From positions 96,001 to 160,000 of the forward strand of contig JBBQZX010000007.1 of the NCBI GenBank assembly GCA_038207335.1: a stretch of DNA of 64,000 nucleotides. The letters are read 5' to 3'. The translations under genes were made by a program, and so were the position numbers. Numbering within the stretch: position 1 is the stretch's first letter; every line of letters starts with the position of its first letter. This stretch comes from Chthoniobacterales bacterium (lineage in GTDB: Bacteria > Verrucomicrobiota > Verrucomicrobiia > Chthoniobacterales > Chthoniobacteraceae). Below, one piece after another: positions 1 to 64,000 of the stretch. The notes below the pieces were generated by a model, which made no database searches, had not been told where the DNA came from, and saw nothing but the letters and a program-made list of their open reading frames with translations.

Positions 1-1418
1 ATCGTGATACCGTACGAGCTGTTCCCCGAGATTACGTTGCGATCCGCTGGCGCGCTGCCGCCGATCGTGTTGCCGTGCGCGCCGCCGCTCACATCGATTC
101 CGGAAAATGTATTCGCCACCGCCGAAGTGCCCGCCGCATCCGTCCCGATGAAGCACCCGCCCACGATATTTCCCGTCGCCGCCGGGCCGCTGATTGAAAT
201 GCCAAATTGATTGAAAGCGTTGATCGCGAAACCTCTCACCGTGCAACTCGCCGCCCGCAGAACGAGGCCGTGCGAGTAGTTCGGTGCGACGATTTTCACC
301 CCGCTCAAAATCACGCGCGGCAGGCTCGCCATGCCCGGCTGCGTCGTCGCGTCAATCGTCGTGCGGTCGCCCGGCGAGTAGGTCTGGGATGCGGGCTGCA
401 TCGTCCATCGCCCGCTGGCGAATCCGAGATCGCTTGTCGGGATATTGAAAGTGACGGTTGTCGTCGCTGCGGGGAAATCGATCACGCGGTCGAACGCATA
501 TTCCAGCGCAGTGCGCAGGCTGCCCGCGCCGCTTTCGCTCGTGTTCGTCACCACCGTTCCGGGTGAGATCGTGGGCACGCCATACATCAGCGCCATGCCT
601 GCGCGGTCGAGCTTGCTGAGCGTACGGTCGGTCTCGCGTCCGATGATGTTCAAAAACGCGGTGTAAAGCGCGGTCGGCTCGATCGTGTCGCGCGCGGGGT
701 CGTTGATCGCGGGATTCGGCGGCGGGCTCGTGTTCGTCGAAAGCGCGTTTCGCTCGTAGTGCATGACGGAGTAAAAATCGTAGCCACCCCGGTTCACCGA
801 ATTCGTCAATTTCGTGAAATTTCCCGCCTGCCCTGTGGCGATATTTCCCGTGAGGATCGTGACGAACGTGTCTCGGTCGGTGCGCTGTTGCTCGTGCTGT
901 AATCCGAGTGCGTGGCCGGTTTCGTGGCAAAGCGTGCCGTGGTTCCAGCTATTCGAGCCGATGTTGAGTTGCTGCGCGCCGCCGATCATTCCGACCGCGG
1001 AATTACCTCCACCGAGCGACGCCCCGCCGTCGTTCACCATCACATAATTCGCCTGCGAGACACGCGCGATGAAATGCACATTTGCCCACGTCTCCCAATC
1101 CGCCGCGGCGGTGATAAACACCTCGCGATGCTCCGGCGTCACGTTCCCATTGAAGGCGTAATAAATATTGCCTCCCGTCCACAGTAAGACACCCGCATCC
1201 GTCGCGGAATTTGGCGTGACCGTTCTGCCCGAGAGCCGGTCGCCCATCGCGCGGAGTGTCTTCGCGCGGAAAAACATGTCGCCGAGCGGCACGACCTCTT
1301 CCGGAGAAACCACACCCGCCAGCGCCGCTTCGATCACCGCGACATCCCACGAGTCTTTCGCGCGCAGCGAACCCAGAAATGCGACGAAAACCCATGCGCC
1401 GAAAAGCCACGTTTTCAT
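1..1418 (-). CDS. Secreted astacin-family (M12A) zinc metalloprotease with C-terminal parallel beta-helix repeats; runs off the window start
   Basis: Absent from the ORF track; translated by hand from the ATG at 1418. Signal peptide MKTWLFGAWVFVAFLGSLRA, metzincin motif HETGHALGLQH, Met-turn SVMHY, then VTNTSESGAGSLRTAL and GNTIGG..RNVISGN beta-helix repeats. Confidence 0.88.
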   Translation of the reverse strand, partial: MKTWLFGAWVFVAFLGSLRAKDSWDVAVIEAALAGVVSPEEVVPLGDMFFRAKTLRAMGDRLSGRTVTPNSATDAGVLLWTGGNIYYAFNGNVTPEHREVFITAAADWETWANVHFIARVSQANYVMVNDGGASLGGGNSAVGMIGGAQQLNIGSNSWNHGTLCHETGHALGLQHEQQRTDRDTFVTILTGNIATGQAGNFTKLTNSVNRGGYDFYSVMHYERNALSTNTSPPPNPAINDPARDTIEPTALYTAFLNIIGRETDRTLSKLDRAGMALMYGVPTISPGTVVTNTSESGAGSLRTALEYAFDRVIDFPAATTTVTFNIPTSDLGFASGRWTMQPASQTYSPGDRTTIDATTQPGMASLPRVILSGVKIVAPNYSHGLVLRAASCTVRGFAINAFNQFGISISGPAATGNIVGGCFIGTDAAGTSAVANTFSGIDVSGGAHGNTIGGSAPADRNVISGNSSYGIT

Positions 1419-1518
1419 GCCCCCATGGTGGCCCCATTTTCACCCGAAAAAAGCGGAATCTACGCGGCCCCTTTTCGACTTGCGCAAGCCGGTGCCTTAA
1501 TCCGATTCGGGCGTTGCT

Positions 1519-1956
1519 TCAAAGCCGAACCGGCGGAAACCAGACGTAGAGCATGAGATAGACGAGGACACCGGTGATGGAGACGTAGAGCCAGACCGGC
1601 ACGGTGATTTTCGCAATGCGGCGGTGGCGGTCGTAGCGGGCGCGCAGGGCCGGGATGACGGTCATCAGGACGAGCGGGACGGTGAGGCCGGCGAGCGGGA
1701 TGTGGGTGACGAGGATGAAGTAATAGACGCTCCGCGGCCAGCCGGGGTGTGTGAAGCGCGTAACGATGCCGTGCGAAAGCCAGTGGTAGGTGAGGTAGCT
1801 CGCGAGGAACGCCGTGGAGGTGACGAGGGCGCAGGTCATCAGGGTGATGTGCAGGCCCTTGCGGTCGGACTTGATCGCGGCGAGGCCGGCGCAGATGAAG
1901 AGGAAGCTCGTGCCGTTGAGGGTGGCGTTGAGCAGCGGGAGGTCGTGAACGGTCAC
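1519..1956 (-). CDS. DUF420 family membrane protein (CtaM/YozB-like oxidase assembly factor)
   Basis: LPLLNATLNG, FLASYLTYH, YYFILVTHIPLA, HRRIAKITVPVWLYVSITGVLVYLMLY motifs; last gene of the cox cluster. Confidence 0.9.
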   Translation of the reverse strand: MTVHDLPLLNATLNGTSFLFICAGLAAIKSDRKGLHITLMTCALVTSTAFLASYLTYHWLSHGIVTRFTHPGWPRSVYYFILVTHIPLAGLTVPLVLMTVIPALRARYDRHRRIAKITVPVWLYVSITGVLVYLMLYVWFPPVRL

Positions 1957-2609
1957 CTGCTCTCCTTTCGCAGGCGCTCGAGGTCGGTGAGAAGATGGGC
2001 GCTGCCCTCAGCCGTGAGGGCGTCGTAAAAGCCGCGCACGTATCCGTTTTTATCGACGAGCACGAGCTTCGTGCTGTGCGTGACGGGCTCCTTCACGGTG
2101 CCGCCTTCGTCGCTGACTCCGAGCTTGAAGCCCTTGTTCGCAAATTCGTAGATCGCTGATTTGTCGCCGGTCAGGAAGAACCAGCCGTCGCCTGCGTGGA
2201 ATTTCGCGGCGTATTCTTTGAGGACTTCGGGCGTGTCGCGCCCGGGATCAGCGGAGATGGAGACGAGAGCGACATCGGGCATCGACGCGGTAACTTTTTG
2301 CAAATCCCCGAGGCGGCTCGTCATCATCGGGCACGGGCCAGGGCAGCTTGTGTAGAAGAAATCGGCGACCCAGATTTTGCCACGCAGGTCGGATTGCGTG
2401 ATGGTTTTACCGCTGCGCTCGGTGAATGAGAAAGCGGGCAGAAGCCAGTGGCGCGGGAGTTCACCGGCCGGCGCGGGAGCGTCGAGCATCTCGAAGGCGT
2501 CGTCCTTTTTCCCGCACGCCGCGAGGAGGACGGAGAGGAGAAGCATGGGCAGCAGGACGTGTTTAATCTTCGACAATCCAGCGAGTAAAGGTGGAATCCG
2601 TTTGCTCAT
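1953..2609 (-). CDS. sco: SCO1/SenC copper chaperone (lipoprotein)
   Basis: Lipobox LAAC; FFYTSCPGPCP CxxxC motif; DPGRDTPEVL; conserved His in VTHS. Confidence 0.93.
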   Translation of the reverse strand: MSKRIPPLLAGLSKIKHVLLPMLLLSVLLAACGKKDDAFEMLDAPAPAGELPRHWLLPAFSFTERSGKTITQSDLRGKIWVADFFYTSCPGPCPMMTSRLGDLQKVTASMPDVALVSISADPGRDTPEVLKEYAAKFHAGDGWFFLTGDKSAIYEFANKGFKLGVSDEGGTVKEPVTHSTKLVLVDKNGYVRGFYDALTAEGSAHLLTDLERLRKESR

Positions 2610-3526
2610 CGTTTTGTGAAGACCATGAGGCCGAGGATGAGCGGGAGGTAGAGGATCGATGCGAAGAAAAGGCGGCGGGCGACGGGGCGCGTGCGGTCGA
2701 GGAAAAAGTGCGCGGCGAGAGCGAAGAGCACGCCATTCAGGAGCAGCGCGCCGGCCAGGTAGAGGGTGTTATTCTGACCCGAAAAATAGGGGACGAGACA
2801 GATGCCCGAGAGCGCCGCCGCGAAGACGAGGCTGGTGAGCGCGGTCATCGCTCCGCTGGCATCGTCGCGTTTCAGCATGATGAAGCCGGCCTGCGCGTAT
2901 TCGTCGCGATACATCCAGGCGATGGCGAGGAAGTGCGGCATTTGCCAGGTGAAAAGGACGCCGAAAAGCACCCACGCGCCGAGGCCGACGGTCGGGCTTG
3001 CACCCTGTGCGGCGGTCCAACCAATGACCGGCGGGATGCCGCCGGAAACCGCGCCGACGATCGTGCAAAGCGCGGTGCGGCGCTTCAGCGGCGTGTAAAG
3101 GAAGAGGTAGATCGCGACGGTCGCGGCGGCGAGCGCGGCGCTGAGCGGGTTGGTCGCGAGCCAGAGCCACGCGACGCCGGTTGCCGCAAGCGCGATTCCG
3201 AGGAGGAGCGCGGTGCCGGATTTCATTCGGCCGGCGGGGAGCGGGCGCGATTTTGTCCGCTCCATGAGGCGATCGACGGGGCTCTCGATCCATTGGTTCA
3301 GCACGGCGGCGGCGGCGGCGGCGAGCGCGGTGCCGAGCGTGGCGCTGATGAGGCGCAGCCAGTCGAGCTGCGGCCCGCTGGCCATGCAAAAGCCGATGAA
3401 GGTTGTGATGATGACTAGCAGGCTGAGTCGCGCCTTCGTGAGCGTGAGCAGGTCGCTGACGAGGCCGATTTCGGGCGTCTCGGCCAAGTCGTCGAGCGCG
3501 AGGATGTCGTCGGTGGCGCGGCTCAT
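2606..3526 (-). CDS. ctaB: Protoheme IX farnesyltransferase (heme O synthase)
   Basis: LTKARL, NQWIE..DRLMERTKSRPLPAGR, YTPLKR, WQMPHF, YRDEY motifs. Start moved to the ATG at 3526, which overlaps the ctaA stop. Confidence 0.95.
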   Translation of the reverse strand: MSRATDDILALDDLAETPEIGLVSDLLTLTKARLSLLVIITTFIGFCMASGPQLDWLRLISATLGTALAAAAAAVLNQWIESPVDRLMERTKSRPLPAGRMKSGTALLLGIALAATGVAWLWLATNPLSAALAAATVAIYLFLYTPLKRRTALCTIVGAVSGGIPPVIGWTAAQGASPTVGLGAWVLFGVLFTWQMPHFLAIAWMYRDEYAQAGFIMLKRDDASGAMTALTSLVFAAALSGICLVPYFSGQNNTLYLAGALLLNGVLFALAAHFFLDRTRPVARRLFFASILYLPLILGLMVFTKR

Positions 3527-4764
3527 GCGCGAGCCTCCTCGAGCGCGGCAGCGGGCGCAAACTGCGTGGTGGAAAGTGCGCGCGTCCATGTCGCGCGGAC
3601 GGCGAGGAGGACCGTGGTGGCGACGAGCGCCGCGCCATTCAAGACGTGCGCGGTGCGGATGAGGAGGACGGCGACCTCGTGCGGCACGCGCTGGCCGGTG
3701 AGCGTAGCAGCGACGCCCGCGACTGCGGTGGCAAATTGCGCGCCGTCAGGATTCGAGCCGGACCACGCCCAGATGGTCATGACGCCGAGCGTGACTTGCA
3801 GCGCGAGCAGCCCGAGGAGCAGGACGGCAGGCACGATGATGCGGCTCTCCCCGCTCGCTCCGCGGAGCGAGCGGATGGCTGCGGCGACCACGAAAATGGT
3901 GACGAGCAGCGCCCCGAAACGGGTGTGTGTGAAATTGAGATCGACCGGCGCACTGTGCGCGTGCGGCATGAATCCGCCGTCGGGATTCGCAGTCGGGAAT
4001 GTCTGGATCGCGAGCCCCGCGCCCATGTGCCGCATGGTGGCACCGACGAGGAGTTGGAGAAAAATCACGCCGACTGCAATCCATGCGAGCCGCGCGATTT
4101 TCGGAAATGCCGGCGACCAGCGTATGCGCGGCCAGGCGGGCGAAAGCATGGCAGCGAGAGCGACAAGGAGGGCGAGTTCGAGCTGCGCGAAGCAGCCGTG
4201 GAAGATGCGGAATGCGACCGCGAGCTGCGGATCGCCGCCGCTCTCGATCGTGACGCGGAGCCCGCCCGCGACCGCCTGCGCGAGGACTCCCAGAAATGCC
4301 GCAAACGCCAGCCACCGCACGGCTGCCGGATGCCCGTCAGCGCGCTTTTTCCCGAAAAACAGCGCCACGGCAAATGTGAGCGCCGCGCTCCAGAGTCCGA
4401 TGTGCGCGACGATGGGGCCGGTTACGCCAGTGACTTTCGCGATCCCGGCGAGCACGATCGAGACGCCCGCTGACAGCGGTAACGCCCACTGGCGTTGCCA
4501 GACCCACGCGCACAAAATGCCGACGAGGAGGCCGACGGTTTCCGCCGTGAGCCGGTGCCCGTGCTCCAGCCGCTCGAAGAGATTCGCCCACCAGCCGCTC
4601 GGATTCAACGACCCGTGGCTCAGTGGCCAGTCAGGAAAGGCCATCCCCGCGCCGGAGGTCGTCGTGTGACCGCCGATGAAGATGAGCACGAAGGTCGCCG
4701 CGACGACGAGCTTTGCGAAGCGCGCCAGCCAGAGGTGCGGAAAAGTGTGGCCGGTGTCGTTCAC
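3523..4764 (-). CDS. ctaA: Heme A synthase (COX15/CtaA)
   Basis: LIFIGG..TTSGAGMAFPDWP, EHGHRL, FHGCFAQ, NFTHTR, AHVLNG motifs; multiple TM helices. Confidence 0.92.
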   Translation of the reverse strand: MNDTGHTFPHLWLARFAKLVVAATFVLIFIGGHTTTSGAGMAFPDWPLSHGSLNPSGWWANLFERLEHGHRLTAETVGLLVGILCAWVWQRQWALPLSAGVSIVLAGIAKVTGVTGPIVAHIGLWSAALTFAVALFFGKKRADGHPAAVRWLAFAAFLGVLAQAVAGGLRVTIESGGDPQLAVAFRIFHGCFAQLELALLVALAAMLSPAWPRIRWSPAFPKIARLAWIAVGVIFLQLLVGATMRHMGAGLAIQTFPTANPDGGFMPHAHSAPVDLNFTHTRFGALLVTIFVVAAAIRSLRGASGESRIIVPAVLLLGLLALQVTLGVMTIWAWSGSNPDGAQFATAVAGVAATLTGQRVPHEVAVLLIRTAHVLNGAALVATTVLLAVRATWTRALSTTQFAPAAALEEARA

Positions 4765-4818
4765 GAGAGAGTCTTCTTGGCCCCGCGAAAGCAGCGCGGG
4801 TGTGCGGCCTTGCGCCGC

Positions 4819-5703
4819 TTAGTTCGGCGAGCCCGTGGATGTCCGCACGGGCGGAGCATCGGGCGTCGGCGGAGCGGAGACTGCCTTCTCGCCGGAGGGC
4901 GCTGGCTGTGCGGCGCCAGGAGCGGGTGCTGGAACGACAGGCGTGGGGGCGTCGGGGTGCTGGAGTTTCGCGAGTTCCTGATACCACGAGTCCCAGTCAC
5001 TCTGCGGCTCGACGGCCATCGTGGCGCGCATGGCGTAATGACCCGCGCCGCAAAGCTGCGCGCAGACGATCTCGAAATTGCCCGTCTTGATCGGGCGGAA
5101 CCAAACCGGCACACGCGATCCCGGAATCGCATCCTGCGTGATGCGCATGTTGTGCAGCGAAAGACTGTGGATCACGTCCTTTGAGGTAATCTCGATGACA
5201 GTCGGCTTGTAATTGATGAGGTGCAGTTCGTTTTTTGAAACCACGTCGTCCTTGCCTGCAGGGTCGTTCGGATCGAGGCCGAGCGGATTGTTCGCATCCA
5301 CGAGGTGCGCGTTCTGCCGTCCGAAGATGCCGTCAGGGCCGGGGTAGTGAAAATTCCACGCGAATTGCTCGCCGACAGCGTGGACACGCAGAGCCTGCGC
5401 TTTATCGGGGAAGGAATCCTCAGTCACGCGCTTGCCCCACAGCGGGAGGCCGAAGCCGAGCAGCAGCACCGCCTCAACGAGAACGACTGTGAACTCGAGA
5501 TGCGTGGAAACCTTGCTTTTAACACCGTGATAATTGGCGCGCGGATTCCGCGACCGATGGAAACGGTAGATCGTGTAGAGGAAAAAGATGAACCAGCCGA
5601 TGAACAGGAGGAGCATGAACCAATGGCAGAACTCGAGCATGTGATCGATCGAGTAGCCGTGTTCGGAAGCGTCGGGGACGATCCCCATCCATTTGTTGAG
5701 CAT
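4819..5703 (-). CDS. ctaC: Cytochrome c oxidase subunit II (CuA), no fused heme-c domain
   Basis: Two TM helices, QFAWNFHY, SKDVIHS, DAIPG, CAQLCGAGHYAM CuA motif; Pro/Ala tail; no CxxCH. Confidence 0.95.
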   Translation of the reverse strand: MLNKWMGIVPDASEHGYSIDHMLEFCHWFMLLLFIGWFIFFLYTIYRFHRSRNPRANYHGVKSKVSTHLEFTVVLVEAVLLLGFGLPLWGKRVTEDSFPDKAQALRVHAVGEQFAWNFHYPGPDGIFGRQNAHLVDANNPLGLDPNDPAGKDDVVSKNELHLINYKPTVIEITSKDVIHSLSLHNMRITQDAIPGSRVPVWFRPIKTGNFEIVCAQLCGAGHYAMRATMAVEPQSDWDSWYQELAKLQHPDAPTPVVPAPAPGAAQPAPSGEKAVSAPPTPDAPPVRTSTGSPN

Positions 5704-5709
5704 GTGAGT

Positions 5710-5997
5710 TTAGTCGTTGTCTGCACCGTCGTCCTTGGACGAGTCGTCTGCGATGTCGAATTGCGGAGGCATGGGTGTATTCGCGCGCCTCGCGAGGGTG
5801 ACGCCGAACGCGCAGAGCAGCGCGAGGACTCCACCGATCATTCCCAGCATGAGAAAGATTGAAGCGTTCAGCGCGCCTGCGGCTTTGGAATTTGGGTCGC
5901 CCATGCACACGGCGCAGGCGGAGGCGGAGAGAGGATTGGCGAGCAGCGCGAATGTCAGCGCGACTCCGAGCGATCGGATCGAGGTGAAAGTGCTCAT
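5710..5997 (-). CDS. Small exported membrane protein with N-terminal CxxC (ASA-CAVCMGD)
   Basis: ATG at 5997 overlaps the upstream stop; signal peptide, CAVC, one TM helix, acidic tail. Confidence 0.75.
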   Translation of the reverse strand: MSTFTSIRSLGVALTFALLANPLSASACAVCMGDPNSKAAGALNASIFLMLGMIGGVLALLCAFGVTLARRANTPMPPQFDIADDSSKDDGADND

Positions 5998-6179
5998 GTG
6001 ATGATGTGGCGCGATTTTTTCAGAAACCAGACACCGTAAGCGACGAGACCGACCGCCACCACGACCGATCCTACGCCGAAATAAAGCTCCACTCCATTCA
6101 CAAATGCCCATGCAGCGCACCCTGACGCCAAGAGGATCGCCAGCAGGATGAACAGGATGTGAAAGGCTTTGAGCGACAT
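5994..6179 (-). CDS. Small two-TM membrane protein in the cox operon
   Basis: 61-aa hydrophobic ORF (MSLKAFHILFI...) abutting ctaF and overlapping the next gene by ATGA. Confidence 0.75.
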   Translation of the reverse strand: MSLKAFHILFILLAILLASGCAAWAFVNGVELYFGVGSVVVAVGLVAYGVWFLKKSRHIIT

Positions 6180-6551
6180 TTAGTGAGTGTTGTGCGACGT
6201 GCCGAAAATCGGATCCGTCCAAGCCAGCAACGTCAGCAAAAAGAGACCGCAGACGAAGAATGCGGTGAAGTAGAGGAAGCGAGTGATGGTCGGCTTCTCG
6301 CCTTTCAAGTGCATGAAAATCGCACCGACCAAGCTGACCTTGAACGCAGCAACGAGCAGCGCAATGACGATGTTCCGCGAGCGGGACCCGAAGTCGATGT
6401 AGGACAAAAAGACCGTGAAACCGGTGAGGGCGATGAGCGCCGCGCCGATGCCCCAATAGAGCTTCAGGTGCATGTCGTGGTGCCCATGCTCGTCGGCGTG
6501 TGCGGGTGCGTGATTGGTGGGAGTTACTGCGGGGCTGTGCGAGTCGCTCAT
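6180..6551 (-). CDS. ctaF: Cytochrome c oxidase subunit IV
   Basis: His-rich N-terminus; three TM helices with LIALTGFTV and AAFKVSLVGAIFMHLKGE. Start set at the ATG at 6551. Confidence 0.9.
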   Translation of the reverse strand: MSDSHSPAVTPTNHAPAHADEHGHHDMHLKLYWGIGAALIALTGFTVFLSYIDFGSRSRNIVIALLVAAFKVSLVGAIFMHLKGEKPTITRFLYFTAFFVCGLFLLTLLAWTDPIFGTSHNTH

Positions 6552-6561
6552 GTCGGTAGGA

Positions 6562-7539
6562 TCAAAGGAGGTAGAAGAGCGGGAAGACGAAAATCCAGAC
6601 GAGATCGACGAAGTGCCAGAAAAGACCGACGACTTCGACACGATTGGCGAGGTGCTCAGGGTTGGTCTTGTAGAGCTTCGCGCCAGGTCCCCAGAAATAA
6701 AGGAATACCAGCACGCCCGCCAAGACGTGCGCACCGTGCAAGCCGGTGATCGTGAAATAGACCGCGAAGTAGGAACTGTGCCGGGGGATGAACATGCTGG
6801 GACTCGAGATTTCCAAGTCTTCCGCGTGGATGACCGCGGTCTTCATCGACAGCTTCTTCGGCCAGAAATGCGGACGTTCGTTGTCTTCACTGGTCGGCTC
6901 GGCGTTCACCTCATCAAGCTGGATCACGTAGTCGGTGGGATCATCCGTGCGGATGATCGGCGCGAGACCTTCTGCCGAGTGTTCACCCTCAGCATGCAGT
7001 TCGTGCTCGAAATGTTCGGCGTTCTTCTCTGCCACCTCTGCGTAGTGGGAACCCTTCGGAGCATCGAGCAGGTGACCAGTGATCTCGTAGCGCGGATCGA
7101 GGTTGTGCTCCTTGAGGAAGGCGTTGCCGAGATAAGGCTCATACTTCTCCAGTGACTCTTTTTTGATGAAGACGCCGAAGTGATTGAACTTCTGCGGATA
7201 CTCATACGCCAGCTTCACCACAAGGAAGAGGATGCCACACAAGATCGTGATGGCCATGTAGAACTTGTATTGCGCGAACTTTCGCATCTTCAGCGCAGCC
7301 CAAGACAACACTACCGTGACCGATGACAGGATGAGCACCGCGGTGTTGAATGTGCCAACTGGAACATTCAGCAAGCCGTGCGGCCAGTATCCCGGTTCAG
7401 CGCCAAGGCGGAGAAAGATGTAGCCCGAGAAAAGCCCGCCGAAGAGCATGACTTCCGATGCCAGAAAGAGCCAGATGCCCAGCTTGGCATTGTAGAGCCC
7501 CGTGTCCGGGCGCGCCGTTACTTCATGTGGAATTTGCAT
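6562..7539 (-). CDS. ctaE: Cytochrome c oxidase subunit III with a large soluble insertion
   Basis: KLGIWLFLASEVMLFGGLF, NTAVLILSS, YFTITGLHGAHV, GLFWHFVDLVWIFVFPLFY motifs. Confidence 0.95.
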   Translation of the reverse strand: MQIPHEVTARPDTGLYNAKLGIWLFLASEVMLFGGLFSGYIFLRLGAEPGYWPHGLLNVPVGTFNTAVLILSSVTVVLSWAALKMRKFAQYKFYMAITILCGILFLVVKLAYEYPQKFNHFGVFIKKESLEKYEPYLGNAFLKEHNLDPRYEITGHLLDAPKGSHYAEVAEKNAEHFEHELHAEGEHSAEGLAPIIRTDDPTDYVIQLDEVNAEPTSEDNERPHFWPKKLSMKTAVIHAEDLEISSPSMFIPRHSSYFAVYFTITGLHGAHVLAGVLVFLYFWGPGAKLYKTNPEHLANRVEVVGLFWHFVDLVWIFVFPLFYLL

Positions 7540-7542
7540 GTC

Positions 7543-9471
7543 TTAGTGTGCCTGAGCTGGAACCGGAACGGCGGAAGCGACGACTTTGACTCCAACCGGC
7601 TCAGTCTGAGGCGTGAAGTCTTTGTCTGCCCCAGGGACGCTGTATTCGTAAGGACCGCGATAGACGGTGATTTCGGTATCGAAGTTCCCATGTCCGGGAG
7701 GCGACGGCGCATCCCATTCGACGGTCGTCGCATCCCACGGATTCCGGCCGACTTTCTTTCCGTTAAACATGCTCCAGAAGAAATTGAAGATGAACGGGAG
7801 TTGGAACGCGGCGAGGCAGAACGCCGAGGTGCTCATGAATTTATTCCAGTGCAAGACGGGGCCCGCGAACTGATAAGTCAAGTGCTCCAAATCCGCGCCA
7901 CCGCCATCGTACCAGCGGCGATGCACACCCGCCATGCCTTGTAGGAACATGGGGAAGAAGAGGCCATTGATGAAAACCAAGGAACCCCAGAAGTGAATGC
8001 GGCCAAGGAAGTCATTCAACTGGCGACCGGTCGCTTTTGGGAACCAATAATAGACGCCGGCGAAAATAGCGAAAATCGTTCCCGGCGCGACGATGTAATG
8101 GAAGTGCCCGATGATGTAGTAGGTGTCGTGCAGGTAGAGATCGACGGCATTGAAGGCCAGCGGGATGCCCGTAAGACCGCCGATGCCGAACATTGGCATG
8201 AAGGCAGTGGCGAACATCATCGGCATGGTGAATCGGATCGACCCGCCCCACAGCGATAGCATGAGTGCGGTGATCAGGATGACCGATGGGATGGAGATGA
8301 GGATGGTCGTGACTTGGAAGAAGCCCGCGACCGTGGCGCCCATCCCAGTCATATACATGTGATGCGCCCAGACGATGAACGAGAGGAAGGCGAGGACGAA
8401 GATCGCGCCGACCATCGCTTTGTATCCGTAGAGCGGCTTGCGCGTGTTATTTGCCACGACCTCCGCGATTATGCCGATGCCGGGCAGGATGAGGACATAG
8501 ACCTCCGGGTGAGCCAAGAACCAGAACAAGTGCTGCCAGAGCAACGGACTGCCGCCGCCGGACCAGTCGGTGAGCCTTTGCCCCACGATCAAGCCCGTCG
8601 GCATGAAGAAGCTCGTGCCGAAGACGCGATCCATGAACTGGAAGATGCCCGCGGCCTCGAGCGGAGGGAACGCGAGAAGCAGGAGGAAGGCGGTGATGAA
8701 TTGCGCCCAGACGAAGAACGGGAGGCGCATCCAAGTCATGCCCGGCGCGCGTAATTGGATGATGGTCGCGATGAAGTTCACGGAGCCCAGTAGGGAGGCC
8801 GTGATGTTGAAAATCATGCCGGTGAGCCAAAGGGTTTGGCCGTTGAAAAAGTGGTGGTGGCCAATGCCCATGTCCGCGATGCCTGCGAGCGGCGGGTAGG
8901 CCGTCCAGCCCGATTTTGCGGCACCGCCGGGGACGAGGAAACTGACGAGCATGAAGATACAACTGATGAAGAAGCACCAGTAGCTCGCCATGTTGATGCG
9001 CGGAAAGGTCATGTCGGGCGCGCCGATTTGCAGCGGGACGACGAAGTTTCCAAAAGCGGCGAAGGCAATCGGCACGATGCCGAAGAAGACCATGATGGTG
9101 CCGTGCATCGCACCCATCGTGTTGTAGCCGTCGGGCGATAGGACTCCGGCAGGAAATTGGTCGCTGATGGCGCGCAGCCAGAACCAGCCGTCGAATTGCC
9201 CCGCGACGACTGGATGGGTCACGAGGAAGTTTTGCGCAGCGATGAAGGCGTGGCCGATGACTGGCACCGCGGTGCCAGGATGCGCGAGCTGCCACCGCAT
9301 GATGAGCATGAGGCAGAAGCCGAAGAACAGGAACGCGAGGCCGGTCAGGCCATACTGGATGCCGATCGTTTTGTGATCGGTGGAGAAGATGTATTTCCGC
9401 CAATAGCTGAGCTCGTGATGATGGTCGTCGTGATGCGCGGCGTGCGGATCGGCGTGTGTGTGAATTTCCAT
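7543..9471 (-). CDS. ctaD: Cytochrome c oxidase subunit I, type A1 (aa3)
   Basis: STDHKTIG, MHGTIMVFF, PDMTFPRIN, HPEVY, WAHHM, LHDTYYIIGHFHY, RR; all six His ligands present. Confidence 0.97.
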   Translation of the reverse strand: MEIHTHADPHAAHHDDHHHELSYWRKYIFSTDHKTIGIQYGLTGLAFLFFGFCLMLIMRWQLAHPGTAVPVIGHAFIAAQNFLVTHPVVAGQFDGWFWLRAISDQFPAGVLSPDGYNTMGAMHGTIMVFFGIVPIAFAAFGNFVVPLQIGAPDMTFPRINMASYWCFFISCIFMLVSFLVPGGAAKSGWTAYPPLAGIADMGIGHHHFFNGQTLWLTGMIFNITASLLGSVNFIATIIQLRAPGMTWMRLPFFVWAQFITAFLLLLAFPPLEAAGIFQFMDRVFGTSFFMPTGLIVGQRLTDWSGGGSPLLWQHLFWFLAHPEVYVLILPGIGIIAEVVANNTRKPLYGYKAMVGAIFVLAFLSFIVWAHHMYMTGMGATVAGFFQVTTILISIPSVILITALMLSLWGGSIRFTMPMMFATAFMPMFGIGGLTGIPLAFNAVDLYLHDTYYIIGHFHYIVAPGTIFAIFAGVYYWFPKATGRQLNDFLGRIHFWGSLVFINGLFFPMFLQGMAGVHRRWYDGGGADLEHLTYQFAGPVLHWNKFMSTSAFCLAAFQLPFIFNFFWSMFNGKKVGRNPWDATTVEWDAPSPPGHGNFDTEITVYRGPYEYSVPGADKDFTPQTEPVGVKVVASAVPVPAQAH

Positions 9472-9499
9472 GCGGCGGTGAGATTTTAAACGGGGCGAG

Positions 9500-9527
9500 A
9501 CTTTAACGAGCGACTCGCGTTTCGCAA
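9500..9527 (-). promoter_or_regulatory. Possible internal sigma70-like promoter for ctaD
   Basis: Minus strand reads TTGCGA-16 nt-TAAAGT in the gap upstream of ctaD. Confidence 0.35.
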
Positions 9528-9566
9528 TTGACGGGGTGTCTGCGGCCGATCATTCGGGCGGCGCGG

Positions 9567-10040
9567 TTACTTGGCGGCGGGTTCTTCCTTCCACGCCTTC
9601 AACTCAGGCTCCGTCCACGGTGTCTTTCGATCGGTGAATTTCTTGCGCGCGGCGGCCACGACATCAGCGGCGACGGCAGGCGCGATGTTGCCGAAATTGG
9701 AGCGGACGTAGGTCATCACGGCGGCGATTTTCTCGTCGGTGAGCATGGCTTCTTGGCCCGGCATGATGTTGTTGTAGGGCTTGCCTTCGACGGTCATCGG
9801 CCCGGCGTTTCCTTTCAAGATCATGGCTGCCATGCGCTCGGCAGGGCCATTGACGTATTCGGATTTTGTGAGCGGCGGGAATACTGGCGGGAGGCCGAGC
9901 CCGGTCGGCTGGTGGCACGCGAAGCAGACGGTCATGTAAACGGTCTTGCCCATCGCAACTTGCGCGGGCGGAGCGTCTTGTGCGGAGGCGGTGCTTAAGG
10001 TCGCGGCGACGGCGTAGGCGAGAGCGAGTAGGTTTTTCAT
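9567..10040 (-). CDS. Periplasmic monoheme cytochrome c
   Basis: Signal peptide MKNLLALAYAVAATLSTASA from the ATG at 10040; CFACH; NNIMPG distal Met. Confidence 0.92.
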   Translation of the reverse strand: MKNLLALAYAVAATLSTASAQDAPPAQVAMGKTVYMTVCFACHQPTGLGLPPVFPPLTKSEYVNGPAERMAAMILKGNAGPMTVEGKPYNNIMPGQEAMLTDEKIAAVMTYVRSNFGNIAPAVAADVVAAARKKFTDRKTPWTEPELKAWKEEPAAK

Positions 10041-10053
10041 GGTGGAAAAGTGG

Positions 10054-11544
10054 TTACTGTGCGGGCGCTGGGGCGGCGGGTTCGGGCGCGGCAGGCGCGG
10101 GTGCTGGAATAGCGGGTGGCGCTGTCGGAGGAGGCTGCGAGGCAGGAGCCGGTGGCGCAATAGGCGGGGGTGGTGGCTCCGATTGAGCTGGTGCTGGAGC
10201 CCGTGGAACTGGCGCAGGTACGGGCATCGGAGCAAGGGCTGCTTCGGGCGTTGCCACGGCTGGCGGGATGGTTGGCGCTGCGGGAGCGGGTGTCGCTGGT
10301 ACGGCGGCCTCGGGCGCGGGCGCGGCACCGCCGAATGCTTTCAATTCCGGTTCCGTCCACGGCGTCTTGCGGTCGGCAAATTTCGCTCGCGCCGCCGCGA
10401 CGACGGCCGGCGAGACGGGCGGCGCGGAGTTGCCGAAATTAGCGCGGACGTAGGTCATCACCGCGGCAATCTTGTCATCGGTGAGCATCGCCTCCTGACC
10501 GGGCATCACGTTGTTGAAAGGCTTGCCTTCGACGGTCATCGGTCCGGCGTTCCCTTTCAGGATCATCGCCGCGAAACGCTCTTCAGGCCCGTTCGCGTAC
10601 TCGGACTTCACGAGCGGCGGGAAGACCATCGGCAGGCCGAGGCCTGTCGGCTGGTGGCACGCGAAGCAGACAGTCATATAGACCTGCTTGCCTTGCGCCA
10701 ATTGCGCTGGGTCGGCAGAAGCGGGCGCGGGCATGGCTGCGGGCATTGGGGCTCCTTGAGCGGGAGTTCCAGCAATCAGGGGCGCGGGAGTCTCCGCTGC
10801 GGCAGCGGCAGGCGCGGGTGTGGCTGGCTTGGCTGCAGGCGCTGCACTCGGCGCGGCGTCGGCTTGTTCGTAGTTCGCATCCGCCGGAATTTGGAGTAGT
10901 TGCGCTTCCGTCCATGAGGCCGTCTGGTTCTCGAATTCCTTCTTCGCCGAGGTGACATCGGCCTCGGTCACTTCGGGCGCGGCATTTCCCCACTCCGAGC
11001 GGATGAAGCTCAAAACTGCAGCGATCTTTTTGTCGCTCAGATTCTTTTCCCACGGCGGCATGACGCCATTGAAAATTTGGCCTTCGACATGCACCGGGCC
11101 TTGTAGGCCTTTGAGCAAAATCGCGATCAGCCGCTTCTCGCCACCGAGCGCAAACTCGGACTTTACGAGCGGCGGAAATTGCCCCGGCACACCGAGCCCG
11201 TTTTGCTGGTGGCACGTCACGCAGTTCGCATAGACCGCCTTGCCCTGCTGCGCGAGCGTCAGCGTCGCGGCAGCTTCGGACTTTCCGCCGGCCTTTGCTG
11301 GCAGCGGAAAGAGCGCGGCAGGCGAACTTTCGTATTCGTTGTAGATATTCGACGAAAAACCCCCGTGGAATACGCCGAGGTAAGCACCCGCCCAAAGGAC
11401 TGCGACGCCGCAGACCGCGGTGAGCCACAGTGGGATCGGCGTGACGTTTGCCTTTGGGTCGCCGTGCTCGCGCTGGATGGCGGCATGCACTTCCGTGACG
11501 TCGTCGGTTTCGCGATAGTCGATGCGTTCAGGACCTTCGTTCAT
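10054..11544 (-). CDS. Membrane-anchored diheme cytochrome c (CcoP position) with Pro/Ala-rich linker and tail
   Basis: N-terminal TM PIPLWLTAVCGVAVLWAGAYLG; CVTCH and CFACH hemes, each with an MP motif. Confidence 0.92.
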   Translation of the reverse strand: MNEGPERIDYRETDDVTEVHAAIQREHGDPKANVTPIPLWLTAVCGVAVLWAGAYLGVFHGGFSSNIYNEYESSPAALFPLPAKAGGKSEAAATLTLAQQGKAVYANCVTCHQQNGLGVPGQFPPLVKSEFALGGEKRLIAILLKGLQGPVHVEGQIFNGVMPPWEKNLSDKKIAAVLSFIRSEWGNAAPEVTEADVTSAKKEFENQTASWTEAQLLQIPADANYEQADAAPSAAPAAKPATPAPAAAAAETPAPLIAGTPAQGAPMPAAMPAPASADPAQLAQGKQVYMTVCFACHQPTGLGLPMVFPPLVKSEYANGPEERFAAMILKGNAGPMTVEGKPFNNVMPGQEAMLTDDKIAAVMTYVRANFGNSAPPVSPAVVAAARAKFADRKTPWTEPELKAFGGAAPAPEAAVPATPAPAAPTIPPAVATPEAALAPMPVPAPVPRAPAPAQSEPPPPPIAPPAPASQPPPTAPPAIPAPAPAAPEPAAPAPAQ

Positions 11545-11560
11545 TCTCGGAAATCTTTGG

Positions 11561-12214
11561 TTACTTCGCCGGCGCCAGCGCGCCTTTGACTTCCTTCAAG
11601 GGATGGGTGGAATCGAGCGAAAGGAGGTAAGCGACGAGCTGGCGGGCCTCGGCTTTTGGCACGATCTCGTACCCATCTTTCGTCGCGACATTCAAGGCAT
11701 CGACCGACCGCTGGCCGCTGATCTTCCGCGTCTCGAAAAGGTATCGGTAGGGCGGCATGTTCGACTCATGCACGATCACGGTGGGCTGATAGAGATGGAG
11801 GTAATGCCATGCGGCATCTCGGCGCGCAGGTTTGCGCGGGTCGTTGATGTCTTCGTTGCGCCACTCTTTCGTCCCAACATCGGTCAGGTCCGGGCCGAGC
11901 CGCATGTTACCGAGAAATGTGGGATTTTTATAAATGTAGTCCCGTGCGACGGTGCGCCGAGCTCCCCACCCGCGCTCGATGTCGAGGCCGTTTTGCGGGT
12001 CGCGAATTTGCTGCGAATGGCAGTAGAAGCAACCTTCGGAGGCATAGACCTCGCGGCCTTTGCGGGGATTGTAAACGGGATATACATCGCCCGCGTCTTC
12101 ATCGACCTGCGGCTGGAGCCCGCCCAACTGCACCTGCGGCACGAGCACGAGCGCAAAGCAGGAGATCGCGAACGATCCGAAGATTCCGGCGAAGAGATAG
12201 GATGAGCGGCTCAT
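11561..12214 (-). CDS. ccoO: cbb3-type oxidase subunit II-like monoheme cytochrome c
   Basis: GREVYASEGCFYCHSQQIR, RLGPDL, WHYLHLYQP, SNMPPY match CcoO motifs. Confidence 0.92.
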   Translation of the reverse strand: MSRSSYLFAGIFGSFAISCFALVLVPQVQLGGLQPQVDEDAGDVYPVYNPRKGREVYASEGCFYCHSQQIRDPQNGLDIERGWGARRTVARDYIYKNPTFLGNMRLGPDLTDVGTKEWRNEDINDPRKPARRDAAWHYLHLYQPTVIVHESNMPPYRYLFETRKISGQRSVDALNVATKDGYEIVPKAEARQLVAYLLSLDSTHPLKEVKGALAPAK

Positions 12215-13708
12215 TTAATGTTTCTCCTCTCCAGGGACCGCGAAGAGTGTCGGCGCGCCGCCCGGTTGTCCGATCCGCAGCAGCATGAGCAGGAAGTGGA
12301 GCGCGAAGATGATGTGCGCGATGGCTACAAAGCCAATCGCGAGTGTGTGACCGGCGAGATAGACTTGGCCGATGCCGATGACTTGGGTGAAGGTCGCCTC
12401 CGGATCGATCATCGCAAGGCCGGCGGCGAGACCGGAGAAGGCAAGCATGGCGATGAGGACTCCGCCGCCGTAAGCCGCTCCCCAGAAGTGGAGCTTGATG
12501 AGTGTGGAGGAAAGCCACTCGCAGCCGACGAGACGCGGCGTGATGTAATAGATCGCGCCGAACATGATCATCGAGAAGAACGCGTAGATGACCAGTTGAT
12601 GCTGCGCGGCTTGGAACTGCGTGAAGTGGACGATGCTATCGACGCTTCGGAGCGAGGTGAGGATTCCCACGACACTGGCGACCGCAAAAGCCACGGTGCC
12701 AAAGTAGGTGAAGCGGATGGTGGGAGAGTAATAGACCATCTGCGTGTGGCCGCGCATCGTGAAGATGAGGTTGGTCGTCACGGTTGCGATGGGCACGAGC
12801 ATCATGAGGCTCGCCGCGATGCTCACGGTCGCGAGCCATGCGGGGATCGGGCCACCGCTGAGACGCACCATCGCGGTGAGTCCGCCGAAAAGTGCAAATG
12901 TCCAGAAGCCGATAGTCGCGAGGTTGTAGCTGTAGATCGGCGTGTTGACGACTTTCGGAATGAGGTAGTAGGCCGCGGCCAGACCGATGGCGGTGAACCA
13001 CAGGACGAGGATACTTTGCGAATACCACGCGGCGACGACGCTCTGCATGACTCCTTGGAGCTGTGGCAAGCCGTTTAGGAGCTGCGCGACGCCGAAGAGC
13101 CACGGGAACCAGAAGAAGGCGCCGAGCAGATACCAGACAGAAATATAGACGGGCGATTTGCGGCGGAAGCGGTAAAGGATCGCGCCCCACAGACCGACGA
13201 GGACGTATCCTAGGAACATGATCGCCGCCGCGGCACGGGGGATCTCCATGCCTTCGATGCCGGAGGTTTTACCAGCGAGGATGCAGAGGATGCCGATGAC
13301 TAGGCCGAGATTCCAAAGCAACGCGCCGAAAACGAGAAAGCCAGGGTAGCGGATGGAGACGCGACAGAGTCGCGACATGAGCCAGATGCCGACGCCCATT
13401 CCAGCGAGGCTGGCCCAGCCGTAGGTCAGGGTGAGATTGTAAGCCGGGGCGATGCGGCCGTACGTGAGCCACGAGCAATCGGCGAGGAAGCCGGGGTGGT
13501 GGAGCTTCACCGAGGTGATGAAGCCGAACACGGTGGAGAGGAGGAGCCAGCCGATCGCGGTGGTGAAGAAGAGCAGCACCGGGCCCGCTGCGGCGGCGTC
13601 GATCGTCGCGCGTTCTATGGATACTTTGGCCTTCGCCGCTTGGGCGGGCACGGCCTCGATCGCGACGGCCGTTGTCGGTTTGATTTCTGGAGCGGCGACG
13701 GCGGTCAT
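12215..13708 (-). CDS. cbb3-type oxidase subunit I-like (CcoN-fold) protein lacking heme/CuB histidines
   Basis: Scaffold motifs WLTYGR, E..E, YISVWY, YYLIPK..PIYSY, HFTQ, LHFW are kept; ligand His positions are substituted. Frame is intact and coupled to its neighbours. Confidence 0.9.
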   Translation of the reverse strand: MTAVAAPEIKPTTAVAIEAVPAQAAKAKVSIERATIDAAAAGPVLLFFTTAIGWLLLSTVFGFITSVKLHHPGFLADCSWLTYGRIAPAYNLTLTYGWASLAGMGVGIWLMSRLCRVSIRYPGFLVFGALLWNLGLVIGILCILAGKTSGIEGMEIPRAAAAIMFLGYVLVGLWGAILYRFRRKSPVYISVWYLLGAFFWFPWLFGVAQLLNGLPQLQGVMQSVVAAWYSQSILVLWFTAIGLAAAYYLIPKVVNTPIYSYNLATIGFWTFALFGGLTAMVRLSGGPIPAWLATVSIAASLMMLVPIATVTTNLIFTMRGHTQMVYYSPTIRFTYFGTVAFAVASVVGILTSLRSVDSIVHFTQFQAAQHQLVIYAFFSMIMFGAIYYITPRLVGCEWLSSTLIKLHFWGAAYGGGVLIAMLAFSGLAAGLAMIDPEATFTQVIGIGQVYLAGHTLAIGFVAIAHIIFALHFLLMLLRIGQPGGAPTLFAVPGEEKH

Positions 13709-14199
13709 TTTTTGGTCTCGATGGGAGCGGGAAGAGCGGCGGGCGCGGCAGCGGCGGCAGGTGACGGGGCAGTCTCAAAGCGAATGGTATCCGCGCCTTG
13801 CGGGGATGACGGGAGCGCGGGTGGCGCGGGCTCTTTGGCGTCGGGGTCGTAGGGCGCAGGCATCGGGAGCGCGGGCTCGACTTTGACTTGGGAAGCCGCG
13901 GGTTTCTTGGAGTTCAGTTCGGCAAGCACGAGCTTGCGGGCATCGGCGAGCGGGATGTGCGCGACTCCTTTCGCCTTGTCCACCCAGCCAACGGTGCCGA
14001 GGCGTTCGTCGTCGGCTTTTTGAAGCGCTTCGCGCTTCTCGATGCGAGCGGCGGCACGATTGTCTTCGACCTGGCCGAGAGGGGCGCCGTTTCTCGCCCA
14101 GATACAGACTACGAGGGCGAAGATAATGAAGAAGAAGATCGCCCAAACGAAGGTCAGGAAACCGCTGGGCTTGGCATGAGGTGTTTCTTCGATCGTCAT
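13705..14199 (-). CDS. actG: Alternative complex III subunit G-like
   Basis: One TM helix; GWVDKAKGVAHIPLADA motif; lies directly after actF. Confidence 0.72.
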   Translation of the reverse strand: MTIEETPHAKPSGFLTFVWAIFFFIIFALVVCIWARNGAPLGQVEDNRAAARIEKREALQKADDERLGTVGWVDKAKGVAHIPLADARKLVLAELNSKKPAASQVKVEPALPMPAPYDPDAKEPAPPALPSSPQGADTIRFETAPSPAAAAAPAALPAPIETKK

Positions 14200-14200
14200 G

Positions 14201-15403
14201 TCAGTTGGTCAGTTTGATAGACGCTGCGAGCCGCGGGTCGCGGGTGGGGAAGAGATAGGTCGCCCCGAGGTTTTTGAAAAACAGCCACACGAGGATCGCG
14301 CCGATTCCAACGAGCGGGAGCAGGTCGAAAACGCTGGGTGATGCGCCTGTCGAGTGCAGCGCGGGGAGGACGACGACGTAGATGTCGATCATGTGGATGA
14401 AGAGAATCCAGCCGGCGACCATGCAGAGGTAGCGCGGCTTTTTCTTTGTCCACTGAAGTAGCAAAACTGGGAAAGGCAGGAAGAATCGTCCGACTACGAG
14501 CAGGGTGCTAAAATACCACCAGCTGTTGGTGTTGCGAATCTGGAAGTAGATCGTCTCTTCCGGGATATTCGCATACCAGATGAGCATGTACTGGCTGAAG
14601 CCGATGTAGGCCCAAAAAATGGTGAAGGTGAGCATGAACTTGCCCATGATGTGGTAGTGCTCGAGCGTGACCACGTTCAGATGCCCGCGAATCTTTAGCC
14701 AAGTGATGATGAGCACGAGCAGGGACATGGAGCTGCCCGCTGCACCGGCGAAGAGATAGACACCCCACATGGTCGAGAACCAGTGGTAGTTCAGGCTCAT
14801 CAACCAATCGACTCCAGAGAATGTGATGCCGAGAGCTACAGCGAAAATGCCCGCGACTCCCAACTTCCGCATCGCAAAACTATGCCTCGCCGCTCCATCT
14901 TTGTCTTGGAGAGTAGAGTGGCGCTTGAGTCCGAATGCGATGCCTCCGAGAGCAAGGAAATAAACGGCGGCGCGGATAAGGAAGAACGGCTTCGAGAGGT
15001 ACGGCTGCTTGGCGTCCAGTAACGGATCGATGCCCGGGCTAAGGTTCCACCATTTAAACAGGATGCCAGCGCAGAGCAGGATCGGGATGAAGAACAGGAC
15101 GAAGTACGGGATAAGGCTCGCGACGTTTTCCAACTGTCGCCGGACGACGACCGACCACTCCGCATCGGTGGCGTGATGGAGGCAAATCCAGAAAAGCGTC
15201 CCAACGCAAATCGTGAAGAAGTAGGTGAAGGCGAAGAGCCATGAGAACGCGAACTGCGGACGCCAGCCGGGGACGATGAGACCAATGAAGCTCAACAGGA
15301 TCGCGACCGCGCCGACGCCGAGCAAGATAGTCGGCAGGCCACCGAGTTTCTTGATATCGAACTTCTCGGCTACGGGAACAGGAGTGTCGTGTGAGTCGCT
15401 CAT
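14201..15403 (-). CDS. actF: Alternative complex III subunit F
   Basis: Polytopic; DWLMSL..WFSTMWG, FWAYIGFSQYMLIWYANIPEE, PTRDPRL motifs. Confidence 0.93.
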   Translation of the reverse strand: MSDSHDTPVPVAEKFDIKKLGGLPTILLGVGAVAILLSFIGLIVPGWRPQFAFSWLFAFTYFFTICVGTLFWICLHHATDAEWSVVVRRQLENVASLIPYFVLFFIPILLCAGILFKWWNLSPGIDPLLDAKQPYLSKPFFLIRAAVYFLALGGIAFGLKRHSTLQDKDGAARHSFAMRKLGVAGIFAVALGITFSGVDWLMSLNYHWFSTMWGVYLFAGAAGSSMSLLVLIITWLKIRGHLNVVTLEHYHIMGKFMLTFTIFWAYIGFSQYMLIWYANIPEETIYFQIRNTNSWWYFSTLLVVGRFFLPFPVLLLQWTKKKPRYLCMVAGWILFIHMIDIYVVVLPALHSTGASPSVFDLLPLVGIGAILVWLFFKNLGATYLFPTRDPRLAASIKLTN

Positions 15404-16089
15404 TGCTTCTTTTCCTGCTGCAATTCTTTCTGCTGCGCCTCGGATAGATCGGCGAGCTTCGCATTTTGGCTGCGCTGGAGCGTGCGCAGGTAGCTCACGA
15501 TGGCCCAGCGATCTTCCACCGCGATCTGCGGACCGTAGGCACCCATCGTGTTCTTGCCGTTGGTGATCGTGCTAAAAATCTGACCGTCGGGCATCGTGCG
15601 GATTCGCTCGTCTTGCAGGTTTGCCACCGTGGCCCAGTTGCCGATTTGCTGGACGATTCCGTTGCCCATGGCGGTGTGGCCGTGGCAGACGGCGCAGTTG
15701 ATGTCGAAGCGCTGCTGGCCTCGCTGTATCAGCTTGTCGGTGACTTCGAGCGGGAAACCGTCGCCATAGACGTCGCCGAACTTGCCGGTGTTGTAATAGT
15801 CGGGCTGGTTGCTGAATCCCTCCTGCGCGAGCGTTCCGTTCTTTGCTCCGGCTTGAAGGTATCGGCCCGGCAGGCTGTAGCCGATCGGCACCGTTCCGGC
15901 GACGGGTTTGCGCTCGGCACTGCCGTCAGCGAAGAAGCCGCTCGTGTGCTGTGGCTGATACTTTGGCTGACGATCCATGTCCGGGAAAATCTCGAGCGGA
16001 GGCAGCTCGCTCTTTGCGCCGCGGAAGCCGGCGAGGGCGATCACCGCGCAGGTTATTAAGAGAAATGAGGCGAAGAAATAACGAAGCAT
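15400..16089 (-). CDS. actE: Alternative complex III subunit E (monoheme cytochrome c)
   Basis: PDMDRQPK, PVAGTVP, RGQQRFDINCAVCHG, DRWAIVSY motifs. Confidence 0.93.
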   Translation of the reverse strand: MLRYFFASFLLITCAVIALAGFRGAKSELPPLEIFPDMDRQPKYQPQHTSGFFADGSAERKPVAGTVPIGYSLPGRYLQAGAKNGTLAQEGFSNQPDYYNTGKFGDVYGDGFPLEVTDKLIQRGQQRFDINCAVCHGHTAMGNGIVQQIGNWATVANLQDERIRTMPDGQIFSTITNGKNTMGAYGPQIAVEDRWAIVSYLRTLQRSQNAKLADLSEAQQKELQQEKKQ

Positions 16090-16102
16090 GTGGCCTTAGT
16101 TT

Positions 16103-16648
16103 CTAGTCGTGGATGAGGGTCACGTGCTTGCCGCCGATGCCTTCGAGAAGCTCGCGAGTCTTGGACTCCGAGAACTTCGGATCACGGGCTTCGATGACGA
16201 CGAAGAAGCCATCGTCGGTCGCGCGCTTGAAGCGCTCCCAGTTAAAGACCGGATGATACCACTTCGGCAGTTGGTTCATGATGAGCAGCGCGAAGACTGT
16301 GGCGAATGCCGAGCAAAGGATCGTGAGCTCGAAGAAGATCGGGAAAAAGGCGGGGACCGTGCGCCAATCGAACGGCTTGCCATGCACGATGAGCGGGTAA
16401 ATTCCCCACGAAGGAATGAAGGTGAGGCAAACTGCGGTGAGCAGACCGGTGATTCCGCCGCAAAGGACCGCAGCGGAAAGCCATGACTTGCCGAGACCCA
16501 TCGCGCTGTCCATGCCATGCACGGGAAATGGGGAGTGGACATCCCAGCGTTTGAAGCCGGCGTCGCGCACTTTTTCAGCGGCGATCATGAGGTCGGCGGC
16601 TGTGTCGAACTCCGCGCCCAATCCATATACTTTACGGTATTCAGCCAT
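16103..16648 (-). CDS. actD: Alternative complex III subunit D (DUF3341)
   Basis: DVHSPFPVHGMD, GKP..PAFFPIFFELTIL, ATDDGF motifs. Confidence 0.95.
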   Translation of the reverse strand: MAEYRKVYGLGAEFDTAADLMIAAEKVRDAGFKRWDVHSPFPVHGMDSAMGLGKSWLSAAVLCGGITGLLTAVCLTFIPSWGIYPLIVHGKPFDWRTVPAFFPIFFELTILCSAFATVFALLIMNQLPKWYHPVFNWERFKRATDDGFFVVIEARDPKFSESKTRELLEGIGGKHVTLIHD

Positions 16649-16658
16649 GTCGTTTGAC

Positions 16659-18107
16659 TTAGGAATGGTGAGCGTTTGTGCCGACGCCGGAACCGGGCTT
16701 GCGTTGATGCGGGTCAGCTTCTGGAGTGACGATTTTAACCTCGGACATCGCGATCATCGGGAGGAAGCGCATGAAGAGTAGGAAGAGAGTCAAAAAGATG
16801 CCGAAGGTGCCGACGAAGGTCCAAATTTCGACCCATGAAGGCGAGTAGTGCCGCCACGAGGACGGCAGGAAATCCTGAGCCAGCGAGGTTACGATGATGA
16901 CGAATCGCTCGAACCACATGCCAGTATTGACGAACATGCAGACGATGAAGACGACGATGTAGTTCGACCGTGCCCATTTCAGCCAGAAAATCTGCGGCGA
17001 AAGGACGTTGCATGTCATCATGCAATAGTAGGCCCATGAGTACCAGCCGGAGTTGTTGATGCCGATGCGTGCATGGAAGAAGGTAAACATCTCGAACTTG
17101 TTCGCGCTATACCACGCGATGAAGAGTTCCATCAGATACGCGTATCCGACGATGCTGCCTGTCAGCAGGATGATCTTCGCCATTTTATCGACATGCTGAC
17201 GGGTCAGGAGATCGTCGAGCTGCGGATAAAGAAGCCTGGCCGGAAGCAGGATGGTGAGCACCATTGCGAAGCCGCCGAAGATTGCGCCCGCGACGAAGTA
17301 AGGCGGGAAGATGGTGGTGTGCCAGCCGGGTAGGATGGATGTGGCAAAGTCGAAGGAGACGACGGAATGCACGGAGAGCACGAGCGGAGTGCTGATGCCG
17401 GCCAGGATGAGATAGGCCATCTCGTAGTGGCGCCATTGGCGGTTCGAGCCGCGCCAGCCCAAGGCGAAGATGCCGTAGAGGTAGCGGGAGACGCGGTTTT
17501 TCGCGCGGTCGCGCAAGGTCGCGAGATCGGGGACGAGGCCGGTATACCAGAAGAGGACGGAGACGGTGAAGTAGGTCGAGACTGCAAAGACGTCCCAGAG
17601 CAGCGGAGAGCGGAAGTTTGGCCAGATGGCGTTGCCGTTCGGAACGGGTGCCAGAAACCACGCCATCCAAACACGACCGACGTGGATGCCGGGGAAGATG
17701 CCGGCGCAGACGACGGCGAAGAGCGTCATGGCCTCGGAGGCGCGGTTGATGGAGGTGCGCCACTTTTGCCGGGTCAGGAAAAGCACGGCGGAAATGAGCG
17801 TGCCGGCGTGGCCGATGCCGATCCAGAAGACGAAGTTCGTGATGTCCCACGCCCAGCCGACGGTCTTGTTTTCCCCCCACATACCGACGCCGTTGGAGAT
17901 TTGCAGGCCGATACAGAAGAGGCCGAAGAGCGCAACCGGGGTCGTGATCAGCATCGCGAGCCACCACCAGAGCGGGGTGCGCGATTCGACGATGCTCGAG
18001 ACATTGTCTGAAATCCACGAGAGCGAGCGGTCGTTCTGCACCAACGGAACTTTGACGAGTTCCGGCTGAGTCGTGAGGGAAACTGTGGGGGCGTCGGCTT
18101 CAGTCAT
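16659..18107 (-). CDS. actC: Alternative complex III subunit C (NrfD family quinol-oxidising subunit)
   Basis: [65 protein letters not shown] motifs. Confidence 0.97.
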
Positions 18108-21100
18108 TACGCTTCACCTCCGGGATGTTCGGCTTTGCCTTCATGGCTCTCGTGATGGTGTTCTCGCGAATAGGCTCCGACCTTCTCCGCACCCGGCATT
18201 TTCATGTTGGGGTTGCGGATACGGGCCAGATACCAGACGCGGGTGCCGACGTTGAGATACTCGAGGAGCCGGTAGCCGCGCTCAGTGGCGCGCACTTTCG
18301 AGACGCTGCTGTCGGGGTTCGCGATATCGCCAAAGGTGATCGCATCTGTCGGACAGGCTTGCGCGCAGGCTACTGTGAAGGCATCGGCGGGGATGCGGAT
18401 GTTATCGGAATCGCGCGCGGCGACCTTTGCAGCGATTTTAGCTTCCTGGATTCGTTGCACGCAAAAGGTGCATTTTTCCATGACTCCGCGCATCCGGACG
18501 GTGACGTTCGGGTTCTTCTGAAGCTTGATGGAATCCTCGGTGCCTTTCGGCGCGGTGAGGTTCCATTTATAAAGGCCGCGGTCTTCGATGTTGCGCTGGT
18601 TGTAGTCGAAGAAGTTGAAGCGGCGGACTTTGAATGGACAGTTGTTCGCGCAGTATCGGGTGCCGATGCAGCGGTTGTAGGCCATCACGTTTAGTCCGTC
18701 GTCGCTGTGAACGGTGGCGTTGACGGGGCATACGGTTTCGCACGGCGCATTCTCGCAGTGCTGGCAGAGCATGGGCTGATAGACCATCTCAGGATCGGCG
18801 GTCTCGTCGCCGACTCCCGCAAAGTAACGATCGGTGCGAATCCAGTGCATCTCGCGGCCGTTGTGGACCTGCTCTTTGCCGACGATCGGAATGTTGTTCT
18901 CCGACTGGCAGGCGACCATGCAGGCGGAGCATCCGGTGCAGGACGAAAGGTCCACGGTCATTCCCCACTGGTGCTGGTTCGTGAGCGGCGGGTGGGAATA
19001 GAGAGAGCTGGTAACAACCTCGGTTTTCTTGCCGTTGACGACTTTCCACTCGGCCTCGGCATCCATGCCGAGCGTCTTTGCGAATTCAGGGTTCTCCTTG
19101 TATTGCTCGATCGTCCCTTCACGGACGAGGTCAGGGCCACGGCCTTCGAGCGTGCCGTGCTCCTGCGTGACTGCGAGAAGGTAGGTGTCGCCGGTTTTCG
19201 CAACTTTCGCGCCGACGATGAAATAAGGCTGTGCGGTGCTGCGGAGGCGGTAGGCATTGAAGCCGGGGCTCTTGCCTGTTGCGTCTTTTCCGCCGACGCG
19301 ACCGGAGACTTCGCGGCCGTATCCGAGTGCGATCGAGAGTGAATTGTCGGCGTGCCCGGGCGCGATAAAAACGGGGATTTTCAGCGAACGCTCCTGCACG
19401 GTGATGTCGATCACGTCGCCGGTTTCGACGCCGAGCTTTGCGGCACTGGCGGGGCTGATGAGAGCGGCGTTGTCCCATGTGACCTTGGTGATCGGATCGG
19501 GGATTTCCTGGAGCCAGCCGTTGTTGGCGAAGCGTCCGTCATCGACTGTGTAGTCGGCAGTGAGGACGATCTCGAAGCTGTTTTCGTCGAGAGCGGGAGC
19601 GGAAAAATTGTCCTTCGCGGATGTCGTGGAGTCGGCGGAAATCGCGAGCGGCTCGGGCTTTGCAGCGCTGTGGGCGAGGAAGCCGTCGTGGAGGAATTTT
19701 GCCCACGCGACGGTGAAATCGGCGGGGCTGGCGGCTTGGCGGAAAGTTTCTTGGATGAGCTCGGGGCCGGTGGTTTTTGCGTGGCCGGCGAATTTTGCGA
19801 GGATGTCCAGCTCCGACCAGCCGTCGTAGAGCGGCAGGATCATCGGCTGGATGGAAAGGTGGCTGCCGTCGGTGGCGTAGGCGTCGCCCCACGACTCGAG
19901 ATAGGTCGCGATCGGCACCTGCCAGGTGGCGAGTTCGGAGGTTTCGTCTTCGTGCAGGCCGACGCGGACAATCGTGCCTTTTTTCTCGTCGCGGAGGGTC
20001 TTGAGGACTTTCGCGAATTCGAGGTCGGACGGCGCGTTGTAGATCGGATTGCCGCCGATGATGATGATCGCGCGGGTCGTGCCGTCGCCGATCGATTTGG
20101 TGAGTTCGCCGATGCTGGCGGCGGGCTTCGCGCCGCGGCGACCGGTGAGCGTTTTGTCGAGGTTGCCGAGCGCGGAGTTGATCGACGCGACGATCGCGTG
20201 GACTCCGGCGGGCTGGCGCGAACCGACGACGACGAGGCTTTTGCCTTTGTTTGCGAGAAGATCGGCGGCGGATTCTTTCACCCACTCCGCGGAGATTTTC
20301 GCGGTCGCGGGCGGGAGCGTTTTTACCAGCGCGAGGAGCGCGGAGTCGCTGGATTTCGCGCCGATTTCCTGCGCGAGGGCGAGGGCGAAGGCACCGATTT
20401 GGCTCGCGGGCATCCGCAGACGGTGGTCGGCCATGCCGCCGGTGACGGTGTAGCGATTTTCGACCGCGTAGAGGCGGTTCATCTTGCCGCCAGCGTCGGG
20501 CTTGCGGCGCGCGGTGAATTGCCGCGTGATGTCGATGGTCGATTCCGTGCCGAGGAAATCGCAGTCGAGCGCCATGATGACGTCGGCTTTTCCCATCTGC
20601 GGAATCGCGGAGATGCCTGCTCCGAAGCTGCCCTCCGGGCCGCCGAGCGGCTCATAAACGGCCCACATCGCCTTTGGAAATTTCTCCTCGATCTCGCCGC
20701 GCAGTCGCTCGCGAGTCGGCCCGTGAATTTCTTCCAAAAGGAACGCGATGCCCGCGCCGTCGGCGGCGTTTTTGATCAGCTCGTCGAGTTCTTTTTCAAA
20801 GGTCGCGACGTCGGACTTTTTGCCGTTTTTGAGGAAATGCTGTGAGCGATCCGGGTCGTAGAAATCGAGGATTGAGGCCTGGGCGAAGATGTCTGTCGCG
20901 CCTTTGCTGGCGGGGTGCAGCGGGTTGCCCTCAATTTTCGTGGGGCGTCCGTCGTGAGTCGTGACGACGAGCGGGATCGCGCCGTTGCGGGTCGGGTAGG
21001 CGCTGGAGAAAAATAGGGCCTTGCCGGGAATCGACCACTCGACGCCGCGCGTGAACGGGACGAGTTGCATTTCCGGCCGGCGGCAGCCGGCGAAGCTGAG

Positions 21101-21304
21101 GCCGGCGAGCGCCATCGACGCGCCCATGAGCTGGAGGAAATTGCGACGGGAAACTTCGCCGCCGCCGAACTCTGACGCACCTTGCGGGAACTCGCGCTCG
21201 AGCCAGCCGCGGAATTCCGGGGTGCCGGAGAGCTGGCCGAGGCTGCGCCAGTATTTCTTGCCAGTGGCGGCCTCGGGCGGGTGATTGAAAACGCGTTTGC
21301 TCAT
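18107..21304 (-). CDS. actB: Alternative complex III subunit B (molybdopterin-oxidoreductase-like plus Fe-S domain, Tat lipoprotein)
   Basis: YWRSL, REFP, SRRNFL Tat motif with FAGC lipobox, [10 protein letters not shown]; Fe-S motifs [40 protein letters not shown]. Confidence 0.97.
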
Positions 21305-21316
21305 CGAAAAATTTCG

Positions 21317-21991
21317 TTAGCGGTGGCAGCCGGCGCAGTTGCCATCGGGCGGATGGACGTTCCATTCCGCCTTTAGTTTCAGGCCGAGCTTTTCCTGCGC
21401 GTCGGTCACGGACTGGCCTTTCTCAGTCGGCGCGGTCCAGTCGAGATTCGTGATTTGGTCGAGCGGGCGCAGCGCGTGCTCGGGGTTCCGGTGGCAGTTG
21501 AGGCAGAAATCCATCGACAGCGGCTTGGCTTGATAGACGACGGCCATTTCGTTGATCTTCCCGTGGCACTCGACGCAAGAGACGCCGCGGTTCACGTGAG
21601 CCGAGTGGTTGAAATAGACGTAGTCGGGGGTCTTGTGGACTTGCACCCACTCGATGGGTTTGCCGGTCTGCCACGAGTCGCGCACGGGCTGGAGCTTCGG
21701 GTTGTCTTTCTGAATCTGCCCGTGGCAGTTCATGCAAACCTGCGTGGTCGGAACGTTCGAGTGCGCGGCGACCTCGACGAAGCTGTGGCAGTAGCGGCAA
21801 TCCATGCCGACTTGCTTCACATGGATGTCGTGCGGAAACGGGACGGGCTGAACGGGTTGGTATCCGACGTTCGTGTATTTGTTGGTAAAGTAATACCCGA
21901 AGCCTGCCGTGAGCGCGACGCCGAGCACGGCGGCACATAGCGCGATTTTGAGAGGCAGGAAGTTGCTCGACCGTGGAAAGATGTTCGCCAT
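21317..21991 (-). CDS. actA: Alternative complex III subunit A (pentaheme cytochrome c)
   Basis: N-terminal TM; five CxxCH motifs (CRYCH, CMNCH, CVECH, CLNCH, CAGCH); QPVPFPH. Confidence 0.96.
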   Translation of the reverse strand: MANIFPRSSNFLPLKIALCAAVLGVALTAGFGYYFTNKYTNVGYQPVQPVPFPHDIHVKQVGMDCRYCHSFVEVAAHSNVPTTQVCMNCHGQIQKDNPKLQPVRDSWQTGKPIEWVQVHKTPDYVYFNHSAHVNRGVSCVECHGKINEMAVVYQAKPLSMDFCLNCHRNPEHALRPLDQITNLDWTAPTEKGQSVTDAQEKLGLKLKAEWNVHPPDGNCAGCHR

Positions 21992-22068
21992 GCGTCAGGG
22001 TTGCTCGGAGCGTCGGAAGATCGGAAATGCGGCGGTCGGCATGGACGGAAAATCGAGAAGGGGCAGCT

Positions 22069-22097
22069 ATGATGGAGGCGGGTGAATTGGTTGGCAA
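22069..22097 (-). promoter_or_regulatory. Putative sigma70-like promoter of the act operon
   Basis: Minus strand reads TTGCCA-17 nt-CATCAT, next to the Rex-type box. Confidence 0.4.
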
Positions 22098-22103
22098 GAA
22101 AGT

Positions 22104-22121
22104 TTGTGAAAAATTTCACAA
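22104..22121. promoter_or_regulatory. Rex-type operator palindrome
   Basis: TTGTGAA-AAAT-TTCACAA exactly matches the Rex consensus TTGTGAAnnnnTTCACAA, about 110 bp upstream of actA. Confidence 0.75.
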
Positions 22122-22172
22122 GCTCCCGAACCTCGCGATTTTCGCCTCGCCGGATCGACGCTTTCGCGGCGA

Positions 22173-23921
22173 TCAGGGGGGCGGATGATTCGTGATCGGC
22201 GCGGTGCGGTGCAATAACAAAACGTCGTGGTGATCCTTCTGGGCAAAGGTTTTGGCGATTTGAAATTCGGGCAGGCGCGTGGCGAATTTCTTGCGTTCCT
22301 GGTCGCGGATGAGGATGAAGTCGGCAGCGGGCGAGATTTGGTCGAGTTCGGTGGCGTAGCGGTAGGGGGCGCGGATGTAAAAGATGGCGGGGAGATATCC
22401 GGGGTCGAAAATTGTGAGCGATTTTCCGGAGGGGATTTCGGCGGTGATGGAGACACCGAATGGGCGGAGGTCATCGCGGCGGTTGAGAATTGGGACGATG
22501 GCGAGGGCGTAGAGAATGGAGGCGACGGCGAGGAGAGTGGCGGAAGTAATGGTGAGTCCGGGGAGCGTGAGGGAGTGCGGGCGGCGGGCGATGATGAGCG
22601 CGCAAATGGCGAGGAGGAGGCCGCACAGGAGGCCAATTTTTGCCACCGGGATTGCTGAGGAGAAGATCGAGGCGTCGGTGTCGAACGAGTGGCGGTTTGG
22701 AGCGACGGTGAATGGGGCTGCGAGTGCGGCAATGATGAGGAGGGCTGCGAGGATGCGGTTGGTGAGGTGCCAGCGGGCGGCGATGGGATTTTCGGGTTGG
22801 GAGTTGAAATGGAGGCAGAGAGAGAAGGCGAGGAGGAGGGCAATGGGGGCGCCGAGCGGGAGGATGTAGCGCGGGAGTGCGCCAGGGATGAGGAGGACGA
22901 TGAGCGCGGTGGCGGCGGTGGTGAGCGTAAGGAATTTGAGGAGGCGCGGGGTGAGGAGGTTGCCAGAGGCGATTGGCAGAAACGCGGGTGAGATATTGAT
23001 CGGACTAAGTGCCGGTGAGGGCGGTGACAGAGTCACTGGAGGTGCGATTTTTGGCGAGCACCGAAGCCGGAAGAGGATGAGGAATGGCGCGAAGATGAGC
23101 CAGGGGAGCTGGTCGGCGAGGGCGCGAGGGATGTTGAGCAGGTAGTTTGTGGGATTGAAGTCGCTGTCGGTGAAGCGGTCGATGCCTTGGCGCTTCCAGA
23201 CGGCGGCGGCGGCGACAGCCTCGGGGCTGTGGAAGAATGGGAAGGCCCATGCGGCGAAGATCGCGGCGGCAAGCGCGATGCCGGCGAGGTGCGCGGGATG
23301 GAGGAGCGCGCGGAGGTCGCGCTCGGCGGCGAGCGTGGCGGCGACGACGGCGTAGAAGAAAAGGAGGTGGAGGGAGGGGCCTTTGGCGAGGCAGGCGAGG
23401 CCGAGGAAGAGGAAGGAGGCGAGCCAGGTGAGCCAAGGGGATTTTTTGCCGAGGCGGAATGCAAGCCAGAGGGTGATCGCGATGCCGGTGAGGGGGGCGT
23501 AGATGCCTTCGATCTCGGCGCCGACGAATCGGGCTTTTGCGAGGAGGCCGAGCTGGGTGATGGAGAAGATGGCGGCAACGAGGGCGGTGGCGGGGTCCAT
23601 CCATCCGGGCGCGCCGCTGGTGGCTATGATCGTGGCAGCGAGGGCGAGGACGCAGAGGGCGGAGGGGAGTCGCGCGGTCCATTCGTTGCGCGTGCCGGTG
23701 ATTTTGAAGGAGGCGGCGATGAGCCAGTTGACGAGAGGCGGCTTGCGGAGGAAAGGCTTGCCGCCGACGCGAGGAATGAGCCACCCGCCGCCGTCGAGCA
23801 TCGTGACGGCGGGGAGGATGCGGCGGCCTTCTTCGCCCTTGATCTCGGTGGAGCCGAGGCCGGGAAGGTAGATCGCGGCCCAGAGGGCGGCGGCGATGAG
23901 TAGGGCGCGGAGGCGAGTCAT
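22173..23921 (-). CDS. ArnT/PMT-like (GT39/GT83) membrane glycosyltransferase
   Basis: EEGRR, KPPLVNWLIA, EWTARLPSAL, LAKGP motifs; many TM helices. Confidence 0.88.
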   Translation of the reverse strand: MTRLRALLIAAALWAAIYLPGLGSTEIKGEEGRRILPAVTMLDGGGWLIPRVGGKPFLRKPPLVNWLIAASFKITGTRNEWTARLPSALCVLALAATIIATSGAPGWMDPATALVAAIFSITQLGLLAKARFVGAEIEGIYAPLTGIAITLWLAFRLGKKSPWLTWLASFLFLGLACLAKGPSLHLLFFYAVVAATLAAERDLRALLHPAHLAGIALAAAIFAAWAFPFFHSPEAVAAAAVWKRQGIDRFTDSDFNPTNYLLNIPRALADQLPWLIFAPFLILFRLRCSPKIAPPVTLSPPSPALSPINISPAFLPIASGNLLTPRLLKFLTLTTAATALIVLLIPGALPRYILPLGAPIALLLAFSLCLHFNSQPENPIAARWHLTNRILAALLIIAALAAPFTVAPNRHSFDTDASIFSSAIPVAKIGLLCGLLLAICALIIARRPHSLTLPGLTITSATLLAVASILYALAIVPILNRRDDLRPFGVSITAEIPSGKSLTIFDPGYLPAIFYIRAPYRYATELDQISPAADFILIRDQERKKFATRLPEFQIAKTFAQKDHHDVLLLHRTAPITNHPPP

Positions 23922-23982
23922 AGGAATGCGGTCGTCCCCGCCTGCGAGGCCGGCACAACAGGCGAGACGCTTGTCTTCCGGC

Positions 23983-26900
23983 TTACGCGCGCAGCTTCAC
24001 CAGCAAGTCGCCGGCTTCCACGGAATCGCCGACGCTGACGTTCACCTCGGCCACGACGCCGTCGGCGTGGGCGTAGAGCGTGGTCTGCATTTTCATCGCT
24101 TCGAGGGTCGCGAGTTTGTCGCCGTTGGCCACTTTTCCGCCGACGGTCGCGCTGAGGGCGGTGACCATTCCGGGAATCGGCGCGCCGATTTGCAACGGGT
24201 CGGCGGCGTCGGCTTTGGCCCGTGCTTTCGATTTCGGCGCGATCGATTTGTCGAAAACAACCGACTCGCGCGGTACGCCGTTGAGCTCGTAGCTGATCAC
24301 GCGGCGGCCTTCCTTGTCCGGCGCGCCGATGTTGATGAGCTTGATGAAAAGCACCTTCCCCTCCTCGATTGAGACGCTGATTTCCTCGCCGAGATTCAGC
24401 CCGTAGAAAAACGCGGGCGTCGGCAATTTGCTCACGTCGCCGAAATCACGCGCGAACTTCGCGTAGTCCGCGAAGACGCTTGGATACATAAGATGCGAGT
24501 AGAGGTCGTCCTCGCTCGGCTCGCGTTTAGTCTTCGCAGCGACCTCGGTTTTCGTCTCCTTGAGCTTCACCGGCGCGGGCTTCGTGCGCTTGGGTTTCGT
24601 CGAGCCGAGCACGGCTTTCACGACCGGCGCGGGCCAGCCGCCCATCGGCTCGCCGAGCCCACCGCTGAGCATGTCGATCACACTTTCCGGCCACGAGGTT
24701 CCGGGCGGGAGATTTACCACGTCGGCGGGCTTGATCCCTTTCGTGAAAAGGAACAGCGCCATGTCGCCGACCACTTTGCTCGACGGCGTGACCTTCACGA
24801 TGTCGCCGAAAAGGTCGTTCACCTCGCGGTAGGTGCGCGCGATTTCCGGCCAGCGATTTCCGAGCCCCATCGCGTTCGCCTGCTCCTTGAGATTCGTGAA
24901 CTGCCCGCCCGGCATCTCGTGCAAATACACCTCCGCGCTGCCGCTCCTCGGCGCCGTGTCGAAGGGCGCATAAAACGCGCGCACCTGCTCCCAGTAGTCG
25001 GAGAATTCGTTGAGCGTATCGACGTCGAGCCCGGTGTCGCGCGGCGTGTGCTCGAGCGCGGCGACGATCGAGTTGAGATTCGGCTGCGAGGTCGAACCGC
25101 TCATCGACGCGATCGCTAGATCGACCACATCGACGCCCGCGTCCGATGCGCGCAGGATCGAACCCGCATTGATCCCGCTCGTGTCGTGCGTGTGAAAATG
25201 CACCGGGATGCCGATCTCCTCTTTCAGCGCCGTCACCAGCGCGCTCGCGGCATACGGCCGGCAGAGCCCCGCCATATCTTTGATGCAAAGGAAATGCGCG
25301 CCCATTTTTTCCAGTTCCTTCGCGAGTCCGACGTAGTATTTCAGCGAATATTTCGAGCGCTTCGGGTCGAGGATGTCGCCGGTGTAGCAGAGCGCGCCTT
25401 CGCAGATCGCGTGCGTGTTCTGCACCGCCTCCATCGCGGCCCGCATGTTCTTGAGATCATTCAGCGAGTCGAAGACCCGGAAGATATCCATGCCGCACGC
25501 CGCCGCGTGCTCGACGAAACCGGCGACGACATTCGGCGGATAACTCGTGTAGCCGACCGCGTTCGCGCCGCGCAGGAGCATCTGGAAACAGATGTTCGGC
25601 ACCTTCTCGCGCAGCAGCCGCAGACGCTGCCACGGGTCCTCGTGCAGGAAGCGCATCGCCGTGTCGAAAGTCGCGCCGCCCCACATTTCCAGCGAGAACA
25701 GCTCCGGCGCCCGCCGCGCCACCGCGCCCGCCACCGCCGCCATGTCGAAGGTCCGCACGCGCGTCGCCATCAGCGACTGGTGTGCATCGCGGAACGTCGT
25801 GTCCGTGACCAGCAGCCGCTTCTCCTTCAGCGCCCATTGCGCGAACTTCTTCGGCCCCAGCTCCAGCAAAAGCTGCCGCGTCCCCGGCTGCGGCTCCGCC
25901 TTCCGATCGTAGTCCGGCAGCGGCGCGCCGGTCAGCGGCACCGCCGGCTTGTAGCCCTTCGCGTGCGGATTCGAGTTCACGATCACGTTGCTCAGAAAGC
26001 CCAGCAGCTTCGTCGCGCGATCCCGCCGCGGCTTGAATTCGAACAGCCCCGGCGACGTGTCGATCATCGTCGTCGTCGCCTTGCCGGTGCGGAATTGCTC
26101 CGCATGGATCACGTTATCCAGGAACGGAATATTCGTCTTCACCCCGCGGATGCGGCACTCGCGCAGCGCCCGATCCATCCGGTCCAGCGCCATCTGGAAA
26201 GTGCTCGCCTTTGCCGTGATCTTCACCAGCAGCGAATCGTAGAACGGCGTGATCACCGCGCCCGACTCACCCATCCCCGCATCCAGCCGGATGCCGTATC
26301 CGCCCGCGCTGCGGAAGGTCGCGATCTTCCCGTAGCTCGGCATGAATTTGTTCTCCGGGTCCTCCGTCGTCACGCGGCACTGCACCGCGAAGCCATTGCG
26401 CTGAATCTCCCCTTGCGGCGGCAGCGCGATCTCCGGCCCATGCAGCTCAAAGCCCTGCGCCACCAAGATTTGCGACCGCACGAGATCGATCCCCGTGATC
26501 TCCTCCGTCACCGTATGCTCCACCTGGATGCGCGGGTTCATCTCGATGAAAAACCACTCGTCCGTGTCCAGATCCAGGAGGAATTCCACCGTCCCCGCAT
26601 TGTCGTAGCCGATCTCCTTGGCGATCCGCGTCGCCGCGTCGCACAGCTCGTGCCGCACCTTGTCGCTGAGCCCAAAGCTCGGCGCGATCTCCACCACCTT
26701 CTGGTGCCGCCGCTGCACCGAGCAGTCCCGCTCGTGCAGGTGCAGCACATGCCCGTGCTTGTCGCCTAAAATCTGCACCTCGATGTGCTTCGCTCGCCCG
26801 ATGTAACGCTCGAGAAACACCGCCGCATTCCCAAAGGCCCGCTCCGCCTCCCCCTGCGCCTCATCCAGCAGCGCATCCAGGTCCCCCGCCTTCTGCACCA

Positions 26901-27453
26901 CCCTCATCCCGCGCCCGCCGCCCCCAAATGCCGCCTTGATGATCAGCGGAAACCCGATCTGCGCCGCCGCCTTCAGCGCCTCCGCGCGATCCGTCACCGG
27001 GTCCTCCGTCCCAGGCAGCGTCGGCACCTTCAGCTTCTGAGTCAGCGCGCGCGCCGCCACCTTGTCGCCCATCAGCTCCAGCAGCTCCGGCTTTGGCCCG
27101 ACGAAAGTGATCCCCGCCTCCGCGCACGCCTTCGCGAATTTCGCATTCTCCGACAGAAACCCATACCCCGGGTGAATCAGCTCCGCCCCGTGCTCCTTTG
27201 CCACCGCGATGATGCCCGCGATATCCAGATACGCCCCCACTGGCCCCTTCCCCTCGCCCACGCGATACGCCTCATCAGCCTTGAAGCGATGCATCGAGAA
27301 CCGATCCTCCTCCGCATAAATCGCCACCGTCCTGAACCCCAGTTCCGTCGCCGCCCGCATCACCCGGATCGCGATCTCTGACCTGTTTGCGACGAGTAAC
27401 TTTCGCGGTTTGCTCGGAGTGGCGGATCGTGCTGCGCGCGTCGGAGTGTTCAT
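23983..27453 (-). CDS. pyc: Pyruvate carboxylase
   Basis: LLVANRSEIAIR, GGGGRGMR, RDCSVQRRHQK, RDAHQSL, HFHTHDT, biotinyl EAMKM. Start set at the ATG at 27453. Confidence 0.98.
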   Translation of the reverse strand: MNTPTRAARSATPSKPRKLLVANRSEIAIRVMRAATELGFRTVAIYAEEDRFSMHRFKADEAYRVGEGKGPVGAYLDIAGIIAVAKEHGAELIHPGYGFLSENAKFAKACAEAGITFVGPKPELLELMGDKVAARALTQKLKVPTLPGTEDPVTDRAEALKAAAQIGFPLIIKAAFGGGGRGMRVVQKAGDLDALLDEAQGEAERAFGNAAVFLERYIGRAKHIEVQILGDKHGHVLHLHERDCSVQRRHQKVVEIAPSFGLSDKVRHELCDAATRIAKEIGYDNAGTVEFLLDLDTDEWFFIEMNPRIQVEHTVTEEITGIDLVRSQILVAQGFELHGPEIALPPQGEIQRNGFAVQCRVTTEDPENKFMPSYGKIATFRSAGGYGIRLDAGMGESGAVITPFYDSLLVKITAKASTFQMALDRMDRALRECRIRGVKTNIPFLDNVIHAEQFRTGKATTTMIDTSPGLFEFKPRRDRATKLLGFLSNVIVNSNPHAKGYKPAVPLTGAPLPDYDRKAEPQPGTRQLLLELGPKKFAQWALKEKRLLVTDTTFRDAHQSLMATRVRTFDMAAVAGAVARRAPELFSLEMWGGATFDTAMRFLHEDPWQRLRLLREKVPNICFQMLLRGANAVGYTSYPPNVVAGFVEHAAACGMDIFRVFDSLNDLKNMRAAMEAVQNTHAICEGALCYTGDILDPKRSKYSLKYYVGLAKELEKMGAHFLCIKDMAGLCRPYAASALVTALKEEIGIPVHFHTHDTSGINAGSILRASDAGVDVVDLAIASMSGSTSQPNLNSIVAALEHTPRDTGLDVDTLNEFSDYWEQVRAFYAPFDTAPRSGSAEVYLHEMPGGQFTNLKEQANAMGLGNRWPEIARTYREVNDLFGDIVKVTPSSKVVGDMALFLFTKGIKPADVVNLPPGTSWPESVIDMLSGGLGEPMGGWPAPVVKAVLGSTKPKRTKPAPVKLKETKTEVAAKTKREPSEDDLYSHLMYPSVFADYAKFARDFGDVSKLPTPAFFYGLNLGEEISVSIEEGKVLFIKLINIGAPDKEGRRVISYELNGVPRESVVFDKSIAPKSKARAKADAADPLQIGAPIPGMVTALSATVGGKVANGDKLATLEAMKMQTTLYAHADGVVAEVNVSVGDSVEAGDLLVKLRA

Positions 27454-27799
27454 AAAAAGCGCACTTTCTAAACGGCCCACCGCCCGCAAAGCCAGCGCAG
27501 ACTTGGTTTCGCGAGGAAAAACACTCGCTGCGCGCGCCCGCTCCACTTACGTCCGCTCGCGATCTTCGTCGGGTGAACGCGAGACATCTACGCTGGCATT
27601 CCCATCTCTGGATCGAACGAGAGCTGAAAGGTCTCCATTTCGAGCTTGCTCAGTTCAGCGCGGGAGCGGAGAACGTCGCAATGAGGTTGGACCTGCTGCG
27701 CTAGGAACAGAAGCACCTGCCTACGCCCAGAAGCAATACTGCGGCTCTTGGCGCAGCCGACCACCCCACCGCGACCCCCAGCCAATTCACCTAGTTTTT

Positions 27800-28075
27800 G
27801 TTAAGCGGCATCGAACCCCACACAACACCACAGCGAAGCAAACACACCATGAAAACATCCCAAAAGAACAAGCTCGTGAAGACCAACACAATTCTTTGGC
27901 TCGCAGCGATAGGTTTGCCTGTATTTTTGCACTTTGCCCTTGCCGCTTCCAAGTTTCCCTGGCCGGTGATTCTACCTTTTTTGCTCCTTGGACCGATGCT
28001 GGCCTCCAACAATATGCTGACCAAAGCAATTGGGGACACGACAGATGATGCCGCGTAACCATGCGCTTCAGCGAC
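27800..28075 (+). mobile_element. Orphan integron gene-cassette-like element with truncated attC
   Basis: GTTAAGCGGCATC (27800-27812, GTTRRRY core) and its 12/13 inverse GATGCCGCGTAAC (28047-28059) bracket one ORF whose stop lies in the TAAC; lower GC than the flanks. Confidence 0.6.
27849..28058 (+). CDS. Small two-TM hypothetical protein (cassette ORF)
   Basis: 69 aa (MKTSQKNKLVK...) with two hydrophobic segments; fills the cassette. Confidence 0.65.
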   Translation: MKTSQKNKLVKTNTILWLAAIGLPVFLHFALAASKFPWPVILPFLLLGPMLASNNMLTKAIGDTTDDAA

Positions 28076-28778
28076 AGCGGTCGCAGACGCGTCGCGGCGT
28101 CTCGCAGGATGTCCTGATATTCTCCAGAGAAAGCTTCGACAGAAATTCATTTCCGTTGTTCTTGCCGGAGCATCAACCGAAATGACCGCAGCACCGAGCC
28201 ATCGACTACGGCGAGTCGCTTCTTTTCAATAGGCCGTTGGTTTTCGCAGCTAACTACACCCCCAACCAACCACATATCCGCTTTATTATCCCTCGATGCT
28301 GATGGTGCGGCGGATTTCTTCAGTTTTGAAGCCAATGGCGCTGGGCATGGTGATGCCGGGGAGGAGCCCTACGTCGTAAAGTTCGCGGACGACGCCTAGG
28401 GGGGCTGCCATACGGGGCGGAAGCTGTGGGTCTCGCTCGGGGCGGCGAGGCAGGAGAAGAGGGTATTGACGAAGATGGGACGCGCGTCGCGATCGAGCGC
28501 GATGTCGTGGGCGTCGATGTCGTGATGATCTTTTCCTGCCTCCTTCTGGTCATTCCGCTCTCCCTCGGGGCTCTTCACTTTTTTCCTCGGTAGTTTTGCA
28601 GCACGTTGATCTGTTTGCTGGAGAATGAGTTCGAGCGGATTGCCGAAGACCAGATTCATGAGCTTTGCCGTGAATGCCATCGAAAAAGACTCCGGCTGGC
28701 GCGCCTCGAGAGCCCGGGCATTATCGCTTGTCGACGTGGCCATTGGGGCGGAAACTGCGGGGAAATTTACTCTCACGT

Positions 28779-31700
28779 GTGAACTCCCTTCAAACTCTTT
28801 TCGCCGTCTGCGCCGTGAGCTGGGGGCTCCTCGCGCCGGGCAGCGCGGTGGAACTCATCAGCGCGGATTCCGTTTCCGGCCAGTCCGCCAAAGGCGCGAG
28901 CACTGAGCCGGCGCTGAGCAGCGACGGGCGCTTCGTGGTTTTCGCTTCGCTGGCCAGACTCACGCCGGATGACACAAATACGGTCAGCGATGTGTATTTA
29001 AAGGATCGGCTGACGGGGAAGCTCGAACGCATCTCCGATGAGCGGGGCGGCGATCAACCCATCCTGAGCGGCACCGGTCGCAAAGTCGTCTTCCGTGCAC
29101 TCGATGCCTTTCCAAAACTACGCCTGGTCGATCGCGAATTCGACCCCGCGCCGCGGACCATTTCGTTTCCCTTCGGCGGCGGGCGCTCGTTCCGTTACTC
29201 GGATTCGGCAGTGATCACACCCGATGGCCGGTACGTGGCGTTTACCTTCCGCCCCATTCCGGGCTTCTCGAATTCCTCGGAAACGCAGCTCTGTCTGGAC
29301 GATACGACGGAGCCGGATCGCAATAATCTTGGGAACATTTCCATCACGGACGGGAACAACGCCAGCTTTCTCCTGCACACCCTCGGCCGCAGTGCGATGG
29401 ATGCCGCCGCGACGTTCTTTTTCATCGAGACGGACGAAGGATTGGCCGGCTTCGATACGAACGGAGCGACCGATATTTATCGAATCGAAAGCAACGGCAA
29501 TTTTCTGCGGGTCAGTGCGGCGTCGGATGGACTGCCCAATTCGGTCGGCGAGGAGGCGGGCAAGGGCGCGCACGATCCTGCGCTGAGCGGCGATGCGACA
29601 AAGCTCTTCTTTATTTCCGACCGGCAGCTTCGCGCGGCGGATACCGATGGCGGGCCGACGATCTACCGCAGCACTTCCAATGATAACTTCAACGTCCCCG
29701 AGCCCATCCTCCCGGACGTGCGGCCGCTGGCACTCTCGCGGCAGGCGACGGGGAACGGCGACTATCTCGTTTTCCTGGGGCAACCGAAGAGGGGTTCCGT
29801 CCGGCCCTACCTGCTGAATGTGAATTCAGGGGCGCTCACCGAACTCGCTGCAAGCGCGCCCGAAGCCGGCGGTGCACCGGCGATCTCGGCGGATAATCAC
29901 ACCATCGCTTTTGTCACCAAGGCAGCCATCGCGACGTCGCCCGCGACCGACCGAAACCGCGGGGAAGATGTGGCGGTGATCGAGAACCCGGAACTCGCGC
30001 AAATCCCGACGCCCTTCGTGACGCTGACGGCACCCGCGGATGGGACAGTCATCACCACCTCGCAAACGGCCACTCTCGGCGCCAGCTCGACCAGTCCCGG
30101 CGGCGCGGTCATCCTGACTGCAGTCGAAGTGGACGGCTTCATCTTCAACTCTCGAAATGGCACCAGCGTGCCGACGGGAAATTTTGCCCTCGGCGTCGGC
30201 ATTCACAAACTCCGCGCGCTGTCGTTTACCCGCGATGGGTTGGTCGCCCAGACTGCGCTGCAGACGCTTATCGTCCGGCAGGCTTCCGCCGTCGGCCTGA
30301 CGGGTCTGAATTCACTGACGCAAAACCGGCGCGCTGACGGTTCGGTGGATTTCGCGGCCAGCGTGCGCGTGGACAATGCGATCGCCTCCTCGCGCGACGT
30401 GCGGGTGCATTTCATCGAGACAACGCCAGGCGCAAAATGGGAGCTTTTCGGCAACGCGCCCGACGATGGAGATAATCGCATTCTCGAAACCTTCACGCAA
30501 ACGCTGGCGGCCAACGGCTCGGCGAACGCCGTGATTTCCAGCAACGTGGGAGCCACGCAGGTTATTCCCGATCCGAACGGCAATTTTCAAGGCGTCGGAC
30601 GGCGCGTGGTGGCACGCCTTCAGGTAAATAACGGGGGCTCATTCGTCGATGTCGGCAACCTTTTCACCGTGCTCGAAGTATTCCCCCTGCTGGATGAAAA
30701 TACGCCCGGGCCCAACGGCGGCATTCCAGTGCTGAACGGGCCGAATGTGGCGCCTTTTAATCCGGTGACGCTCCAATCGTTGCAGATCGTCGGCAGCACT
30801 TCGGTGCCGGAATTGACGAAAGCGACCTATCGCGCCAACGCCGTCTTCAATACCGAAACCAAAGCATGCACGCCCGTCTGGTCGGTGGTGAATGGCGGCA
30901 CGTTTGCCACGATTTCGTCGAGCGGGCTGCTGACGCTCGGCAATGTCCCGTCCGCGCGCACCTTTCAAGTCAAGGCGGCGTTTGGCGGCCTGGAAACCCT
31001 CCAGAACGTGACCGTGCAACCCGTCTCGCCGGTTGTTTCCGTAGTCGCTGCGGACAAAAAAGCCGCCGAGGTCGCCGGATCCGGAAAGGTCAATCGCGGG
31101 GCATTCAAACTCGTGCGAACGCCAGCTCAAAGCTCTGCGCTGACGGTCCATTACACCATTTCCGGCACGGCGACGCCGGGTGCCGACTACGGGACGTTGA
31201 GCGGAACCGCGACTTTTCCGGCCTCGGTCGGGTCAGTGGTCCTGCCCGTGAATGTGCTCGACGACTCTTTTTTTGAAGGCAACGAAACCGTGATCGTGAC
31301 CCTCGCGTCTTCCGAAGATTACCGACTCGGGAAGGCGTCCGCCGCGACGGTGACGATCAGCGATGACGAACCGGTGCCGGTCGGGTTGCCCGACGCGATC
31401 ATCAAGCGCGGACAGGCCGTCGGCACGCTCATCTTTAGCAACGACAGCTCGCAACAGCAGTCGGTCATCGCGAAAGGCGTGCGCAACGTGGCGGCAACAT
31501 TCACCGTGCAGTTCGACAACCGCAGCGGTACCGATGCGCAGTACACAATCACCGGGGCGGGCGATTTTCTCGGGTTCAGCGTGCAGTATTTGAACGGGAA
31601 GACGGACGTGACCACGGATGTCGTCGCGGGGAATTTCAGCGCGGCCATTTCCGCCGGGAAAACCGCCAATCTCACCGTAAAAATCACGCCGTCGGATGAC

Positions 31701-31799
31701 ACACCGCTCAAAGCGGTCATGCGTTGCCCGATCACCGCGCAGGACCGCACGACGGGGTTTCAAGACGCCGTCGAAGCAGTCATCCAGCGGATCCGATAG
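28779..31799 (+). CDS. Large secreted protein: TolB/PD40-like beta-propeller, Ig-like domains and Calx-beta domain
   Basis: Signal-like N-terminus from GTG 28779; PALSSDGRFVVFAS..DTN..SDVY repeats; GTATPGADY..DDSFFEGNETV Calx-beta motif. Confidence 0.85.
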   Translation: MNSLQTLFAVCAVSWGLLAPGSAVELISADSVSGQSAKGASTEPALSSDGRFVVFASLARLTPDDTNTVSDVYLKDRLTGKLERISDERGGDQPILSGTGRKVVFRALDAFPKLRLVDREFDPAPRTISFPFGGGRSFRYSDSAVITPDGRYVAFTFRPIPGFSNSSETQLCLDDTTEPDRNNLGNISITDGNNASFLLHTLGRSAMDAAATFFFIETDEGLAGFDTNGATDIYRIESNGNFLRVSAASDGLPNSVGEEAGKGAHDPALSGDATKLFFISDRQLRAADTDGGPTIYRSTSNDNFNVPEPILPDVRPLALSRQATGNGDYLVFLGQPKRGSVRPYLLNVNSGALTELAASAPEAGGAPAISADNHTIAFVTKAAIATSPATDRNRGEDVAVIENPELAQIPTPFVTLTAPADGTVITTSQTATLGASSTSPGGAVILTAVEVDGFIFNSRNGTSVPTGNFALGVGIHKLRALSFTRDGLVAQTALQTLIVRQASAVGLTGLNSLTQNRRADGSVDFAASVRVDNAIASSRDVRVHFIETTPGAKWELFGNAPDDGDNRILETFTQTLAANGSANAVISSNVGATQVIPDPNGNFQGVGRRVVARLQVNNGGSFVDVGNLFTVLEVFPLLDENTPGPNGGIPVLNGPNVAPFNPVTLQSLQIVGSTSVPELTKATYRANAVFNTETKACTPVWSVVNGGTFATISSSGLLTLGNVPSARTFQVKAAFGGLETLQNVTVQPVSPVVSVVAADKKAAEVAGSGKVNRGAFKLVRTPAQSSALTVHYTISGTATPGADYGTLSGTATFPASVGSVVLPVNVLDDSFFEGNETVIVTLASSEDYRLGKASAATVTISDDEPVPVGLPDAIIKRGQAVGTLIFSNDSSQQQSVIAKGVRNVAATFTVQFDNRSGTDAQYTITGAGDFLGFSVQYLNGKTDVTTDVVAGNFSAAISAGKTANLTVKITPSDDTPLKAVMRCPITAQDRTTGFQDAVEAVIQRIR

Positions 31800-32023
31800 T
31801 CGTTCGGCATCGGATCGTACCGGCCACCGATCCGAGAAGCCCGTGCTCCTCCGGCCCGGGAAGCTGGGCTAGAATGGGCCGGCCCGCGCCCACGCGATGA
31901 AAGGCTGACGCGGTGCCGACACTCAGCCCGGAGAGCGGCAGCGTGCCGGCGACTAACGCCGGGGCGATGCGGGTTTCGAGCGGTTCTACGATCGAGGAGC
32001 CGGAACCTCAAACGCGTCTTCAT
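31800..32023 (-). pseudogene. Frameshifted, truncated LEPR-XLL-type secreted protein N-terminus
   Basis: Minus strand encodes SIVEPLETRIAPA (about 31957-31995), out of frame with the upstream ATG at 32023 (MKTRLRF). Confidence 0.5.
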
Positions 32024-32442
32024 TGCCGGTGCGTTTGCACCTTCCCCTGCGGACGCACGTTTTTTCAGATCGCGCGACTCTGCGCTTTTCTCGGGGCCGC
32101 GTTGCGGATGCTCATCGCGGAATCCGAAAACTCCGCGCCGGGGCCGGGCGTGCTTTGCAATGAGTGACTCCACGGCTACTGCGGGCTCTCTGCGGACACC
32201 GATTTTGAGTGCTCGCGCTCCAGCGAAGCGCTCCGGGCACTGTGGCACCGCCTTCCGCTGCCATTTTTTCCAACGACCGCCATTCCGACGGCGTTTTCTT
32301 TTGTAAGGATCGCCGCGCGGAGCATCATTCCGGGGCGCTGTCCCGACGTGAGGGCACGAGGAGATTCAAACATCTCGGCGTCCGGTGGGTTCACTCGGAT
32401 GGTCCCTTGGGGCGAATCCCCGTGCCGAATACTCCCCCCGCC

Positions 32443-33942
32443 ATGATCCGATTCGCCCTCGCCCTTCTCGCCTGTTCCCTGCCGCTTGCGACGGGGGCGG
32501 AAATCAAAATGGGTTTCGCGGAGCGGGACATCACGCCGGAGGTCGGGATGGAAGTCCCGGGCGGCTATGGCAAGGCGCTCTCGAAGAAAATCCACGACCC
32601 ATGCAAGGCGCGCTCGTGTGTCTTCGACGACGGCCAGCGCCGCGTGGCACTCGTGGGGCTCGACGCGCTGGTGGTCCCGCGCGGGCTCGTGCTCGAGGCG
32701 CGCGCGCTCATTCAAAAGCGCTGTGGGATCGCGCCGGATGGCGTGCTCATCAGCGCCTCGCATTCGCACTCCTCCGGGCCGATCGGCATGGTGCTGCCGG
32801 GCGAATACGATCATGCGTCCGCGCTCGTGCAGGATCTCGCCTACCGGAAATCCTCGGCGGCCGATCCTGGCTATCTCGTAAAGGTGCGCGACGCGATCGT
32901 GGATGCCGTGGTCGCGGCAAACGATGCGCGCGCCGCGGGGACGGTCGGCTTCGGCTCGGGCTGGGAGGAGACCGTGGCCTTCAACCGGCGCATCCGCATG
33001 AAGAGCGGGCTCGCCGCTTCGCACCCCGGCAAGGGGAACCCGGAGAACGTGGCCTTTGCCGGCCCCGTCGATCCCGAGGTCGGCGTGGTCGGCTGCTGGA
33101 ATCCCGAGGGGAAATTGATCGGCTGCGTGGTGAACTTTTCCTGCCACGCCACAGCGAACGGCCCGTGGATTTCGGCGAACTGGATCTACTACATGGAGCG
33201 CGCCATCCAAGGGTTTTATCCCGAGGCGAAGGTCGTCTTTCTCCAGGGCGCATGCGGCGACGTGACGCAGGTGAACAATCTCGACCCGCACGCGAATCCC
33301 GAGGGCGACGCGTGGTCGCAATTCGTCGGCGGCCGGGTCGGCGCGGAGGCGGTGAAGGTGCTGGTCGGCCTCTCGGAGAAGCGCGTGGCCGAGGTGCCGG
33401 TCGATTTTCGCAACAAGGTGTGGAGCATCCCGCGGCGCGTGCCCGCGCCGGAGCGGGTGCAGGCGGCACTCGAGCTCGTGCAGCAGGACCCGAAGACGGC
33501 CGGTCCCGATTGGGTGTGGGCAAAGGAAACGGTGATGCTCGACGCGCTCATCGCGCAGACGCCGAGGGTGGAAGTCGAAAGCCAGGTCATCCAGATCGGA
33601 CCGCTGGTGTGCATCTCCAGTCCGGCGGAATACTTTTGCCAGTATGGGCTCGATTGGAAAAATGGCAGCGGCTTTCCGATGACGTTTCCCGTCGAGCTTT
33701 CCAACGGCAGCGCGGGTTACGTGCCCACGCTCGAAGCGATGAGCCCCACGACCGGCGGCGGCTACGAAACGCGGCTGACCAGCTACAGCAATCTCGAGCC
33801 GACAGCCGGGGATCAGATTCGCGATGCCGGTCTGGTACTCGCGAAGCAGCTCACGCCCGGAAAGCTGCCCGAGATTCCGCTCGCACCGCCGTTCCAGGGC
33901 GCGGGCTGGCTCTACGGAAATCAGCCGCCGCAGTTGAAATGA
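32443..33942 (+). CDS. Neutral/alkaline ceramidase-like amidohydrolase, secreted
   Basis: Signal peptide from ATG 32443; DITP, ISASHSHSSGP, FNRR, NFSCHAT, FLQGACGD, GYVPT..GGYET motifs. Confidence 0.85.
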   Translation: MIRFALALLACSLPLATGAEIKMGFAERDITPEVGMEVPGGYGKALSKKIHDPCKARSCVFDDGQRRVALVGLDALVVPRGLVLEARALIQKRCGIAPDGVLISASHSHSSGPIGMVLPGEYDHASALVQDLAYRKSSAADPGYLVKVRDAIVDAVVAANDARAAGTVGFGSGWEETVAFNRRIRMKSGLAASHPGKGNPENVAFAGPVDPEVGVVGCWNPEGKLIGCVVNFSCHATANGPWISANWIYYMERAIQGFYPEAKVVFLQGACGDVTQVNNLDPHANPEGDAWSQFVGGRVGAEAVKVLVGLSEKRVAEVPVDFRNKVWSIPRRVPAPERVQAALELVQQDPKTAGPDWVWAKETVMLDALIAQTPRVEVESQVIQIGPLVCISSPAEYFCQYGLDWKNGSGFPMTFPVELSNGSAGYVPTLEAMSPTTGGGYETRLTSYSNLEPTAGDQIRDAGLVLAKQLTPGKLPEIPLAPPFQGAGWLYGNQPPQLK

Positions 33943-36692
33943 CGAAGCCCGAGATCCGCATGAGTCGCCCGCGCCGCCACTGCTCATTCGTCATCGGGGT
34001 TTCGTTCATCCTTCTTCGCTCGTCATTCGCCCAGCTCACGCCCGAGCAGGAACTCGCGACTTTCCAAACCGACCGAGCGCTCCGCATCTCACTCGTCGCC
34101 GCGGAGCCGCTCGTCGCCTCGCCGTGCGCGCTCGCGTTTGATGAAAAGGGCCGCCTCTTCGTCGCGGAAAACCGCGGTTACCCGAGCACCGCCGAGCCTC
34201 CGCAGGGGGTCGTGGCATTGCTCGAAGACACCGATGGCGACGGACGCATGGACAAACGCACCGTCTTCGCCGACGGCCTTACTTTCCCGAATGGCGTGCT
34301 ACCGTGGAAGGATGGCGTGATCGTGACATGCGCGCCGGACGTGCTTTTTCTACGCGACACCGACGGCGACGGCCGCGCCGACGAACGCCGCGTGCTGCTA
34401 ACCGGATTCGCCACGACCGGCAGCACCCAGCTCCGCGTGAACGCGCCCACCGTTGGCCCGGATGGCTGGATCTATCTCGCCGCGGGCCTGAGCGGCGGCA
34501 CGATCACGTGCCCCGAGCATCCGGAGCGGCACGCGCTGAAGATGACCGCCGACGTGCGCTTTCACCCCGATACGCTCGTGGTGGAAAACGTGGACGGCCG
34601 CTCGCAGTTCGGAATGTCGTTCGACGAATTCGGGCGCCGCTTCATCTGCATGAATCGCGTGCCCGTGCAGCACGTCGTCCTCTCCTCGAAATGGCTCGCG
34701 CGCAATCCGCGCCTCGCCTTCAGCGACACCGTGCAGGATTGCTCCGAGCGCAGCGTGCGCACCGGACTCAAGGGCGGTGGCGATGGCGTGCGTCTCTTCC
34801 CGATCAGCGCGAATCTCACCACCGCAGACTCGCACGCCGGGACGTTCAGCGCGGCCTGCGGCATCCACATTTTGCAGGGCGAATCGCTCGGGCTCGACTT
34901 CCGCGATTGCGCGTTCTCGTGCGACCCGACCGGCAACCTCGTGCATGTGGACAAGCTGACCGCGGACAGCGCGACGTTCACCGCGAAGCCGTTGCTCGCC
35001 GATCACGAGTTGCTGGCATCGCGCGACGACTGGTTTCGCCCGGTCTTCCTCGCGCCCGGACCCGACGGCGGGCTCTACATCGCCGACATGTATCGGAAGG
35101 TGATCGAGCACCCCGACTATCTTCCCGAGGCGGTCCGCGGGCGGACGGACTTCGACGCCGGGAAAGAGCAGGGCCGCATCTGGCGGGTGACACTGAAGAC
35201 GCCTCTGAAGATTCCGATCGTCCGTGAGCTCGCCGGAGCGACCATGCCGGAGCTGGTGAAGGCGATGGACAGTCAGACCGGCTGGGCGAAGGCAACGACG
35301 GTGCGCCTGCTGCTGGAGCGACGCGAAGCGGGCACGGCGGAAGCGCTGGTCGCAGCGCTCACCGCTCCCGCCACGAGTGCCACGCAGTATCGCCGGGCAC
35401 GCCTGCTCGGCGCGCTCGGTGCGGTGGATGACGCGCGACTGGCAGCTCTGCTGCAGGCGGGAGATGTCGGCATCAAGCGGGCGGGCTTGGAATTGGCGGT
35501 CGGGAATGTTCCGGCCGGATCTGCCGCGCGCGCCGCGCTCGTGCAACTCGACGAGCGGGTCGATGACCTCTGGTTCCTGCAGTTGATCGCGCTCGGCGGG
35601 GTGGACGACTGGCGGGCTTTTGCGAGATTCGCGGAGTGGAGCAAAATCCGGAGCGAAGACCGCTGGGTGCGCGCGGCTGTGCTGAGCGGCATTGGCGATC
35701 GGGACGAGGAGTTTCTAGGCGCACTAAAAACACAGTCGGACTTTGCGGTGGTGGCACGGCTTTTCGCGGAACTCCGCGGCTTGGACGACACATCGCTCGC
35801 CCGTGAAATCTTCGAGCGGGCGGCGACCGAGATCGCGTGGCAGAGCCATTCGACGGACAATCGCCAGGTCTTCGCACGCCTGCTCGGACGCAGCACCTGG
35901 GCCGCGGCGGGCAGCGCACTCACCGCGGCATTCGCGGCGGAATCCGACGATCATGCGCGCGCCGTCGTCGCCGCGAATCTCGTCGCGCTCGACGCCCGGC
36001 GGGCCGCCAGCGTGCTCCTCGCACCCCGCGCATGGGCCGGCTACGCGCCGGGCCTCCGCGAGGCGATTCTCAACGCGCTTCTTGCCCGGCGCGGGCAGCT
36101 CGACGCCGTCGTCGCCGCGCTGGAATCCGGCGCGCTGCCGGTTTCCGCACTCTCTTCCCAGCGTCGCGAACTCCTCACGAAGCACGCCGATGCCGGCATC
36201 CGCGAAAGGGCAGCTAAGCTCGTCGGCGTCGTAGAAACGGACCGCACCGCCGCTGCTGCACACGCGAATGCGGCGCTGCTTCTTGAGGCGAACGCCGGGC
36301 ATGGACGCGCGGTTTTCAAGCAGCTCTGCGCATCCTGCCACCGGCTCGAACGCGAGGGCGTCGCAGTGGGGCCGGACCTGTTGGACATCCGCAATCAGCC
36401 AAAGGAAAACATCGTCTTCCACATCGTCGCGCCCGACGCGGAGATCGCGCCGGCCTTTGCCGCATACGCGTGCGAGACGAAGGACGGGCGCAGCTTTGCG
36501 GGCATCCTCACCTCCGAGACGGCGTCAAGCGTGACGCTCCGGCAGCCGGGCGGGCTCGATGAGACGGTGCTTCGCGCTGACATCAGATCACTGACGGCGC
36601 TGCCGGGTTCGCTAATGCCGGCGGGCCTCACGGATGCTCTGATGCCGCAGGACCTTGCCGATCTGCTCGCTTTCCTCAAAGGCGAAAAGTAG
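33939..36692 (+). CDS. PVC-type heme-binding membrane dehydrogenase (GSDH-like propeller, HEAT-like repeats, C-terminal CxxCH)
   Basis: LVAAEPLV, LEDTDGDGRMD, FRPV..GPDGGLYIADMYR..IEHP, CASCH, VGPDL, SLMPAGL motifs. ATG 33939 overlaps the upstream stop. Confidence 0.92.
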   Translation: MTKPEIRMSRPRRHCSFVIGVSFILLRSSFAQLTPEQELATFQTDRALRISLVAAEPLVASPCALAFDEKGRLFVAENRGYPSTAEPPQGVVALLEDTDGDGRMDKRTVFADGLTFPNGVLPWKDGVIVTCAPDVLFLRDTDGDGRADERRVLLTGFATTGSTQLRVNAPTVGPDGWIYLAAGLSGGTITCPEHPERHALKMTADVRFHPDTLVVENVDGRSQFGMSFDEFGRRFICMNRVPVQHVVLSSKWLARNPRLAFSDTVQDCSERSVRTGLKGGGDGVRLFPISANLTTADSHAGTFSAACGIHILQGESLGLDFRDCAFSCDPTGNLVHVDKLTADSATFTAKPLLADHELLASRDDWFRPVFLAPGPDGGLYIADMYRKVIEHPDYLPEAVRGRTDFDAGKEQGRIWRVTLKTPLKIPIVRELAGATMPELVKAMDSQTGWAKATTVRLLLERREAGTAEALVAALTAPATSATQYRRARLLGALGAVDDARLAALLQAGDVGIKRAGLELAVGNVPAGSAARAALVQLDERVDDLWFLQLIALGGVDDWRAFARFAEWSKIRSEDRWVRAAVLSGIGDRDEEFLGALKTQSDFAVVARLFAELRGLDDTSLAREIFERAATEIAWQSHSTDNRQVFARLLGRSTWAAAGSALTAAFAAESDDHARAVVAANLVALDARRAASVLLAPRAWAGYAPGLREAILNALLARRGQLDAVVAALESGALPVSALSSQRRELLTKHADAGIRERAAKLVGVVETDRTAAAAHANAALLLEANAGHGRAVFKQLCASCHRLEREGVAVGPDLLDIRNQPKENIVFHIVAPDAEIAPAFAAYACETKDGRSFAGILTSETASSVTLRQPGGLDETVLRADIRSLTALPGSLMPAGLTDALMPQDLADLLAFLKGEK

Positions 36693-36723
36693 GACCGGCA
36701 TCTCCACTCGTTTCATTCCCTCC

Positions 36724-37770
36724 ATGTCTAAAAAATACAACGTCGCCGTCATCGGTTATGGTTGGGCCGCCACGGCTCACATCGCCGCGATCAATGCCAC
36801 TGCGAGCGCGCAGGTCACCGCCGTCTGGTCCTCGCGGGCTCTCAATTCTGCGGAGCTGAGCGCGCGGCACGGCTCGCCGATTCGCGCCTTCACGGACCTC
36901 GCCGCGATGCTCGCCGATCCGGCGATTCATGTCGTGGATATCACGAGCTTTCCCGATCAGCACGCCGCGCAATTCATCGCTGCGGCGCGCGCCGGAAAAC
37001 ACATCATCGTCGAGAAGCCGCTCGCGATTTCGTGGGACGAGATTTTGCAAATGAAACGTGCGGCGGAGGAAAGCGGCGCGCGTGTCTGCGTCTGTTTCGA
37101 GTGCCGGTGGTCGTCGCAATTCCTCGCGACGAAAAGCGTGCTCGATCAAGGCTTGGTTGGCGCGCTGCATTACGGCGAGGTCGATTATTTCCACGGCATC
37201 GGCCCGTGGTACGGGCAGTATCGCTGGAACACGAAAAAGGCGCTCGGCGGCAGCGCGCTGCTCACCGCCGGCTGCCACGCGCTCGATGCGCTGCTGCTCT
37301 GCATGGGCGGCGCGGTCGAGGAGGTCACGAGCTTCACCACGCAGAGCGCGCACCCGATTTTCGCCGCCTACGAATATCCGACGACCTCCACGACGCTGCT
37401 CCGCTTCGACGGCGGCGCGGTGGGAAAATGCGCGGCGGTGGTGGATTGCTTTCAGCCGTATTATTTCCACACGCACCTCGTCGGCAGCGAAGGCTCGATC
37501 CTCGACGACAAATTCCAGTCGATGAAAATCGGCGGCCTGAACAAAGCCGCGTGGAGCCGTCTCTCGATGAAGATGCTCGATAGCGGCGACGTGAGCGATC
37601 ACCCGTATCAGACGCAGTTTGAGGCGTTCTTCGCGGCGCTGGAGGCAGGTGAAAATATGCCGCTCACGAGTTTCGCGGACGCTTTCCAAACGCATCGCGT
37701 GATCGCCGCCGCGGACAAATCCGCGGCCGAAAGGCGCGCGGTGAAGCTCGACGAAATCCTCCCCGTATAG
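36724..37770 (+). CDS. Gfo/Idh/MocA family oxidoreductase
   Basis: VAVIGYG Rossmann motif, GKHIIVEKP, GCHALD. Confidence 0.92.
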   Translation: MSKKYNVAVIGYGWAATAHIAAINATASAQVTAVWSSRALNSAELSARHGSPIRAFTDLAAMLADPAIHVVDITSFPDQHAAQFIAAARAGKHIIVEKPLAISWDEILQMKRAAEESGARVCVCFECRWSSQFLATKSVLDQGLVGALHYGEVDYFHGIGPWYGQYRWNTKKALGGSALLTAGCHALDALLLCMGGAVEEVTSFTTQSAHPIFAAYEYPTTSTTLLRFDGGAVGKCAAVVDCFQPYYFHTHLVGSEGSILDDKFQSMKIGGLNKAAWSRLSMKMLDSGDVSDHPYQTQFEAFFAALEAGENMPLTSFADAFQTHRVIAAADKSAAERRAVKLDEILPV

Positions 37771-37775
37771 GCGCC

Positions 37776-38549
37776 ATGCCCGTCGCTCTCGCCATCGCCG
37801 CGCATCCCGACGACATCGAGTTTGCCATGGCGGGCACGCTGCTTTTGCTGCGCGGGGCGGGCTGGGAAATTCACTGCTTTAATCTTTCGACCGGCAACAT
37901 GGGCAGCACCGCGATGTCCGCCGCGCAGACCGCGCGCGTTCGGCGACGCGAGGCGCAGGCGGCGGCGAAAATGCTCGGCGCGAAATGGCACGCGCCCATC
38001 GCGAATGACCTCACGATTTTCTACACCGACGAAAACATCCGCCGAGTCTGCGCCGTCGTGCGCGCGGCACGTCCCGCGATCGTGCTCACGCACGCGCTCG
38101 CCGATTACATGGAGGATCACATGATCGCCGCGCGGCTCGCCGTCACGGCCACGTTTGCGCGAGGCATTCCGAATTATCGTTCGCTCCCGTCGCGAGCCGC
38201 GGTGCTCGATCCCGTCACGCTTTACCACGCGATGCCGCACGGCCAGCGCACGCCGCTGCGCGAGCCCGTGCGCCCGGAACTGCTCGTCGAGACGACTTCC
38301 GTCCACGCCACGAAACGCGACGCGCTCGCCCGCCACGCCTCGCAGCGCGCGTGGCTCGATGCCTCGCAGGGGCAGGACGATTACCTCGTCACGATGGACG
38401 GCTTTTCGCTCGCGCTCGGCAAAATGTCGCGCGGCTTTCAGCACGCTGAAGGCTGGACACGCCACCTGCACTACGGCTTCGGCGCGGAGTCCGACGACCC
38501 GCTGCGCGATGCGCTCGGGAGAAAATGCCGCCGCCTCGCGCCGCGCTGA
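37776..38549 (+). CDS. PIG-L/LmbE family N-acetyl deacetylase
   Basis: AHPDDIE, R.REA..AA..LG, DYMEDH, HASQ motifs. Confidence 0.92.
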
Positions 38550-38560
38550 ATTTTCCAATA

Positions 38561-39493
38561 ATGAACTACACGACCAGCGCCATCTCCGCCGATTGGTGGG
38601 ACTTCACTTGCATCGAAAAGGCGATCGTCGCCGATGCTGCGCGCCTCACGCCGCGCGATCTCGCGCAGCTTTCGCGGCCCGGATTTCGCGTGGCGATGCA
38701 CGACACGCTCGAGGATTTCTACCTCGCCGAAGCGCTCGAATACGTGACCGCGTGGAAGCAAAGCACCGCCGACAATCCTGTGGGAATCTGTGGCCCCATC
38801 GGCCCGACCAAGCAGCTTCCGCTCGTCGCGCGGCTCGTGAATGAACTCGGCATCGACGTGCGCGACGGGCACTTCTGGGGCATGGATGAGTGGCTCCTGG
38901 ATGGCGCAGAGACGCCCGTCACGCATCCGCTGAGTTTTGAAAAAGCCGACCGCGAGCTGTGCTTCGACCGCATCGGGCAAGCGCTGCGGATGCCCGATGC
39001 GAATCTCCATTTTCCAAAAGCCGACACGCGCGCCTACCGCGCGAGCTGGGACGCCGGCGTGCGCTGCGCGGTGATGCAGGGCGGGCAGGGCGATGTGAAA
39101 CATTGGGCCTTCAACGATCCGCTCCCGCGCCGCGACGACTTCGCGAGCCGACCGCCGACGCCTGCGGAATATCGCGCGCTGGCGACGCGCGTCGTCGAGC
39201 TGCATCCGCTCACGATCGCGCAAAATGCGCGGACGAGCGGCGGCGGAAATATTTCCATCGTGCCGGTGCAGGCGATCACCGTCGGGCCAGTCGAGACGTG
39301 GAAGGCGGAGAAAGTCTCCATCTGGCAGGCCGGCGTGCATGACAATCCGTTCGGCCAGCGGCTCACCGCGTTCATGATTTCCAAAGGTCTCGCCGATGCG
39401 TGCGTGCCGATGTCGCTGCTCGCGGAGCATCCGAATGTGGAGTTCCACTACTTCCGCGGCGGCCTCGGAACCTGCGCCATCGAGATGCACTGA
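38561..39493 (+). CDS. Glucosamine-6-phosphate deaminase/isomerase-like protein (divergent NagB fold)
   Basis: [32 protein letters not shown] motifs. Confidence 0.8.
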
Positions 39494-39508
39494 CGCCTTC
39501 TTTTTTCC

Positions 39509-40825
39509 ATGCAAACCAAACGCACATTCATCAAGACCGCCGTCGCCGCCGCACTCGGCTTTCCCGCGATCCTGCGCGGGCAAAATCTCAACTCCCGGCT
39601 CCATGTCGCCGTCGTCGGCGCGAATGGCCAGGGCTTCTACGACCTCAGCCAAATCGGCTCCCATCCGCGCGTCGAATTCGTGGGTTTCTGCGATGTGGAT
39701 ACGTCGCGGCTCGGCAAGGCGAACGAACGGTTTCCCGGCGTCGCGCAGTTCCAGGATTTTCGCGCAATGTTCACGAAGCTCGGCGACGGCTTCGACGCCT
39801 TGCAGGTCTCCACACCCGACCACACCCATGCCGTGATCGCCCTCGATGCCATGCGCCGCGGCAAGCACGTCTATTGCCAAAAGCCACTCACCCACACGGT
39901 CTGGGAAGCCCGGCAGATGCGCGTCCAGGCGGCGAAGTCACGGGTCGTCACGCAGATGGGCAACCAGATTCATTCGCACGAGACCTACCGCACCGCCGTG
40001 CAGCTCCTCCGCGACGGCGTCATCGGGAAAATCACCGCCGTCCATTCTTGGCAGGCAAACCACGGAAACGGCTACACGAAGCTCACCGCTCCGCCTCCCG
40101 GCGGCCCCATCCCGGCGACGCTCCAGTGGGATTGGTGGCTCGGTGGCGCACCGCAGCGCGAGTATGCGCCGGAGGTCTATCACCCCTTCAACTGGCGCGA
40201 CTGGCAGGACTTCGGCAGCGGCACGCTCGGCGATTTCGGATGCCACATCCTCGACCCCGTTTTCACCGCGCTCGCCCTCACCGCGCCGCTTTCGATCCGA
40301 GCCGAAAACGACGGCCTCAACCCGCAGACGTGGCCCTCCGCCGAGACCATCGCTTACCTTTTCCCCGGCACCGAATGGACTGCCGCCAAGACCCTCCCGC
40401 TCACCTGGCACGACGGTGGCCGGCAGCCCGCGCTGGAACTCTCGCAAATGCCCGCCGGAACTGAACTGCCAAAGTCCGGCTCACTTTTTCTCGGAGAAAA
40501 TGGCACGCTCGTCCTGCCGCACTTCGCGATGCCGCAGCTGTATCCGGTGGAGAAATTCGCGACTTTCGAGATCAAGAAAGCGCTCGCTGCGAACCACTAC
40601 CACGACTGGGTCGATGCCGCGCTTGGCGGAGCCGCCACGACAGATGGCTTCGACTACGCCGGCCCGCTGACCGAGACCGTGCAGCTCGGAAATGTGGCCA
40701 CCCGATTCCCCGGCGTGGAGCTGGCTTGGGATGCCGCAGCCATTCGCTTCCCCGGCCATCCCGAAGCCGAAGCGCTGCTCACCACGCGCTATCGCGACGG
40801 CTGGCAAATCGAGCCCGTCGCATGA
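39509..40825 (+). CDS. Gfo/Idh/MocA family oxidoreductase with Tat-like signal
   Basis: KRTFIK signal, TPDHTHA, KHVYCQKPL, TQMGNQ, GDFGCHILD. Confidence 0.92.
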   Translation: MQTKRTFIKTAVAAALGFPAILRGQNLNSRLHVAVVGANGQGFYDLSQIGSHPRVEFVGFCDVDTSRLGKANERFPGVAQFQDFRAMFTKLGDGFDALQVSTPDHTHAVIALDAMRRGKHVYCQKPLTHTVWEARQMRVQAAKSRVVTQMGNQIHSHETYRTAVQLLRDGVIGKITAVHSWQANHGNGYTKLTAPPPGGPIPATLQWDWWLGGAPQREYAPEVYHPFNWRDWQDFGSGTLGDFGCHILDPVFTALALTAPLSIRAENDGLNPQTWPSAETIAYLFPGTEWTAAKTLPLTWHDGGRQPALELSQMPAGTELPKSGSLFLGENGTLVLPHFAMPQLYPVEKFATFEIKKALAANHYHDWVDAALGGAATTDGFDYAGPLTETVQLGNVATRFPGVELAWDAAAIRFPGHPEAEALLTTRYRDGWQIEPVA

Positions 40826-40932
40826 ACCCACACTCCGGGACCTAGTGATATTCTAACTCAACCCGTCCTCACCAGGCCATAAGCGGGGAATCTGTTGCTC
40901 GGCTGGGGGCTATATCCTATCATGCGCGGCTT

Positions 40933-43212
40933 ATGAAACCGCTTCCGCGCGCTCCACTTCCCTCCCGGCGACCTCCGAAAGGTTTGAAGCAGACGAGGCT
41001 CGCCGCACCGAAGCAGCGGGTGATTTTGCCACAGGTGGCACCCTCCACCGGAGGCCGCTGGTGGTTGATTTTGCCAGGGGTCGCCGTGGTCGCGCTGGTA
41101 GTGTTCTTTGCTAAAACGAAGCAGGACGGGGCGCAGAATCAGGGACGGGAATTTCCGACGCCGGAAACTGCGGATGCGCCACGTTCGGCGAGAGATTTGG
41201 CGGCGACGATGACGAAAAACGAGGCTGAGTCGGCAGCCGAGAGCGCGGCGATGGCTGAGACTGCTCCGATGCCGGCCACACCGCCGATGCCGACACCCGC
41301 TGCCAAGCCGATGACACCTGCCGCACCGATGGCGGTAGCTGCGGCGGCGCCCTCGGACACTTATCCGGGGGTCCCGGCTTTTACACTTTCGACGGCAACG
41401 CTCGCGGGGGATCCCGACCGTCAGAAGCTGTTGCTCGGGGCGAGTTGGGCATCTTCCACTGGCGACTGGGATCGGCATCTGACGGAGCTGAGCGGCTCGA
41501 TCGCCCAAGCGGCGGCACGCGGCCCGTGGCAGCAGCACTCGGGGAATCTGAGCGCGATTTTGGCGCAGCCGAATCCGTCGCTGGCGCTGGAACAGGCGAA
41601 ATTCATCCGGGCGGTGGGGGTCTCGACGTTGAAGAAGTTCGGGAGCGATTCCGCGAACTGGGATTTTCTCGACTGGCTCTTCGCGCGCGGCTCGGTGCTG
41701 GCGGCGTTCAATGCGACGATCCAGCCGCAGGACAAGACGGAAAATGCGTTGCTCCAGTGGCGGATCATCTGGGCGGATGACGAGGAGAACCGGGAGAGTC
41801 TCTCGAGCCTCGCGATCGCCTGCGCGCTGGTCTTCGACGAGCCGATCAAGATCAACCGGGATATCTACGGCTTTGTGAAAAATGCCGATCCGTACGCGAC
41901 GAACACGGAGACGCCGAGCGGGCCGACGGAGGCGACGGCGCTGGCGCGGTATCGCTTTTATCGCGACTGCGTGAAGAAGGGCTCCATCCGCGTGCCGCTG
42001 GGGCAGATGATGCCATGGGAGCTGGTGTGGGTGGTGGATGCGCCAATGCCGGAGAGCGAGCTGGTGTGGGCGCAGAAGCATGTGAATTACTCGCGGCGCG
42101 ACTGGGGGAAGGCTTACGGGCACATCCGCTATCGGATGGATCGGGCTACGCAGGGGGTGAATCCTTACAAGGCTTACACGCTCGCGGAGATCGAGAAGGA
42201 AGGCGGCATCTGCGGCGACCAGGCGTATTTCGCGACGATGACTGCAAAGGCGAATGGCATCCCGGCGATGATCATCGGCGGCGAGGGCGACCGCGGGGGA
42301 CATGCGTGGTTCGGGTATGAAATCGCGCGCAACGACTGGAATCTAAACACAGGGCGGTATGCGGATAATTACGCGGCGGGAACGACGCGCGATCCGCAGA
42401 CGGGGCGGACGATCAAAGAGCACGAACTCCGACAGCGCACTGACCCGGCGCGGCGGACGGCGGGCTACGAGCAGAGCGAGCGGATGCTCTCGCTTTCGGC
42501 GCTGCTGGCGAGCCTGGGCAAAAACGATCTCGCCGCGCTCGGCTACGATGCCGCGCTGCGGGCCGCTCCGAAGAATTACGTGGCGTGGACCGCGAAGCTC
42601 GACGCGCTGGCCGCGACGAAAGCGCCCACCGACGAGTGGCTGCGCGAGAGCGCACGGATGCGGACGACGTTCCGCGAATACTCCGACCTAGTGCAGGAGA
42701 TCGACAAGCGCGAGGTGGCTTACACTTCCACGCACGAAGACCCGGCGGCAGCACGTGACCTCCTCCACCGCCAGACGGCGCGCATGGAGCGCAAGGACAG
42801 CGAGCGCACGGACCTGATCCTCGACAGCATCTTCCGCGAAGCCGACCTCGCCGTGAAATCCGGCGACACGCAGGGCGCCGCGCGCATCTATCGCGACGCG
42901 CTGAATGACAAAGGCACGGAGGTCGTCGCTTTCAAAAAAATCTCGGGCCGCTACTACGACTGGGCAAAGGCGAACTCCGCCGGGCCGGATACCGTGCGCA
43001 AGCTGGTGAGCTTTTTCGACCGCAAGCACCCTGAGCCCACCAGCGATGTATTTGCAATCGGCGCGTATCGCGGCGTGCTGGCATCGCTCTCCGGCATGGC
43101 GAAAGAGCAAGGTCTCGAGTCGCAGCAGCGTCAGCTCGACCGGCGCGAGGAGAAGTTAAAAGAGCTCCAAGACAAGCTCGGCAAAGCCGCGAGCAAAGGC
43201 GCGGGGCGCTAA
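40933..43212 (+). CDS. Membrane-anchored hypothetical protein with transglutaminase-like core
   Basis: N-terminal TM, Pro/Ala linker, GGICGDQA..GIPA..GHAWFGY Cys/His motifs, helical C-terminus. Confidence 0.75.
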   Translation: MKPLPRAPLPSRRPPKGLKQTRLAAPKQRVILPQVAPSTGGRWWLILPGVAVVALVVFFAKTKQDGAQNQGREFPTPETADAPRSARDLAATMTKNEAESAAESAAMAETAPMPATPPMPTPAAKPMTPAAPMAVAAAAPSDTYPGVPAFTLSTATLAGDPDRQKLLLGASWASSTGDWDRHLTELSGSIAQAAARGPWQQHSGNLSAILAQPNPSLALEQAKFIRAVGVSTLKKFGSDSANWDFLDWLFARGSVLAAFNATIQPQDKTENALLQWRIIWADDEENRESLSSLAIACALVFDEPIKINRDIYGFVKNADPYATNTETPSGPTEATALARYRFYRDCVKKGSIRVPLGQMMPWELVWVVDAPMPESELVWAQKHVNYSRRDWGKAYGHIRYRMDRATQGVNPYKAYTLAEIEKEGGICGDQAYFATMTAKANGIPAMIIGGEGDRGGHAWFGYEIARNDWNLNTGRYADNYAAGTTRDPQTGRTIKEHELRQRTDPARRTAGYEQSERMLSLSALLASLGKNDLAALGYDAALRAAPKNYVAWTAKLDALAATKAPTDEWLRESARMRTTFREYSDLVQEIDKREVAYTSTHEDPAAARDLLHRQTARMERKDSERTDLILDSIFREADLAVKSGDTQGAARIYRDALNDKGTEVVAFKKISGRYYDWAKANSAGPDTVRKLVSFFDRKHPEPTSDVFAIGAYRGVLASLSGMAKEQGLESQQRQLDRREEKLKELQDKLGKAASKGAGR

Positions 43213-43229
43213 GTCGGGAAACGTGCTAG

Positions 43230-44579
43230 CTAGCTGCGCCGCCGACGGCGGAGCAGGGCGGGAATGCCGAAGGCGAGCAGGCCGAACATCGAGGGCTCAG
43301 GAACGAGCTGGATGCCACCGTTTGCGGTGTCCCCGATGAGGTGCAAGTTGGCGTCCGCTCGGTCGGTGATGACGCCTTGTCCCGCGTAGAGTTCCGTGAA
43401 GGCGCCGCCTGCACGCTCGAAGAAGATATACTGAAGCTGGTAGTCGCCCGGCAGAAGGTGCGTCACGCCGAGCGTGTTGGAATCGCCGGTCGGCGTTTCG
43501 AACTGCAGCGTGTCGCCCGCCGCGGAGCCGTTGGTCTTGGAGATGAAATTCGCGCCGAGGATTCGGAGGGATGAGCCATCGTCGCCGGAGAAGCCGAACG
43601 TGTAATCGGACTCCAGCGTGATGCGGATGGTGGCGGTGGCGAGCAGCGAGAAATCGTCGTCGGCTCCAGCGGTATCGCCGGGAAAAACATTCCGGCCGGC
43701 AGAGCCGAATTTTCCTTCTCCACCGGCATCCTGCGGGTCTTTGAAATTGATCGTCGAGAACGAACCCGAATTGCGCGTTCCGCCGCTGCCGCGCAGAACG
43801 GCTTGGGCGTCGCGAACATTGTTCAGCGTGCCTGCGCCCCGCACCACCGTCACGTCGAAGAGCCCGGTGCTCCCCGGCCCCGTGCCGCCGAGAAACGATG
43901 GCTTCGACGGCAAGTTAAGGTTGTATTCGACGAGATATTGATGAGTCAGAGTCGAGTTGCTCGGCCCGCCGTTGTCATTCCACGAACCGCTGTTGGTGAG
44001 TTCCACCGCGTTCTCACCCGTCGAAAAGTTATTCGGCTCACCGCCACCCCAATTTTGATAGGTGAAAGGATCGCCGGACTGCCACTTGAAACCAAAACCG
44101 CGTTGACCCGCGACGGGCTCCTGTCCGGCTGCCGGGAGCGGATTGCCGCTTGTATTTCCAGCCTCGCTTGCACCAGGAACTAGTGCCGGGTCGTCCGTGA
44201 GACCGAGCCACGCGGCGTTTCCCCCGAAGTTCACGCCGCGGGCGGTGTTGAGAATCGCATTCTGCTCCCCGCTGCGAATCGTCATCACATGACCCGTGAC
44301 CCCCGCATTTGCGCCTACGGATTCAGCGCCGGGAAAAGTGCGTCCCGCAGCGGTCGAAAACGCCACGTCCTGCGTCACCGCGCCGGTTTCGATTTCGTAC
44401 GCGTTGTAGCCGCCGAGGCCATTCGGAAGAAAAAAGATCGGTCCCGCGACTGCGGAAGCGGTACACATGCCCGCGAGCGCCAGCGCCCCGAAACTGAGCT
44501 TTTGCGCCGCAGACCACGCATGCTTGGCGACGATCGGAGATTTACGTACTGAACGATCGAGTGGGGGAAGGATGTCCAT
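43230..44579 (-). CDS. PEP-CTERM protein with C-type lectin and PA14-like domains
   Basis: VPEPS-TM-RRRRRS sorting signal; WLGLTD, NWGGGEPNN, WND lectin motifs; FGFSGDDGS. Confidence 0.9.
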   Translation of the reverse strand: MDILPPLDRSVRKSPIVAKHAWSAAQKLSFGALALAGMCTASAVAGPIFFLPNGLGGYNAYEIETGAVTQDVAFSTAAGRTFPGAESVGANAGVTGHVMTIRSGEQNAILNTARGVNFGGNAAWLGLTDDPALVPGASEAGNTSGNPLPAAGQEPVAGQRGFGFKWQSGDPFTYQNWGGGEPNNFSTGENAVELTNSGSWNDNGGPSNSTLTHQYLVEYNLNLPSKPSFLGGTGPGSTGLFDVTVVRGAGTLNNVRDAQAVLRGSGGTRNSGSFSTINFKDPQDAGGEGKFGSAGRNVFPGDTAGADDDFSLLATATIRITLESDYTFGFSGDDGSSLRILGANFISKTNGSAAGDTLQFETPTGDSNTLGVTHLLPGDYQLQYIFFERAGGAFTELYAGQGVITDRADANLHLIGDTANGGIQLVPEPSMFGLLAFGIPALLRRRRRS

Positions 44580-44706
44580 GGGAGCGACCGTTAGCGAAAA
44601 AGAATGTGGCCTTCAAGCGCGTTGCGCGTTTTTCTATCCCGCAAATCCACAAGTTCACCGCTGCCGGCTGGCGCGTGCTGCGACGCTGCGATACGCTCGC
44701 CCGCAA

Positions 44707-45012
44707 ATGCGACGAAAGCTGAAGCTCTGGGTGCGCGCCTGCGCGCTGGCGATCCTGCGCCGGTGCGGTACGGAGGTGGTGGACCGGCGAACGGGAGAAC
44801 GGGCGGGAAGAGCGTTTTTTATCGGCTGGGGCGGGCGCGTGCTGGCGATCGGCTTGGAAAATGAGCCGCCGCTTCAGCCGATATTTCTGCCTCAGGAGAG
44901 GCTGACTTTTTGGAAACAAGAGATCGGATTCGAAAGCCCGCCGCCTCCCGATTTTCCTCATATCGCGCCGCATGACGCTGAATCTTCTCCTGACGCATCA
45001 GAATCCCGCTGA
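44707..45012 (+). CDS. Hypothetical protein
   Basis: ATG 44707, 101 aa, overlaps the next gene. Confidence 0.55.
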   Translation: MRRKLKLWVRACALAILRRCGTEVVDRRTGERAGRAFFIGWGGRVLAIGLENEPPLQPIFLPQERLTFWKQEIGFESPPPPDFPHIAPHDAESSPDASESR

Positions 45013-45700
45013 AGTCGCGGCGATGCTCGCGGCATGGGCGGAGTGCGTGCCGATCGATTCGCTTTTCGTCGCGTACGGCGGGAGGCGCGAGGCGTTTGAA
45101 AAGATCGCGCATCCGCACAAGGCGCTCATCGATTCACCGCGACTGAGGACGCGGGATCATCAGCGAGAGAAGCAGAGTTACGCGGAAGTCTTCGCGACGG
45201 CGTGCGAGTGGATGCGCGGTCGGACGTTCGCTCACGTCCACTTCGCGGAATACGACCACGTGCCGCTCGTGCCGGATTTGAATGCGCGACAGGCGGCTTT
45301 TCTGGCGGAGGAAAACGCGGATGTGCTCGGCTTTCGGCTTCGCCGCGTGGATGGGACGAACTACCCAAATTATCTCTACCACGCCGCGGACCCCAGGTTT
45401 CATCGGCATTGGGAGGCGATAAGCTGCCGCGAGGATCGCCGCGCGGTGCTGCGGTTCACGGGCACGGGTTCGTTTTGGACGCGCGCGGCTTTCGATATGG
45501 TGGCGTCACGCGCCGAGCCTTTTCCGATCTATGTGGAGCTACTGCTGCCTACGCTCGCGCATCATCTCGGCTACCGCGTGCGGGATTGGGGCGCGCAGAA
45601 TCGCTGGGTGCATCACCTCGGGGATTTCACCGCCGAGATGGATGCGGCGCGGCGCGATGGAGCGTGGACGCTGCATCCGGTGAAGGGGCTTTGGGCCTAA
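44972..45700 (+). CDS. Hypothetical protein, possible GT-A-like glycosyltransferase
   Basis: HFAEYD (DxD-like), ELLLPTLAHHLG and C-terminal HPVK. Confidence 0.6.
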   Translation: MTLNLLLTHQNPAEVAAMLAAWAECVPIDSLFVAYGGRREAFEKIAHPHKALIDSPRLRTRDHQREKQSYAEVFATACEWMRGRTFAHVHFAEYDHVPLVPDLNARQAAFLAEENADVLGFRLRRVDGTNYPNYLYHAADPRFHRHWEAISCREDRRAVLRFTGTGSFWTRAAFDMVASRAEPFPIYVELLLPTLAHHLGYRVRDWGAQNRWVHHLGDFTAEMDAARRDGAWTLHPVKGLWA

Positions 45701-45819
45701 AAGTCTGGAGCCAAGAGGTCGTCGTCCTCGCTCGCGCGCGAATCTCACTCACTGCCGCCTTGACGCTTCGCTAGTCACACTCTTAATTCCCGCGCCTTTT
45801 GCCCACCCCGTCAATTCCA

Positions 45820-46422
45820 ATGCTAAAACTCGGACCCATTTTCATCCTGCTCGCCGCGCTGTTCGCAGCGGGTTGTGCATCGCGCGATCCGCGATTCAGC
45901 GACGAGACGGTTTATCTCGGTGGCTTCAAGAGCCGCAATCAACCCGAGAAGCGCGCGAATTACGACGACGTGTCTTATTGGGACGGCGATCACGTCGCGG
46001 GCTCGCCCTCGGTCCGCATCAGCATAGGCGAGCAGCGCGCTTACTTTTACAAAGGTGGCGAACTCGTCGGCATCTCCGTGCTCTCGACCGGACGCGAGGG
46101 GCACGACACGCCGCTCGGCAACTACAAGTTCCAGCAAAAAGACATCAACCACGTCTCTTCGCTCTACGGCGATTACATCGATCGGCAGGGGAACGTGATT
46201 CAAAAAGACATAGATACAAGCAAGGACCCGCGCCCGCCCGGCGCGATCTACGACGGGGCAAGGATGCCTTTCTTCATGCGCATCACCGGCGGAGTCGGGA
46301 TGCACGAGGGCTTCCTGCCGGGCTATCCCGCCTCGCACGGCTGCATTCGGATGCCAGGCTTCATGGCGAAGAAGTTTTTTGAGAACGTCTCCGTCGGCAC
46401 TCCGGTGGCGATCGTTCCGTAA
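45820..46422 (+). CDS. L,D-transpeptidase (YkuD) lipoprotein
   Basis: Lipobox AAGC; STGREG..TP.G; MHEG..ASHGCIRM. Confidence 0.92.
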   Translation: MLKLGPIFILLAALFAAGCASRDPRFSDETVYLGGFKSRNQPEKRANYDDVSYWDGDHVAGSPSVRISIGEQRAYFYKGGELVGISVLSTGREGHDTPLGNYKFQQKDINHVSSLYGDYIDRQGNVIQKDIDTSKDPRPPGAIYDGARMPFFMRITGGVGMHEGFLPGYPASHGCIRMPGFMAKKFFENVSVGTPVAIVP

Positions 46423-46465
46423 TCTCTACCGCTTCCTCCAAGCGGAGCCCCAGCCACACCGCTCC

Positions 46466-46795
46466 GTGCCAGTCCCCGAAATCTCCGTCCAAGCCGCCAG
46501 CGAGCTTTTGAAAAGTGCCGCACCTCCGCGGCTCATCGATGTGCGGGAGCCAGACGAATGGCAACTCTGCCGAATCGCCGGCGCGGAGCTGCTGCCGCTC
46601 TCGCAGTGGCCGGCTGTGGCGGGTGAAAAGCTCACTGACCCGGCGCAACCGATCATCGTCCATTGCCACCACGGTGGGCGCTCGGCGCGTGCGGCGGACT
46701 TCCTGATCCAGAGCGGTTTTGCAGACGTGAAAAATCTCACTGGCGGGATCGACGCGTGGTCCGCGGAAATCGATCCGGCAGTGCCGCGATATTGA
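46466..46795 (+). CDS. Rhodanese-like domain protein
   Basis: LIDVREPDEW, CHHGGRS, NLTGGIDAWS..IDP.VPRY. GTG start assumed. Confidence 0.9.
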   Translation: MPVPEISVQAASELLKSAAPPRLIDVREPDEWQLCRIAGAELLPLSQWPAVAGEKLTDPAQPIIVHCHHGGRSARAADFLIQSGFADVKNLTGGIDAWSAEIDPAVPRY

Positions 46796-46817
46796 TCCCA
46801 AGACCGCTCCGGCTCGA

Positions 46818-47543
46818 TCACACCTGCGCCGTGTAGAGCGAGACGATGCCGCCGGTGAGCGGCTCTGAGGTCGCGGAAGAAAACCCAGCCTGCTCCAAAA
46901 GCGCGCACATTTCCGCACCATGCGGGAAACTCTCGATCGAATCGCCGAGATAATCGTAGGCCGATTTCTCGCCCGTGAGCAGCGCAGCGAGCCGCGGCAG
47001 GAGGTGGTGCAGGTAGGGCCGGTAGAGCCAGCGCAGCGGCGGCGACGGGACCGAAAAATCAAGCACGAGCAGGTGCCCTCCCGGCGCCAGGACACGTCGC
47101 ATTTCGCCGAGCGCGATTGGCCACGAGGCCATGTTGCGCAGCCCAAAGGCTACCGTGACGACATCGAACGCTTCGTCCAAAAACGGCAGCGCGAGCGCGT
47201 CGGCCACCACGAGATCGCGCACGCCTTTGCGCTGCGCCTCACGCAGCATCGGCTCGCAGAAATCGGCACCAATCACGCGCGCTTTGAGACATGCCGCGGT
47301 GAGCGTGAGCGCTAGATCGCCACTGCCGGTCGCGAGATCGAGGATGCGAGCGGGTCGCCAGTCGCGCACGATGCGGGCCGCGCGGCGCCTCCAGAAAAAG
47401 TCGAGTCCACCGCTCAGCAGATGATTCGCGAGGTCGTAGCGTTGTGCGATCGTCACGAACATCCGCTGGACGCGGCGCGCTTTGTCCCCGAATGGAGAAT
47501 CTGTTGGAGCCGATTGGGCCTCTTTGGACACTGAAATAGGCAT
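46818..47543 (-). CDS. menG: Demethylmenaquinone methyltransferase (UbiE/MenG)
   Basis: RYDLANHLLS, LDLATGSGD, AFGLRN, AYDYL..SI..FP motifs. Confidence 0.9.
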   Translation of the reverse strand: MPISVSKEAQSAPTDSPFGDKARRVQRMFVTIAQRYDLANHLLSGGLDFFWRRRAARIVRDWRPARILDLATGSGDLALTLTAACLKARVIGADFCEPMLREAQRKGVRDLVVADALALPFLDEAFDVVTVAFGLRNMASWPIALGEMRRVLAPGGHLLVLDFSVPSPPLRWLYRPYLHHLLPRLAALLTGEKSAYDYLGDSIESFPHGAEMCALLEQAGFSSATSEPLTGGIVSLYTAQV

Positions 47544-47599
47544 ACCATTTGCTCTTGTCCTCTGTCCAATTTTCTCCTAGAGAATCGGACCCGTCTCGC

Positions 47600-49225
47600 A
47601 TGTTCCAAGACCTTTTCAGCCGCGCGAAAATCCTGATCGTCGATGATGAACCGTCGAACGTGCGCCTGCTTGAGCGCATCCTGGAGATGCACGGGGCGAC
47701 GCATCTCCACGCCACGACCGACGCGCGCCAGGCGCTCCCGCTTTTCCTCGAATATGAGCCAGACCTCGTGCTGCTCGACCTGCACATGCCGCACGTCAGC
47801 GGGTTTGAAGTGATCGAGCAGCTCCGCCGCGCGCGGCCCGATGGCGACCATCCACCCATTCTCGTCCTCACCGCCGACATCACCGTTGAGACGAAGCGAA
47901 AGGCCCTGTCCTGCGGCGCACAGGATTTCGTCATCAAGCCGCTCGACCATCTCGAGGTTGTCCTGCGGATTAAGAATCTCATCGAGAACCGCTTTCTGCG
48001 GGTGGAGTTGCAGAAGCAAAATTGCTCGCTCGAGCAACAAGTCGCCGAGCGCACAGCCCAGCTCGGCGACACGCTCGAGCAGCTCCGCGCCACGCAGGAA
48101 AACATCGTGCGGCAGGAGCGCCTGAGCGCACTTGGGATGATGGCCGGCGGCATCGCGCACGATTTCAACAACGCTCTCACCATGATGCTCGGATACGGCG
48201 AACTGCTCCTCCCATTCATGGAGGAAAGTGCACCGCCTCGAGAGATCGGCTTCCTGCGAAATGTCATCAATGCCGCCAATGATGCGGCGCACGTCGTGAG
48301 CCGATTGCGCGATTTTTACCGACCCGCCGGCGGCGACGAAATCCGGCTCGCCGTGGACCTCAACGCGCTCGTGAACGAGATCGTCTCGCTCACCATACCG
48401 AAGTGGAAAGGCCGCAGCCGTGCCGATGGCGTCCAAATCACCGTCGACACCGACCTGGGCTCAGTGCCGGAAATCGCGGGAAACGCCGCGGAGCTGCGCG
48501 AGGTGATGACGAATTTGATTTTCAACGCCGTCGATGCAATGCCCGGCGGAGGCGGGATTCGGATCGGCACCGCGCGACGGGGCGACGGTGTCGCGGTTTC
48601 CGTAAGCGACACGGGCATCGGAATGTCCGAGGCCGAAAAGGAGCGCTGCCTGGAGCCATTTTTCACCACCAAAGGAGAGCGCGGCACCGGGCTCGGGCTG
48701 TCGGTCGTTTATGGCATCGTCCAGCGGCACGGAGGAGGGATCGAGATCGAGACTGAGGAGGGGCGCGGCACGACTTTCATCATCTCCCTTCCCATCGAGA
48801 CACCCCGCGCGGCGGAGGAACCACCGTCTTTTGCGGAATTCGATCGGCAGCTGAAAATCCTCGTCGTCGATGACCAGGAAATCATTTGCGAGTTGATCAC
48901 AGAGCATTTGAAAGTGGACGGCCACGATCTCGCCGTGGCGTTCGACGGAAACTCCGCGCTCGAAGCCTTTCGCACATCGCATTTTGACCTCGTCATCACG
49001 GACCAATCGATGCCCGGCATGAACGGCGAGCAACTCGCCGCCGCGATCGGCATCCTGGCACCAGACACCGCGATCATCCTGCTCACCGGGTTCGCCGAAG
49101 AAATGCACGCGGCTGGAAATCTTCCGCCCGACATCGATCTGGTTGTCGGCAAACCGATCAGTGCTGCTGCGCTGCGAAGTGCGATCCGCGAGGTGATGAC
49201 CGGCAGCCCGCTGATGACCTGCTGA
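47600..49225 (+). CDS. Hybrid sensor: REC-HisKA-HATPase-REC
   Basis: ILIVDD..LLDLHMP; GIAHDFNN; NLIFNAVDAM, DTGIG, FFTTK, GTGLGL; C-terminal REC domain. Confidence 0.93.
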   Translation: MFQDLFSRAKILIVDDEPSNVRLLERILEMHGATHLHATTDARQALPLFLEYEPDLVLLDLHMPHVSGFEVIEQLRRARPDGDHPPILVLTADITVETKRKALSCGAQDFVIKPLDHLEVVLRIKNLIENRFLRVELQKQNCSLEQQVAERTAQLGDTLEQLRATQENIVRQERLSALGMMAGGIAHDFNNALTMMLGYGELLLPFMEESAPPREIGFLRNVINAANDAAHVVSRLRDFYRPAGGDEIRLAVDLNALVNEIVSLTIPKWKGRSRADGVQITVDTDLGSVPEIAGNAAELREVMTNLIFNAVDAMPGGGGIRIGTARRGDGVAVSVSDTGIGMSEAEKERCLEPFFTTKGERGTGLGLSVVYGIVQRHGGGIEIETEEGRGTTFIISLPIETPRAAEEPPSFAEFDRQLKILVVDDQEIICELITEHLKVDGHDLAVAFDGNSALEAFRTSHFDLVITDQSMPGMNGEQLAAAIGILAPDTAIILLTGFAEEMHAAGNLPPDIDLVVGKPISAAALRSAIREVMTGSPLMTC

Positions 49226-49306
49226 GTCCGGGCACCACGGTTCTCGGTCCGGCGAATATTCTTCCACTTCGGTCCTTCGCGCCTTCGTGGAAAATTCCCG
49301 CCCGGT

Positions 49307-52300
49307 TCAGGAAGCCCCCGCCGTTGCCAACTCGCGCAGTGCGTACTCGAGCTGGTGGAAATCCACCGGCTTCACCAGATGCAGTGCGAAGCCCGCTTCG
49401 CGCGAACGCGCGAGATCCTCTTCCATTCCGTATCCGCTAAGCGCGATCCCTCGCAGGCCGTAGCGGCTGTGCAACTCGCGCATTAGGTCGGTGCCTGTGC
49501 CGTCCGGCAGACCGAGGTCCGAGATGACAGCGTCGAATTTCGCACCCGCCGCAACTTTCAATGCGTCACCCACCGTGCTCGCAGTGAGCACTCTGTGGCC
49601 CGCGCGCACAAGCAACCGCGAGAGGACTTGCAGCGTCGGCTCGTGATCCTCGACCAGCAGCAGACGCAGCGGTGCCACCTGCACGCGAGCCTGCCGAGGA
49701 GCCCCCGGAAGCTGCGGCTGAGAGGAAAGCTCCGTCGCTGGCGTCACACCCGAGGGCGGTGCGACCGCGCCGGGCAGCTCCACCACGAAAGTTGCACCGT
49801 GCCCCGAGCCCTCACTTCTTGCGGCGATCGTCCCCCCATGCAGATCGACGATCGCACGGGCGATGGCGAGCCCGAGCCCCATCCCGCCGAAGCGATGATC
49901 GTTCACCAAACCGGCCTGCTCAAACGGAAGAAAGATCGCGTTGAGCGCCTCAGGGGCGATCCCGATCCCACTGTCGCGCACCTCGATATGCAGCGCCGCC
50001 GAGCCGTCCGCAGAGAGCGCATCTGTCGTGCGGATCGCGATTTCCCCGCCTCGCGGCGTGAATTTCACAGCGTTGCGCAAAAGGTTCCAAATCACCTGCT
50101 GAAAACGCGCGGGGTCGGCCATGAGCCCACTCCGCTCCGCGGTAAATTCGCGCTTCAGCTCGATCCCCTTCCCCTGCGCGTCGTCCCGCACGATCTCCAC
50201 CGCGAGGCCGATGAGCGAGTGCGCGTCGCACGCCTGCAGCCGCAGGTCGAGTTTGCCCTTTGCGATGCGCGTGAGGTCGAGGAGGTCGTCGATCAGCCGC
50301 GCCTCGAGAGCGATATTCCGCTCCATCATTCCAAGCTGCTCGCGCGCGTCTGCGGGCAGGCGCTCATCCTCGCGCAGCGTCGCGGCAATCATCAGCACGG
50401 GGGTCAGCGGCGTCCGCAGCTCGTGCGAGAGCGCGGCGAGAAAATCGTCCTTTGCCTTCGACGCGCTCTCCGCGACGACGCGCGCGCGTTCAGCTTCATC
50501 CCGGCTGTCCTTTGCAGCAGCTTCCGCATGGACGAAATCCTCAATGTCCGTGCACGTGCCGAACCACCGGATAATTGCCCCACTTTCATCCCGCACCGGG
50601 AGACCACGCCCAAGAAACCAGCGGTAGCTTCCGTCCGACTGGTCGCGGAATCGGTATCGGATTTCGTAGTCCTCGCCCGTGCGCACGCTCGAGTACCAGC
50701 GCTCAACGCTTCGCTCCGCATCGTCCGGATGAAGGACTCTGATCCACGCATCGTCCAGCGACTCGCCTTCACCCCGTCCTGTGAATTCGTACCAACGGCG
50801 GTTAAAATACTCCGCGTCCCCATTCGGGCTCGCCATCCATACGATTTGCGGCATCGCATCCGCAAGCTGCCGCAGACGCGCCGCGCTCGCTGTCAGATCC
50901 GCCGCCGCCCTTTGCCGCTCCGTGATATCCCGCACGAATCCGCCAAAAAGCGGCGGCTCGGTTCCAGGGATGTGATTGATGGAAAGCTCGCACGGGAATT
51001 CGCTCCCATCGCCACGGATTGCCGGCAACTCGTAGCGCTGCCCGAGGATCCGCGCTTCACGCGTCGCCACATAACGCGCGATCCCTTGCGCGTGCCGCTC
51101 CCGCAGCCGCTCGGGAACAACGACTTCCCCGAGGGATTTACCAAGCACGTCCTCCTTTTTCGCGGAGAAGATCTCCTCGGCCGCCGAGTTCCAATCCGCG
51201 ATTCGCCCCTCGTGGTCCATTAAAATGAAACCGTCCAACGACGTGTTAATAATCGCGGTTTTCAGCACCTCGCTCGCGCCGAGTGCCGCCTCCGACGCGC
51301 GCCTCTCCAGCCATTGCGCGATCGTCCCGGCAATCGGCTCCAGGTCGCCCAACACGGTCAGAGAAAGAGGATGCCGTGCAAAAAGCGCAATCACCCCGAG
51401 CATGCGCGACTCGACCAAAAGCGGGTAGCCCGCGAACGCCACCATTCCCTCACGCTTTGCCCACTCGGGGTCGCCGATATTCGGGTCGTGCGCCACGTCA
51501 TTCGTGAGGTGAGCAGTGCGCCGCTGCGCGATGCGCCCGATTTTAAACTCACCCACAGGCACCCGGCCATGCGGCCCATTCAGATGCGTGTACATCCCTG
51601 CGCTCGCTCGCATCTCGAGCATTTGCTCCCGCGCGTTCAGCGTCCACACGCGCGCAAATGCCCCGTCGAGATGCCGCACAAGCGCCTCGCACACGCCCTT
51701 CAGAATCGCATCGACCGGATCGGGTTTTGTAAGCAGCGCGGCTATTTGCAATCGCAACTCCGAGAGCCGCGCACGCTCCTGCACCTCCGCCTCCGCCCGT
51801 GCCCGCGCAATGATCGCCCAGCACCGCTCCGCCACTTCCTCCACGAGCGCCACCTCGTTCGCCGTCCAGTTTCGCGAACGTGTCTGATGCACGGCCATCA
51901 TCGCCCGCAGCGTCCCGTCTTTGACCAGCGGGCAGCAGACGATCGCCTTGATATCGATCGCGCTGAAAGTCGACGCGCCCTCCCCCGGCTTCAGTTCCAC
52001 ATCCACATCGCGGAGGACCAAGGTCCGCCCCGCGCGCATGTCCGCAGCCGCGCGCGTACCGAAAAGATCGAGGTGATACCGCCCCACCGTGCTGGCACAC
52101 CCGTCCGCGTAATCGTGCTGAATCGTGAACCCTTCGCCATCGTCCGCCACATCGGCGTATGCGCATCGCGAGACATTCAGGTGTTTCCCTAAAAGCTCCG
52201 CGATCACCTCGAGAATTGCATTCGCCTCTGTCAGCGAACGCGTTGCTTCCCCGAGCTGATTTAGAAAACGAAACCGCGCCTCGCTAGCCAAAAGCGCCAA

Positions 52301-53386
52301 CTCCGCGATGCGTTTTTCGCCTACGTCATGAAAGACGAGGATCACGCCGCGCACCTCGCCCTCGTCATCCAAAATCGGCGCTGCACTGTCCTCAATCGCC
52401 GTCTCGCGCCCGTCACGGTTCCGCAGCACCGTGTGATTTGCGAGTCCTACGACAACTCGCTCCCGCAACACCCGTGTCACCGGATTTTCCGCAATCCCAC
52501 CCGTTTGCTCATTGAAAATCTCAAACACCTCCGCCAGATCGCGCCCATGCGCCTCGGCGCTGGTCCAGCCCATGAGTTTCTCGGCCACCGGATTCAGAAA
52601 CACCACCTCGCCCTTCGCATTTGTTGCCGCGACCGCGTCGCCGATCGAGCGCAATGTCACACGCAACTCCGCCTCGCGCCGCTCCGAGGCCGCGAGGCTC
52701 TCGGAGTAGGTGGCACTCAGGTCCCGCATCCGACGCCGCTGCCAGAGTATGCCAAAAGGCATCGCCACAAGCCCCAATAGAGCGATGCCAGAAATCACCG
52801 TCACACGCAGCAGATGCGCGCGCTGCCTGCGCTCGATTCGCACCGAATATTCATGCCTCAACAGCGCATCGAACCGCGCCCGCACCGCATCCATCAGCGC
52901 CTTCCCGCGGAGGTTCGTCTCCACGGACGCGGACTTATCCGGCGCGGACCGGCGCATGGCGACAGCCTCCTTGCCAAAGGCCAGCCACGCGGAAAGCTCT
53001 CGTTTCAAAGCCGCGCTGCTCGCGACCTGAGCAGGATTATCCGCGACGCGATCTGCGAGGGTTTCCAAGCCACTCGCAAGCGGCTCGCGCGCCGCTTCAA
53101 ATGGCTCCAGAAACCGTTCATCGCCGCTTATCTGAAATCCCCGCACGCCCACCTCCATGTCCAACGCGAGCTTCTCGAGTTCGTGAACCTCGGTAATCAC
53201 ATCGCTCGAGTGGCTGGCCAATTCCGCAGAGCGGAATAGGTAAAGCGTCAGTCCCAGGAGGATCAGCGCCGGGATGCCAAAGATCAACGCAGTGGCGACC
53301 GTCCCGCGGCGCAGGAGCTGGCGGAAAACTGAGCGATCCGGCAGCGCCACCGTCGGGCGGGCGGGAATGGCGAAAAGTTCGGGCAT
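49307..53386 (-). CDS. Hybrid histidine kinase: CHASE3-PAS-GAF-GAF-PAS-PAS-HisKA-HATPase-REC
   Basis: RGFQISGDERFLEPF (CHASE3), PAS/GAF motifs, SHELRTPL, NLLRNAVKFT, GMGLGL, ISDLGLPDG. Confidence 0.95.
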   Translation of the reverse strand: MPELFAIPARPTVALPDRSVFRQLLRRGTVATALIFGIPALILLGLTLYLFRSAELASHSSDVITEVHELEKLALDMEVGVRGFQISGDERFLEPFEAAREPLASGLETLADRVADNPAQVASSAALKRELSAWLAFGKEAVAMRRSAPDKSASVETNLRGKALMDAVRARFDALLRHEYSVRIERRQRAHLLRVTVISGIALLGLVAMPFGILWQRRRMRDLSATYSESLAASERREAELRVTLRSIGDAVAATNAKGEVVFLNPVAEKLMGWTSAEAHGRDLAEVFEIFNEQTGGIAENPVTRVLRERVVVGLANHTVLRNRDGRETAIEDSAAPILDDEGEVRGVILVFHDVGEKRIAELALLASEARFRFLNQLGEATRSLTEANAILEVIAELLGKHLNVSRCAYADVADDGEGFTIQHDYADGCASTVGRYHLDLFGTRAAADMRAGRTLVLRDVDVELKPGEGASTFSAIDIKAIVCCPLVKDGTLRAMMAVHQTRSRNWTANEVALVEEVAERCWAIIARARAEAEVQERARLSELRLQIAALLTKPDPVDAILKGVCEALVRHLDGAFARVWTLNAREQMLEMRASAGMYTHLNGPHGRVPVGEFKIGRIAQRRTAHLTNDVAHDPNIGDPEWAKREGMVAFAGYPLLVESRMLGVIALFARHPLSLTVLGDLEPIAGTIAQWLERRASEAALGASEVLKTAIINTSLDGFILMDHEGRIADWNSAAEEIFSAKKEDVLGKSLGEVVVPERLRERHAQGIARYVATREARILGQRYELPAIRGDGSEFPCELSINHIPGTEPPLFGGFVRDITERQRAAADLTASAARLRQLADAMPQIVWMASPNGDAEYFNRRWYEFTGRGEGESLDDAWIRVLHPDDAERSVERWYSSVRTGEDYEIRYRFRDQSDGSYRWFLGRGLPVRDESGAIIRWFGTCTDIEDFVHAEAAAKDSRDEAERARVVAESASKAKDDFLAALSHELRTPLTPVLMIAATLREDERLPADAREQLGMMERNIALEARLIDDLLDLTRIAKGKLDLRLQACDAHSLIGLAVEIVRDDAQGKGIELKREFTAERSGLMADPARFQQVIWNLLRNAVKFTPRGGEIAIRTTDALSADGSAALHIEVRDSGIGIAPEALNAIFLPFEQAGLVNDHRFGGMGLGLAIARAIVDLHGGTIAARSEGSGHGATFVVELPGAVAPPSGVTPATELSSQPQLPGAPRQARVQVAPLRLLLVEDHEPTLQVLSRLLVRAGHRVLTASTVGDALKVAAGAKFDAVISDLGLPDGTGTDLMRELHSRYGLRGIALSGYGMEEDLARSREAGFALHLVKPVDFHQLEYALRELATAGAS

Positions 53387-53588
53387 GGAATGAGCGGCGA
53401 ATCGCGCTGGGCAGCTTTGTCAGTGCATCGGGGCGGCCCGGCGCGAAGCCGGGAAAAGTCGGTGACTCCCACTGAAAATCCAATCTAGATTATCAGGCAC
53501 GCCGTTCATTTTTCCAAAATCGTGAACCACTTTACCCCCGGCTGTGTGCGGCTTGCTTTCCAAGCCGCATGCGGTCAGCCATTGGAAG

Positions 53589-56500
53589 ATGAAGGTCCTC
53601 ACCGCAGCCGCCGCGATCCTCCTCGCGATCACATTCTCCACCCGCGCGGAGGAAGGTGCTCCCGTCCGAATCAATGCGCGGCTCATGCAAATGCCGAGCG
53701 TCTCAGCAACCCAAATTGCCTTCGTCTATGCCGGCGACATCTGGATCGCGCCGCGCGAAGGCGGCGCTGCCGTGCGTCTCAGTTCTCCACGAGGGCTCGA
53801 GACTTTTCCGCGTTTTTCACCCGATGGGTCACAGATTGCATTCAGCGGAAATTACGAAGGGAACACCGACATCTATGTGATGCCCGTGAATGGCGGCGAG
53901 CCCCTCCGAGTTACCCACCACGGCTCGCCAGACCGCATGCTTGCTTGGTTCCCGGACGGTCGCTCCATTTTATACGCATCGGAAATGGCGAGCTTCACCT
54001 CGCGCGTTGGGCAGCTCTACCAAGTCCCCGCGACCGGTGGTTTGCCACAAAAGCTGCCCGTGCCGTACGGCGAATTCGGCGCGGTCTCGCCAGACGGGAA
54101 ACTGCTCGCATACACCACGGTCTCCACCGATTTCGCGACATGGAAACGCTACCGCGGCGGCATGACGCCGGATATCTGGCTCTTCAATCTCGCCAACGGC
54201 ACCGCTGAAAACATCACGCACAGCGACTCGAACGATTCGCAACCGATGTGGCACGGCTCCACGCTCTACTTTCTCTCCGACCGCGATGAGAGCAGCCGCC
54301 AAAACATCTGGGCGTACGACATCGAGAAAAAGGAGACGCGGCAGGTCACCCACTTCACCGATTTCGACGTGCATTTTCCGAGCATCGGGCCGGACGCCAT
54401 CGTTTTTGAGCACGGCGGCGGGCTGCAACTCCTCGACCTTGCCAGCGGGAAGGCGCATGGCGTCGATATCACCGTCGTAACCGACCGGGCCACGCTCCGT
54501 CCGCGGGTCGAAAATGTGGGCGGCCTCATCCACAACGGCACGATCTCGCCCACTGGAAAGCGCGCGCTTTTCGAGGCGCGCGGCGAGGTTTTCAGCGTCC
54601 CCGCGGAGCACGGCGTGGAACGAAATCTCACCGAGTCAAGCGGCTTCGCCGAGCGCTACCCCGCTTGGTCGCCGGATGGAAAATGGATCGCTTATTTCAG
54701 CGACCGCACCGGCGAATACGAGTTGACCATCCGGCCTGTTGACCTCACCGCTCCGCGCGCCGGCGACCCCGAGCAGACGCTCACGAAACTCGGCCCTGGC
54801 TGGCGCTACCAGCCCACCTGGTCGCCCGACAGCGGCAAGCTCGTCTTCATCGACAGCGCGATGCAAATCCACCTCCACGACATCGCGAAAAAAACCACCG
54901 AGATCATCGACAAAGAGCTCTGGCTTTACCACGGCGAGCTCGAGCGATTCCACATCGCGTGGTCCGCCGACAGCCGCTGGATCACCTACGCCGGCGACAT
55001 GGAGAATCGCCAGAGCGCGATCATTCTTTACGACACGCTCGAGAAAAAAAGGCACGTCGCCACCACTGGATTTTTTGACGACGATCTCCCTGTTTTCGAC
55101 CCGGACGGGAAGTATCTTTTCTACCGCACGAAGCGCTGGTTCAACGCGATCTACAGCGAGTTCGAGCCGACCTGGATCTACGCAAACGGACAGGCTCTCG
55201 TCGCCATCCCACTCCGCCGCGACATCCCATCCCCGCTCGCCCCGCGCGACGACGAAGAGTCCAGCGCCAAACCCGCCGAGCCGAGGAAAGCCCCCGATAA
55301 AGACGAGCCGAAACCCGAAACCGGAGTGGATTTAGCTGTCCCGAAAATCGCCCAGACAAATCTCAAGGAAGGAGAGCCTGTCGAGCCGGGAAAGCCCGTC
55401 CCGCCTAAGCCTCCAGGCGAGGCACCGAAAAAGCCGGAGGACAAAAAGCCGAAGCCGGTGGTCATCGACTTCGACGATTTCGAGTCCCGCGCGGTCGTGC
55501 TGCCGCCCGGCGGCGGGCAGTTCCGAGACCTCGTCGCAATCCCCGGAAAGCTGCTTTTCACCCGCGCCCCGCGCGCCGGCTCCGACACGAAGACGCACCC
55601 GCTTTCCGCTTACGATCTCGCAAAGCGCGACGAGAAGCTGCTGCTCGACGACGCCGATTCCATCGAGCTTTCCGCCGATGGGAAGAAGCTGCTCGTCTCG
55701 CGTCAAAAAGCGTGGGGTATCATCAATCCCTTCGTCACCGAGCCGCAGCGGATCGACAAGCCGCTCGCGACCGGCGGGCTCGAGGCCGTCATCGATCCGG
55801 CACAGGAATGGCGGCAGATTTTCAACGACGCGTGGCGCATCGAGCGCGACTTTTTCTACGACCCAAACATGCACGGCGTGGACTGGTCCGCGATGCGCGA
55901 GCGATACGGCGCGCTCATCGGCGACGCCGTCACGCGCTGGGATGTGAACTACATCCTCGGCGAGCTGCTCGGCGAAATGAACGTGTCGCACGCTTACCGC
56001 GCGGGCGGTGATCTCGAGGGCTCGGCAACGCGTTCGGTCGGTTACCTCGGGTGCGATTTTTCACTCGATCAGGGCGCGTATCGCATCGCAAAAATCCTGC
56101 AGGTCGCGCCGTGGGAATACACGATTCGCTCGCCGCTCAGCGACCCGGCTTTGAAAATCAAAGAGGGCGACTGGCTGCTCGCCGTAAATGGCCGCGCGAT
56201 CGATACGAGCAAGGATCCGTGGGCCGCGTTTCAGGGCCTCGGCGACAAGCCGGTTTACATCACGGTGAACTCCAAACCTTCACTGGAAGGGGCTCGCGAG
56301 GTGCTCGTGCAAACCACTTCCAATGAAACGTGGCTGCGCCAATACGCATGGCGCGAGGCGAATCGCCGACGCGTCGAGCAGGCCAGCGGCGGGCGCATTG
56401 GCTACATTTACGTGCCGAATACAGCAGTGGACGGGCAGAACGAATTGTTCCGCCAATTTCGCGCGCAGTTCACGAAGCCCGGGCTCATCATCGACGAGCG

Positions 56501-56999
56501 CTGGAATTCCGGCGGTCAGATTCCCGACCGCTTCGTCGAGTTGCTCGGGCGAAAAGCGACGGTCTTTTGGGGCGTGCGCGACGGGCACGATTGGCAGACG
56601 CCGCAGATCGCGCACAACGGCCCAAAAGCCATCCTCGCAAACGGCTGGAGCGGCTCCGGCGGCGACTGCTTCGCGTGGCTTTTCAAAAACAGCGGGCTCG
56701 GCCCGTTCATCGGCCAGCGCACATGGGGCGGGCTCATCGGCATGACCGGCGCGCCGCAGTTCGTCGATGGCGGTCACGTCACCGTACCGACCTTCAGCAT
56801 CTACGACCCGACCGGCAATTGGATCATCGAAGGGCACGGCGTTGACCCGGACATCCCCGTCGTCGATGACCCCGCGCAGCTTGCAAAAGGCATCGACCCG
56901 CAACTCGAGCGCGCCATCCAGGAAGTCGTAAAGCAACTCGACGCGCACCCGCCCGTTTCGCCAAAACGCCCCGGATACCCCAACCGCTCAGGGCACTGA
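53589..56999 (+). CDS. Tricorn-like S41 protease
   Basis: Signal peptide, PD40 propellers, RDFFYDPNMHGVDW, SHAY, PDZ, IIDERWNSGG, SGSGGD, RTWGG. Confidence 0.95.
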   Translation: MKVLTAAAAILLAITFSTRAEEGAPVRINARLMQMPSVSATQIAFVYAGDIWIAPREGGAAVRLSSPRGLETFPRFSPDGSQIAFSGNYEGNTDIYVMPVNGGEPLRVTHHGSPDRMLAWFPDGRSILYASEMASFTSRVGQLYQVPATGGLPQKLPVPYGEFGAVSPDGKLLAYTTVSTDFATWKRYRGGMTPDIWLFNLANGTAENITHSDSNDSQPMWHGSTLYFLSDRDESSRQNIWAYDIEKKETRQVTHFTDFDVHFPSIGPDAIVFEHGGGLQLLDLASGKAHGVDITVVTDRATLRPRVENVGGLIHNGTISPTGKRALFEARGEVFSVPAEHGVERNLTESSGFAERYPAWSPDGKWIAYFSDRTGEYELTIRPVDLTAPRAGDPEQTLTKLGPGWRYQPTWSPDSGKLVFIDSAMQIHLHDIAKKTTEIIDKELWLYHGELERFHIAWSADSRWITYAGDMENRQSAIILYDTLEKKRHVATTGFFDDDLPVFDPDGKYLFYRTKRWFNAIYSEFEPTWIYANGQALVAIPLRRDIPSPLAPRDDEESSAKPAEPRKAPDKDEPKPETGVDLAVPKIAQTNLKEGEPVEPGKPVPPKPPGEAPKKPEDKKPKPVVIDFDDFESRAVVLPPGGGQFRDLVAIPGKLLFTRAPRAGSDTKTHPLSAYDLAKRDEKLLLDDADSIELSADGKKLLVSRQKAWGIINPFVTEPQRIDKPLATGGLEAVIDPAQEWRQIFNDAWRIERDFFYDPNMHGVDWSAMRERYGALIGDAVTRWDVNYILGELLGEMNVSHAYRAGGDLEGSATRSVGYLGCDFSLDQGAYRIAKILQVAPWEYTIRSPLSDPALKIKEGDWLLAVNGRAIDTSKDPWAAFQGLGDKPVYITVNSKPSLEGAREVLVQTTSNETWLRQYAWREANRRRVEQASGGRIGYIYVPNTAVDGQNELFRQFRAQFTKPGLIIDERWNSGGQIPDRFVELLGRKATVFWGVRDGHDWQTPQIAHNGPKAILANGWSGSGGDCFAWLFKNSGLGPFIGQRTWGGLIGMTGAPQFVDGGHVTVPTFSIYDPTGNWIIEGHGVDPDIPVVDDPAQLAKGIDPQLERAIQEVVKQLDAHPPVSPKRPGYPNRSGH

Positions 57000-57037
57000 G
57001 ACGGAGTCGTCGATCTCGTAGCGGGCTGTCAGGGAAA

Positions 57038-58336
57038 TCAGATCGGCTCGATCGTCATCGCGCCGGTAGTGATGGTCCACGCGTCGGCAGCGGACATGCG
57101 CTTCAACTCGTGTCCCGCGCCCCAGGAATCGGAAAACAGAATCTCCTGTGTCTTCGTGTTGTAGCCGATGATGAGCCGCATATGCCCGCCGCCGCTCTGC
57201 GGCACACCGGGCTCAGGGCTGAGTCCGAGTTGCACGCACCATAGCACCGGAATGCCGACGTCGATGTGCGACTGCACTTCGCGCTGGAATCGCGCGAGGT
57301 CGGACTTGTTCTTCGTCTTCGCGTCCTTCAGCACGTCGTATTTCATCGCGGCAAAAATCGTGCCGACATTCAACATGTGCCCCTGGTCGGGAATCTCGCT
57401 CTCGTGCGCGCGCTTCGCTGCGCGGTTGTAGTCCTTCATCAGGTCGGTGATGGCCTTCACGTCCTGCTCTTCGACTGCGCGCACGCGCACCCGGAGTCGA
57501 GAGCCGAGCTTCTTGAGCGAGCTCATCATCGCGCCCACGCTTGTGCCTCCTGCGGCGTCGGAATTCGCGATTTGCGCGAGTTCGTTTTCATCGACCGCGT
57601 TGCCGTAGTAGCGCATCACGCGCTCCGTCGAGGCGACCACGCAATAGCCCTTTTGCCCCTGGTCCACCATCGGCACGTCGCCGAGCCAGACATCGCCCGA
57701 AGCCGCGTCGCGCTTCACATGCATCGCCCCCGTGAACTTCGCCCGCGCCGTATTCGACGCGCTCTCGAGCAGGCTCGTCTTGCGCTCTGGCGGTGAGATT
57801 TCCAGTCGTACAAATTCCGCGCGAAAGTCGATGCCGCGCGTCTTTACCTCTTTCGTCGCGCTGTATTCCAGCAGGTATCGCGACTTCGCGGTCTGCCACT
57901 CGCGCCCGTCCGCGCGCACAGCGCTCGTCGCATCTTTTCCGCGCTCGGAAAATTTCGCTCCCGTGGCTTTCGAGATCGCCTCGGACGATTTCGCGATGAG
58001 GGCTTCGTACGCGTCTTTCGTCAGCGTGCCTGCATCGCCGCGCGCGTAGAAAGTGGCGGTGATTTCTTTCAACGCATCCCCCTCGAAACGCGCGACGACT
58101 TCATAAACCGGCAGGTCAAAAAGCGTCATCCCCTGGTTCGCCGCGCGCGCGGAATCCTTCGTGCTCGAGGTCCACCGAAACGGCAGCGATTTCGTCGCCG
58201 CCTGAAATTCATCCTGCTTCAGCGACCACAGTTTGTCCGTGGAAAGCAGAGGGACAAAACTTTGAGCGAATGCGCCGCTCACCGTGGAAAAAATGGCGGC
58301 GACTGCGAGCGTGAAACGAAGCGGGGAGATGGACAT
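57038..58336 (-). CDS. Secreted protein with C-terminal C39-like cysteine peptidase domain
   Basis: Signal peptide from ATG 58336; DQGQKGYC, GHMRLIIGYN, FSDSWG (Cys-His-Asp). Confidence 0.82.
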   Translation of the reverse strand: MSISPLRFTLAVAAIFSTVSGAFAQSFVPLLSTDKLWSLKQDEFQAATKSLPFRWTSSTKDSARAANQGMTLFDLPVYEVVARFEGDALKEITATFYARGDAGTLTKDAYEALIAKSSEAISKATGAKFSERGKDATSAVRADGREWQTAKSRYLLEYSATKEVKTRGIDFRAEFVRLEISPPERKTSLLESASNTARAKFTGAMHVKRDAASGDVWLGDVPMVDQGQKGYCVVASTERVMRYYGNAVDENELAQIANSDAAGGTSVGAMMSSLKKLGSRLRVRVRAVEEQDVKAITDLMKDYNRAAKRAHESEIPDQGHMLNVGTIFAAMKYDVLKDAKTKNKSDLARFQREVQSHIDVGIPVLWCVQLGLSPEPGVPQSGGGHMRLIIGYNTKTQEILFSDSWGAGHELKRMSAADAWTITTGAMTIEPI

Positions 58337-58409
58337 GGCGCGGTGGGAAACTGGCGCAGCATTCCACGAAACGCGCCCGCCAGCAATCGCGCGCGATTTT
58401 CCAAACGCG

Positions 58410-59492
58410 CTACGGGACGCGCGGCTGCTGTTGCGTGAGGCAGTGGAATGCGCCGAGGCCCCAGATGAGTTCGCGGCAGTCGATCGGGACGACTTTGCGC
58501 GTGGGGAAGGCTTTTTGCAGGACGGCGAGGGCCCAGCGGTCGTGCGTGTCGGCGAATGTCGGGAGCAGCACGACTTTGTTCGCGATGTAGAAATTCGCGT
58601 AGCTCGCGGGGAGGCGCTGGCCGTCGCGCACCATCTTCGCGGGCATCGGGAGCGTGAGGACTTCGAGTGGCGTGCCGTCCTCGGCGTCCATCGCGCGGAG
58701 CAGCTCTGCGTTCTCGTGGAGCGGCTCGAAGTTCGCGCAATTCGTATCCTCCTCCATCGCGGTGACCACCGTCGCCGGGCCGACGAAACGCGTGAGGTCA
58801 TCGACATGACCGTCGGTGTCGTCGCCCTCGATCCCGTCGCCGAGCCAGAGGATGTTTTTCACTCCGAGAAAATCGCGGAGTCGCTGCTCAATGTCGGCCT
58901 GCTTGAGATCGGGGTTGCGATTGGGATTGAGCAGGCACGAGCGGGTCGTGAGCAAAGTGCCGGTGCCATTCACATCAATCGCGCCCCCTTCGAGCACCAT
59001 GTGCGGAGAGAACACAGGCACGCCCAATTGCTCGCCGACGAGCGCCGGAACAACGTCGTCGTCATCGAACGGTGGATACTTCCAACCCCAAGCGTTGTAG
59101 TCCCAATCAACGATCGCGAGCGATGGCTCTTCTTTTCTCGTGAGGAACATCGGGCCGTGATCGCGGCACCACGGCTCGTTTGTCGCGATGTGGAAAAAGG
59201 TGACGTGGCTGGTTTTGTGGTGCCCGCGCGCGAGGATTTTGCGCACGTCAGCTTCGTGCTCAGCGTCGCAGACGTTGATATTCACGCGCTCCGAATCGCC
59301 GAGCACGTGGACCATTTTTGCGAGCGTCGGCATCACTTTGTCATAGCTGCCGGGGAAGCTGATGCCGTCGCGGCGCGGCCACGAGAGCCAAGTCGCGGAG
59401 TGCGGCTCCCACTCCGCAGGCATGCGGTATCCGAGCGACGCGGGCGTCGAGGCGGGTGCGGGTTCAGGAATCGTCGGCGCGGGTTCTTGCAT
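58410..59492 (-). CDS. aguA: Agmatine deiminase
   Basis: MPAEWEPH, WCRDHGP, LEGGAI, DTDGHVD, SYANFY, GAFHCLTQQQP motifs. Confidence 0.95.
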   Translation of the reverse strand: MQEPAPTIPEPAPASTPASLGYRMPAEWEPHSATWLSWPRRDGISFPGSYDKVMPTLAKMVHVLGDSERVNINVCDAEHEADVRKILARGHHKTSHVTFFHIATNEPWCRDHGPMFLTRKEEPSLAIVDWDYNAWGWKYPPFDDDDVVPALVGEQLGVPVFSPHMVLEGGAIDVNGTGTLLTTRSCLLNPNRNPDLKQADIEQRLRDFLGVKNILWLGDGIEGDDTDGHVDDLTRFVGPATVVTAMEEDTNCANFEPLHENAELLRAMDAEDGTPLEVLTLPMPAKMVRDGQRLPASYANFYIANKVVLLPTFADTHDRWALAVLQKAFPTRKVVPIDCRELIWGLGAFHCLTQQQPRVP

Positions 59493-59494
59493 GC

Positions 59495-60385
59495 TCAGTC
59501 GATGAATCGTCTCTCGATGCCGTCGTAAGCGTCAATGCGCCGGTCCCGGAAGAACGGCCAATGCGTGCGCTGCTGGTCCAGTGCGGCGAGATCGACCTCG
59601 ACGATGAGCGTCTCATCCTCGCTGGCGGAGGCTTTGGCCATGATCTGCCCGGATGGATCGACGACGAAACTCTGCCCCCAAAACTCGATGCCCGGGCCAC
59701 CATCGGGCGCTTCATGTCCGACTCTGTTTGGCACTGCGACAAAACAGCCATTCGCGATGGCGTGGCTCCGCTGGATCGTCTCCCACGAAGAGTGCTGGCG
59801 CACGCCATACTCCGCCTTTTCGCCCGGATGCCAGCCGATGGCGGTCGGGTAAAATAGAATCTGCGCGCCTCGCAGTGCGGTGAGCCGTGCGGCTTCGGGA
59901 TACCACTGATCCCAGCAAACGCAGACACCGATTTTGCCGTGCTTCGTGTCCCACGCGCGGAAGCCCAGGTCGCCGGGCGTGAAGTAGAATTTCTCGTAAA
60001 ATGCCGGGTCGTCCGGGATGTGCATTTTGCGATATTTGCCGAGATAAGCACCGTCGGCGTCGATGATCGCAGCGGTGTTATGATAGATGCCAGCGCTGCG
60101 TTTTTCGAAAAGCGAGGCGACGATGACGACGCCGCGTTCGCGCGCAACTTTTCCGAGCGCGTCGGTGCTTGGGCCGGGGATCGCCTCGGCGAGGTCGAAG
60201 TACTTGTGGTCCTCGATCTGGCAGAAGTACTGCGAGGTAAAAAGCTCCTGGAGGCAGACGATCTGCGCGCCGCGATCGGCGGCGGCGTTCACTCGGTCGA
60301 TGGCGTGCGCGAGATTCGCCGCGGGGTCGGCGGAGCAGCGCATCTGGATGAGGCCGAGGATGACTTTGCGGGATGCGGAAGGCAT
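59495..60385 (-). CDS. aguB: N-carbamoylputrescine amidase (carbon-nitrogen hydrolase)
   Basis: LQELF, YRKMHIPDDP.FYEKFYF, CWDQWYPE nitrilase triad; adjacent to aguA. Confidence 0.93.
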   Translation of the reverse strand: MPSASRKVILGLIQMRCSADPAANLAHAIDRVNAAADRGAQIVCLQELFTSQYFCQIEDHKYFDLAEAIPGPSTDALGKVARERGVVIVASLFEKRSAGIYHNTAAIIDADGAYLGKYRKMHIPDDPAFYEKFYFTPGDLGFRAWDTKHGKIGVCVCWDQWYPEAARLTALRGAQILFYPTAIGWHPGEKAEYGVRQHSSWETIQRSHAIANGCFVAVPNRVGHEAPDGGPGIEFWGQSFVVDPSGQIMAKASASEDETLIVEVDLAALDQQRTHWPFFRDRRIDAYDGIERRFID

Positions 60386-60571
60386 GTGGGATAAGGTGAT
60401 CTTTTAGCGGAAACGCGAGGTGCCTGCGACGCTGAACATCGAACATCGAACGCAGCGCCTGCGTCACGCGCCGTAGCGCGTGCCAAACTCCAAACTTCGA
60501 TTTTCGACGCGATGCTCAGCTGGCCGCAGGCGCCCGCTCGGACTCGCGGGACGTGTGAAAACCCGACGCGA

Positions 60572-61165
60572 TTACTTCGCCGGCTCGGCCTTCACAGAAT
60601 CCGCCGGCACGATCCGAATGCTCTCGATCGTCACCTTTTCATTCGGCCGATCATTCTCTCCAGTCGGCGTCGTCGCGATTTTCTCGAGGACATCGTCGCC
60701 TTTGAGCAGCTTGCCGAATGCGGTGTATTTGTGGTCGAGGAAAGTCGGGGCGCCGTGGCAGATGAAGAATTGCGAGCCGGCTGAATTTGGATCGCCACCG
60801 CGCGCCATCGAGAGCACGCCGCGGGTATGCGACTTGTCGCTGAATTCCGCGTCGATCTTGTACCCGGGATCTCCAGTGCCCCAGCGCGCCATCTTCGAGT
60901 CGTCCTTCGTCAGTGGGTCGCCGCCCTGGATCATGAAGCCTTTGATGACGCGGTGAAACGCGGTGCCATCGTAAAATTTCTCATTCGCGAGCTTCTTGAA
61001 GTTGACCACGGTTTTCGGCGCCACATCGGACCAGAATTCGGCGACCATCTCGCCCATTGAGGTCTTGATGACAGCGACTTCTTTCGCATCTTCGGCGCGT
61101 GAGACGGGGGCGAGCACGAGACCGAGCGCGCCGGTGAGCAGCAGGGAGAAAATCAGCTTTTTCAT
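60572..61165 (-). CDS. Cyclophilin-type peptidyl-prolyl isomerase, exported
   Basis: Signal peptide from ATG 61165; [23 protein letters not shown]. Confidence 0.95.
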   Translation of the reverse strand: MKKLIFSLLLTGALGLVLAPVSRAEDAKEVAVIKTSMGEMVAEFWSDVAPKTVVNFKKLANEKFYDGTAFHRVIKGFMIQGGDPLTKDDSKMARWGTGDPGYKIDAEFSDKSHTRGVLSMARGGDPNSAGSQFFICHGAPTFLDHKYTAFGKLLKGDDVLEKIATTPTGENDRPNEKVTIESIRIVPADSVKAEPAK

Positions 61166-61292
61166 AGAACCGCAGAGATGCCACGCCCTCGCCGGAGTGT
61201 CACGCGGAGAAAATGCGTCTGGATGCCGGAAGACAAGCGAGCACGGCAATCGCGCTTGCCATCGACGCGCCGCAGCGCGATGGCTTTTCCCC

Positions 61293-61487
61293 ATGAGCCA
61301 CCTGCATCCGGCGCAACGCGAGAGCCTCCGCGCGATGACTCCGGCGCGCCGGCTCGAACTCGGGATGCAGATGATCGCTTCGGCGCGCGCGCTGCAGGCG
61401 GCGGCGATTCGCGCGCAACATTCCGACTGGACGCCGGAGCAAGTCTCCGCCGAGGTGCGCCGCCGCTGGCTGTATGCCCGATCTTAG
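61293..61487 (+). CDS. Small helical protein, putative antitoxin (MenA1-like)
   Basis: 64 aa, RAMTPARRLEL..IRAQHSDWTPEQV; overlaps the NTase gene. Confidence 0.7.
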   Translation: MSHLHPAQRESLRAMTPARRLELGMQMIASARALQAAAIRAQHSDWTPEQVSAEVRRRWLYARS

Positions 61488-62022
61488 TCCGGTGCTGCTT
61501 TTTGCGCGGCCGCTGAACCGGCTTGGCGCTGCCTACATGATCGTCGGCTCGGTCGCGTCGATTGCTTACGGGGAAATTCGCACGACGAACGATGTCGATC
61601 TCGTGCTCGAGTTTCAACCCCGCGACGCAGTGCGGATCGCGACGGAATATCCAGCCGCCGAGTTCTATTGCCCGCCCGAAGAAGTGCTGCGAATCGAGTC
61701 GGCGAGGGCGCACCGCGGGCACTTCAATGTGATCCATCACGCAACTGGATTTAAGGCTGACTTTTATCTCAAAAACGCGGACGCGCTGAGCGACTGGGCG
61801 ATGCGGAATCGGCGGCGGATCGTTTTCGAGGGGGAGGAGTTGAGCTTCGCGCCGCCGGAATATGTGATCCTCGGGAAGCTGCAATTTTTCCGAGAAGGCG
61901 GGAGCGAAAAACACCTGCGCGACATCGCGTCGATGCTAGAAATCACCGAGGTGGATCGCGAATTTGTGAGCGATCACGCGGCGCGGCTGGGCGTGGTCGA
62001 GGAGTGGCGACGCTGCGGATGA
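61474..62022 (+). CDS. Pol-beta superfamily nucleotidyltransferase, putative MenT/AbiEii-like toxin
   Basis: IVGSVAS..YGE.RTTNDVDL, APPEYVILGKL, SEKHLRDI motifs. Confidence 0.85.
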   Translation: MPDLSPVLLFARPLNRLGAAYMIVGSVASIAYGEIRTTNDVDLVLEFQPRDAVRIATEYPAAEFYCPPEEVLRIESARAHRGHFNVIHHATGFKADFYLKNADALSDWAMRNRRRIVFEGEELSFAPPEYVILGKLQFFREGGSEKHLRDIASMLEITEVDREFVSDHAARLGVVEEWRRCG

Positions 62023-62076
62023 CGCGGCACTCGCGGCTTGCCATGCGGGAGGGCGGGCACTGAAGATTGGCGGTCT

Positions 62077-62574
62077 ATGCAAGACATCCGTATCATTCTC
62101 AAGACCGGCAAGGGCGACATCGAGGCGACACTTTTCGCCAGCAAAGTGCCGATGACCGCCGCCAGTTTCCTGAGCCTCGCGAAGAGCGGCTTTTATAATG
62201 GCATCACGTTTCACCGCGTGATCCCGAATTTCATGATCCAAGGCGGCGACCCGACGGGGACGGGCTCGGGCGGGCCGGGTTACAAATTTGCCGACGAGAT
62301 CGACCGCTCACTGAAGCACAGCAAGGCGGGCATTTTCTCGATGGCGAATGCGGGGCCGGCGACGAATGGCAGCCAGTTTTTTGTCACGCACGGGCCGACG
62401 CCGCATCTCGATGGGAAGCACGCGGTCTTCGGCGAAGTGACGAAGGGACAGGACGTGGTCGATGCGATCCGACAGGGCGACAAGATCAAGGAGATCGAGG
62501 TGCTCGACTCGACGGATGAGCTTTTCGCCGCGCAAAAGGCGAACATCGACAAGTGGGCCTCGGCGCGGCGCTGA
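62077..62574 (+). CDS. Cyclophilin-type peptidyl-prolyl isomerase, cytoplasmic
   Basis: [40 protein letters not shown]. Confidence 0.96.
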
Positions 62575-62593
62575 GCGCGCCCGGCATTTTTTT

Positions 62594-62774
62594 ACCGCAG
62601 CGGATGCGGCGCGAGCCGCGAGTTTTAAACCACAAAAGCAAGAAGAACGGACTTTTGGCAGGAATCCAGCATAGCAGAAGAGACGAGCGAAACGGATGAG
62701 ACGTCGCCTCCCTCACGTTCCTCCACACTTTGTGCCTCCGTGCCTTTGCGGCTCAAATTTCTCTCCGCTGCGGT
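62594..62774. repeat. Nested inverted repeats between convergent genes (terminator or MITE-like element)
   Basis: ACCGCAGCGGA 62594-62604 / TCCGCTGCGGT 62764-62774; inner GAGCCGC 62613-62619 / GCGGCTC 62748-62754. Confidence 0.5.
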
Positions 62775-62787
62775 CAAAACCCCGCTC

Positions 62788-63759
62788 CTAAAAGACGCCG
62801 GGCATCCCCTCAGTCATCACTGAGATGCGATCCTCGATGCCGTGCGCGCGGGCGCAGGCAAGCAGGCGCTCGGGCGGCTCGTGGAGCGGTTCGTAGCTGA
62901 GGCGGAATGTGCCGTAGTGCATCGGCACCATGCGCTTTGCGCCGAGGTCGAGGAATGCGCGCACGGCCTCCTCGGGGTTCATGTGGACTTCGCGTCCGCT
63001 CGGCGGGTCGTAGGCGCCGATGGGCATGAGCGCGATGTCGATCGGGTGCCGCTCGCCGATTTCGCGGAAGCCCTCGAAGTAAGCCGTGTCGCCGCAGTGA
63101 AAGATCGAGCGTCCGCCGACCTCGATCACGAAGCCGCCGAATCCGCGGTGCGAATCGTGAAGCATCCGCGCGCCCCAATGATGGCACGGCGTCAGCGTGA
63201 TCTTCAGCGGCCCGTGCTCGTAACTTTCCCAATAATGCAGCTCATGCACGCTGCGAAAGCCGAGATCGTGCACGAGATTTCCGACCTCGAACGGTACGAC
63301 GATCGGCTGATCGGCGGCGACTTCGCGCAGCGTGCGGCGGTCGAGATGATCGAAGTGCGCGTGCGTCACGAGCACGACGTCGATGTCCGGCAAATCGTGC
63401 AAATGCAACCCCGGATGCCGCACACGCTTCACGACTTTGAGCCACTTCGCCCAGTTCGGATCGATGAGCACGGACTGCCCGGCGGCTTGGATCAGGAACG
63501 ACGCGTGGCCGATCCATGTGATGCCAAATTCGCTCTCCTTCAGCTCGGGAAAAACCGGTGGCGCCTGCGCCCCCGCGCGCTTCGTGAACAGCGATGGGAT
63601 GAAGACCTGCGTTAGAAAGTTGCGCTTGTGCCAGTCGCCCTTCGGCTTGAGCCCGACCTTGCGCGTGGCGGGCTGCGTCGGCGCGGGCGAATTGCCATTC
63701 GTGTGCGCCGATTTCTTGATCTCGGCCTTCGCTAGGTTGCGCTGGAGGGGCTTTGGCAC
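62788..63759 (-). CDS. MBL-fold metallohydrolase (NAPE-PLD/RomA-like)
   Basis: TWIGHAS, THAHFDH, HHWG, GDTAY, PIGAY..HMNP, PMHYGTF. Start uncertain. Confidence 0.9.
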   Translation of the reverse strand: MPKPLQRNLAKAEIKKSAHTNGNSPAPTQPATRKVGLKPKGDWHKRNFLTQVFIPSLFTKRAGAQAPPVFPELKESEFGITWIGHASFLIQAAGQSVLIDPNWAKWLKVVKRVRHPGLHLHDLPDIDVVLVTHAHFDHLDRRTLREVAADQPIVVPFEVGNLVHDLGFRSVHELHYWESYEHGPLKITLTPCHHWGARMLHDSHRGFGGFVIEVGGRSIFHCGDTAYFEGFREIGERHPIDIALMPIGAYDPPSGREVHMNPEEAVRAFLDLGAKRMVPMHYGTFRLSYEPLHEPPERLLACARAHGIEDRISVMTEGMPGVF

Positions 63760-63822
63760 GGCGGAAAGAATACCTCTTCGCTTCGTGCGCGCGCAAACTT
63801 TCACGCGTGCTACGCTCACGGC

Positions 63823-64000
63823 ATGAAGAGCAAAGCCGAAGTCCGCCACGCGATCCGCGAGGCGCTGCACTTTTCGTCGGAGGAGCATGGGGAGAAATCG
63901 GCGCTCATCCGCGCAGCCATCATCCGCGAAACCGCATGGCAGCAGGCGCGGACGGTCGCCGTCTTCGCACCGCACGGCAGCGAGCCGGATGTCGAATCGC
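63823..64000 (+). CDS. 5-formyltetrahydrofolate cyclo-ligase, N-terminal part
   Basis: Hand translation MKSKAEVRHAIR..AWQQARTVAVFAPHGSEPDV resembles the YgfA N-terminus; runs off the window end. Confidence 0.7.
   Translation, partial: MKSKAEVRHAIREALHFSSEEHGEKSALIRAAIIRETAWQQARTVAVFAPHGSEPDVES

What the first reader, a model, noticed from the sequence alone, without database searches (positions are those of the whole stretch)
4819..21991. Candidate ACIII - pseudo-cbb3 adaptor - aa3 respiratory supercomplex
The co-directional order is actABCDEFG, dead ccoN, intact ccoO, anchored diheme cyt c, soluble cyt c, then aa3 genes. Known ACIII partners receive electrons via ActE/ActA or via a caa3 heme-c domain, but this CtaC has no CxxCH. 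Inference: a former cbb3 oxidase was converted into a membrane-anchored heme-c wire (CcoO plus diheme cytochrome held by pseudo-CcoN) relaying electrons from ACIII to CuA. This would be a distinct quinol:O2 supercomplex architecture. I cannot confirm from here whether it has been described.
Basis: inference. Interest (0 to 1): 0.85.

Follow-up and report, generated by a model that had tools for sequence, protein, structure and literature searches.

The report
Dead cbb3 oxidase as ACIII outlet
This respiratory operon carries a full-length, strongly conserved copy of the cbb3 oxidase catalytic subunit that has lost all seven active-site residues; it likely survives as a membrane scaffold holding c-type cytochromes on alternative complex III, and would pass electrons to a separately regulated aa3 oxidase rather than form a fixed supercomplex with it.

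Summary
Gene order and ligand loss are confirmed. The CcoN homolog lacks all six His ligands and the Tyr, keeps the cbb3 fold and is under purifying selection (dN/dS 0.07-0.11). It belongs to an ACIII-linked CcoN subfamily of Verrucomicrobiia: 37 of 152 loci are intact, 115 dead. The state changes 12 times on an ActC+ActF tree. A ccoS-like maturation gene is lost with the ligands in 10 of 10 independent contrasts. ActF, CcoO and an anchored c552-type cytochrome are nearly always kept. The aa3 link is loose: aa3 adjacency does not track ligand loss (0 of 10 contrasts), dead copies persist where CtaC has its own heme c (10 of 10), and in M. fumariolicum SolV the aa3 genes are transcribed 6-9 times higher than act-ccoN-ccoO-c552. 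Best reading: an ACIII-cbb3 unit repeatedly converted into a cofactor-less ACIII electron outlet. A fixed supercomplex with aa3 is unsupported. Binding was not tested (complex prediction unavailable). Papers call these genes a cbb3 oxidase; named Methylacidiphilum proteins keep 1 of 7 residues. This scan reported the dead CcoN at least seven times on other genomes.

The parts
22104..22121 (.). Perfect Rex-type palindrome upstream of actA (consensus recalled)
   Evidence: 0 mismatches in 18 of 54 loci with upstream DNA; 4 perfect sites in the genome; Rex gene present
21317..21991 (-). actA, pentaheme cytochrome c, no extra monoheme domain
   Evidence: 5 CxxCH; Pfam; 5 hemes in 44 of 45 relatives
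18107..21304 (-). actB, molybdopterin-fold plus Fe-S subunit
   Evidence: Pfam/NCBIfam
16659..18107 (-). actC, NrfD-type quinol-binding subunit
   Evidence: PF03916
16103..16648 (-). actD
   Evidence: PF11821, E 3e-57
15400..16089 (-). actE, monoheme cytochrome c; N-terminal hydrophobic helix without a lipobox Cys
   Evidence: Pfam; no lipobox pattern in 136 of 136 ActE of this operon type
14201..15403 (-). actF (assigned by position and hydrophobic make-up; no Pfam hit)
   Evidence: conserved in place in relatives
13705..14199 (-). ActG-like single-helix membrane protein (name by position)
   Evidence: No family hit; a similar ORF follows actF in most relatives and in the genome's second ACIII operon
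12215..13708 (-). Ligand-less CcoN homolog (pseudo-CcoN), 497 aa
   Evidence: 0 of 7 catalytic residues; model pLDDT 87.8, TM 0.84 to 3MK7; dN/dS 0.07-0.11; no ccoS upstream
11561..12214 (-). ccoO, monoheme subunit with CxxCH and axial Met
   Evidence: PF02433; aligned to 3mk7_B
10054..11544 (-). Membrane-anchored diheme cytochrome: weakly CcoP-like N-terminal anchor, two c552-type domains on Pro/Ala linkers
   Evidence: T. thermophilus c552 E 3e-21; FixP_N weak in 18 of 82 family members
9567..10040 (-). Monoheme c552 with a signal-peptide-like start; 84% identical to domain 2 of the diheme protein
9500..9527 (-). Promoter-like element (TTGCGA, 16 nt, TAAAGT) in the 95-nt gap before ctaD
   Evidence: Same spacing and similar hexamers in 5 of 7 aligned sequences; below the scan tool's threshold
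7543..9471 (-). ctaD, A-family oxidase subunit I (HPEVY motif)
   Evidence: PF00115, TIGR02891
6562..7539 (-). ctaE, subunit III
   Evidence: PF00510
6180..6551 (-). ctaF, subunit IV
   Evidence: PF03626, TIGR02229
5994..6179 (-). 61-aa membrane ORF, conserved in the family
5710..5997 (-). 95-aa membrane ORF with a CxxC motif
4819..5703 (-). ctaC, subunit II with CuA motif and no heme c
   Evidence: TIGR02866; 0 CxxCH in 39 of 39 operon-linked CtaC
3523..4764 (-). ctaA, heme A synthase
   Evidence: PF02628
2606..3526 (-). ctaB, heme O synthase
   Evidence: TIGR01473
1953..2609 (-). sco/senC copper chaperone
   Evidence: PF02630
1519..1956 (-). DUF420 membrane protein
   Evidence: PF04238

Best explanation
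The operon encodes alternative complex III followed by a cbb3-derived module whose CcoN has lost every active-site residue; that CcoN likely serves as a cofactor-less membrane scaffold that holds CcoO and an anchored c552-type cytochrome on ACIII, and the c552 domain(s) would carry electrons from the ActA/ActE heme wire to CuA of a separately regulated aa3 oxidase. Shown: loss of ligands, fold, selection, linkage, repeated origin from intact orthologs, co-loss of ccoS. Inferred: the ancestor of the class had an ACIII-CcoN-CcoO-c552 quinol:O2 unit, with c552 in the CcoP position; where an A-family oxidase was available, oxygen reduction by CcoN was dropped many times, but the scaffold stayed because ACIII's electron exit depends on it. 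In this family the outlet was extended by a second tethered c552 domain and a soluble copy. Untested: any physical contact, the direction of transfer, and whether CcoO's heme lies on the path.
For: 0 of 7 catalytic residues with a confident cbb3 fold and dN/dS 0.07-0.11, like actB and ccoO. 152 ACIII-type loci: 37 intact, 115 dead. actF upstream in 99 of 100 dead and 36 of 36 intact loci with enough DNA; ccoO plus c552 downstream in 100 of 100 and 36 of 37. 12 state changes on an ActC+ActF tree of 59 rows. ccoS-like gene in 36 of 36 intact and 0 of 34 dead loci of the broad sample; 10 of 10 independent contrasts, p about 0.002. Proton-path and Ca-site positions are invariant in 33 of 33 intact and relaxed in dead copies. 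c552 CxxCH is invariant and its Met 98% kept in dead loci. In SolV, act genes, ccoN, ccoO and c552 are transcribed at one level (36-85 TPM) and the aa3 block at 264-552 TPM (PMC10205796 supplement). The four genomes of 80 with no CuA subunit and good completeness all have the intact CcoN. Known ACIII-oxidase pairs need one extra heme-c domain, on ActA or on CtaC (PMC8552683 section 9, PMC5928083 passages); this operon has neither. No cytochrome b of a bc1 complex was found in the genome (94.7% complete).
Against: No physical evidence of binding. The N-terminal anchor of c552 resembles CcoP only weakly. Conservation could reflect an assembly role without a part in electron transfer. In 10 of 10 dead genomes of three other families the A-type oxidase has its own heme c, so the need for the outlet there is not obvious. 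45 dead copies keep both low-spin heme ligands, so 'cofactor-less' does not hold for every lineage. The trees are quick trees; the careful search did not finish. The SolV data are from a distant relative and are mRNA, not protein.
Confidence: 0.62

Rival explanations
1. One reading: a fixed ACIII - pseudo-cbb3 - aa3 supercomplex in which CcoO and the diheme protein form a wire that replaces the caa3 heme-c domain. It could hold for this family alone.
For: Contiguous genes; CtaC without heme c in 39 of 39 operon-linked copies; all 13 loci with two or more c552 hemes and enough DNA have adjacent aa3 genes, and none of 73 loci without aa3 has extra c552 hemes (12 of the 13 are close kin); ACIII-oxidase supercomplexes exist in R. 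marinus and F. johnsoniae (PMC5928083 passages).
Against: 0 of 10 contrasts link ligand loss to aa3 adjacency; 43 of 82 dead loci lack adjacent aa3; the same aa3 block lies away from the ACIII operon in three relatives; own promoter-like element; 6-9-fold expression step in SolV; a soluble c552 copy suggests diffusion.
Confidence: 0.2
2. Pseudo-CcoN and CcoO are only assembly or stability factors for ACIII or for c552 and take no part in positioning electron carriers during turnover.
For: CcoO's axial Met is replaced by C, H, K or R in 10 dead loci; conserved residues in dead copies are mostly Gly, Pro and aromatic.
Against: CcoO's CxxCH is kept in 111 of 112 dead loci; a subfamily-specific charged stretch of CcoO (W83, R86, R91, D92) is 90-100% kept in dead and intact alike.
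Confidence: 0.1
3. The protein has a new activity: a heme b relay, a quinone site, an ion path or a sensor.
For: 45 dead copies, mostly of the Udaeobacter-type clade, keep both low-spin heme His; 13 of 67 close loci keep a degenerate ccoS.
Against: No common new ligand set: the seven positions differ from lineage to lineage; polar proton-path positions decay; the window's copy has lost both heme b ligands.
Confidence: 0.05
4. CcoO and the diheme protein serve the intact canonical CcoN encoded elsewhere, or the dead gene is a decaying relic.
For: The genome has an intact canonical cbb3 operon.
Against: That CcoN is fused to its own CcoO and has its own CcoP; 4 of 4 family f22 genomes with the dead gene show no canonical ccoN; dN/dS about 0.09 and open frames across the class.
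Confidence: 0.03

Closest known systems
cbb3-type (C-family) heme-copper oxidase CcoNOP, P. stutzeri 3MK7
   Same: Fold (TM 0.84, rmsd 2.3 A), N-O-cytochrome gene order, CcoO heme motif
   Different: No heme or copper ligands, no cross-link Tyr, no ccoS; third subunit has c552-type domains; tied to ACIII genes; 25% identity to the genome's own canonical CcoN
ACIII-caa3 supercomplex of Rhodothermus marinus (PMC5928083, passages read)
   Same: Pentaheme ActA, ActE as proposed exit, oxidase genes downstream
   Different: There the linking heme c is fused to oxidase subunit II and ActE is proposed to be a lipoprotein; here CtaC has no heme c, ActE has no lipobox, and a CcoN/O/c552 module is inserted
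ACIII-aa3 supercomplex of Flavobacterium johnsoniae (PMC8552683, abstract and section 9 read; the structure paper was not held)
   Same: aa3 without heme c fed by a mobile monoheme domain
   Different: There the domain is part of ActA; here it is a separate anchored protein beside a dead oxidase core
The 'ACIII-adjacent cbb3 oxidase' of verrucomicrobial methanotrophs and Opitutaceae (PMC8498564, PMC6688271, passages read)
   Same: The same gene cluster
   Different: Those papers treat it as a working high-affinity oxidase; the named Kam1, SolV-cluster and M. infernorum proteins keep 1 of 7 catalytic residues
bc1-cbb3 supercomplexes with tethered cytochrome c (6XKW, 8SMR; titles seen)
   Same: Complex III joined to a cbb3 core by anchored cytochromes
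   Different: Active oxidase and bc1, not ACIII

Membership tests
C-family (cbb3) oxygen reductase | 12-helix heme-copper oxidase fold closest to CcoN | tested here: met
C-family (cbb3) oxygen reductase | Two His for low-spin heme b | tested here: not met
   Y90 and Q371
C-family (cbb3) oxygen reductase | His for heme b3 and three His for CuB | tested here: not met
   Q369; Q231, V281, R282
C-family (cbb3) oxygen reductase | Cross-linked Tyr in helix VII | tested here: not met
   G275
C-family (cbb3) oxygen reductase | CcoO with CxxCH and axial Met | tested here: met
C-family (cbb3) oxygen reductase | CcoP-type third subunit | tested here: inconclusive
   Anchor weakly FixP_N-like; heme domains c552-type
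Nitric oxide reductases of the superfamily | Heme and non-heme metal His ligands kept, Tyr absent (PMC11214002 passages) | tested here: not met
   All His ligands are lost
Alternative complex III | actABCDEF with pentaheme ActA, Fe-S ActB, NrfD-type ActC, ActD, monoheme ActE, ActF | tested here: met
   ActF by position
A-family aa3 oxidase | Subunit I with intact motifs, CuA subunit II, heme A synthesis genes | tested here: met
caa3 oxidase | Heme-c domain on subunit II | tested here: not met
   0 CxxCH
ACIII-oxidase supercomplex | Physical association and direct electron transfer | not testable with these tools
ACIII-oxidase supercomplex | Constant gene linkage and matched expression of ACIII and the aa3 genes | tested here: not met

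The most novel reading that the evidence does not exclude
Verrucomicrobiia have a class-wide ACIII architecture with a built-in cbb3 core. It is a single quinol:O2 machine where CcoN is intact, and it was turned about a dozen times into a pseudo-enzyme adaptor that wires ACIII through tethered c552 domains to A-family oxidases, in this family as a true ACIII - pseudo-cbb3 - aa3 supercomplex. It would be the first heme-copper oxidase subunit I reused as a purely structural subunit.
Probability: 0.3. Interest if true: 0.85.

Novelty: new variant of a known kind. Interest (0 to 1): 0.66.

Why it matters
It gives a natural series, intact to partly stripped to fully stripped, of a respiratory oxidase losing catalysis while staying essential, with the maturation gene lost in step. 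It bears on the open question of how ACIII hands electrons on. It also changes physiological readings: the 'high-affinity cbb3 oxidase' credited to Methylacidiphilum, and annotated in soil Chthoniobacterales and Udaeobacter MAGs, cannot reduce oxygen by its sequence. The cultured strain SolV expresses the unit, so it can be tested directly.

Tried and rejected
Complex prediction (pseudo-CcoN + CcoO + c552) was not available: queue full; no verdict. RNA runs for the window: none was listed; no evidence either way. Viral contigs: no relative confirmed. The promoter/terminator scan found nothing above chance for promoters (2 found, 4.4 expected) and no convincing terminator inside the operon. The idea that ligand loss follows aa3 adjacency was tested and rejected. 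The idea that the module replaces a missing caa3 heme c in general was rejected. A profile of the c552 anchor against the genome's own CcoP was weak (4 shuffles reached its score). No clear ccoS was found elsewhere in the genome. The careful ActC+ActF tree did not finish. Literature searches for a description of the ligand loss found none. Refojo 2010 and Sun 2018 could not be read; Table S10 of PMC6688271 showed only its legend; supplements of PMC11214002 were not searched and may classify these sequences.

Full report
OBSERVATION. The minus strand carries actA-F, an ActG-like ORF, a CcoN homolog (13708-12215), ccoO, an anchored diheme cytochrome, a monoheme cytochrome, ctaD, ctaE, ctaF, two small membrane ORFs and ctaC, then ctaA, ctaB, sco and DUF420. 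Junctions from actA to ctaC are 16 nt or shorter, or overlap, except 95 nt before ctaD. Against P. stutzeri CcoN the six His ligands and the cross-link Tyr (roles and numbering recalled) read Y, Q, V, R, Q, Q and G. The model is confident (pLDDT 87.8) and matches 3MK7 at TM 0.84. CtaC has a CuA motif and no CxxCH; ActA has five. The genome also has an intact canonical cbb3 operon with a CcoNO fusion and CcoP, and a second ACIII operon with a heme-c-bearing CtaC. No bc1 cytochrome b was found (94.7% complete). Relatives' record titles place the window among Chthoniobacteraceae.

THE FAMILY. A profile of 23 orthologs matched 89 of 301 genomes of the phylum at E <= 1e-60, some of them canonical CcoN. 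I examined 160 loci: the best 80 of at least 597 hits (biased to close kin) and 80 regions picked. Eight were CcoN genes away from ACIII and were dropped. Of 152, 37 keep all seven residues and 115 do not. Where the contig allowed, actF lay upstream in 99 of 100 dead and 36 of 36 intact loci, and ccoO plus a cytochrome downstream in 100 of 100 and 36 of 37. The ACIII-linked proteins branch apart from the other CcoN sequences.

REPEATED LOSS. On a tree of ActC+ActF (59 rows; three dropped as fragments; quick method) the state changes 12 times, with dead and intact sisters on starred branches. Regain of seven residues is unlikely, so these are mostly losses; transfer of a dead allele cannot be excluded, since some dead sequences group together in the CcoN tree. 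The replacement residues differ among lineages. 45 dead copies, mostly Udaeobacter-type, keep both low-spin heme His, an intermediate state.

THE INTACT FORM LOOKS ACTIVE, THE DEAD FORM IS TRULY STRIPPED. A small ccoS/FixS-like gene (role in cofactor insertion recalled) lies before ccoN in 36 of 36 intact and 0 of 34 dead loci of the broad sample; 13 of 67 close dead loci keep a degenerate copy; the window has none. The two traits go together in 10 of 10 independent contrasts (p about 0.002). Positions matching the proton path and Ca site (assignment recalled) are invariant in 33 of 33 intact and vary in 48 dead copies. Of 80 genomes, five gave no CuA-subunit match: four have the intact CcoN, the fifth is 83% complete and has a ctaC-like ORF in its locus. 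Yet the dead gene is kept: dN/dS 0.086, 0.068, 0.110 and 0.074 against the four closest relatives, like actB and ccoO; 0.16-0.20 against three more distant ones.

THE CYTOCHROMES. The anchored protein's heme domains are closest to the tethered domain of a copper nitrite reductase and to T. thermophilus c552 (E 5e-22, 3e-21), far above CcoP; c552 as the CuA donor is recalled. Its anchor is weakly CcoP-like (FixP_N in 18 of 82 at E <= 0.1; weak direct test). In the broad sample its CxxCH is invariant and its Met is kept in 98% of dead loci. CcoO keeps CxxCH in 111 of 112 dead loci but the axial Met column in only 96 (10 substitutions, 5 truncated, 1 broken) against 37 of 37 intact. Most loci have one c552 domain; this family has added a second and a soluble copy 84% identical to it. 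ActE lacks a lipobox in 136 of 136 loci, whereas the ActE of the genome's other ACIII has one.

THE aa3 LINK IS LOOSE. aa3 genes are adjacent in 39 of 82 dead and 6 of 36 intact loci, and track ligand loss in 0 of 10 contrasts. In 10 of 10 dead genomes checked from families f18, f19 and f27, the A-type subunit II elsewhere has its own heme c; in three closer relatives the heme-less aa3 block lies away from the ACIII operon. A TTGCG-N16/17-TAnnnT element precedes ctaD in 5 of 7 aligned sequences. In the SolV transcriptome (PMC10205796, supplementary file 4, rows read), Mfumv2_0377-0386 (act genes, ccoN, ccoO, cytochrome) have 36-85 TPM and 0387-0392 (A-type oxidase block) 264-552 TPM; medians differ 8.8-fold and 6.4-fold in the two conditions. 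In favour of a closer tie in this family: all 13 loci with extra c552 hemes have adjacent aa3 genes, though 12 are close kin.

MECHANISM. Menaquinol is oxidised at ActC and electrons pass along ActB, ActA and ActE (PMC5928083 passages). Known ACIII-oxidase pairs use one more heme-c domain, on ActA or on CtaC (PMC8552683 section 9). Here neither has it. I infer that the anchored c552, held by a CcoN-CcoO core as CcoP is in cbb3, is that carrier. With intact CcoN it would feed CcoO and heme b; with dead CcoN it would feed CuA of aa3, by tethered swinging or through the soluble copy. A Rex-type site shared with the nuoD and atpB regions suggests that this is the main respiratory ACIII.

WHAT IS KNOWN. 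The co-location is in print, read as a working cbb3 oxidase (PMC8498564 and PMC6688271 passages, citing Refojo 2010, which I could not read). Named proteins of M. kamchatkense Kam1 (WP_039721928.1), M. infernorum (WP_242522757.1) and the M. fumariolicum cluster member P0124, annotated cbb3 subunit I, keep 1 of 7 residues. Eight searches found no paper noting the loss; subscription papers and unseen supplements may. This scan's earlier notes report the same dead CcoN on seven other genomes; my reading was written before I saw them. Those notes, as listed, do not show the ccoS contrast, the aa3 tests or the SolV expression step.

VERDICT. Observation confirmed; interpretation partly supported. 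A new variant of ACIII with a repeatedly deactivated cbb3 core; scaffold role likely (0.62), fixed supercomplex with aa3 doubtful (0.2). Interest 0.66.

Noticed in passing
window 22104-22121; G000 C3:159039, C13:121867, C15:15537: Four perfect Rex-type palindromes in the genome: before this operon, before nuoD, before an atpB-like gene, and one near a small lipoprotein-like ORF; Rex is encoded on C35. None was found at the second ACIII operon.
   Followed up: partly
G000 C1:276140-287972: Second, conventional ACIII-caa3 operon (CtaC with heme c, ActE with lipobox, A2-type YSHP motif) in the same genome.
   Followed up: partly
G000 C45:2969-10638: Canonical cbb3 cluster with a CcoN-CcoO fusion, monoheme CcoP, CcoG and CcoI.
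   Followed up: partly
L052-L114 (Udaeobacter-type loci): CcoN keeps both low-spin heme His but has Tyr at the heme b3 ligand position; CcoO has long Pro/Ala insertions; some keep a degenerate ccoS.
   Followed up: partly
L116, L121 and other intact loci: Intact ACIII-linked CcoN has Gly at a position where canonical CcoN has a His of the proton channel (33 of 33), and a Glu in the c552 anchor is invariant only in intact loci (33 of 33 against 31 of 48).
   Followed up: partly
L154, L169, L200: A cytochrome c domain appears in the ActG position before ccoN (fused to the ActG-like protein in L154).
   Followed up: no
window 5710-5997 and 5994-6179: Two small membrane ORFs between ctaF and ctaC, one with a CxxC motif, conserved in the family, no known family.
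   Followed up: no
L174, L176-L179: Intact CcoN genes preceded by a heptaheme cytochrome in family f49.
   Followed up: no
window 4819-5703: The CuA motif has Gln where Glu is usual (CxQxCG), in every operon-linked CtaC with a full motif.
   Followed up: no
window 28674-31799 (+): 1041-aa secreted-looking protein with beta-propeller-like and Calx-beta-like parts; not examined.
   Followed up: no

Follow-up and report, generated by a model that had tools for sequence, protein, structure and literature searches.

Lysine-less A1-derived aa3 oxidase from a Chthoniobacterales bacterium and a candidate replacement acid on subunit II

The A1-type aa3 oxidases represented by PDB entries 1AR1 and 1M56 are the described systems closest to the enzyme analysed here. 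In these enzymes, the K-channel brings chemical protons to the active site in two reductive steps and may also serve as a dielectric channel, and the role of its lysine, as a proton carrier or as a movable positive charge, is still debated (PMC7196763). The D-channel of A1 enzymes is taken here as defined in Table 2 of PMC3084760. Loss of the K-channel lysine is itself known in outline; it has occurred several times and is in print. Degli Esposti et al. (2021) described a 'KC channel' COX1 subclade with members in Methylacidiphilaceae, Elusimicrobia and Ca. Calescamantes, and the supplement of that work (PMC8239418, Supplementary Table S1 and the table of Fig. S7) gives the A1 COX1 of Methylacidiphilum sp. 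Yel and of Elusimicrobia as lysine-less 'KC-channel' enzymes, tracking only E78 in subunit II and crediting helix VII residues. In three of our loci (L039, L040 and L054), which fall in the clade of the present enzyme, each of the ten tabulated subunit I positions agrees with the entry for Methylacidiphilum sp. Yel, so the lysine loss in this branch is already in print in that supplement; the two are very likely the same branch, a match made by residue pattern with the published sequence itself outside our tree. The portions of PMC8239418 covered here make no mention of a second buried acid, of the breadth of the clade or of a second clade, and it is the covarying acid on subunit II that is worth specialist testing.

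The lysine-less COX1 of acidophilic Fe(II) oxidisers (Acidithiobacillus and relatives; bioRxiv 2020.03.01.968255, PMC8239418) likewise carries a hydrophobic residue in place of the lysine and keeps the D-channel. In the published accounts those enzymes are deep-branching, retain Thr351 and have mostly lost the entry Glu of subunit II, and two extra N-terminal helices are a further mark of the group, whereas the present clade mostly keeps the entry Glu (49/57), adds a second acid and has lysine-bearing nearest relatives, in trees that contain no Fe(II)-oxidiser COX1 sequences. B-type (ba3) oxidases also use a lysine-free channel, and a K-type channel can work on hydroxyl residues (PMC3084760), but they lack a D-channel and place Thr, Ser and Tyr where Leu, Ser and Ala stand here beside an intact D-channel, which sets the present enzyme outside the B-type; the similarity of its subunit I to ba3 is weak (E about 1e-5).

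The window, that is, the whole stretch of 64,000 nucleotides that was analysed, contains a same-strand run in which alternative complex III genes, a CcoN-fold gene, ccoO and two cytochrome c genes lead to coxA, and which continues from coxA on with coxC, coxD, coxB, ctaA, ctaB, SCO and DUF420.

14201..21991, minus strand: alternative complex III genes, upstream of coxA and in the same direction (context)
12215..13708, minus strand: CcoN-fold protein with 0/6 metal-ligand histidines in register, a neighbour with no link to the lysine loss
7543..9471, minus strand: coxA, heme-copper oxidase subunit I, A1-derived and lysine-less, 642 aa, with PF00115 and PDB matches
6562..7539, minus strand: coxC, subunit III
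4819..5703, minus strand: coxB, subunit II, with two membrane helices (16-47, 65-93) and a CuA domain (model pLDDT 90)

The coxA product scores 424 bits against PF00115 and 545 bits against TIGR02891, under the 671 cut-off of the latter. Its top PDB matches are the aa3 oxidases 1AR1 and 1M56 (E-values of 1e-114 and 4e-111, helices VI-X without a gap), and its closest homologues with a named source are labelled Verrucomicrobiota or Chthoniobacteraceae. It shares with A1 enzymes the six His ligands of heme a, heme a3 and CuB, the cross-link Tyr of helix VI in the HPEVY motif, and the D-channel Asp/Asn/Asn with the helix VI Glu, and it is accompanied by subunit III and by a two-helix subunit II with entry Glu and CuA site. 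It differs from them in that K362, S299, S365 and W366 are replaced, the last by a smaller hydrophobic residue, while in subunit II W104 is Val, P108 is Glu and the CuA motif has Gln for Glu. The canonical K-channel set (Lys354, Thr351 and Ser291 of P. denitrificans) is absent, with Leu399, Ser396 and Ala336 in its place, and the protein is therefore filed as A1-derived and not as a canonical A1 member. The gene product is predicted to be the catalytic subunit of a working aa3-type oxygen reductase.

Residue labels K362, T359, S365, Y288, E101, A356 and G327 are those used in PMC9687966; the offset from the present subunit I to R. sphaeroides numbering in helices VI-X is 37. The features of subunit I that bear on the K-channel and D-channel are given below with their counts in the clade. 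The labels D132, N121, N139, S299, W104 and P108 follow common usage or a count along the alignments.

8242..8316, minus strand: helix VIII, residues 386-410, remodelled K-channel face
8275..8277, minus strand: Leu399 at the K362 position (Ile 52, Leu 14, Val 5 in the 71 clade loci)
8284..8286, minus strand: Ser396 at the T359 position (Ser also in 27/41 lysine-bearing loci)
8293..8295, minus strand: Ser393 at the A356 position (Ser in 71/71 of the clade, 39/39 of a second lysine-less clade and 3/41 lysine-bearing loci)
8269..8271, minus strand: Thr401 at the F364 position (Thr or Ser in 71/71 versus 0/41)
8380..8382, minus strand: Ser364 at the G327 position, helix VII (Ser in 68/71 versus 2/41)
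8464..8466, minus strand: Ala336 at the S299 position (Ser in 41/41 lysine-bearing and 5/71 lysine-less loci)
8497..8511, minus strand: HPEVY, with CuB ligand His321, D-channel Glu323 and cross-link Tyr325 (each 71/71)
9013..9015, minus strand: Asp153, D-channel entry (Asp 66, Glu 3, Gly 2 of 71)

The initial annotation had read Leu at the position of the essential lysine, and this is borne out by an ungapped phmmer alignment, in which residues 316-521 are gap-free against R. sphaeroides 1M56_A, and the same stretch against P. denitrificans 1AR1_A, and Leu399 (CTG, 8275-8277) falls on K362. Its statement that the D-channel Asp and Glu, the cross-link Tyr and all His ligands are kept is also correct (D153, E323, Y325 and H123, H321, H370, H371, H456 and H458), and N142 and N160 of the D-channel are likewise present. 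The Thr-to-Ser change that it reported at T359 is real (Ser396, TCG, 8284-8286) but not special, and given how frequent Ser is there among lysine-bearing loci, Ser396 is no part of the defect. Two K-channel losses come in addition to those it named, S299 to Ala336 and S365 to Ala402. The lysine-less channel is upheld by the alignment, since none of the 11 lysines of the protein (0/11) lies inside helices VI-IX, with helices assigned by alignment and not by a model; the VI-VII loop or its end holds K345 and K351, the others lie elsewhere, and a compensating lysine is thereby ruled out. A single-sequence AlphaFold model of subunit I reached a pLDDT of 41 and was discarded. Sequencing error or a private mutation is ruled out as well, because the query and its best 120 homologues all share a hydrophobic residue at 399 (Leu 119, Ile 2; 121/121 without lysine).

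On the sequences compared here, the lysine loss is the trait of one clade that spans several phyla. The subunit I alignment comprises 112 rows (the window and other loci, after 21 loci were dropped, namely 20 duplicates and L011, which is also lysine-less), and the lysine is absent in 71/112 and present in 41/112. By record title, 24 of the 71 lysine-less loci belong to Verrucomicrobiota, 16 to Acidobacteriota, 5 to Planctomycetota, 4 to Fidelibacterota (Marinimicrobia) and 2 to Ignavibacteriota, four are single others and 16 name no phylum. In a FastTree tree of 227 rows with the helix VIII columns removed, the 71 loci and 6 representatives form one branch with a support of 100; across the whole tree, in which long branches were flagged elsewhere, the lysine state changes at least seven times. 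Within the phylum, the clade was found in 12 of the 301 sampled genomes (E < 1e-200). Of the 71 loci, 69-71 retain the metal ligands, Y325, E323, W317 and both arginines, the misses being truncated rows, and 70-71 retain the six His ligands, with one row truncated. The D-channel positions hold D/E in 69, N in 69, N in 69 and E in 71 of 71. Gln386 is typical of the clade (66/71 loci), and Thr388, towards the outer side, is specific to it.

Subunit II was recovered for 97 of the 112 subunit I rows. At its position 77, an acid is present in 57/57 lysine-less loci (Glu 56, Asp 1) and in none of the 40 lysine-bearing loci, which have Pro, Ser, Thr or Val (40/40); the main clade is a single evolutionary event, so 57/57 is not equal to 57 independent tests.

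5473..5475, minus strand: subunit II Glu77, buried mid-helix at the Pro108 position, candidate lysine replacement
5494..5496, minus strand: subunit II Glu70, the canonical entry glutamate (E101), Glu in 49/57 lysine-less loci
5623..5625, minus strand: subunit II His27, helix 1, in 50/57 lysine-less loci

The entry residue Glu70 is altered in 8/57 loci (two to Asp), and the acid at 77 is retained in all 8. Trp37 is present in 56/57, and Val or Ile stands at 73 where Trp or Leu is otherwise found. In L099 and L101, His27 is gone and a His appears at helix 2 position 81, one turn above Glu77. A subunit I residue compensating for the loss of His27 or Glu70 was searched for, and no convincing membrane position was found. 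The register of helix 2 was taken from alignment A1, a profile of 72 subunit II sequences, which places Glu70 on E101 and Glu77 on P108 without a gap, seven residues apart; an alignment with yeast Cox2 also sets its Pro on Glu77. The register obtained for this helix from pairwise phmmer comparisons contained gaps and was of low confidence. The CuA ligands H179, C214, C218, H222 and M225 are invariant in alignment A1. In the structure model built from it (pLDDT 90), which resembles aa3 subunit II structures with a fold match to 6CI0_B, Glu70 and Glu77 both lie within helix 65-93, and Glu77 sits at the hydrophobicity peak of helix 2. Literature searches, mostly worded otherwise and with most subscription journals outside their scope, returned no paper on this buried acid, and none was found on contacts of P69/W65 or P108 with the K-channel lysine.

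A second test used relatives of P0131, in 80 loci of which 39 are lysine-less, 39 lysine-bearing and 2 have truncated subunit I rows. In an IQ-TREE tree of 68 rows (20 of the 39 second-clade loci and 21 of the main clade), each clade forms its own branch (100) and the two are joined at an SH-aLRT of 88, a node that is not firm; the second clade may thus share the lysine loss of the main clade. It lacks Glu77 and has an Asp eight residues past the Pro position in 30/30 loci scored, a score that omits L157 and L183 for gaps, L157 itself showing the Asp. In lysine-bearing loci, an acid, His, Lys or Arg at E101+3 to E101+16 occurs in 0/72 (40 plus 32, with L189 omitted for gaps). In the second clade, subunit I residue 398, which adjoins the former lysine site, is Glu in 26/39; the clade also has a His within the same subunit II stretch in 22/30, and shows Ser393 throughout, a hydrophobic residue at the T359 position and, for most members in the alignment used, no entry Glu. 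In L161 and L165, Glu398 is lost and a Glu at subunit II position 75 is gained, which suggests that the two sites are neighbours. Among 150 representatives, helix VIII is covered in 137, of which 53 are lysine-less. Of the 31 lysine-less ones that stand in the tree outside the main clade, 15 show an acid within helix VIII 389-403 and 9 more Gln or His at 399, counts that overstate independence as these sequences are related in groups. No acid occurs in this helix VIII segment in lysine-bearing rows (0/119).

In a rebuilt K-channel, subunit II Glu77 probably takes the place of K362 as the protonatable group in mid-membrane. Chemical protons of the reductive steps would enter at Glu70 from the cytoplasm, move up two helix turns along one face to Glu77, and from there reach Tyr325 via Ser396, Ser393 and water, while the D-channel would go on carrying the pumped protons. 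Seven residues along a helix correspond to about 10.5 A and to the same face. On the depth scale of PMC9687966, E101 is found between about -13 and -12 A, S365 near -7 A, and the level immediately under K362 near -2 A, with E101 about 10 A under the last of these, so Glu77, on the same face and about 10 A above E101, would lie near the depth of the lost lysine. A356 and G327 are among the residues bounding the K-channel (PMC9687966), and since Ser393 and Ser364 fall on them, both count for a rebuilt K-channel. At the K-channel entrance, helix 2 of subunit II lies next to helices VII and VIII, and an added carboxylate, deoxycholate, restores a K-channel entry mutant (PMC10095113). There are counterpoints. 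Geometry is the weak point, as the proposed route presumes a contact between Glu77 and helix VIII. On a helical wheel, Thr401 lies about 140 degrees round the helix from Ser396, away from S396/K362, and thus Glu77, Thr401 and Trp37 could be a structural hydrogen-bond cluster outside the channel. The S299 and S365 positions are mostly non-polar in the clade, so that the lower channel looks dismantled. The Asp of the second clade lies eight residues higher, nearer the outer side, and 16/31 of the other lysine-less representatives have no helix VIII acid, with subunit I alone scored. Furthermore, an anion cannot supply positive charge compensation, which is one proposed role of the lysine (PMC7196763).

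We rate as an even chance the broader idea that a carboxylate from subunit II runs the K-channel across a large branch of the A-family, one that takes in the sole A-family enzymes found in two genomes of verrucomicrobial methanotrophs, with the acid placed on either subunit and swapping in evolution. A natural and widespread exchange of the lysine for a carboxylate of the partner subunit would, if true, be a direct test of the role of the K-channel lysine. It would mean that the K-channel needs only a protonatable group at the right depth and no positive charge, and would settle whether K362 acts as a 'proton wire' or in 'charge compensation'.

The initial annotation had suggested a pathway that is D-channel-only or rerouted. 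Rerouting is supported by the sequence covariation: helix 2 of subunit II has gained a buried acid, and two K-channel-lining positions have gained serines. The D-channel-only possibility, which we consider unlikely, holds that the K-channel is sealed, that all protons pass through the D-channel and that Glu77, Thr401, Trp37 and His27 form a structural or lipid-binding interface. It draws on the replacement of K362, S299, S365 and W366 together with the retained D-channel residues. Other lysine-less A-family enzymes have also been proposed to retain the D-channel alone (bioRxiv 2020.03.01.968255). However, a sealed channel leaves unexplained the conserved gains of the clade, the buried acid on the same helix in both lysine-less clades that never occurs with the lysine, and the recurrent helix VIII acids in other lysine-less lines, and no conserved D-channel change among the diagnostic columns marks the clade.

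A C-family-like 'KC' channel through helix VII polar residues, as Degli Esposti et al. proposed for the Methylacidiphilum enzyme, is rather improbable for the present protein. Ser364 is enriched in the clade as given above, and the exact published ten-residue pattern recurs in the three loci named at the outset, but the window protein is polar at only 1/4 of the KC positions (G349, M353, A356, S364). Position 349 is Gly in 64/71 and 353 is hydrophobic in 70/71, which leaves Ser364 as the only clade-typical residue, position 356 is Ser in lysine-bearing loci also (21/41), and neither His nor Tyr occurs at the four KC sites.

It is just as improbable that the protein is a slow, regulatory or non-oxygen-reducing paralogue, or the product of a decaying gene. 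The source genome (94.7% complete) would allow it, having four PF00115 matches: the lysine-less coxA, the CcoN-fold neighbour, a lysine-bearing A2 oxidase (L001) and a CcoN-CcoO fusion (L003) that keeps its histidines and is counted as a cbb3 oxidase; a bd oxidase was searched for in this genome and none was found. The cofactor-less CcoN neighbour also shows that dead paralogues persist in the cluster. Against decay stand the ligands, cross-link Tyr, both arginines and CuA ligands, which are conserved clade-wide, and the heme A and assembly genes within the same cluster. In another genome, G158 (94% complete), the lysine-less coxA is the sole PF00115 match, and no bd oxidase was found on searching it, so that this coxA is the only heme-copper oxidase found there; together with the invariant active-site residues, this is counted as a sign of a working enzyme. 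G048, G174, G300, G039, G081 and G123 each carry other oxidases. A further sign of this kind comes from two methanotroph genomes of one contig each, G132 and G279, in which neither of the two A-family copies has the lysine. G132, which carries pmo-family genes, has five PF00115 matches (two lysine-less A-family, two ba3-type and one NOR-type), and its CcoN-like gene (L040) lacks the histidines. In M. fumariolicum SolV, a sulfide-insensitive oxidase, proposed to be ba3, accounts for 3% of maximal respiration in non-adapted cells (PMC10205796), and the remainder would run via the lysine-less aa3 or the second ba3 if its inventory equals that of G132.

The least probable reading takes the chemical protons from the periplasm along an outward polar track (His27/Gln386/Thr389), with energy yield traded for rate or oxygen affinity; His27, Gln386 and Thr388 are clade-specific and towards the outer side, the Asp of the second clade sits high in the helix with most members lacking the entry Glu in the alignment, and aa3 genes, in copies whose lysine-less state is inferred, are up in anoxia in M. 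caldifontis IT6 (bioRxiv 2024.01.15.574570), but the entry Glu70 is retained in 49/57 and His27 is missing in 7/57.

As for the CcoN-fold neighbour, the initial annotation had speculated on a link between the lysine loss and the cofactor-less CcoN, and the comparisons made here do not support it. Among 21 CcoN-like proteins beside coxA, all four combinations of lysine and CcoN histidines occur: 17 are degenerate with a lysine-less partner, 2 (L036, L069) have all six His with a lysine-less partner, and with a lysine-bearing partner one is degenerate (L047) and one has all six His (L048). By locus, with at least 6 kb upstream, a CcoN-like gene is present in 17/58 lysine-less versus 2/23 lysine-bearing loci and thus absent in 41/58 of the former, absence being scored per locus and not per genome (G048 has a CcoN-like gene elsewhere). 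By genome, the lysine-less clade occurs in only 10 of the 72 genomes with a CcoN-like match, a hand count out of 301 (68 with E-values no higher than 2e-70, and 4 from family f13) that takes CcoN-like matches irrespective of ligand state in the 62 without the clade. Lysine loss and CcoN degeneration overlap in some Verrucomicrobiota, and a mutual dependence is not supported by these counts. For annotation it matters that lysine-less enzymes from soil, freshwater and marine genomes are taken for ordinary aa3 oxidases, and that the 'cbb3' next to them is often devoid of its metal ligands.

Besides the absence of the K-channel lysine from subunit I, the lysine-less oxidases carry further characteristic residues, two of which were located in the window by alignment:

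5056-5058, minus strand: Gln216 of subunit II, replacing the usual Glu of the CuA motif
8656-8658, minus strand: Glu272 of subunit I, buried in helix V

Among the aligned subunit II sequences, Gln replaces the usual Glu of the CuA motif in 56 of 57 lysine-less loci versus 5 of 40 lysine-bearing ones; the Glu usually present is a ligand of the Mg/Mn site. Glu272 is a second buried glutamate typical of the lysine-less clade, in which the aligned position holds Glu in 62 of 71 loci and Gln in 6, and lysine-bearing loci do not commonly have Glu there. The His at position 509 of subunit I, kept by 40 of the 41 aligned lysine-bearing loci, is lost in the clade. Prolines at three subunit I positions, 426, 437 and 463, which lie in membrane helices IX and X, are also typical of the clade and occur in 69-70 of its 71 loci. 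As well, subunit III (6562-7539, minus strand) contains a long hydrophilic insert at about residues 120-250, which is skipped by PDB matches.

A second lysine-less A1 clade (loci L145-L183) has a buried Asp in subunit II, frequently has Glu398 in subunit I together with a His in subunit II, is hydrophobic at the T359 position and, in the alignment, lacks the buried Glu272. Moreover, some long subunit I proteins of the A1 type form a group of their own (P0185, P0197, P0199, P0244, P0254, P0256, P0261 and P0262), in which Gln occupies the lysine position.

Genomes of family f13 also possess lysine-less subunit I as stand-alone copies, and neither subunit II nor III was found alongside them at these loci:

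L037, 4896-6785: stand-alone subunit I
L038, 5040-7067: stand-alone subunit I
L041, 12865-14778: stand-alone subunit I
L053, 12986-14908: stand-alone subunit I

The CcoN-fold 'cbb3' subunit I adjoining alternative complex III has lost its metal ligands in the window (12215-13708, minus strand) and in three f13 genomes (L039, L040 and L054); all six His are retained in L036, L048 and L069. The methanotroph copy of this protein is taken as a cbb3 oxidase in PMC8498564.

Follow-up and report, generated by a model that had tools for sequence, protein, structure and literature searches.

A CcoN homologue without ligand histidines encoded between ACIII and aa3 oxidase genes in a Chthoniobacterales bacterium

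Introduction

CcoN, subunit I of the cbb3-type oxidases, possesses six invariant histidines, comprising two haem b ligands, one haem b3 ligand, and three CuB ligands. Redox-silent NrfD-like or antiporter-like subunits contribute proton paths in other complexes. For the gene arrangement of ACIII with cbb3, Refojo et al. 2010 is cited in excerpts of PMC8498564; the same excerpts describe the ACIII-aa3 supercomplex of Flavobacterium johnsoniae (Sun et al. 2018), which is coupled directly, without a soluble carrier. Respiratory proteins called 'deranged' are known from Acetobacteraceae, including an Acetobacter COX1-like protein that lacks every metal ligand and bc1 complexes in which ligands of haem or FeS are missing (Degli Esposti et al. 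2023, excerpts of PMC10715153).

Here, we analysed a window of 64,000 nt from a Chthoniobacterales bacterium (GCA_038207335.1, JBBQZX010000007.1, positions 96,001-160,000), which carries a CcoN homologue without ligands, named psN in this study. Our literature search found no paper describing ligand loss in ACIII-linked CcoN homologues. An 'unknown group' of cbb3-like sequences, which reportedly appears in Refojo 2010, Ducluzeau 2008, Sousa 2012, and Muntyan 2015, might overlap the psN family.

Gene Organization of the psN Locus

The psN gene (12215..13708, minus strand) has an ATG start and encodes a protein of 497 aa with the predicted 12-TM fold of haem-copper oxidase subunit I. The original prediction of a full-length ORF coupled to its neighbours was borne out, and the coding strand is the minus strand. 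The start codon of psN and the stop codon of the ORF before it overlap (ATGA), and the TAA stop of psN stands directly before the ATG of a CcoO-like gene, so the coupling to neighbours holds. A look-up for RNA runs covering 11561-14199 returned none.

The ACIII genes lie upstream, all on the minus strand. ActA (21317..21991, 224 aa) is a pentahaem cytochrome c that matches cytochrome c7/c3 families and carries five CxxCH motifs; ActB (18107..21304, 1065 aa) is iron-sulfur/molybdopterin-like, with matches to several 4Fe-4S dicluster families and, weakly, to Molybdopterin; ActC (16659..18107, 482 aa) is an NrfD-like quinol-interacting membrane subunit (PF03916 NrfD, E 6.8e-18); ActD (16103..16648, 181 aa) matches PF11821 ActD (E 3e-57); and an ActE-like monohaem cytochrome c (15400..16089, 229 aa) matches PF13442 and PF00034 and has one CxxCH. 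The following gene (14201..15403, 400 aa) gave no Pfam match and matched no family model; we take its product to be the ActF-like ACIII membrane subunit from its place after ActE and the operon order of ACIII. Between actF and psN lies orf164 (13705..14199, minus strand), the stop of which overlaps the psN start. Its product has an N-terminal hydrophobic segment (probably single-TM) and a Pro/Ala-rich tail and had no match in Pfam, NCBIfam, or PDB; tblastn located orf164 at the equivalent place in Chthoniobacterales and g26 genomes.

Three cytochrome c genes follow psN on the minus strand. The first, named psO here for the CcoO-like partner (11561..12214, 217 aa), encodes a CcoO/FixO-like membrane-anchored monohaem cytochrome c with CFYCH at residue 62 (PF02433 FixO, E 1.1e-21; TIGR00781, 77 bits, under the cut-off of 200). 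The second (10054..11544, 496 aa) encodes a CcoP-like dihaem cytochrome c with CVTCH at 108 and CFACH at 293, an N-terminal hydrophobic segment (judged by eye), and Pro/Ala-rich linkers; PF00034 and PF13442 each match two stretches of it, and TIGR00782 ccoP reaches 58 bits, under its cut-off. The third (9567..10040, 157 aa), the start of which is an internal ATG picked within a longer ORF (9567-10328), encodes a small monohaem cytochrome c with CFACH at 39 and a signal-peptide-like N-terminus; it is similar to domain 2 of the CcoP-like dihaem protein and is conserved in close relatives.

The aa3 genes are located further downstream of psN on the same strand. CoxI (7543..9471, 642 aa), an A-type haem-copper oxidase subunit I (PF00115, E 8.6e-127; TIGR02891 CtaD_CoxA, 545 bits), is likely the true terminal oxidase of the cluster. 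It is accompanied by oxidase subunit III (6562..7539, 325 aa; aa3 CtaE / CyoC models under cut-off) and oxidase subunit II, CoxII (4819..5703, 294 aa; TIGR02866 CoxB, E 1.2e-34), which carries no fused cytochrome c domain and gave no CxxCH in a scan of its translation.

Ligand Residues and Predicted Fold of psN

The loss of all six ligand histidines and of the cross-link Tyr, proposed from the sequence at the outset, was confirmed with phmmer against two solved reference chains, namely Pseudomonas stutzeri CcoN 3mk7_A (E 2.3e-23) and 9g6b_A. The replacements are H60 to Y90, H207 to Q231, Y251 to G275, H257 to V281, H258 to R282, H345 to Q369, and H347 to Q371 (3mk7_A numbering first), and the motif strings quoted previously (GRIAPAYN, AWYSQS, GGLTAMVR, HFTQFQAAQHQ, YISVW, PIYSY, and HFW) are all found in the psN translation. 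One histidine, H370, sits between Q369 and Q371 (codons GCG CAG CAT CAA in this stretch). The ligand columns read HHYHHHH, invariantly, in 43/43 ligand-complete relatives and in a ligand-complete fused CcoNO encoded on another contig of the same genome, which places the replacement of ligands in psN beyond chance. An artefact of poor alignment was rejected, as the same columns result from phmmer against both solved chains, from MAFFT alignments of the family, and from the structural match.

The fold was likewise predicted to be kept, and the AlphaFold2 model of psN (pLDDT 91.6) is CcoN-like. Its best Foldseek match is 3mk7_A (TM 0.85/0.91, rmsd 1.5 A), and the top 7 matches are all CcoN chains (TM 0.84-0.85 / 0.89-0.91), at an identity of ~19% between psN and CcoN in the structural alignment. 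Pfam COX1 matches psN with E 2.3e-43, psN falls below the cut-off of the ccoN equivalog TIGR00780 (106.3 bits vs 583.15), and the Atlas lookup for psN returned only generic cbb3/COX1 clusters. As in CcoN, the model, Foldseek, and Pfam indicate a 12-TM fold of the haem-copper oxidase subunit I type, and CcoO-like (monohaem) and CcoP-like (dihaem) genes, both below equivalog cut-offs, adjoin the gene; the six His ligands of CcoN are missing from psN, and at the position of the cross-link Tyr no row of either dead (ligand-less) clade has Tyr. With its catalytic residues gone and its predicted fold kept, psN has the properties of a pseudoenzyme.

The loss in the dead CcoN clades extends past the ligand residues. 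At 42 positions, conservation reaches 90% or more in canonical as well as in ligand-complete ACIII-linked CcoN. Of these, 13 have disappeared from both dead clades, among them the positions of R87, N92, E152, S300, and Y341; another 15 are kept in both, and all of these are P, G, W, Y, F, N, or R.

Ligand States, Selection, and Origin of the psN Family

A sequence search yielded 829 psN homologues, the best 120 of which are nearly all without ligands. Clustering at 50% gave 388 representatives at E<1e-30 to psN; among the best 150 of them, 135 are full-length, with no His at the six sites in 71 and all six present in 4. Full-length homologues with ligand loss number in the hundreds, and full-length psN orthologues are spread over several orders of Verrucomicrobiota, with identities of 31-86% (25-26% in g26 genomes).

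With the single psN protein as query, 100 related loci were compared, in which the ligands are lost in 57 and complete in 43. Upstream sequence of 2500 nt or more was available for 89 loci, and in 75 of them ActF immediately precedes the CcoN homologue. In 49 of the 50 lost-state loci with that much upstream sequence, ActF is found within 1.8 kb, and the remaining one (L080) has ActE-ActF-orf164 upstream; the lost state is thus linked exclusively to ACIII among loci with enough upstream sequence. Next after psN comes psO in 56/57 lost-state loci, and a CcoP-like dihaem gene stands 3' of psO in nearly all related loci. The haem c site of psO is kept in the lost-state operons (His in 57/57, the Met153 position in 53/57), and different verrucomicrobial orders share the synteny with ACIII and with the CcoO/CcoP-like genes. 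CoxI is present downstream in 20/42 lost-state vs 2/26 full-state ACIII-linked loci, counts that are not independent because the genomes are related; the other 22/42 lost-state ACIII-linked loci have no CoxI in the available downstream sequence, so the aa3 link is not universal.

Partial ligand sets form a graded series, from complete, to loss of Tyr and one CuB His, to haem b ligands only, to loss of all. A sister group reading HNAQRYH keeps both haem b ligands and the GRxRPAH motif, and the psN orthologues of L007 and L011 retain the histidines that correspond to H345 and H347, so that 'cofactor-free' may not hold family-wide. The Methylacidiphilum 'cbb3 oxidase' reported next to ACIII is also ligand-poor.

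According to the original prediction, psN is a selected pseudo-enzyme, and a shared His loss next to act operons and dN/dS<1 were proposed as checks; both came out positive. The dN/dS of psN is 0.060 (vs L007) and 0.078 (vs L011) for orthologues 85-86% identical, figures that are rough as dS of 1.2-1.5 is near saturation, and lies within the range of its ACIII and aa3 neighbours, among them ActB (0.077/0.087) and CoxI (0.045/0.043), in the same two comparisons. These values, the confidently predicted fold, the homologues with the same loss, and the conserved synteny support selection. That psN is a pseudogene in neutral decay, still open by chance, is hardly credible and was rejected: every catalytic ligand is gone, but there are no stops or frameshifts, and the large family includes full-length orthologues.

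The psN family descends from ligand-complete ACIII-linked cbb3 genes. In the trees, lost forms nest within an ACIII-linked clade, the basal and sister members of which read HHYHHHH; this clade holds 86/98 rows in the FastTree tree (support 100) and 45/49 rows in the quick IQ-TREE tree (support 99). In both trees, and by gene order, psN belongs with the CcoN genes located behind actABCDEF and is separate from stand-alone CcoN. Ligand loss arose several times independently, with 3 ligand-state changes needed in the former tree and 4 in the latter. A single ancient loss was rejected by an AU test against one clade of all 27 lost rows (p 1e-18), which was run after the first tree had been seen, although its constrained group was chosen from the ligand states, independently of that tree.

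Proposed Function of psN

All metal-binding histidines are gone, so psN likely no longer reduces O2; haem b, haem b3, and CuB are probably absent from it. Judging from sequence and predicted structure, we lean moderately towards psN being a cofactor-free membrane scaffold that derives from ACIII-linked cbb3 and holds the CcoO/CcoP-like cytochromes c beside ACIII. Its physical partners would be ACIII, psO, and the dihaem cytochrome, and it would anchor haem-binding psO and the dihaem cytochrome c between ACIII and the downstream aa3. Electrons might then run from ACIII through psO and the dihaem cytochrome c to CuA of aa3, with no O2 reduction in psN. A scaffold role is the default explanation for dead enzymes and is hard to falsify from sequence.

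A scaffold without cofactors could also be kept as an ion/proton conduit or coupling module on ACIII, making use of the remnants of the oxidase channels, and not as a mere anchor, which we consider unlikely. The predicted 12-TM fold is kept with high confidence; R85, Y247, Y248, N313, and Y387, common to real CcoN, are conserved in both dead clades; and the former CuB His position occupied by R282 is often basic (108 R and 10 K among 120 homologues). Excerpts of PMC8498564 also call proton pumping by ACIII open. However, E152, S300, and Y341 are invariant in real CcoN and belong to the positions lost in both dead clades, and with the redox centres gone a channel has no driving reaction to couple to. 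A more elaborate proposal, to which we give little credence, is that dead, cofactor-free CcoN serves as an ion-conducting ACIII arm, a permanent part of an ACIII/pseudo-cbb3/aa3 megacomplex, where it would tether the haem c wire and also raise the H+/e- yield of ACIII through a proton path like those of the redox-silent subunits of other complexes; such an arm would have evolved several times in Verrucomicrobiota from a working cbb3 oxidase.

Alternatively, psN might be an assembly or stability factor for the biogenesis of ACIII or aa3, outside the working electron path. The COX1-like Acetobacter protein without ligands, for which excerpts of PMC10715153 propose a structural role, is a precedent, and psN does lie between ACIII and oxidase genes; yet the co-encoded, translationally coupled haem c subunits keep their redox sites, and a stoichiometric complex fits this better than a chaperone, making the assembly role quite improbable.

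It is very doubtful that psN binds haem or another metal via non-canonical residues, for a redox reaction or for electron transfer from psO. Y90 and H370 adjoin former ligand sites, and psO keeps the haem c that feeds haem b in real cbb3; the histidines of L007 and L011 at the H345/H347 positions and the two haem b ligands of the HNAQRYH group point in the same direction. Against this, no substitute His shows conservation: among 120 close homologues, just one has His at position 370, positions 369 and 371 alternate between H and Q among the orthologues 85-86% identical, and the H60 position is Y, F, A, or S in 120/120. The CuB positions are without His in psN, and among the 120 close homologues His occurs at H207 in 16, at H257 in 0, and at H258 in 1; the R87 and N92 positions of real CcoN are lost in psN as well.

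Annotation and Implications

It was anticipated that psN would be miscalled as a functional cbb3 oxidase, and the source names of homologues and the literature agree with this. Members of the psN family carry the annotation cbb3-type oxidase subunit I. Where excerpts of PMC8498564, PMC6688271, PMC10205796, and PMC11102522 reconstruct the respiration of Verrucomicrobiota, cultured methanotrophs of Methylacidiphilum included, these genes are counted as a high-affinity oxidase. If psN-family proteins indeed have no haem b3-CuB centre, their carriers have one oxidase fewer than assumed, and a microaerobic lifestyle inferred from 'cbb3 present' would be wrong for psN-carrying lineages. The graded ligand-loss series, repeated at one fixed genomic position, is a good system for studying the evolution from enzyme to structural subunit. 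In addition, psN points to an undescribed ACIII accessory module, and both ACIII-oxidase coupling and energy conservation are open questions.

Comparison with Known Systems

Canonical CcoN (Pseudomonas stutzeri, PDB 3mk7/5djq) is similar to psN in the predicted 12-TM fold, in homology, and in the order of CcoO/CcoP-like partners, whereas psN lacks the six His and the Tyr and is encoded within an ACIII-aa3 cluster. The ligand-complete ACIII-linked cbb3 genes of Opitutales and other Verrucomicrobiota (L026-L030, L099-L117) have a psN-like position directly after actABCDEF and psN-like partners, share 37-44% identity with psN (~41% for the sisters in Opitutales), and form one clade with it in both trees. 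Unlike psN, they keep HHYHHHH and presumably encode working oxidases, and 24/26 are without aa3 downstream in the available sequence.

To our knowledge, no CcoN-like subunit has been reported for the ACIII-aa3 supercomplex of F. johnsoniae. As portrayed in excerpts of PMC8498564, this supercomplex serves as the model for the role of psN, and a comparable supercomplex may be formed by the products of the psN locus. The 'deranged' proteins of Acetobacteraceae, so far as excerpts of PMC10715153 describe them, are like psN respiratory catalytic subunits that were retained after ligand loss and for which a structural role is proposed. They are A-family oxidases and bc1 of Alphaproteobacteria, whereas psN is a C-family protein tied to ACIII in Verrucomicrobiota, and psN differs from them, as they appear in these excerpts, in its several independent losses and its intact haem c partners.

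Gene organization of the locus

The gene psN, a CcoN homologue without metal ligands, is an ORF of 497 codons with an ATG start (12215-13708, minus strand), located within one long run of minus-strand genes that extends from ActA through psN to an A-type oxidase. ActA (21317-21991), a pentahaem cytochrome c, is the most upstream gene, followed by ActB (iron-sulfur/molybdopterin-like protein), ActC (NrfD-like protein), ActD (PF11821, E 3e-57), ActE (monohaem cytochrome c), and a 400-aa membrane protein that occupies the place of ActF; next, directly before psN, comes orf164, which encodes 164 aa with an N-terminal hydrophobic segment and has no known family. Directly after psN lies psO, a FixO/CcoO-like monohaem cytochrome c, and then a CcoP-like dihaem cytochrome c (10054-11544, from family matches and a CxxCH scan), a small monohaem cytochrome c (9567-10040, CxxCH), and, at the downstream end, subunits I, III, and II of the A-type oxidase, assigned by family models. 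The CxxCH sites of the dihaem protein and the small cytochrome are retained. The original prediction of a full-length gene coupled to its neighbours holds: psN encodes 497 aa, its start overlaps the orf164 stop as ATGA, and the psO ATG is immediately 3' of its own stop.

In sequence, the small cytochrome c almost repeats the second haem domain of its dihaem neighbour; the common YMTVCFACHQPTGLGLP stretch and the tblastn cross-hits between the two suggest a local duplication. The order of the oxidase genes, CoxI-CoxIII-orf-CoxII, is unusual, and the N-terminus of CoxI (A-type subunit I, 642 aa; 9412-9471, minus strand) is very rich in histidine (11 among the first 20 residues). The protein after CoxII (3523-4764), with many His-containing transmembrane segments, resembles by eye a haem A synthase.

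Ligand loss and predicted fold of psN

psN matches the Pfam COX1 family (E 2.3e-43), and its closest solved relatives are the N subunits of cbb3 oxidases (9g6b_A, E 1.8e-23; Pseudomonas stutzeri 3mk7_A, E 2.3e-23). The predicted loss of all six ligand histidines was confirmed by alignment to both chains, in which every one is replaced: with reference to P. stutzeri CcoN, H60 is Y90 in psN, H207 is Q231, H257 is V281, H258 is R282, H345 is Q369, and H347 is Q371, while the cross-link tyrosine, Y251, is G275. One histidine, H370, lies between Q369 and Q371. The NCBI ccoN equivalog model gives psN 106 bits vs a cut-off of 583. Ligands, tyrosine, and equivalog score were all checked, and none of the three marks psN as a CcoN.

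The AlphaFold2 model, computed from a 40-sequence alignment, has a mean pLDDT of 91.6 and a pTM of 0.91. Its top Foldseek matches are seven CcoN chains, the best being 3mk7_A (TM 0.85/0.91, rmsd 1.5 A over 453 columns, 19% identity), which agrees with the proposal that the fold was kept; the CcoN fold is predicted to be intact, with the metal sites gone. psN is a CcoN by fold and ancestry, not by its defining chemistry.

A word-indexed search returned 829 homologues of psN. Among the 120 of them listed, all full length and at least 58% identical, the H60 position is Y, F, A or S, the H207 position mainly Q (His in 16), the Y251 position G, S, A or T, the H257 position V, T, L or I, the H258 position R in 108 and K in 10, and the H345 position mainly Q (His in 11); the H347 position is His in 65. 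Searched exhaustively, the 50% representatives yielded 1896 hits (388 with E<1e-30); the best 150 include 135 full-length sequences, which keep no His at the six sites in 71 cases, one in 42, two in 15, three in 2, four in 1, and six in 4. A chance event confined to this genome is ruled out by a homologue family that shares the loss.

Gene context in related genomes

A total of 100 loci were examined, comprising 40 named MAG contigs (mainly Chthoniobacterales, Opitutales, and Puniceicoccaceae) and 60 stretches from an even, phylum-wide sample. Of the 401 genomes in this sample, 104 had a match, the window's own included, and the 60 stretches come from 56 of the 103 others. At the seven columns of H60, H207, Y251, H257, H258, H345, and H347, 43 loci have the full set (HHYHHHH, ligand-complete), and the other 57 lack one or more ligands (lost-state). 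Upstream context was scored where at least 2500 nt precede the gene, which holds for 89 loci. Among these, ActF lies no more than 1.8 kb from the gene in 49 of 50 lost-state loci, the exception being L080 (one of the four g26 genomes described below), where ActE-ActF-orf164 are somewhat further off, and no lost-state gene was seen outside a cluster for alternative complex III (ACIII); the ligand-complete loci are ACIII-linked in 26 of 39 cases and stand-alone in 13. The 76 ACIII-linked loci keep 0 (16 loci), 1 (18), 2 (12), 3 (1), 4 (1), 5 (2) or 6 (26) histidines at the six sites. Given at least 6 kb downstream, ACIII-linked genes are followed by a same-strand CoxI in 20/42 lost-state vs 2/26 ligand-complete loci, counts that are not independent because the genomes are related.

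Where a genome has a dead copy linked to ACIII, it often has, separately and away from ACIII, a ligand-complete CcoN as well, as does the window's genome; examples are G060 (L082/L083), G189 (L090/L091), G258 (L092/L093), and G366 (L129/L130). The clade also has ligand-complete members outside Verrucomicrobiota, namely contigs labelled Alcaligenaceae and Solibacteraceae, Telmatocola sphagniphila (Planctomycetota), and Alicycliphilus, Ottowia, and Diaphorobacter (L025, L037, P0125, and the P0149 cluster). Of these, L025 is ACIII-linked, and the 10 kb upstream of L037 contain no Act genes.

One side result reaches beyond the window locus, to Methylacidiphilum. Four genomes belonging to a single genus (g26, 2.2-2.4 Mb; L077-L080, from G279, G093, G111, and G132) share a psN-type cluster in the order Act genes, orf164, CcoN-like, CcoO-like, cytochrome c, CoxI-III-II. 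The CcoN-like protein (e.g., L077:8944-10389) is 25-26% identical to psN and, aligned to 9g6b_A, keeps one of the six histidines (H258 position), with Tyr replaced by Ser. The L077 ORF is 100% identical to 'cytochrome oxidase [Methylacidiphilum kamchatkense Kam1]' of NCBI and shares 72% identity with 'cbb3-type cytochrome c oxidase subunit I [Ca. Methylacidiphilum infernorum]'. Among the five or six COX1-family matches of these genomes, just the gene beside ACIII is CcoN-like, and passages of papers on these methanotrophs (PMC8498564, PMC6688271, PMC10205796, PMC11102522) count it as a cbb3-type oxidase. Judged by sequence, the published "cbb3-type oxidase" is probably not an oxidase, because none of the four genomes has a TIGR00780 match above the cut-off (best 28.5 bits vs 583).

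Origin and repeated loss of the ligands

Two trees (FastTree, 98 rows; IQ-TREE, quick search with a mixture model, 49 rows) were computed from alignments without the seven ligand columns. In both, the ACIII-linked genes form one clade apart from stand-alone CcoN (support 100 and 99, respectively), and its basal members are ligand-complete; psN descends from presumably working ACIII-linked cbb3 genes. It belongs to a clade from Chthoniobacterales and allies in which every member is lost-state (35 rows, support 97, FastTree; 13 rows, support 92, IQ-TREE); the sisters of this clade, L099 and L100, belong to the same order and are ligand-complete. A second large lost clade lies inside Opitutae, and L033/L038 and L034/L035 are further cases. 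Three (FastTree) or four (IQ-TREE) state changes are needed, although, given a quick search and long lost-state branches, the exact number needs care. When all 27 lost rows were forced together, the best tree was 175 log-likelihood units worse (p-AU 1e-18), which rejects a single origin of ligand loss.

The patterns HHFHSHH, HNAQRYH, and that of psN look like stages of loss. In HHFHSHH (L034 and L035, Puniceicoccaceae/Oceanipulchritudo MAGs), the only changes are Phe for the cross-link Tyr and Ser for one CuB His, suggestive of a loss at its very beginning or of a variant active site; the fully intact sister of this pair is L117. HNAQRYH occurs in a sister group in Chthoniobacterales (L016-L022, L039, L041, L042, L097, L098) that retains both haem b ligands and the GRxRPAH motif and has lost the CuB and haem b3 ligands, and may represent an intermediate still binding low-spin haem. 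At 300-365 aa, the psO of this group is longer and carries an insertion that breaks its tblastn hit into two parts.

Proposed function of psN

At 42 positions, conservation reaches at least 90% in both ACIII-linked ligand-complete and stand-alone CcoN. Both dead clades have lost 13 of these, namely the seven ligand/Tyr columns and the positions of R87, N92, E152, S300, Y341, and G458 (E152 and S300 are still present in psN itself), and both have retained 15, each P, G, W, Y, F, N or R; the remainder are mixed. In psO, the haem His is present in 57/57 lost-state operons (56 loci and the window) and the Met153 position is kept in 53/57, vs 43/43 for both in ligand-complete operons; psO is not degraded.

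The window's genome (94.7% complete) has four COX1-family genes: psN, the A-type subunit I 2.7 kb downstream of it, another A-type gene on contig 1 (L001), and a fused CcoNO of 780 aa on contig 45 (L003/L005), with complete HHYHHHH and the canonical GRLRPLHT motif. Besides the dead psN, there are presumably three working haem-copper oxidases. The cluster's CoxII lacks a cytochrome c domain, so the cluster oxidase needs an outside haem c donor.

In cbb3 oxidases, CcoN docks the transmembrane anchor of CcoO. We lean slightly towards psN being a scaffold or relay, a cofactor-free holder of c-type cytochromes beside ACIII. It would bind no haem b, haem b3 or CuB, would still dock the transmembrane anchor of psO, and would keep the CcoO-like and CcoP-like cytochromes at the membrane, adjoining ACIII; electrons from ActA/ActE would travel via these c haems, reaching CuA of the aa3 oxidase or, where aa3 genes are absent downstream, another oxidase. 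An ion conduit attached to ACIII, which the predicted fold would also suit, is an unlikely alternative. Residual redox chemistry via odd ligands is likewise unlikely, and H370 and its neighbours bear on it: at codons 369-371 (12596-12604), psN has QHQ vs HQH in its orthologues L007 and L011 (85-86% identical), with His and Gln swapped at all three. His and Gln codons differ in the third base only, so three third-base changes would explain the difference, and such free drift would not be expected of ligands. That psN is an assembly factor, a role compatible with its place between the ACIII and oxidase genes, is unlikely too. Neutral decay is contradicted by the dN/dS of psN against L007 and L011 (0.060 and 0.078), which, rough as these ratios are because dS is 1.2-1.5, shows psN to be as constrained as its working neighbours (ActB 0.077/0.087, CoxI 0.045/0.043, psO 0.068/0.088). 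With the loss shared across the homologue family, this upholds the view of a selected pseudo-enzyme rather than a decaying gene, and psN is very probably such a non-oxidase protein.

Comparison with known systems

No description of a ligand-less CcoN next to ACIII was found in the openly readable full texts searched. A figure legend in PMC5492636 credits Muntyan 2015 with an "unknown group" of cbb3-like sequences, which may or may not be the psN family. ACIII adjoining a C-type oxidase is mentioned for Opitutaceae and verrucomicrobial methanotrophs in a passage of PMC8498564, citing Refojo 2010, and the ACIII-linked cbb3 genes of Opitutales are the closest presumably working relatives of psN. 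The closest phenomenon in the readable literature is the "deranged" COX1-like protein of Acetobacter together with the ligand-less bc1 complexes of Acetobacteraceae, for which a structural role was proposed (PMC10715153). psN is a pseudo-enzyme form of the cbb3 oxidase that is widespread in Verrucomicrobiota, has arisen repeatedly, and is tied to ACIII.
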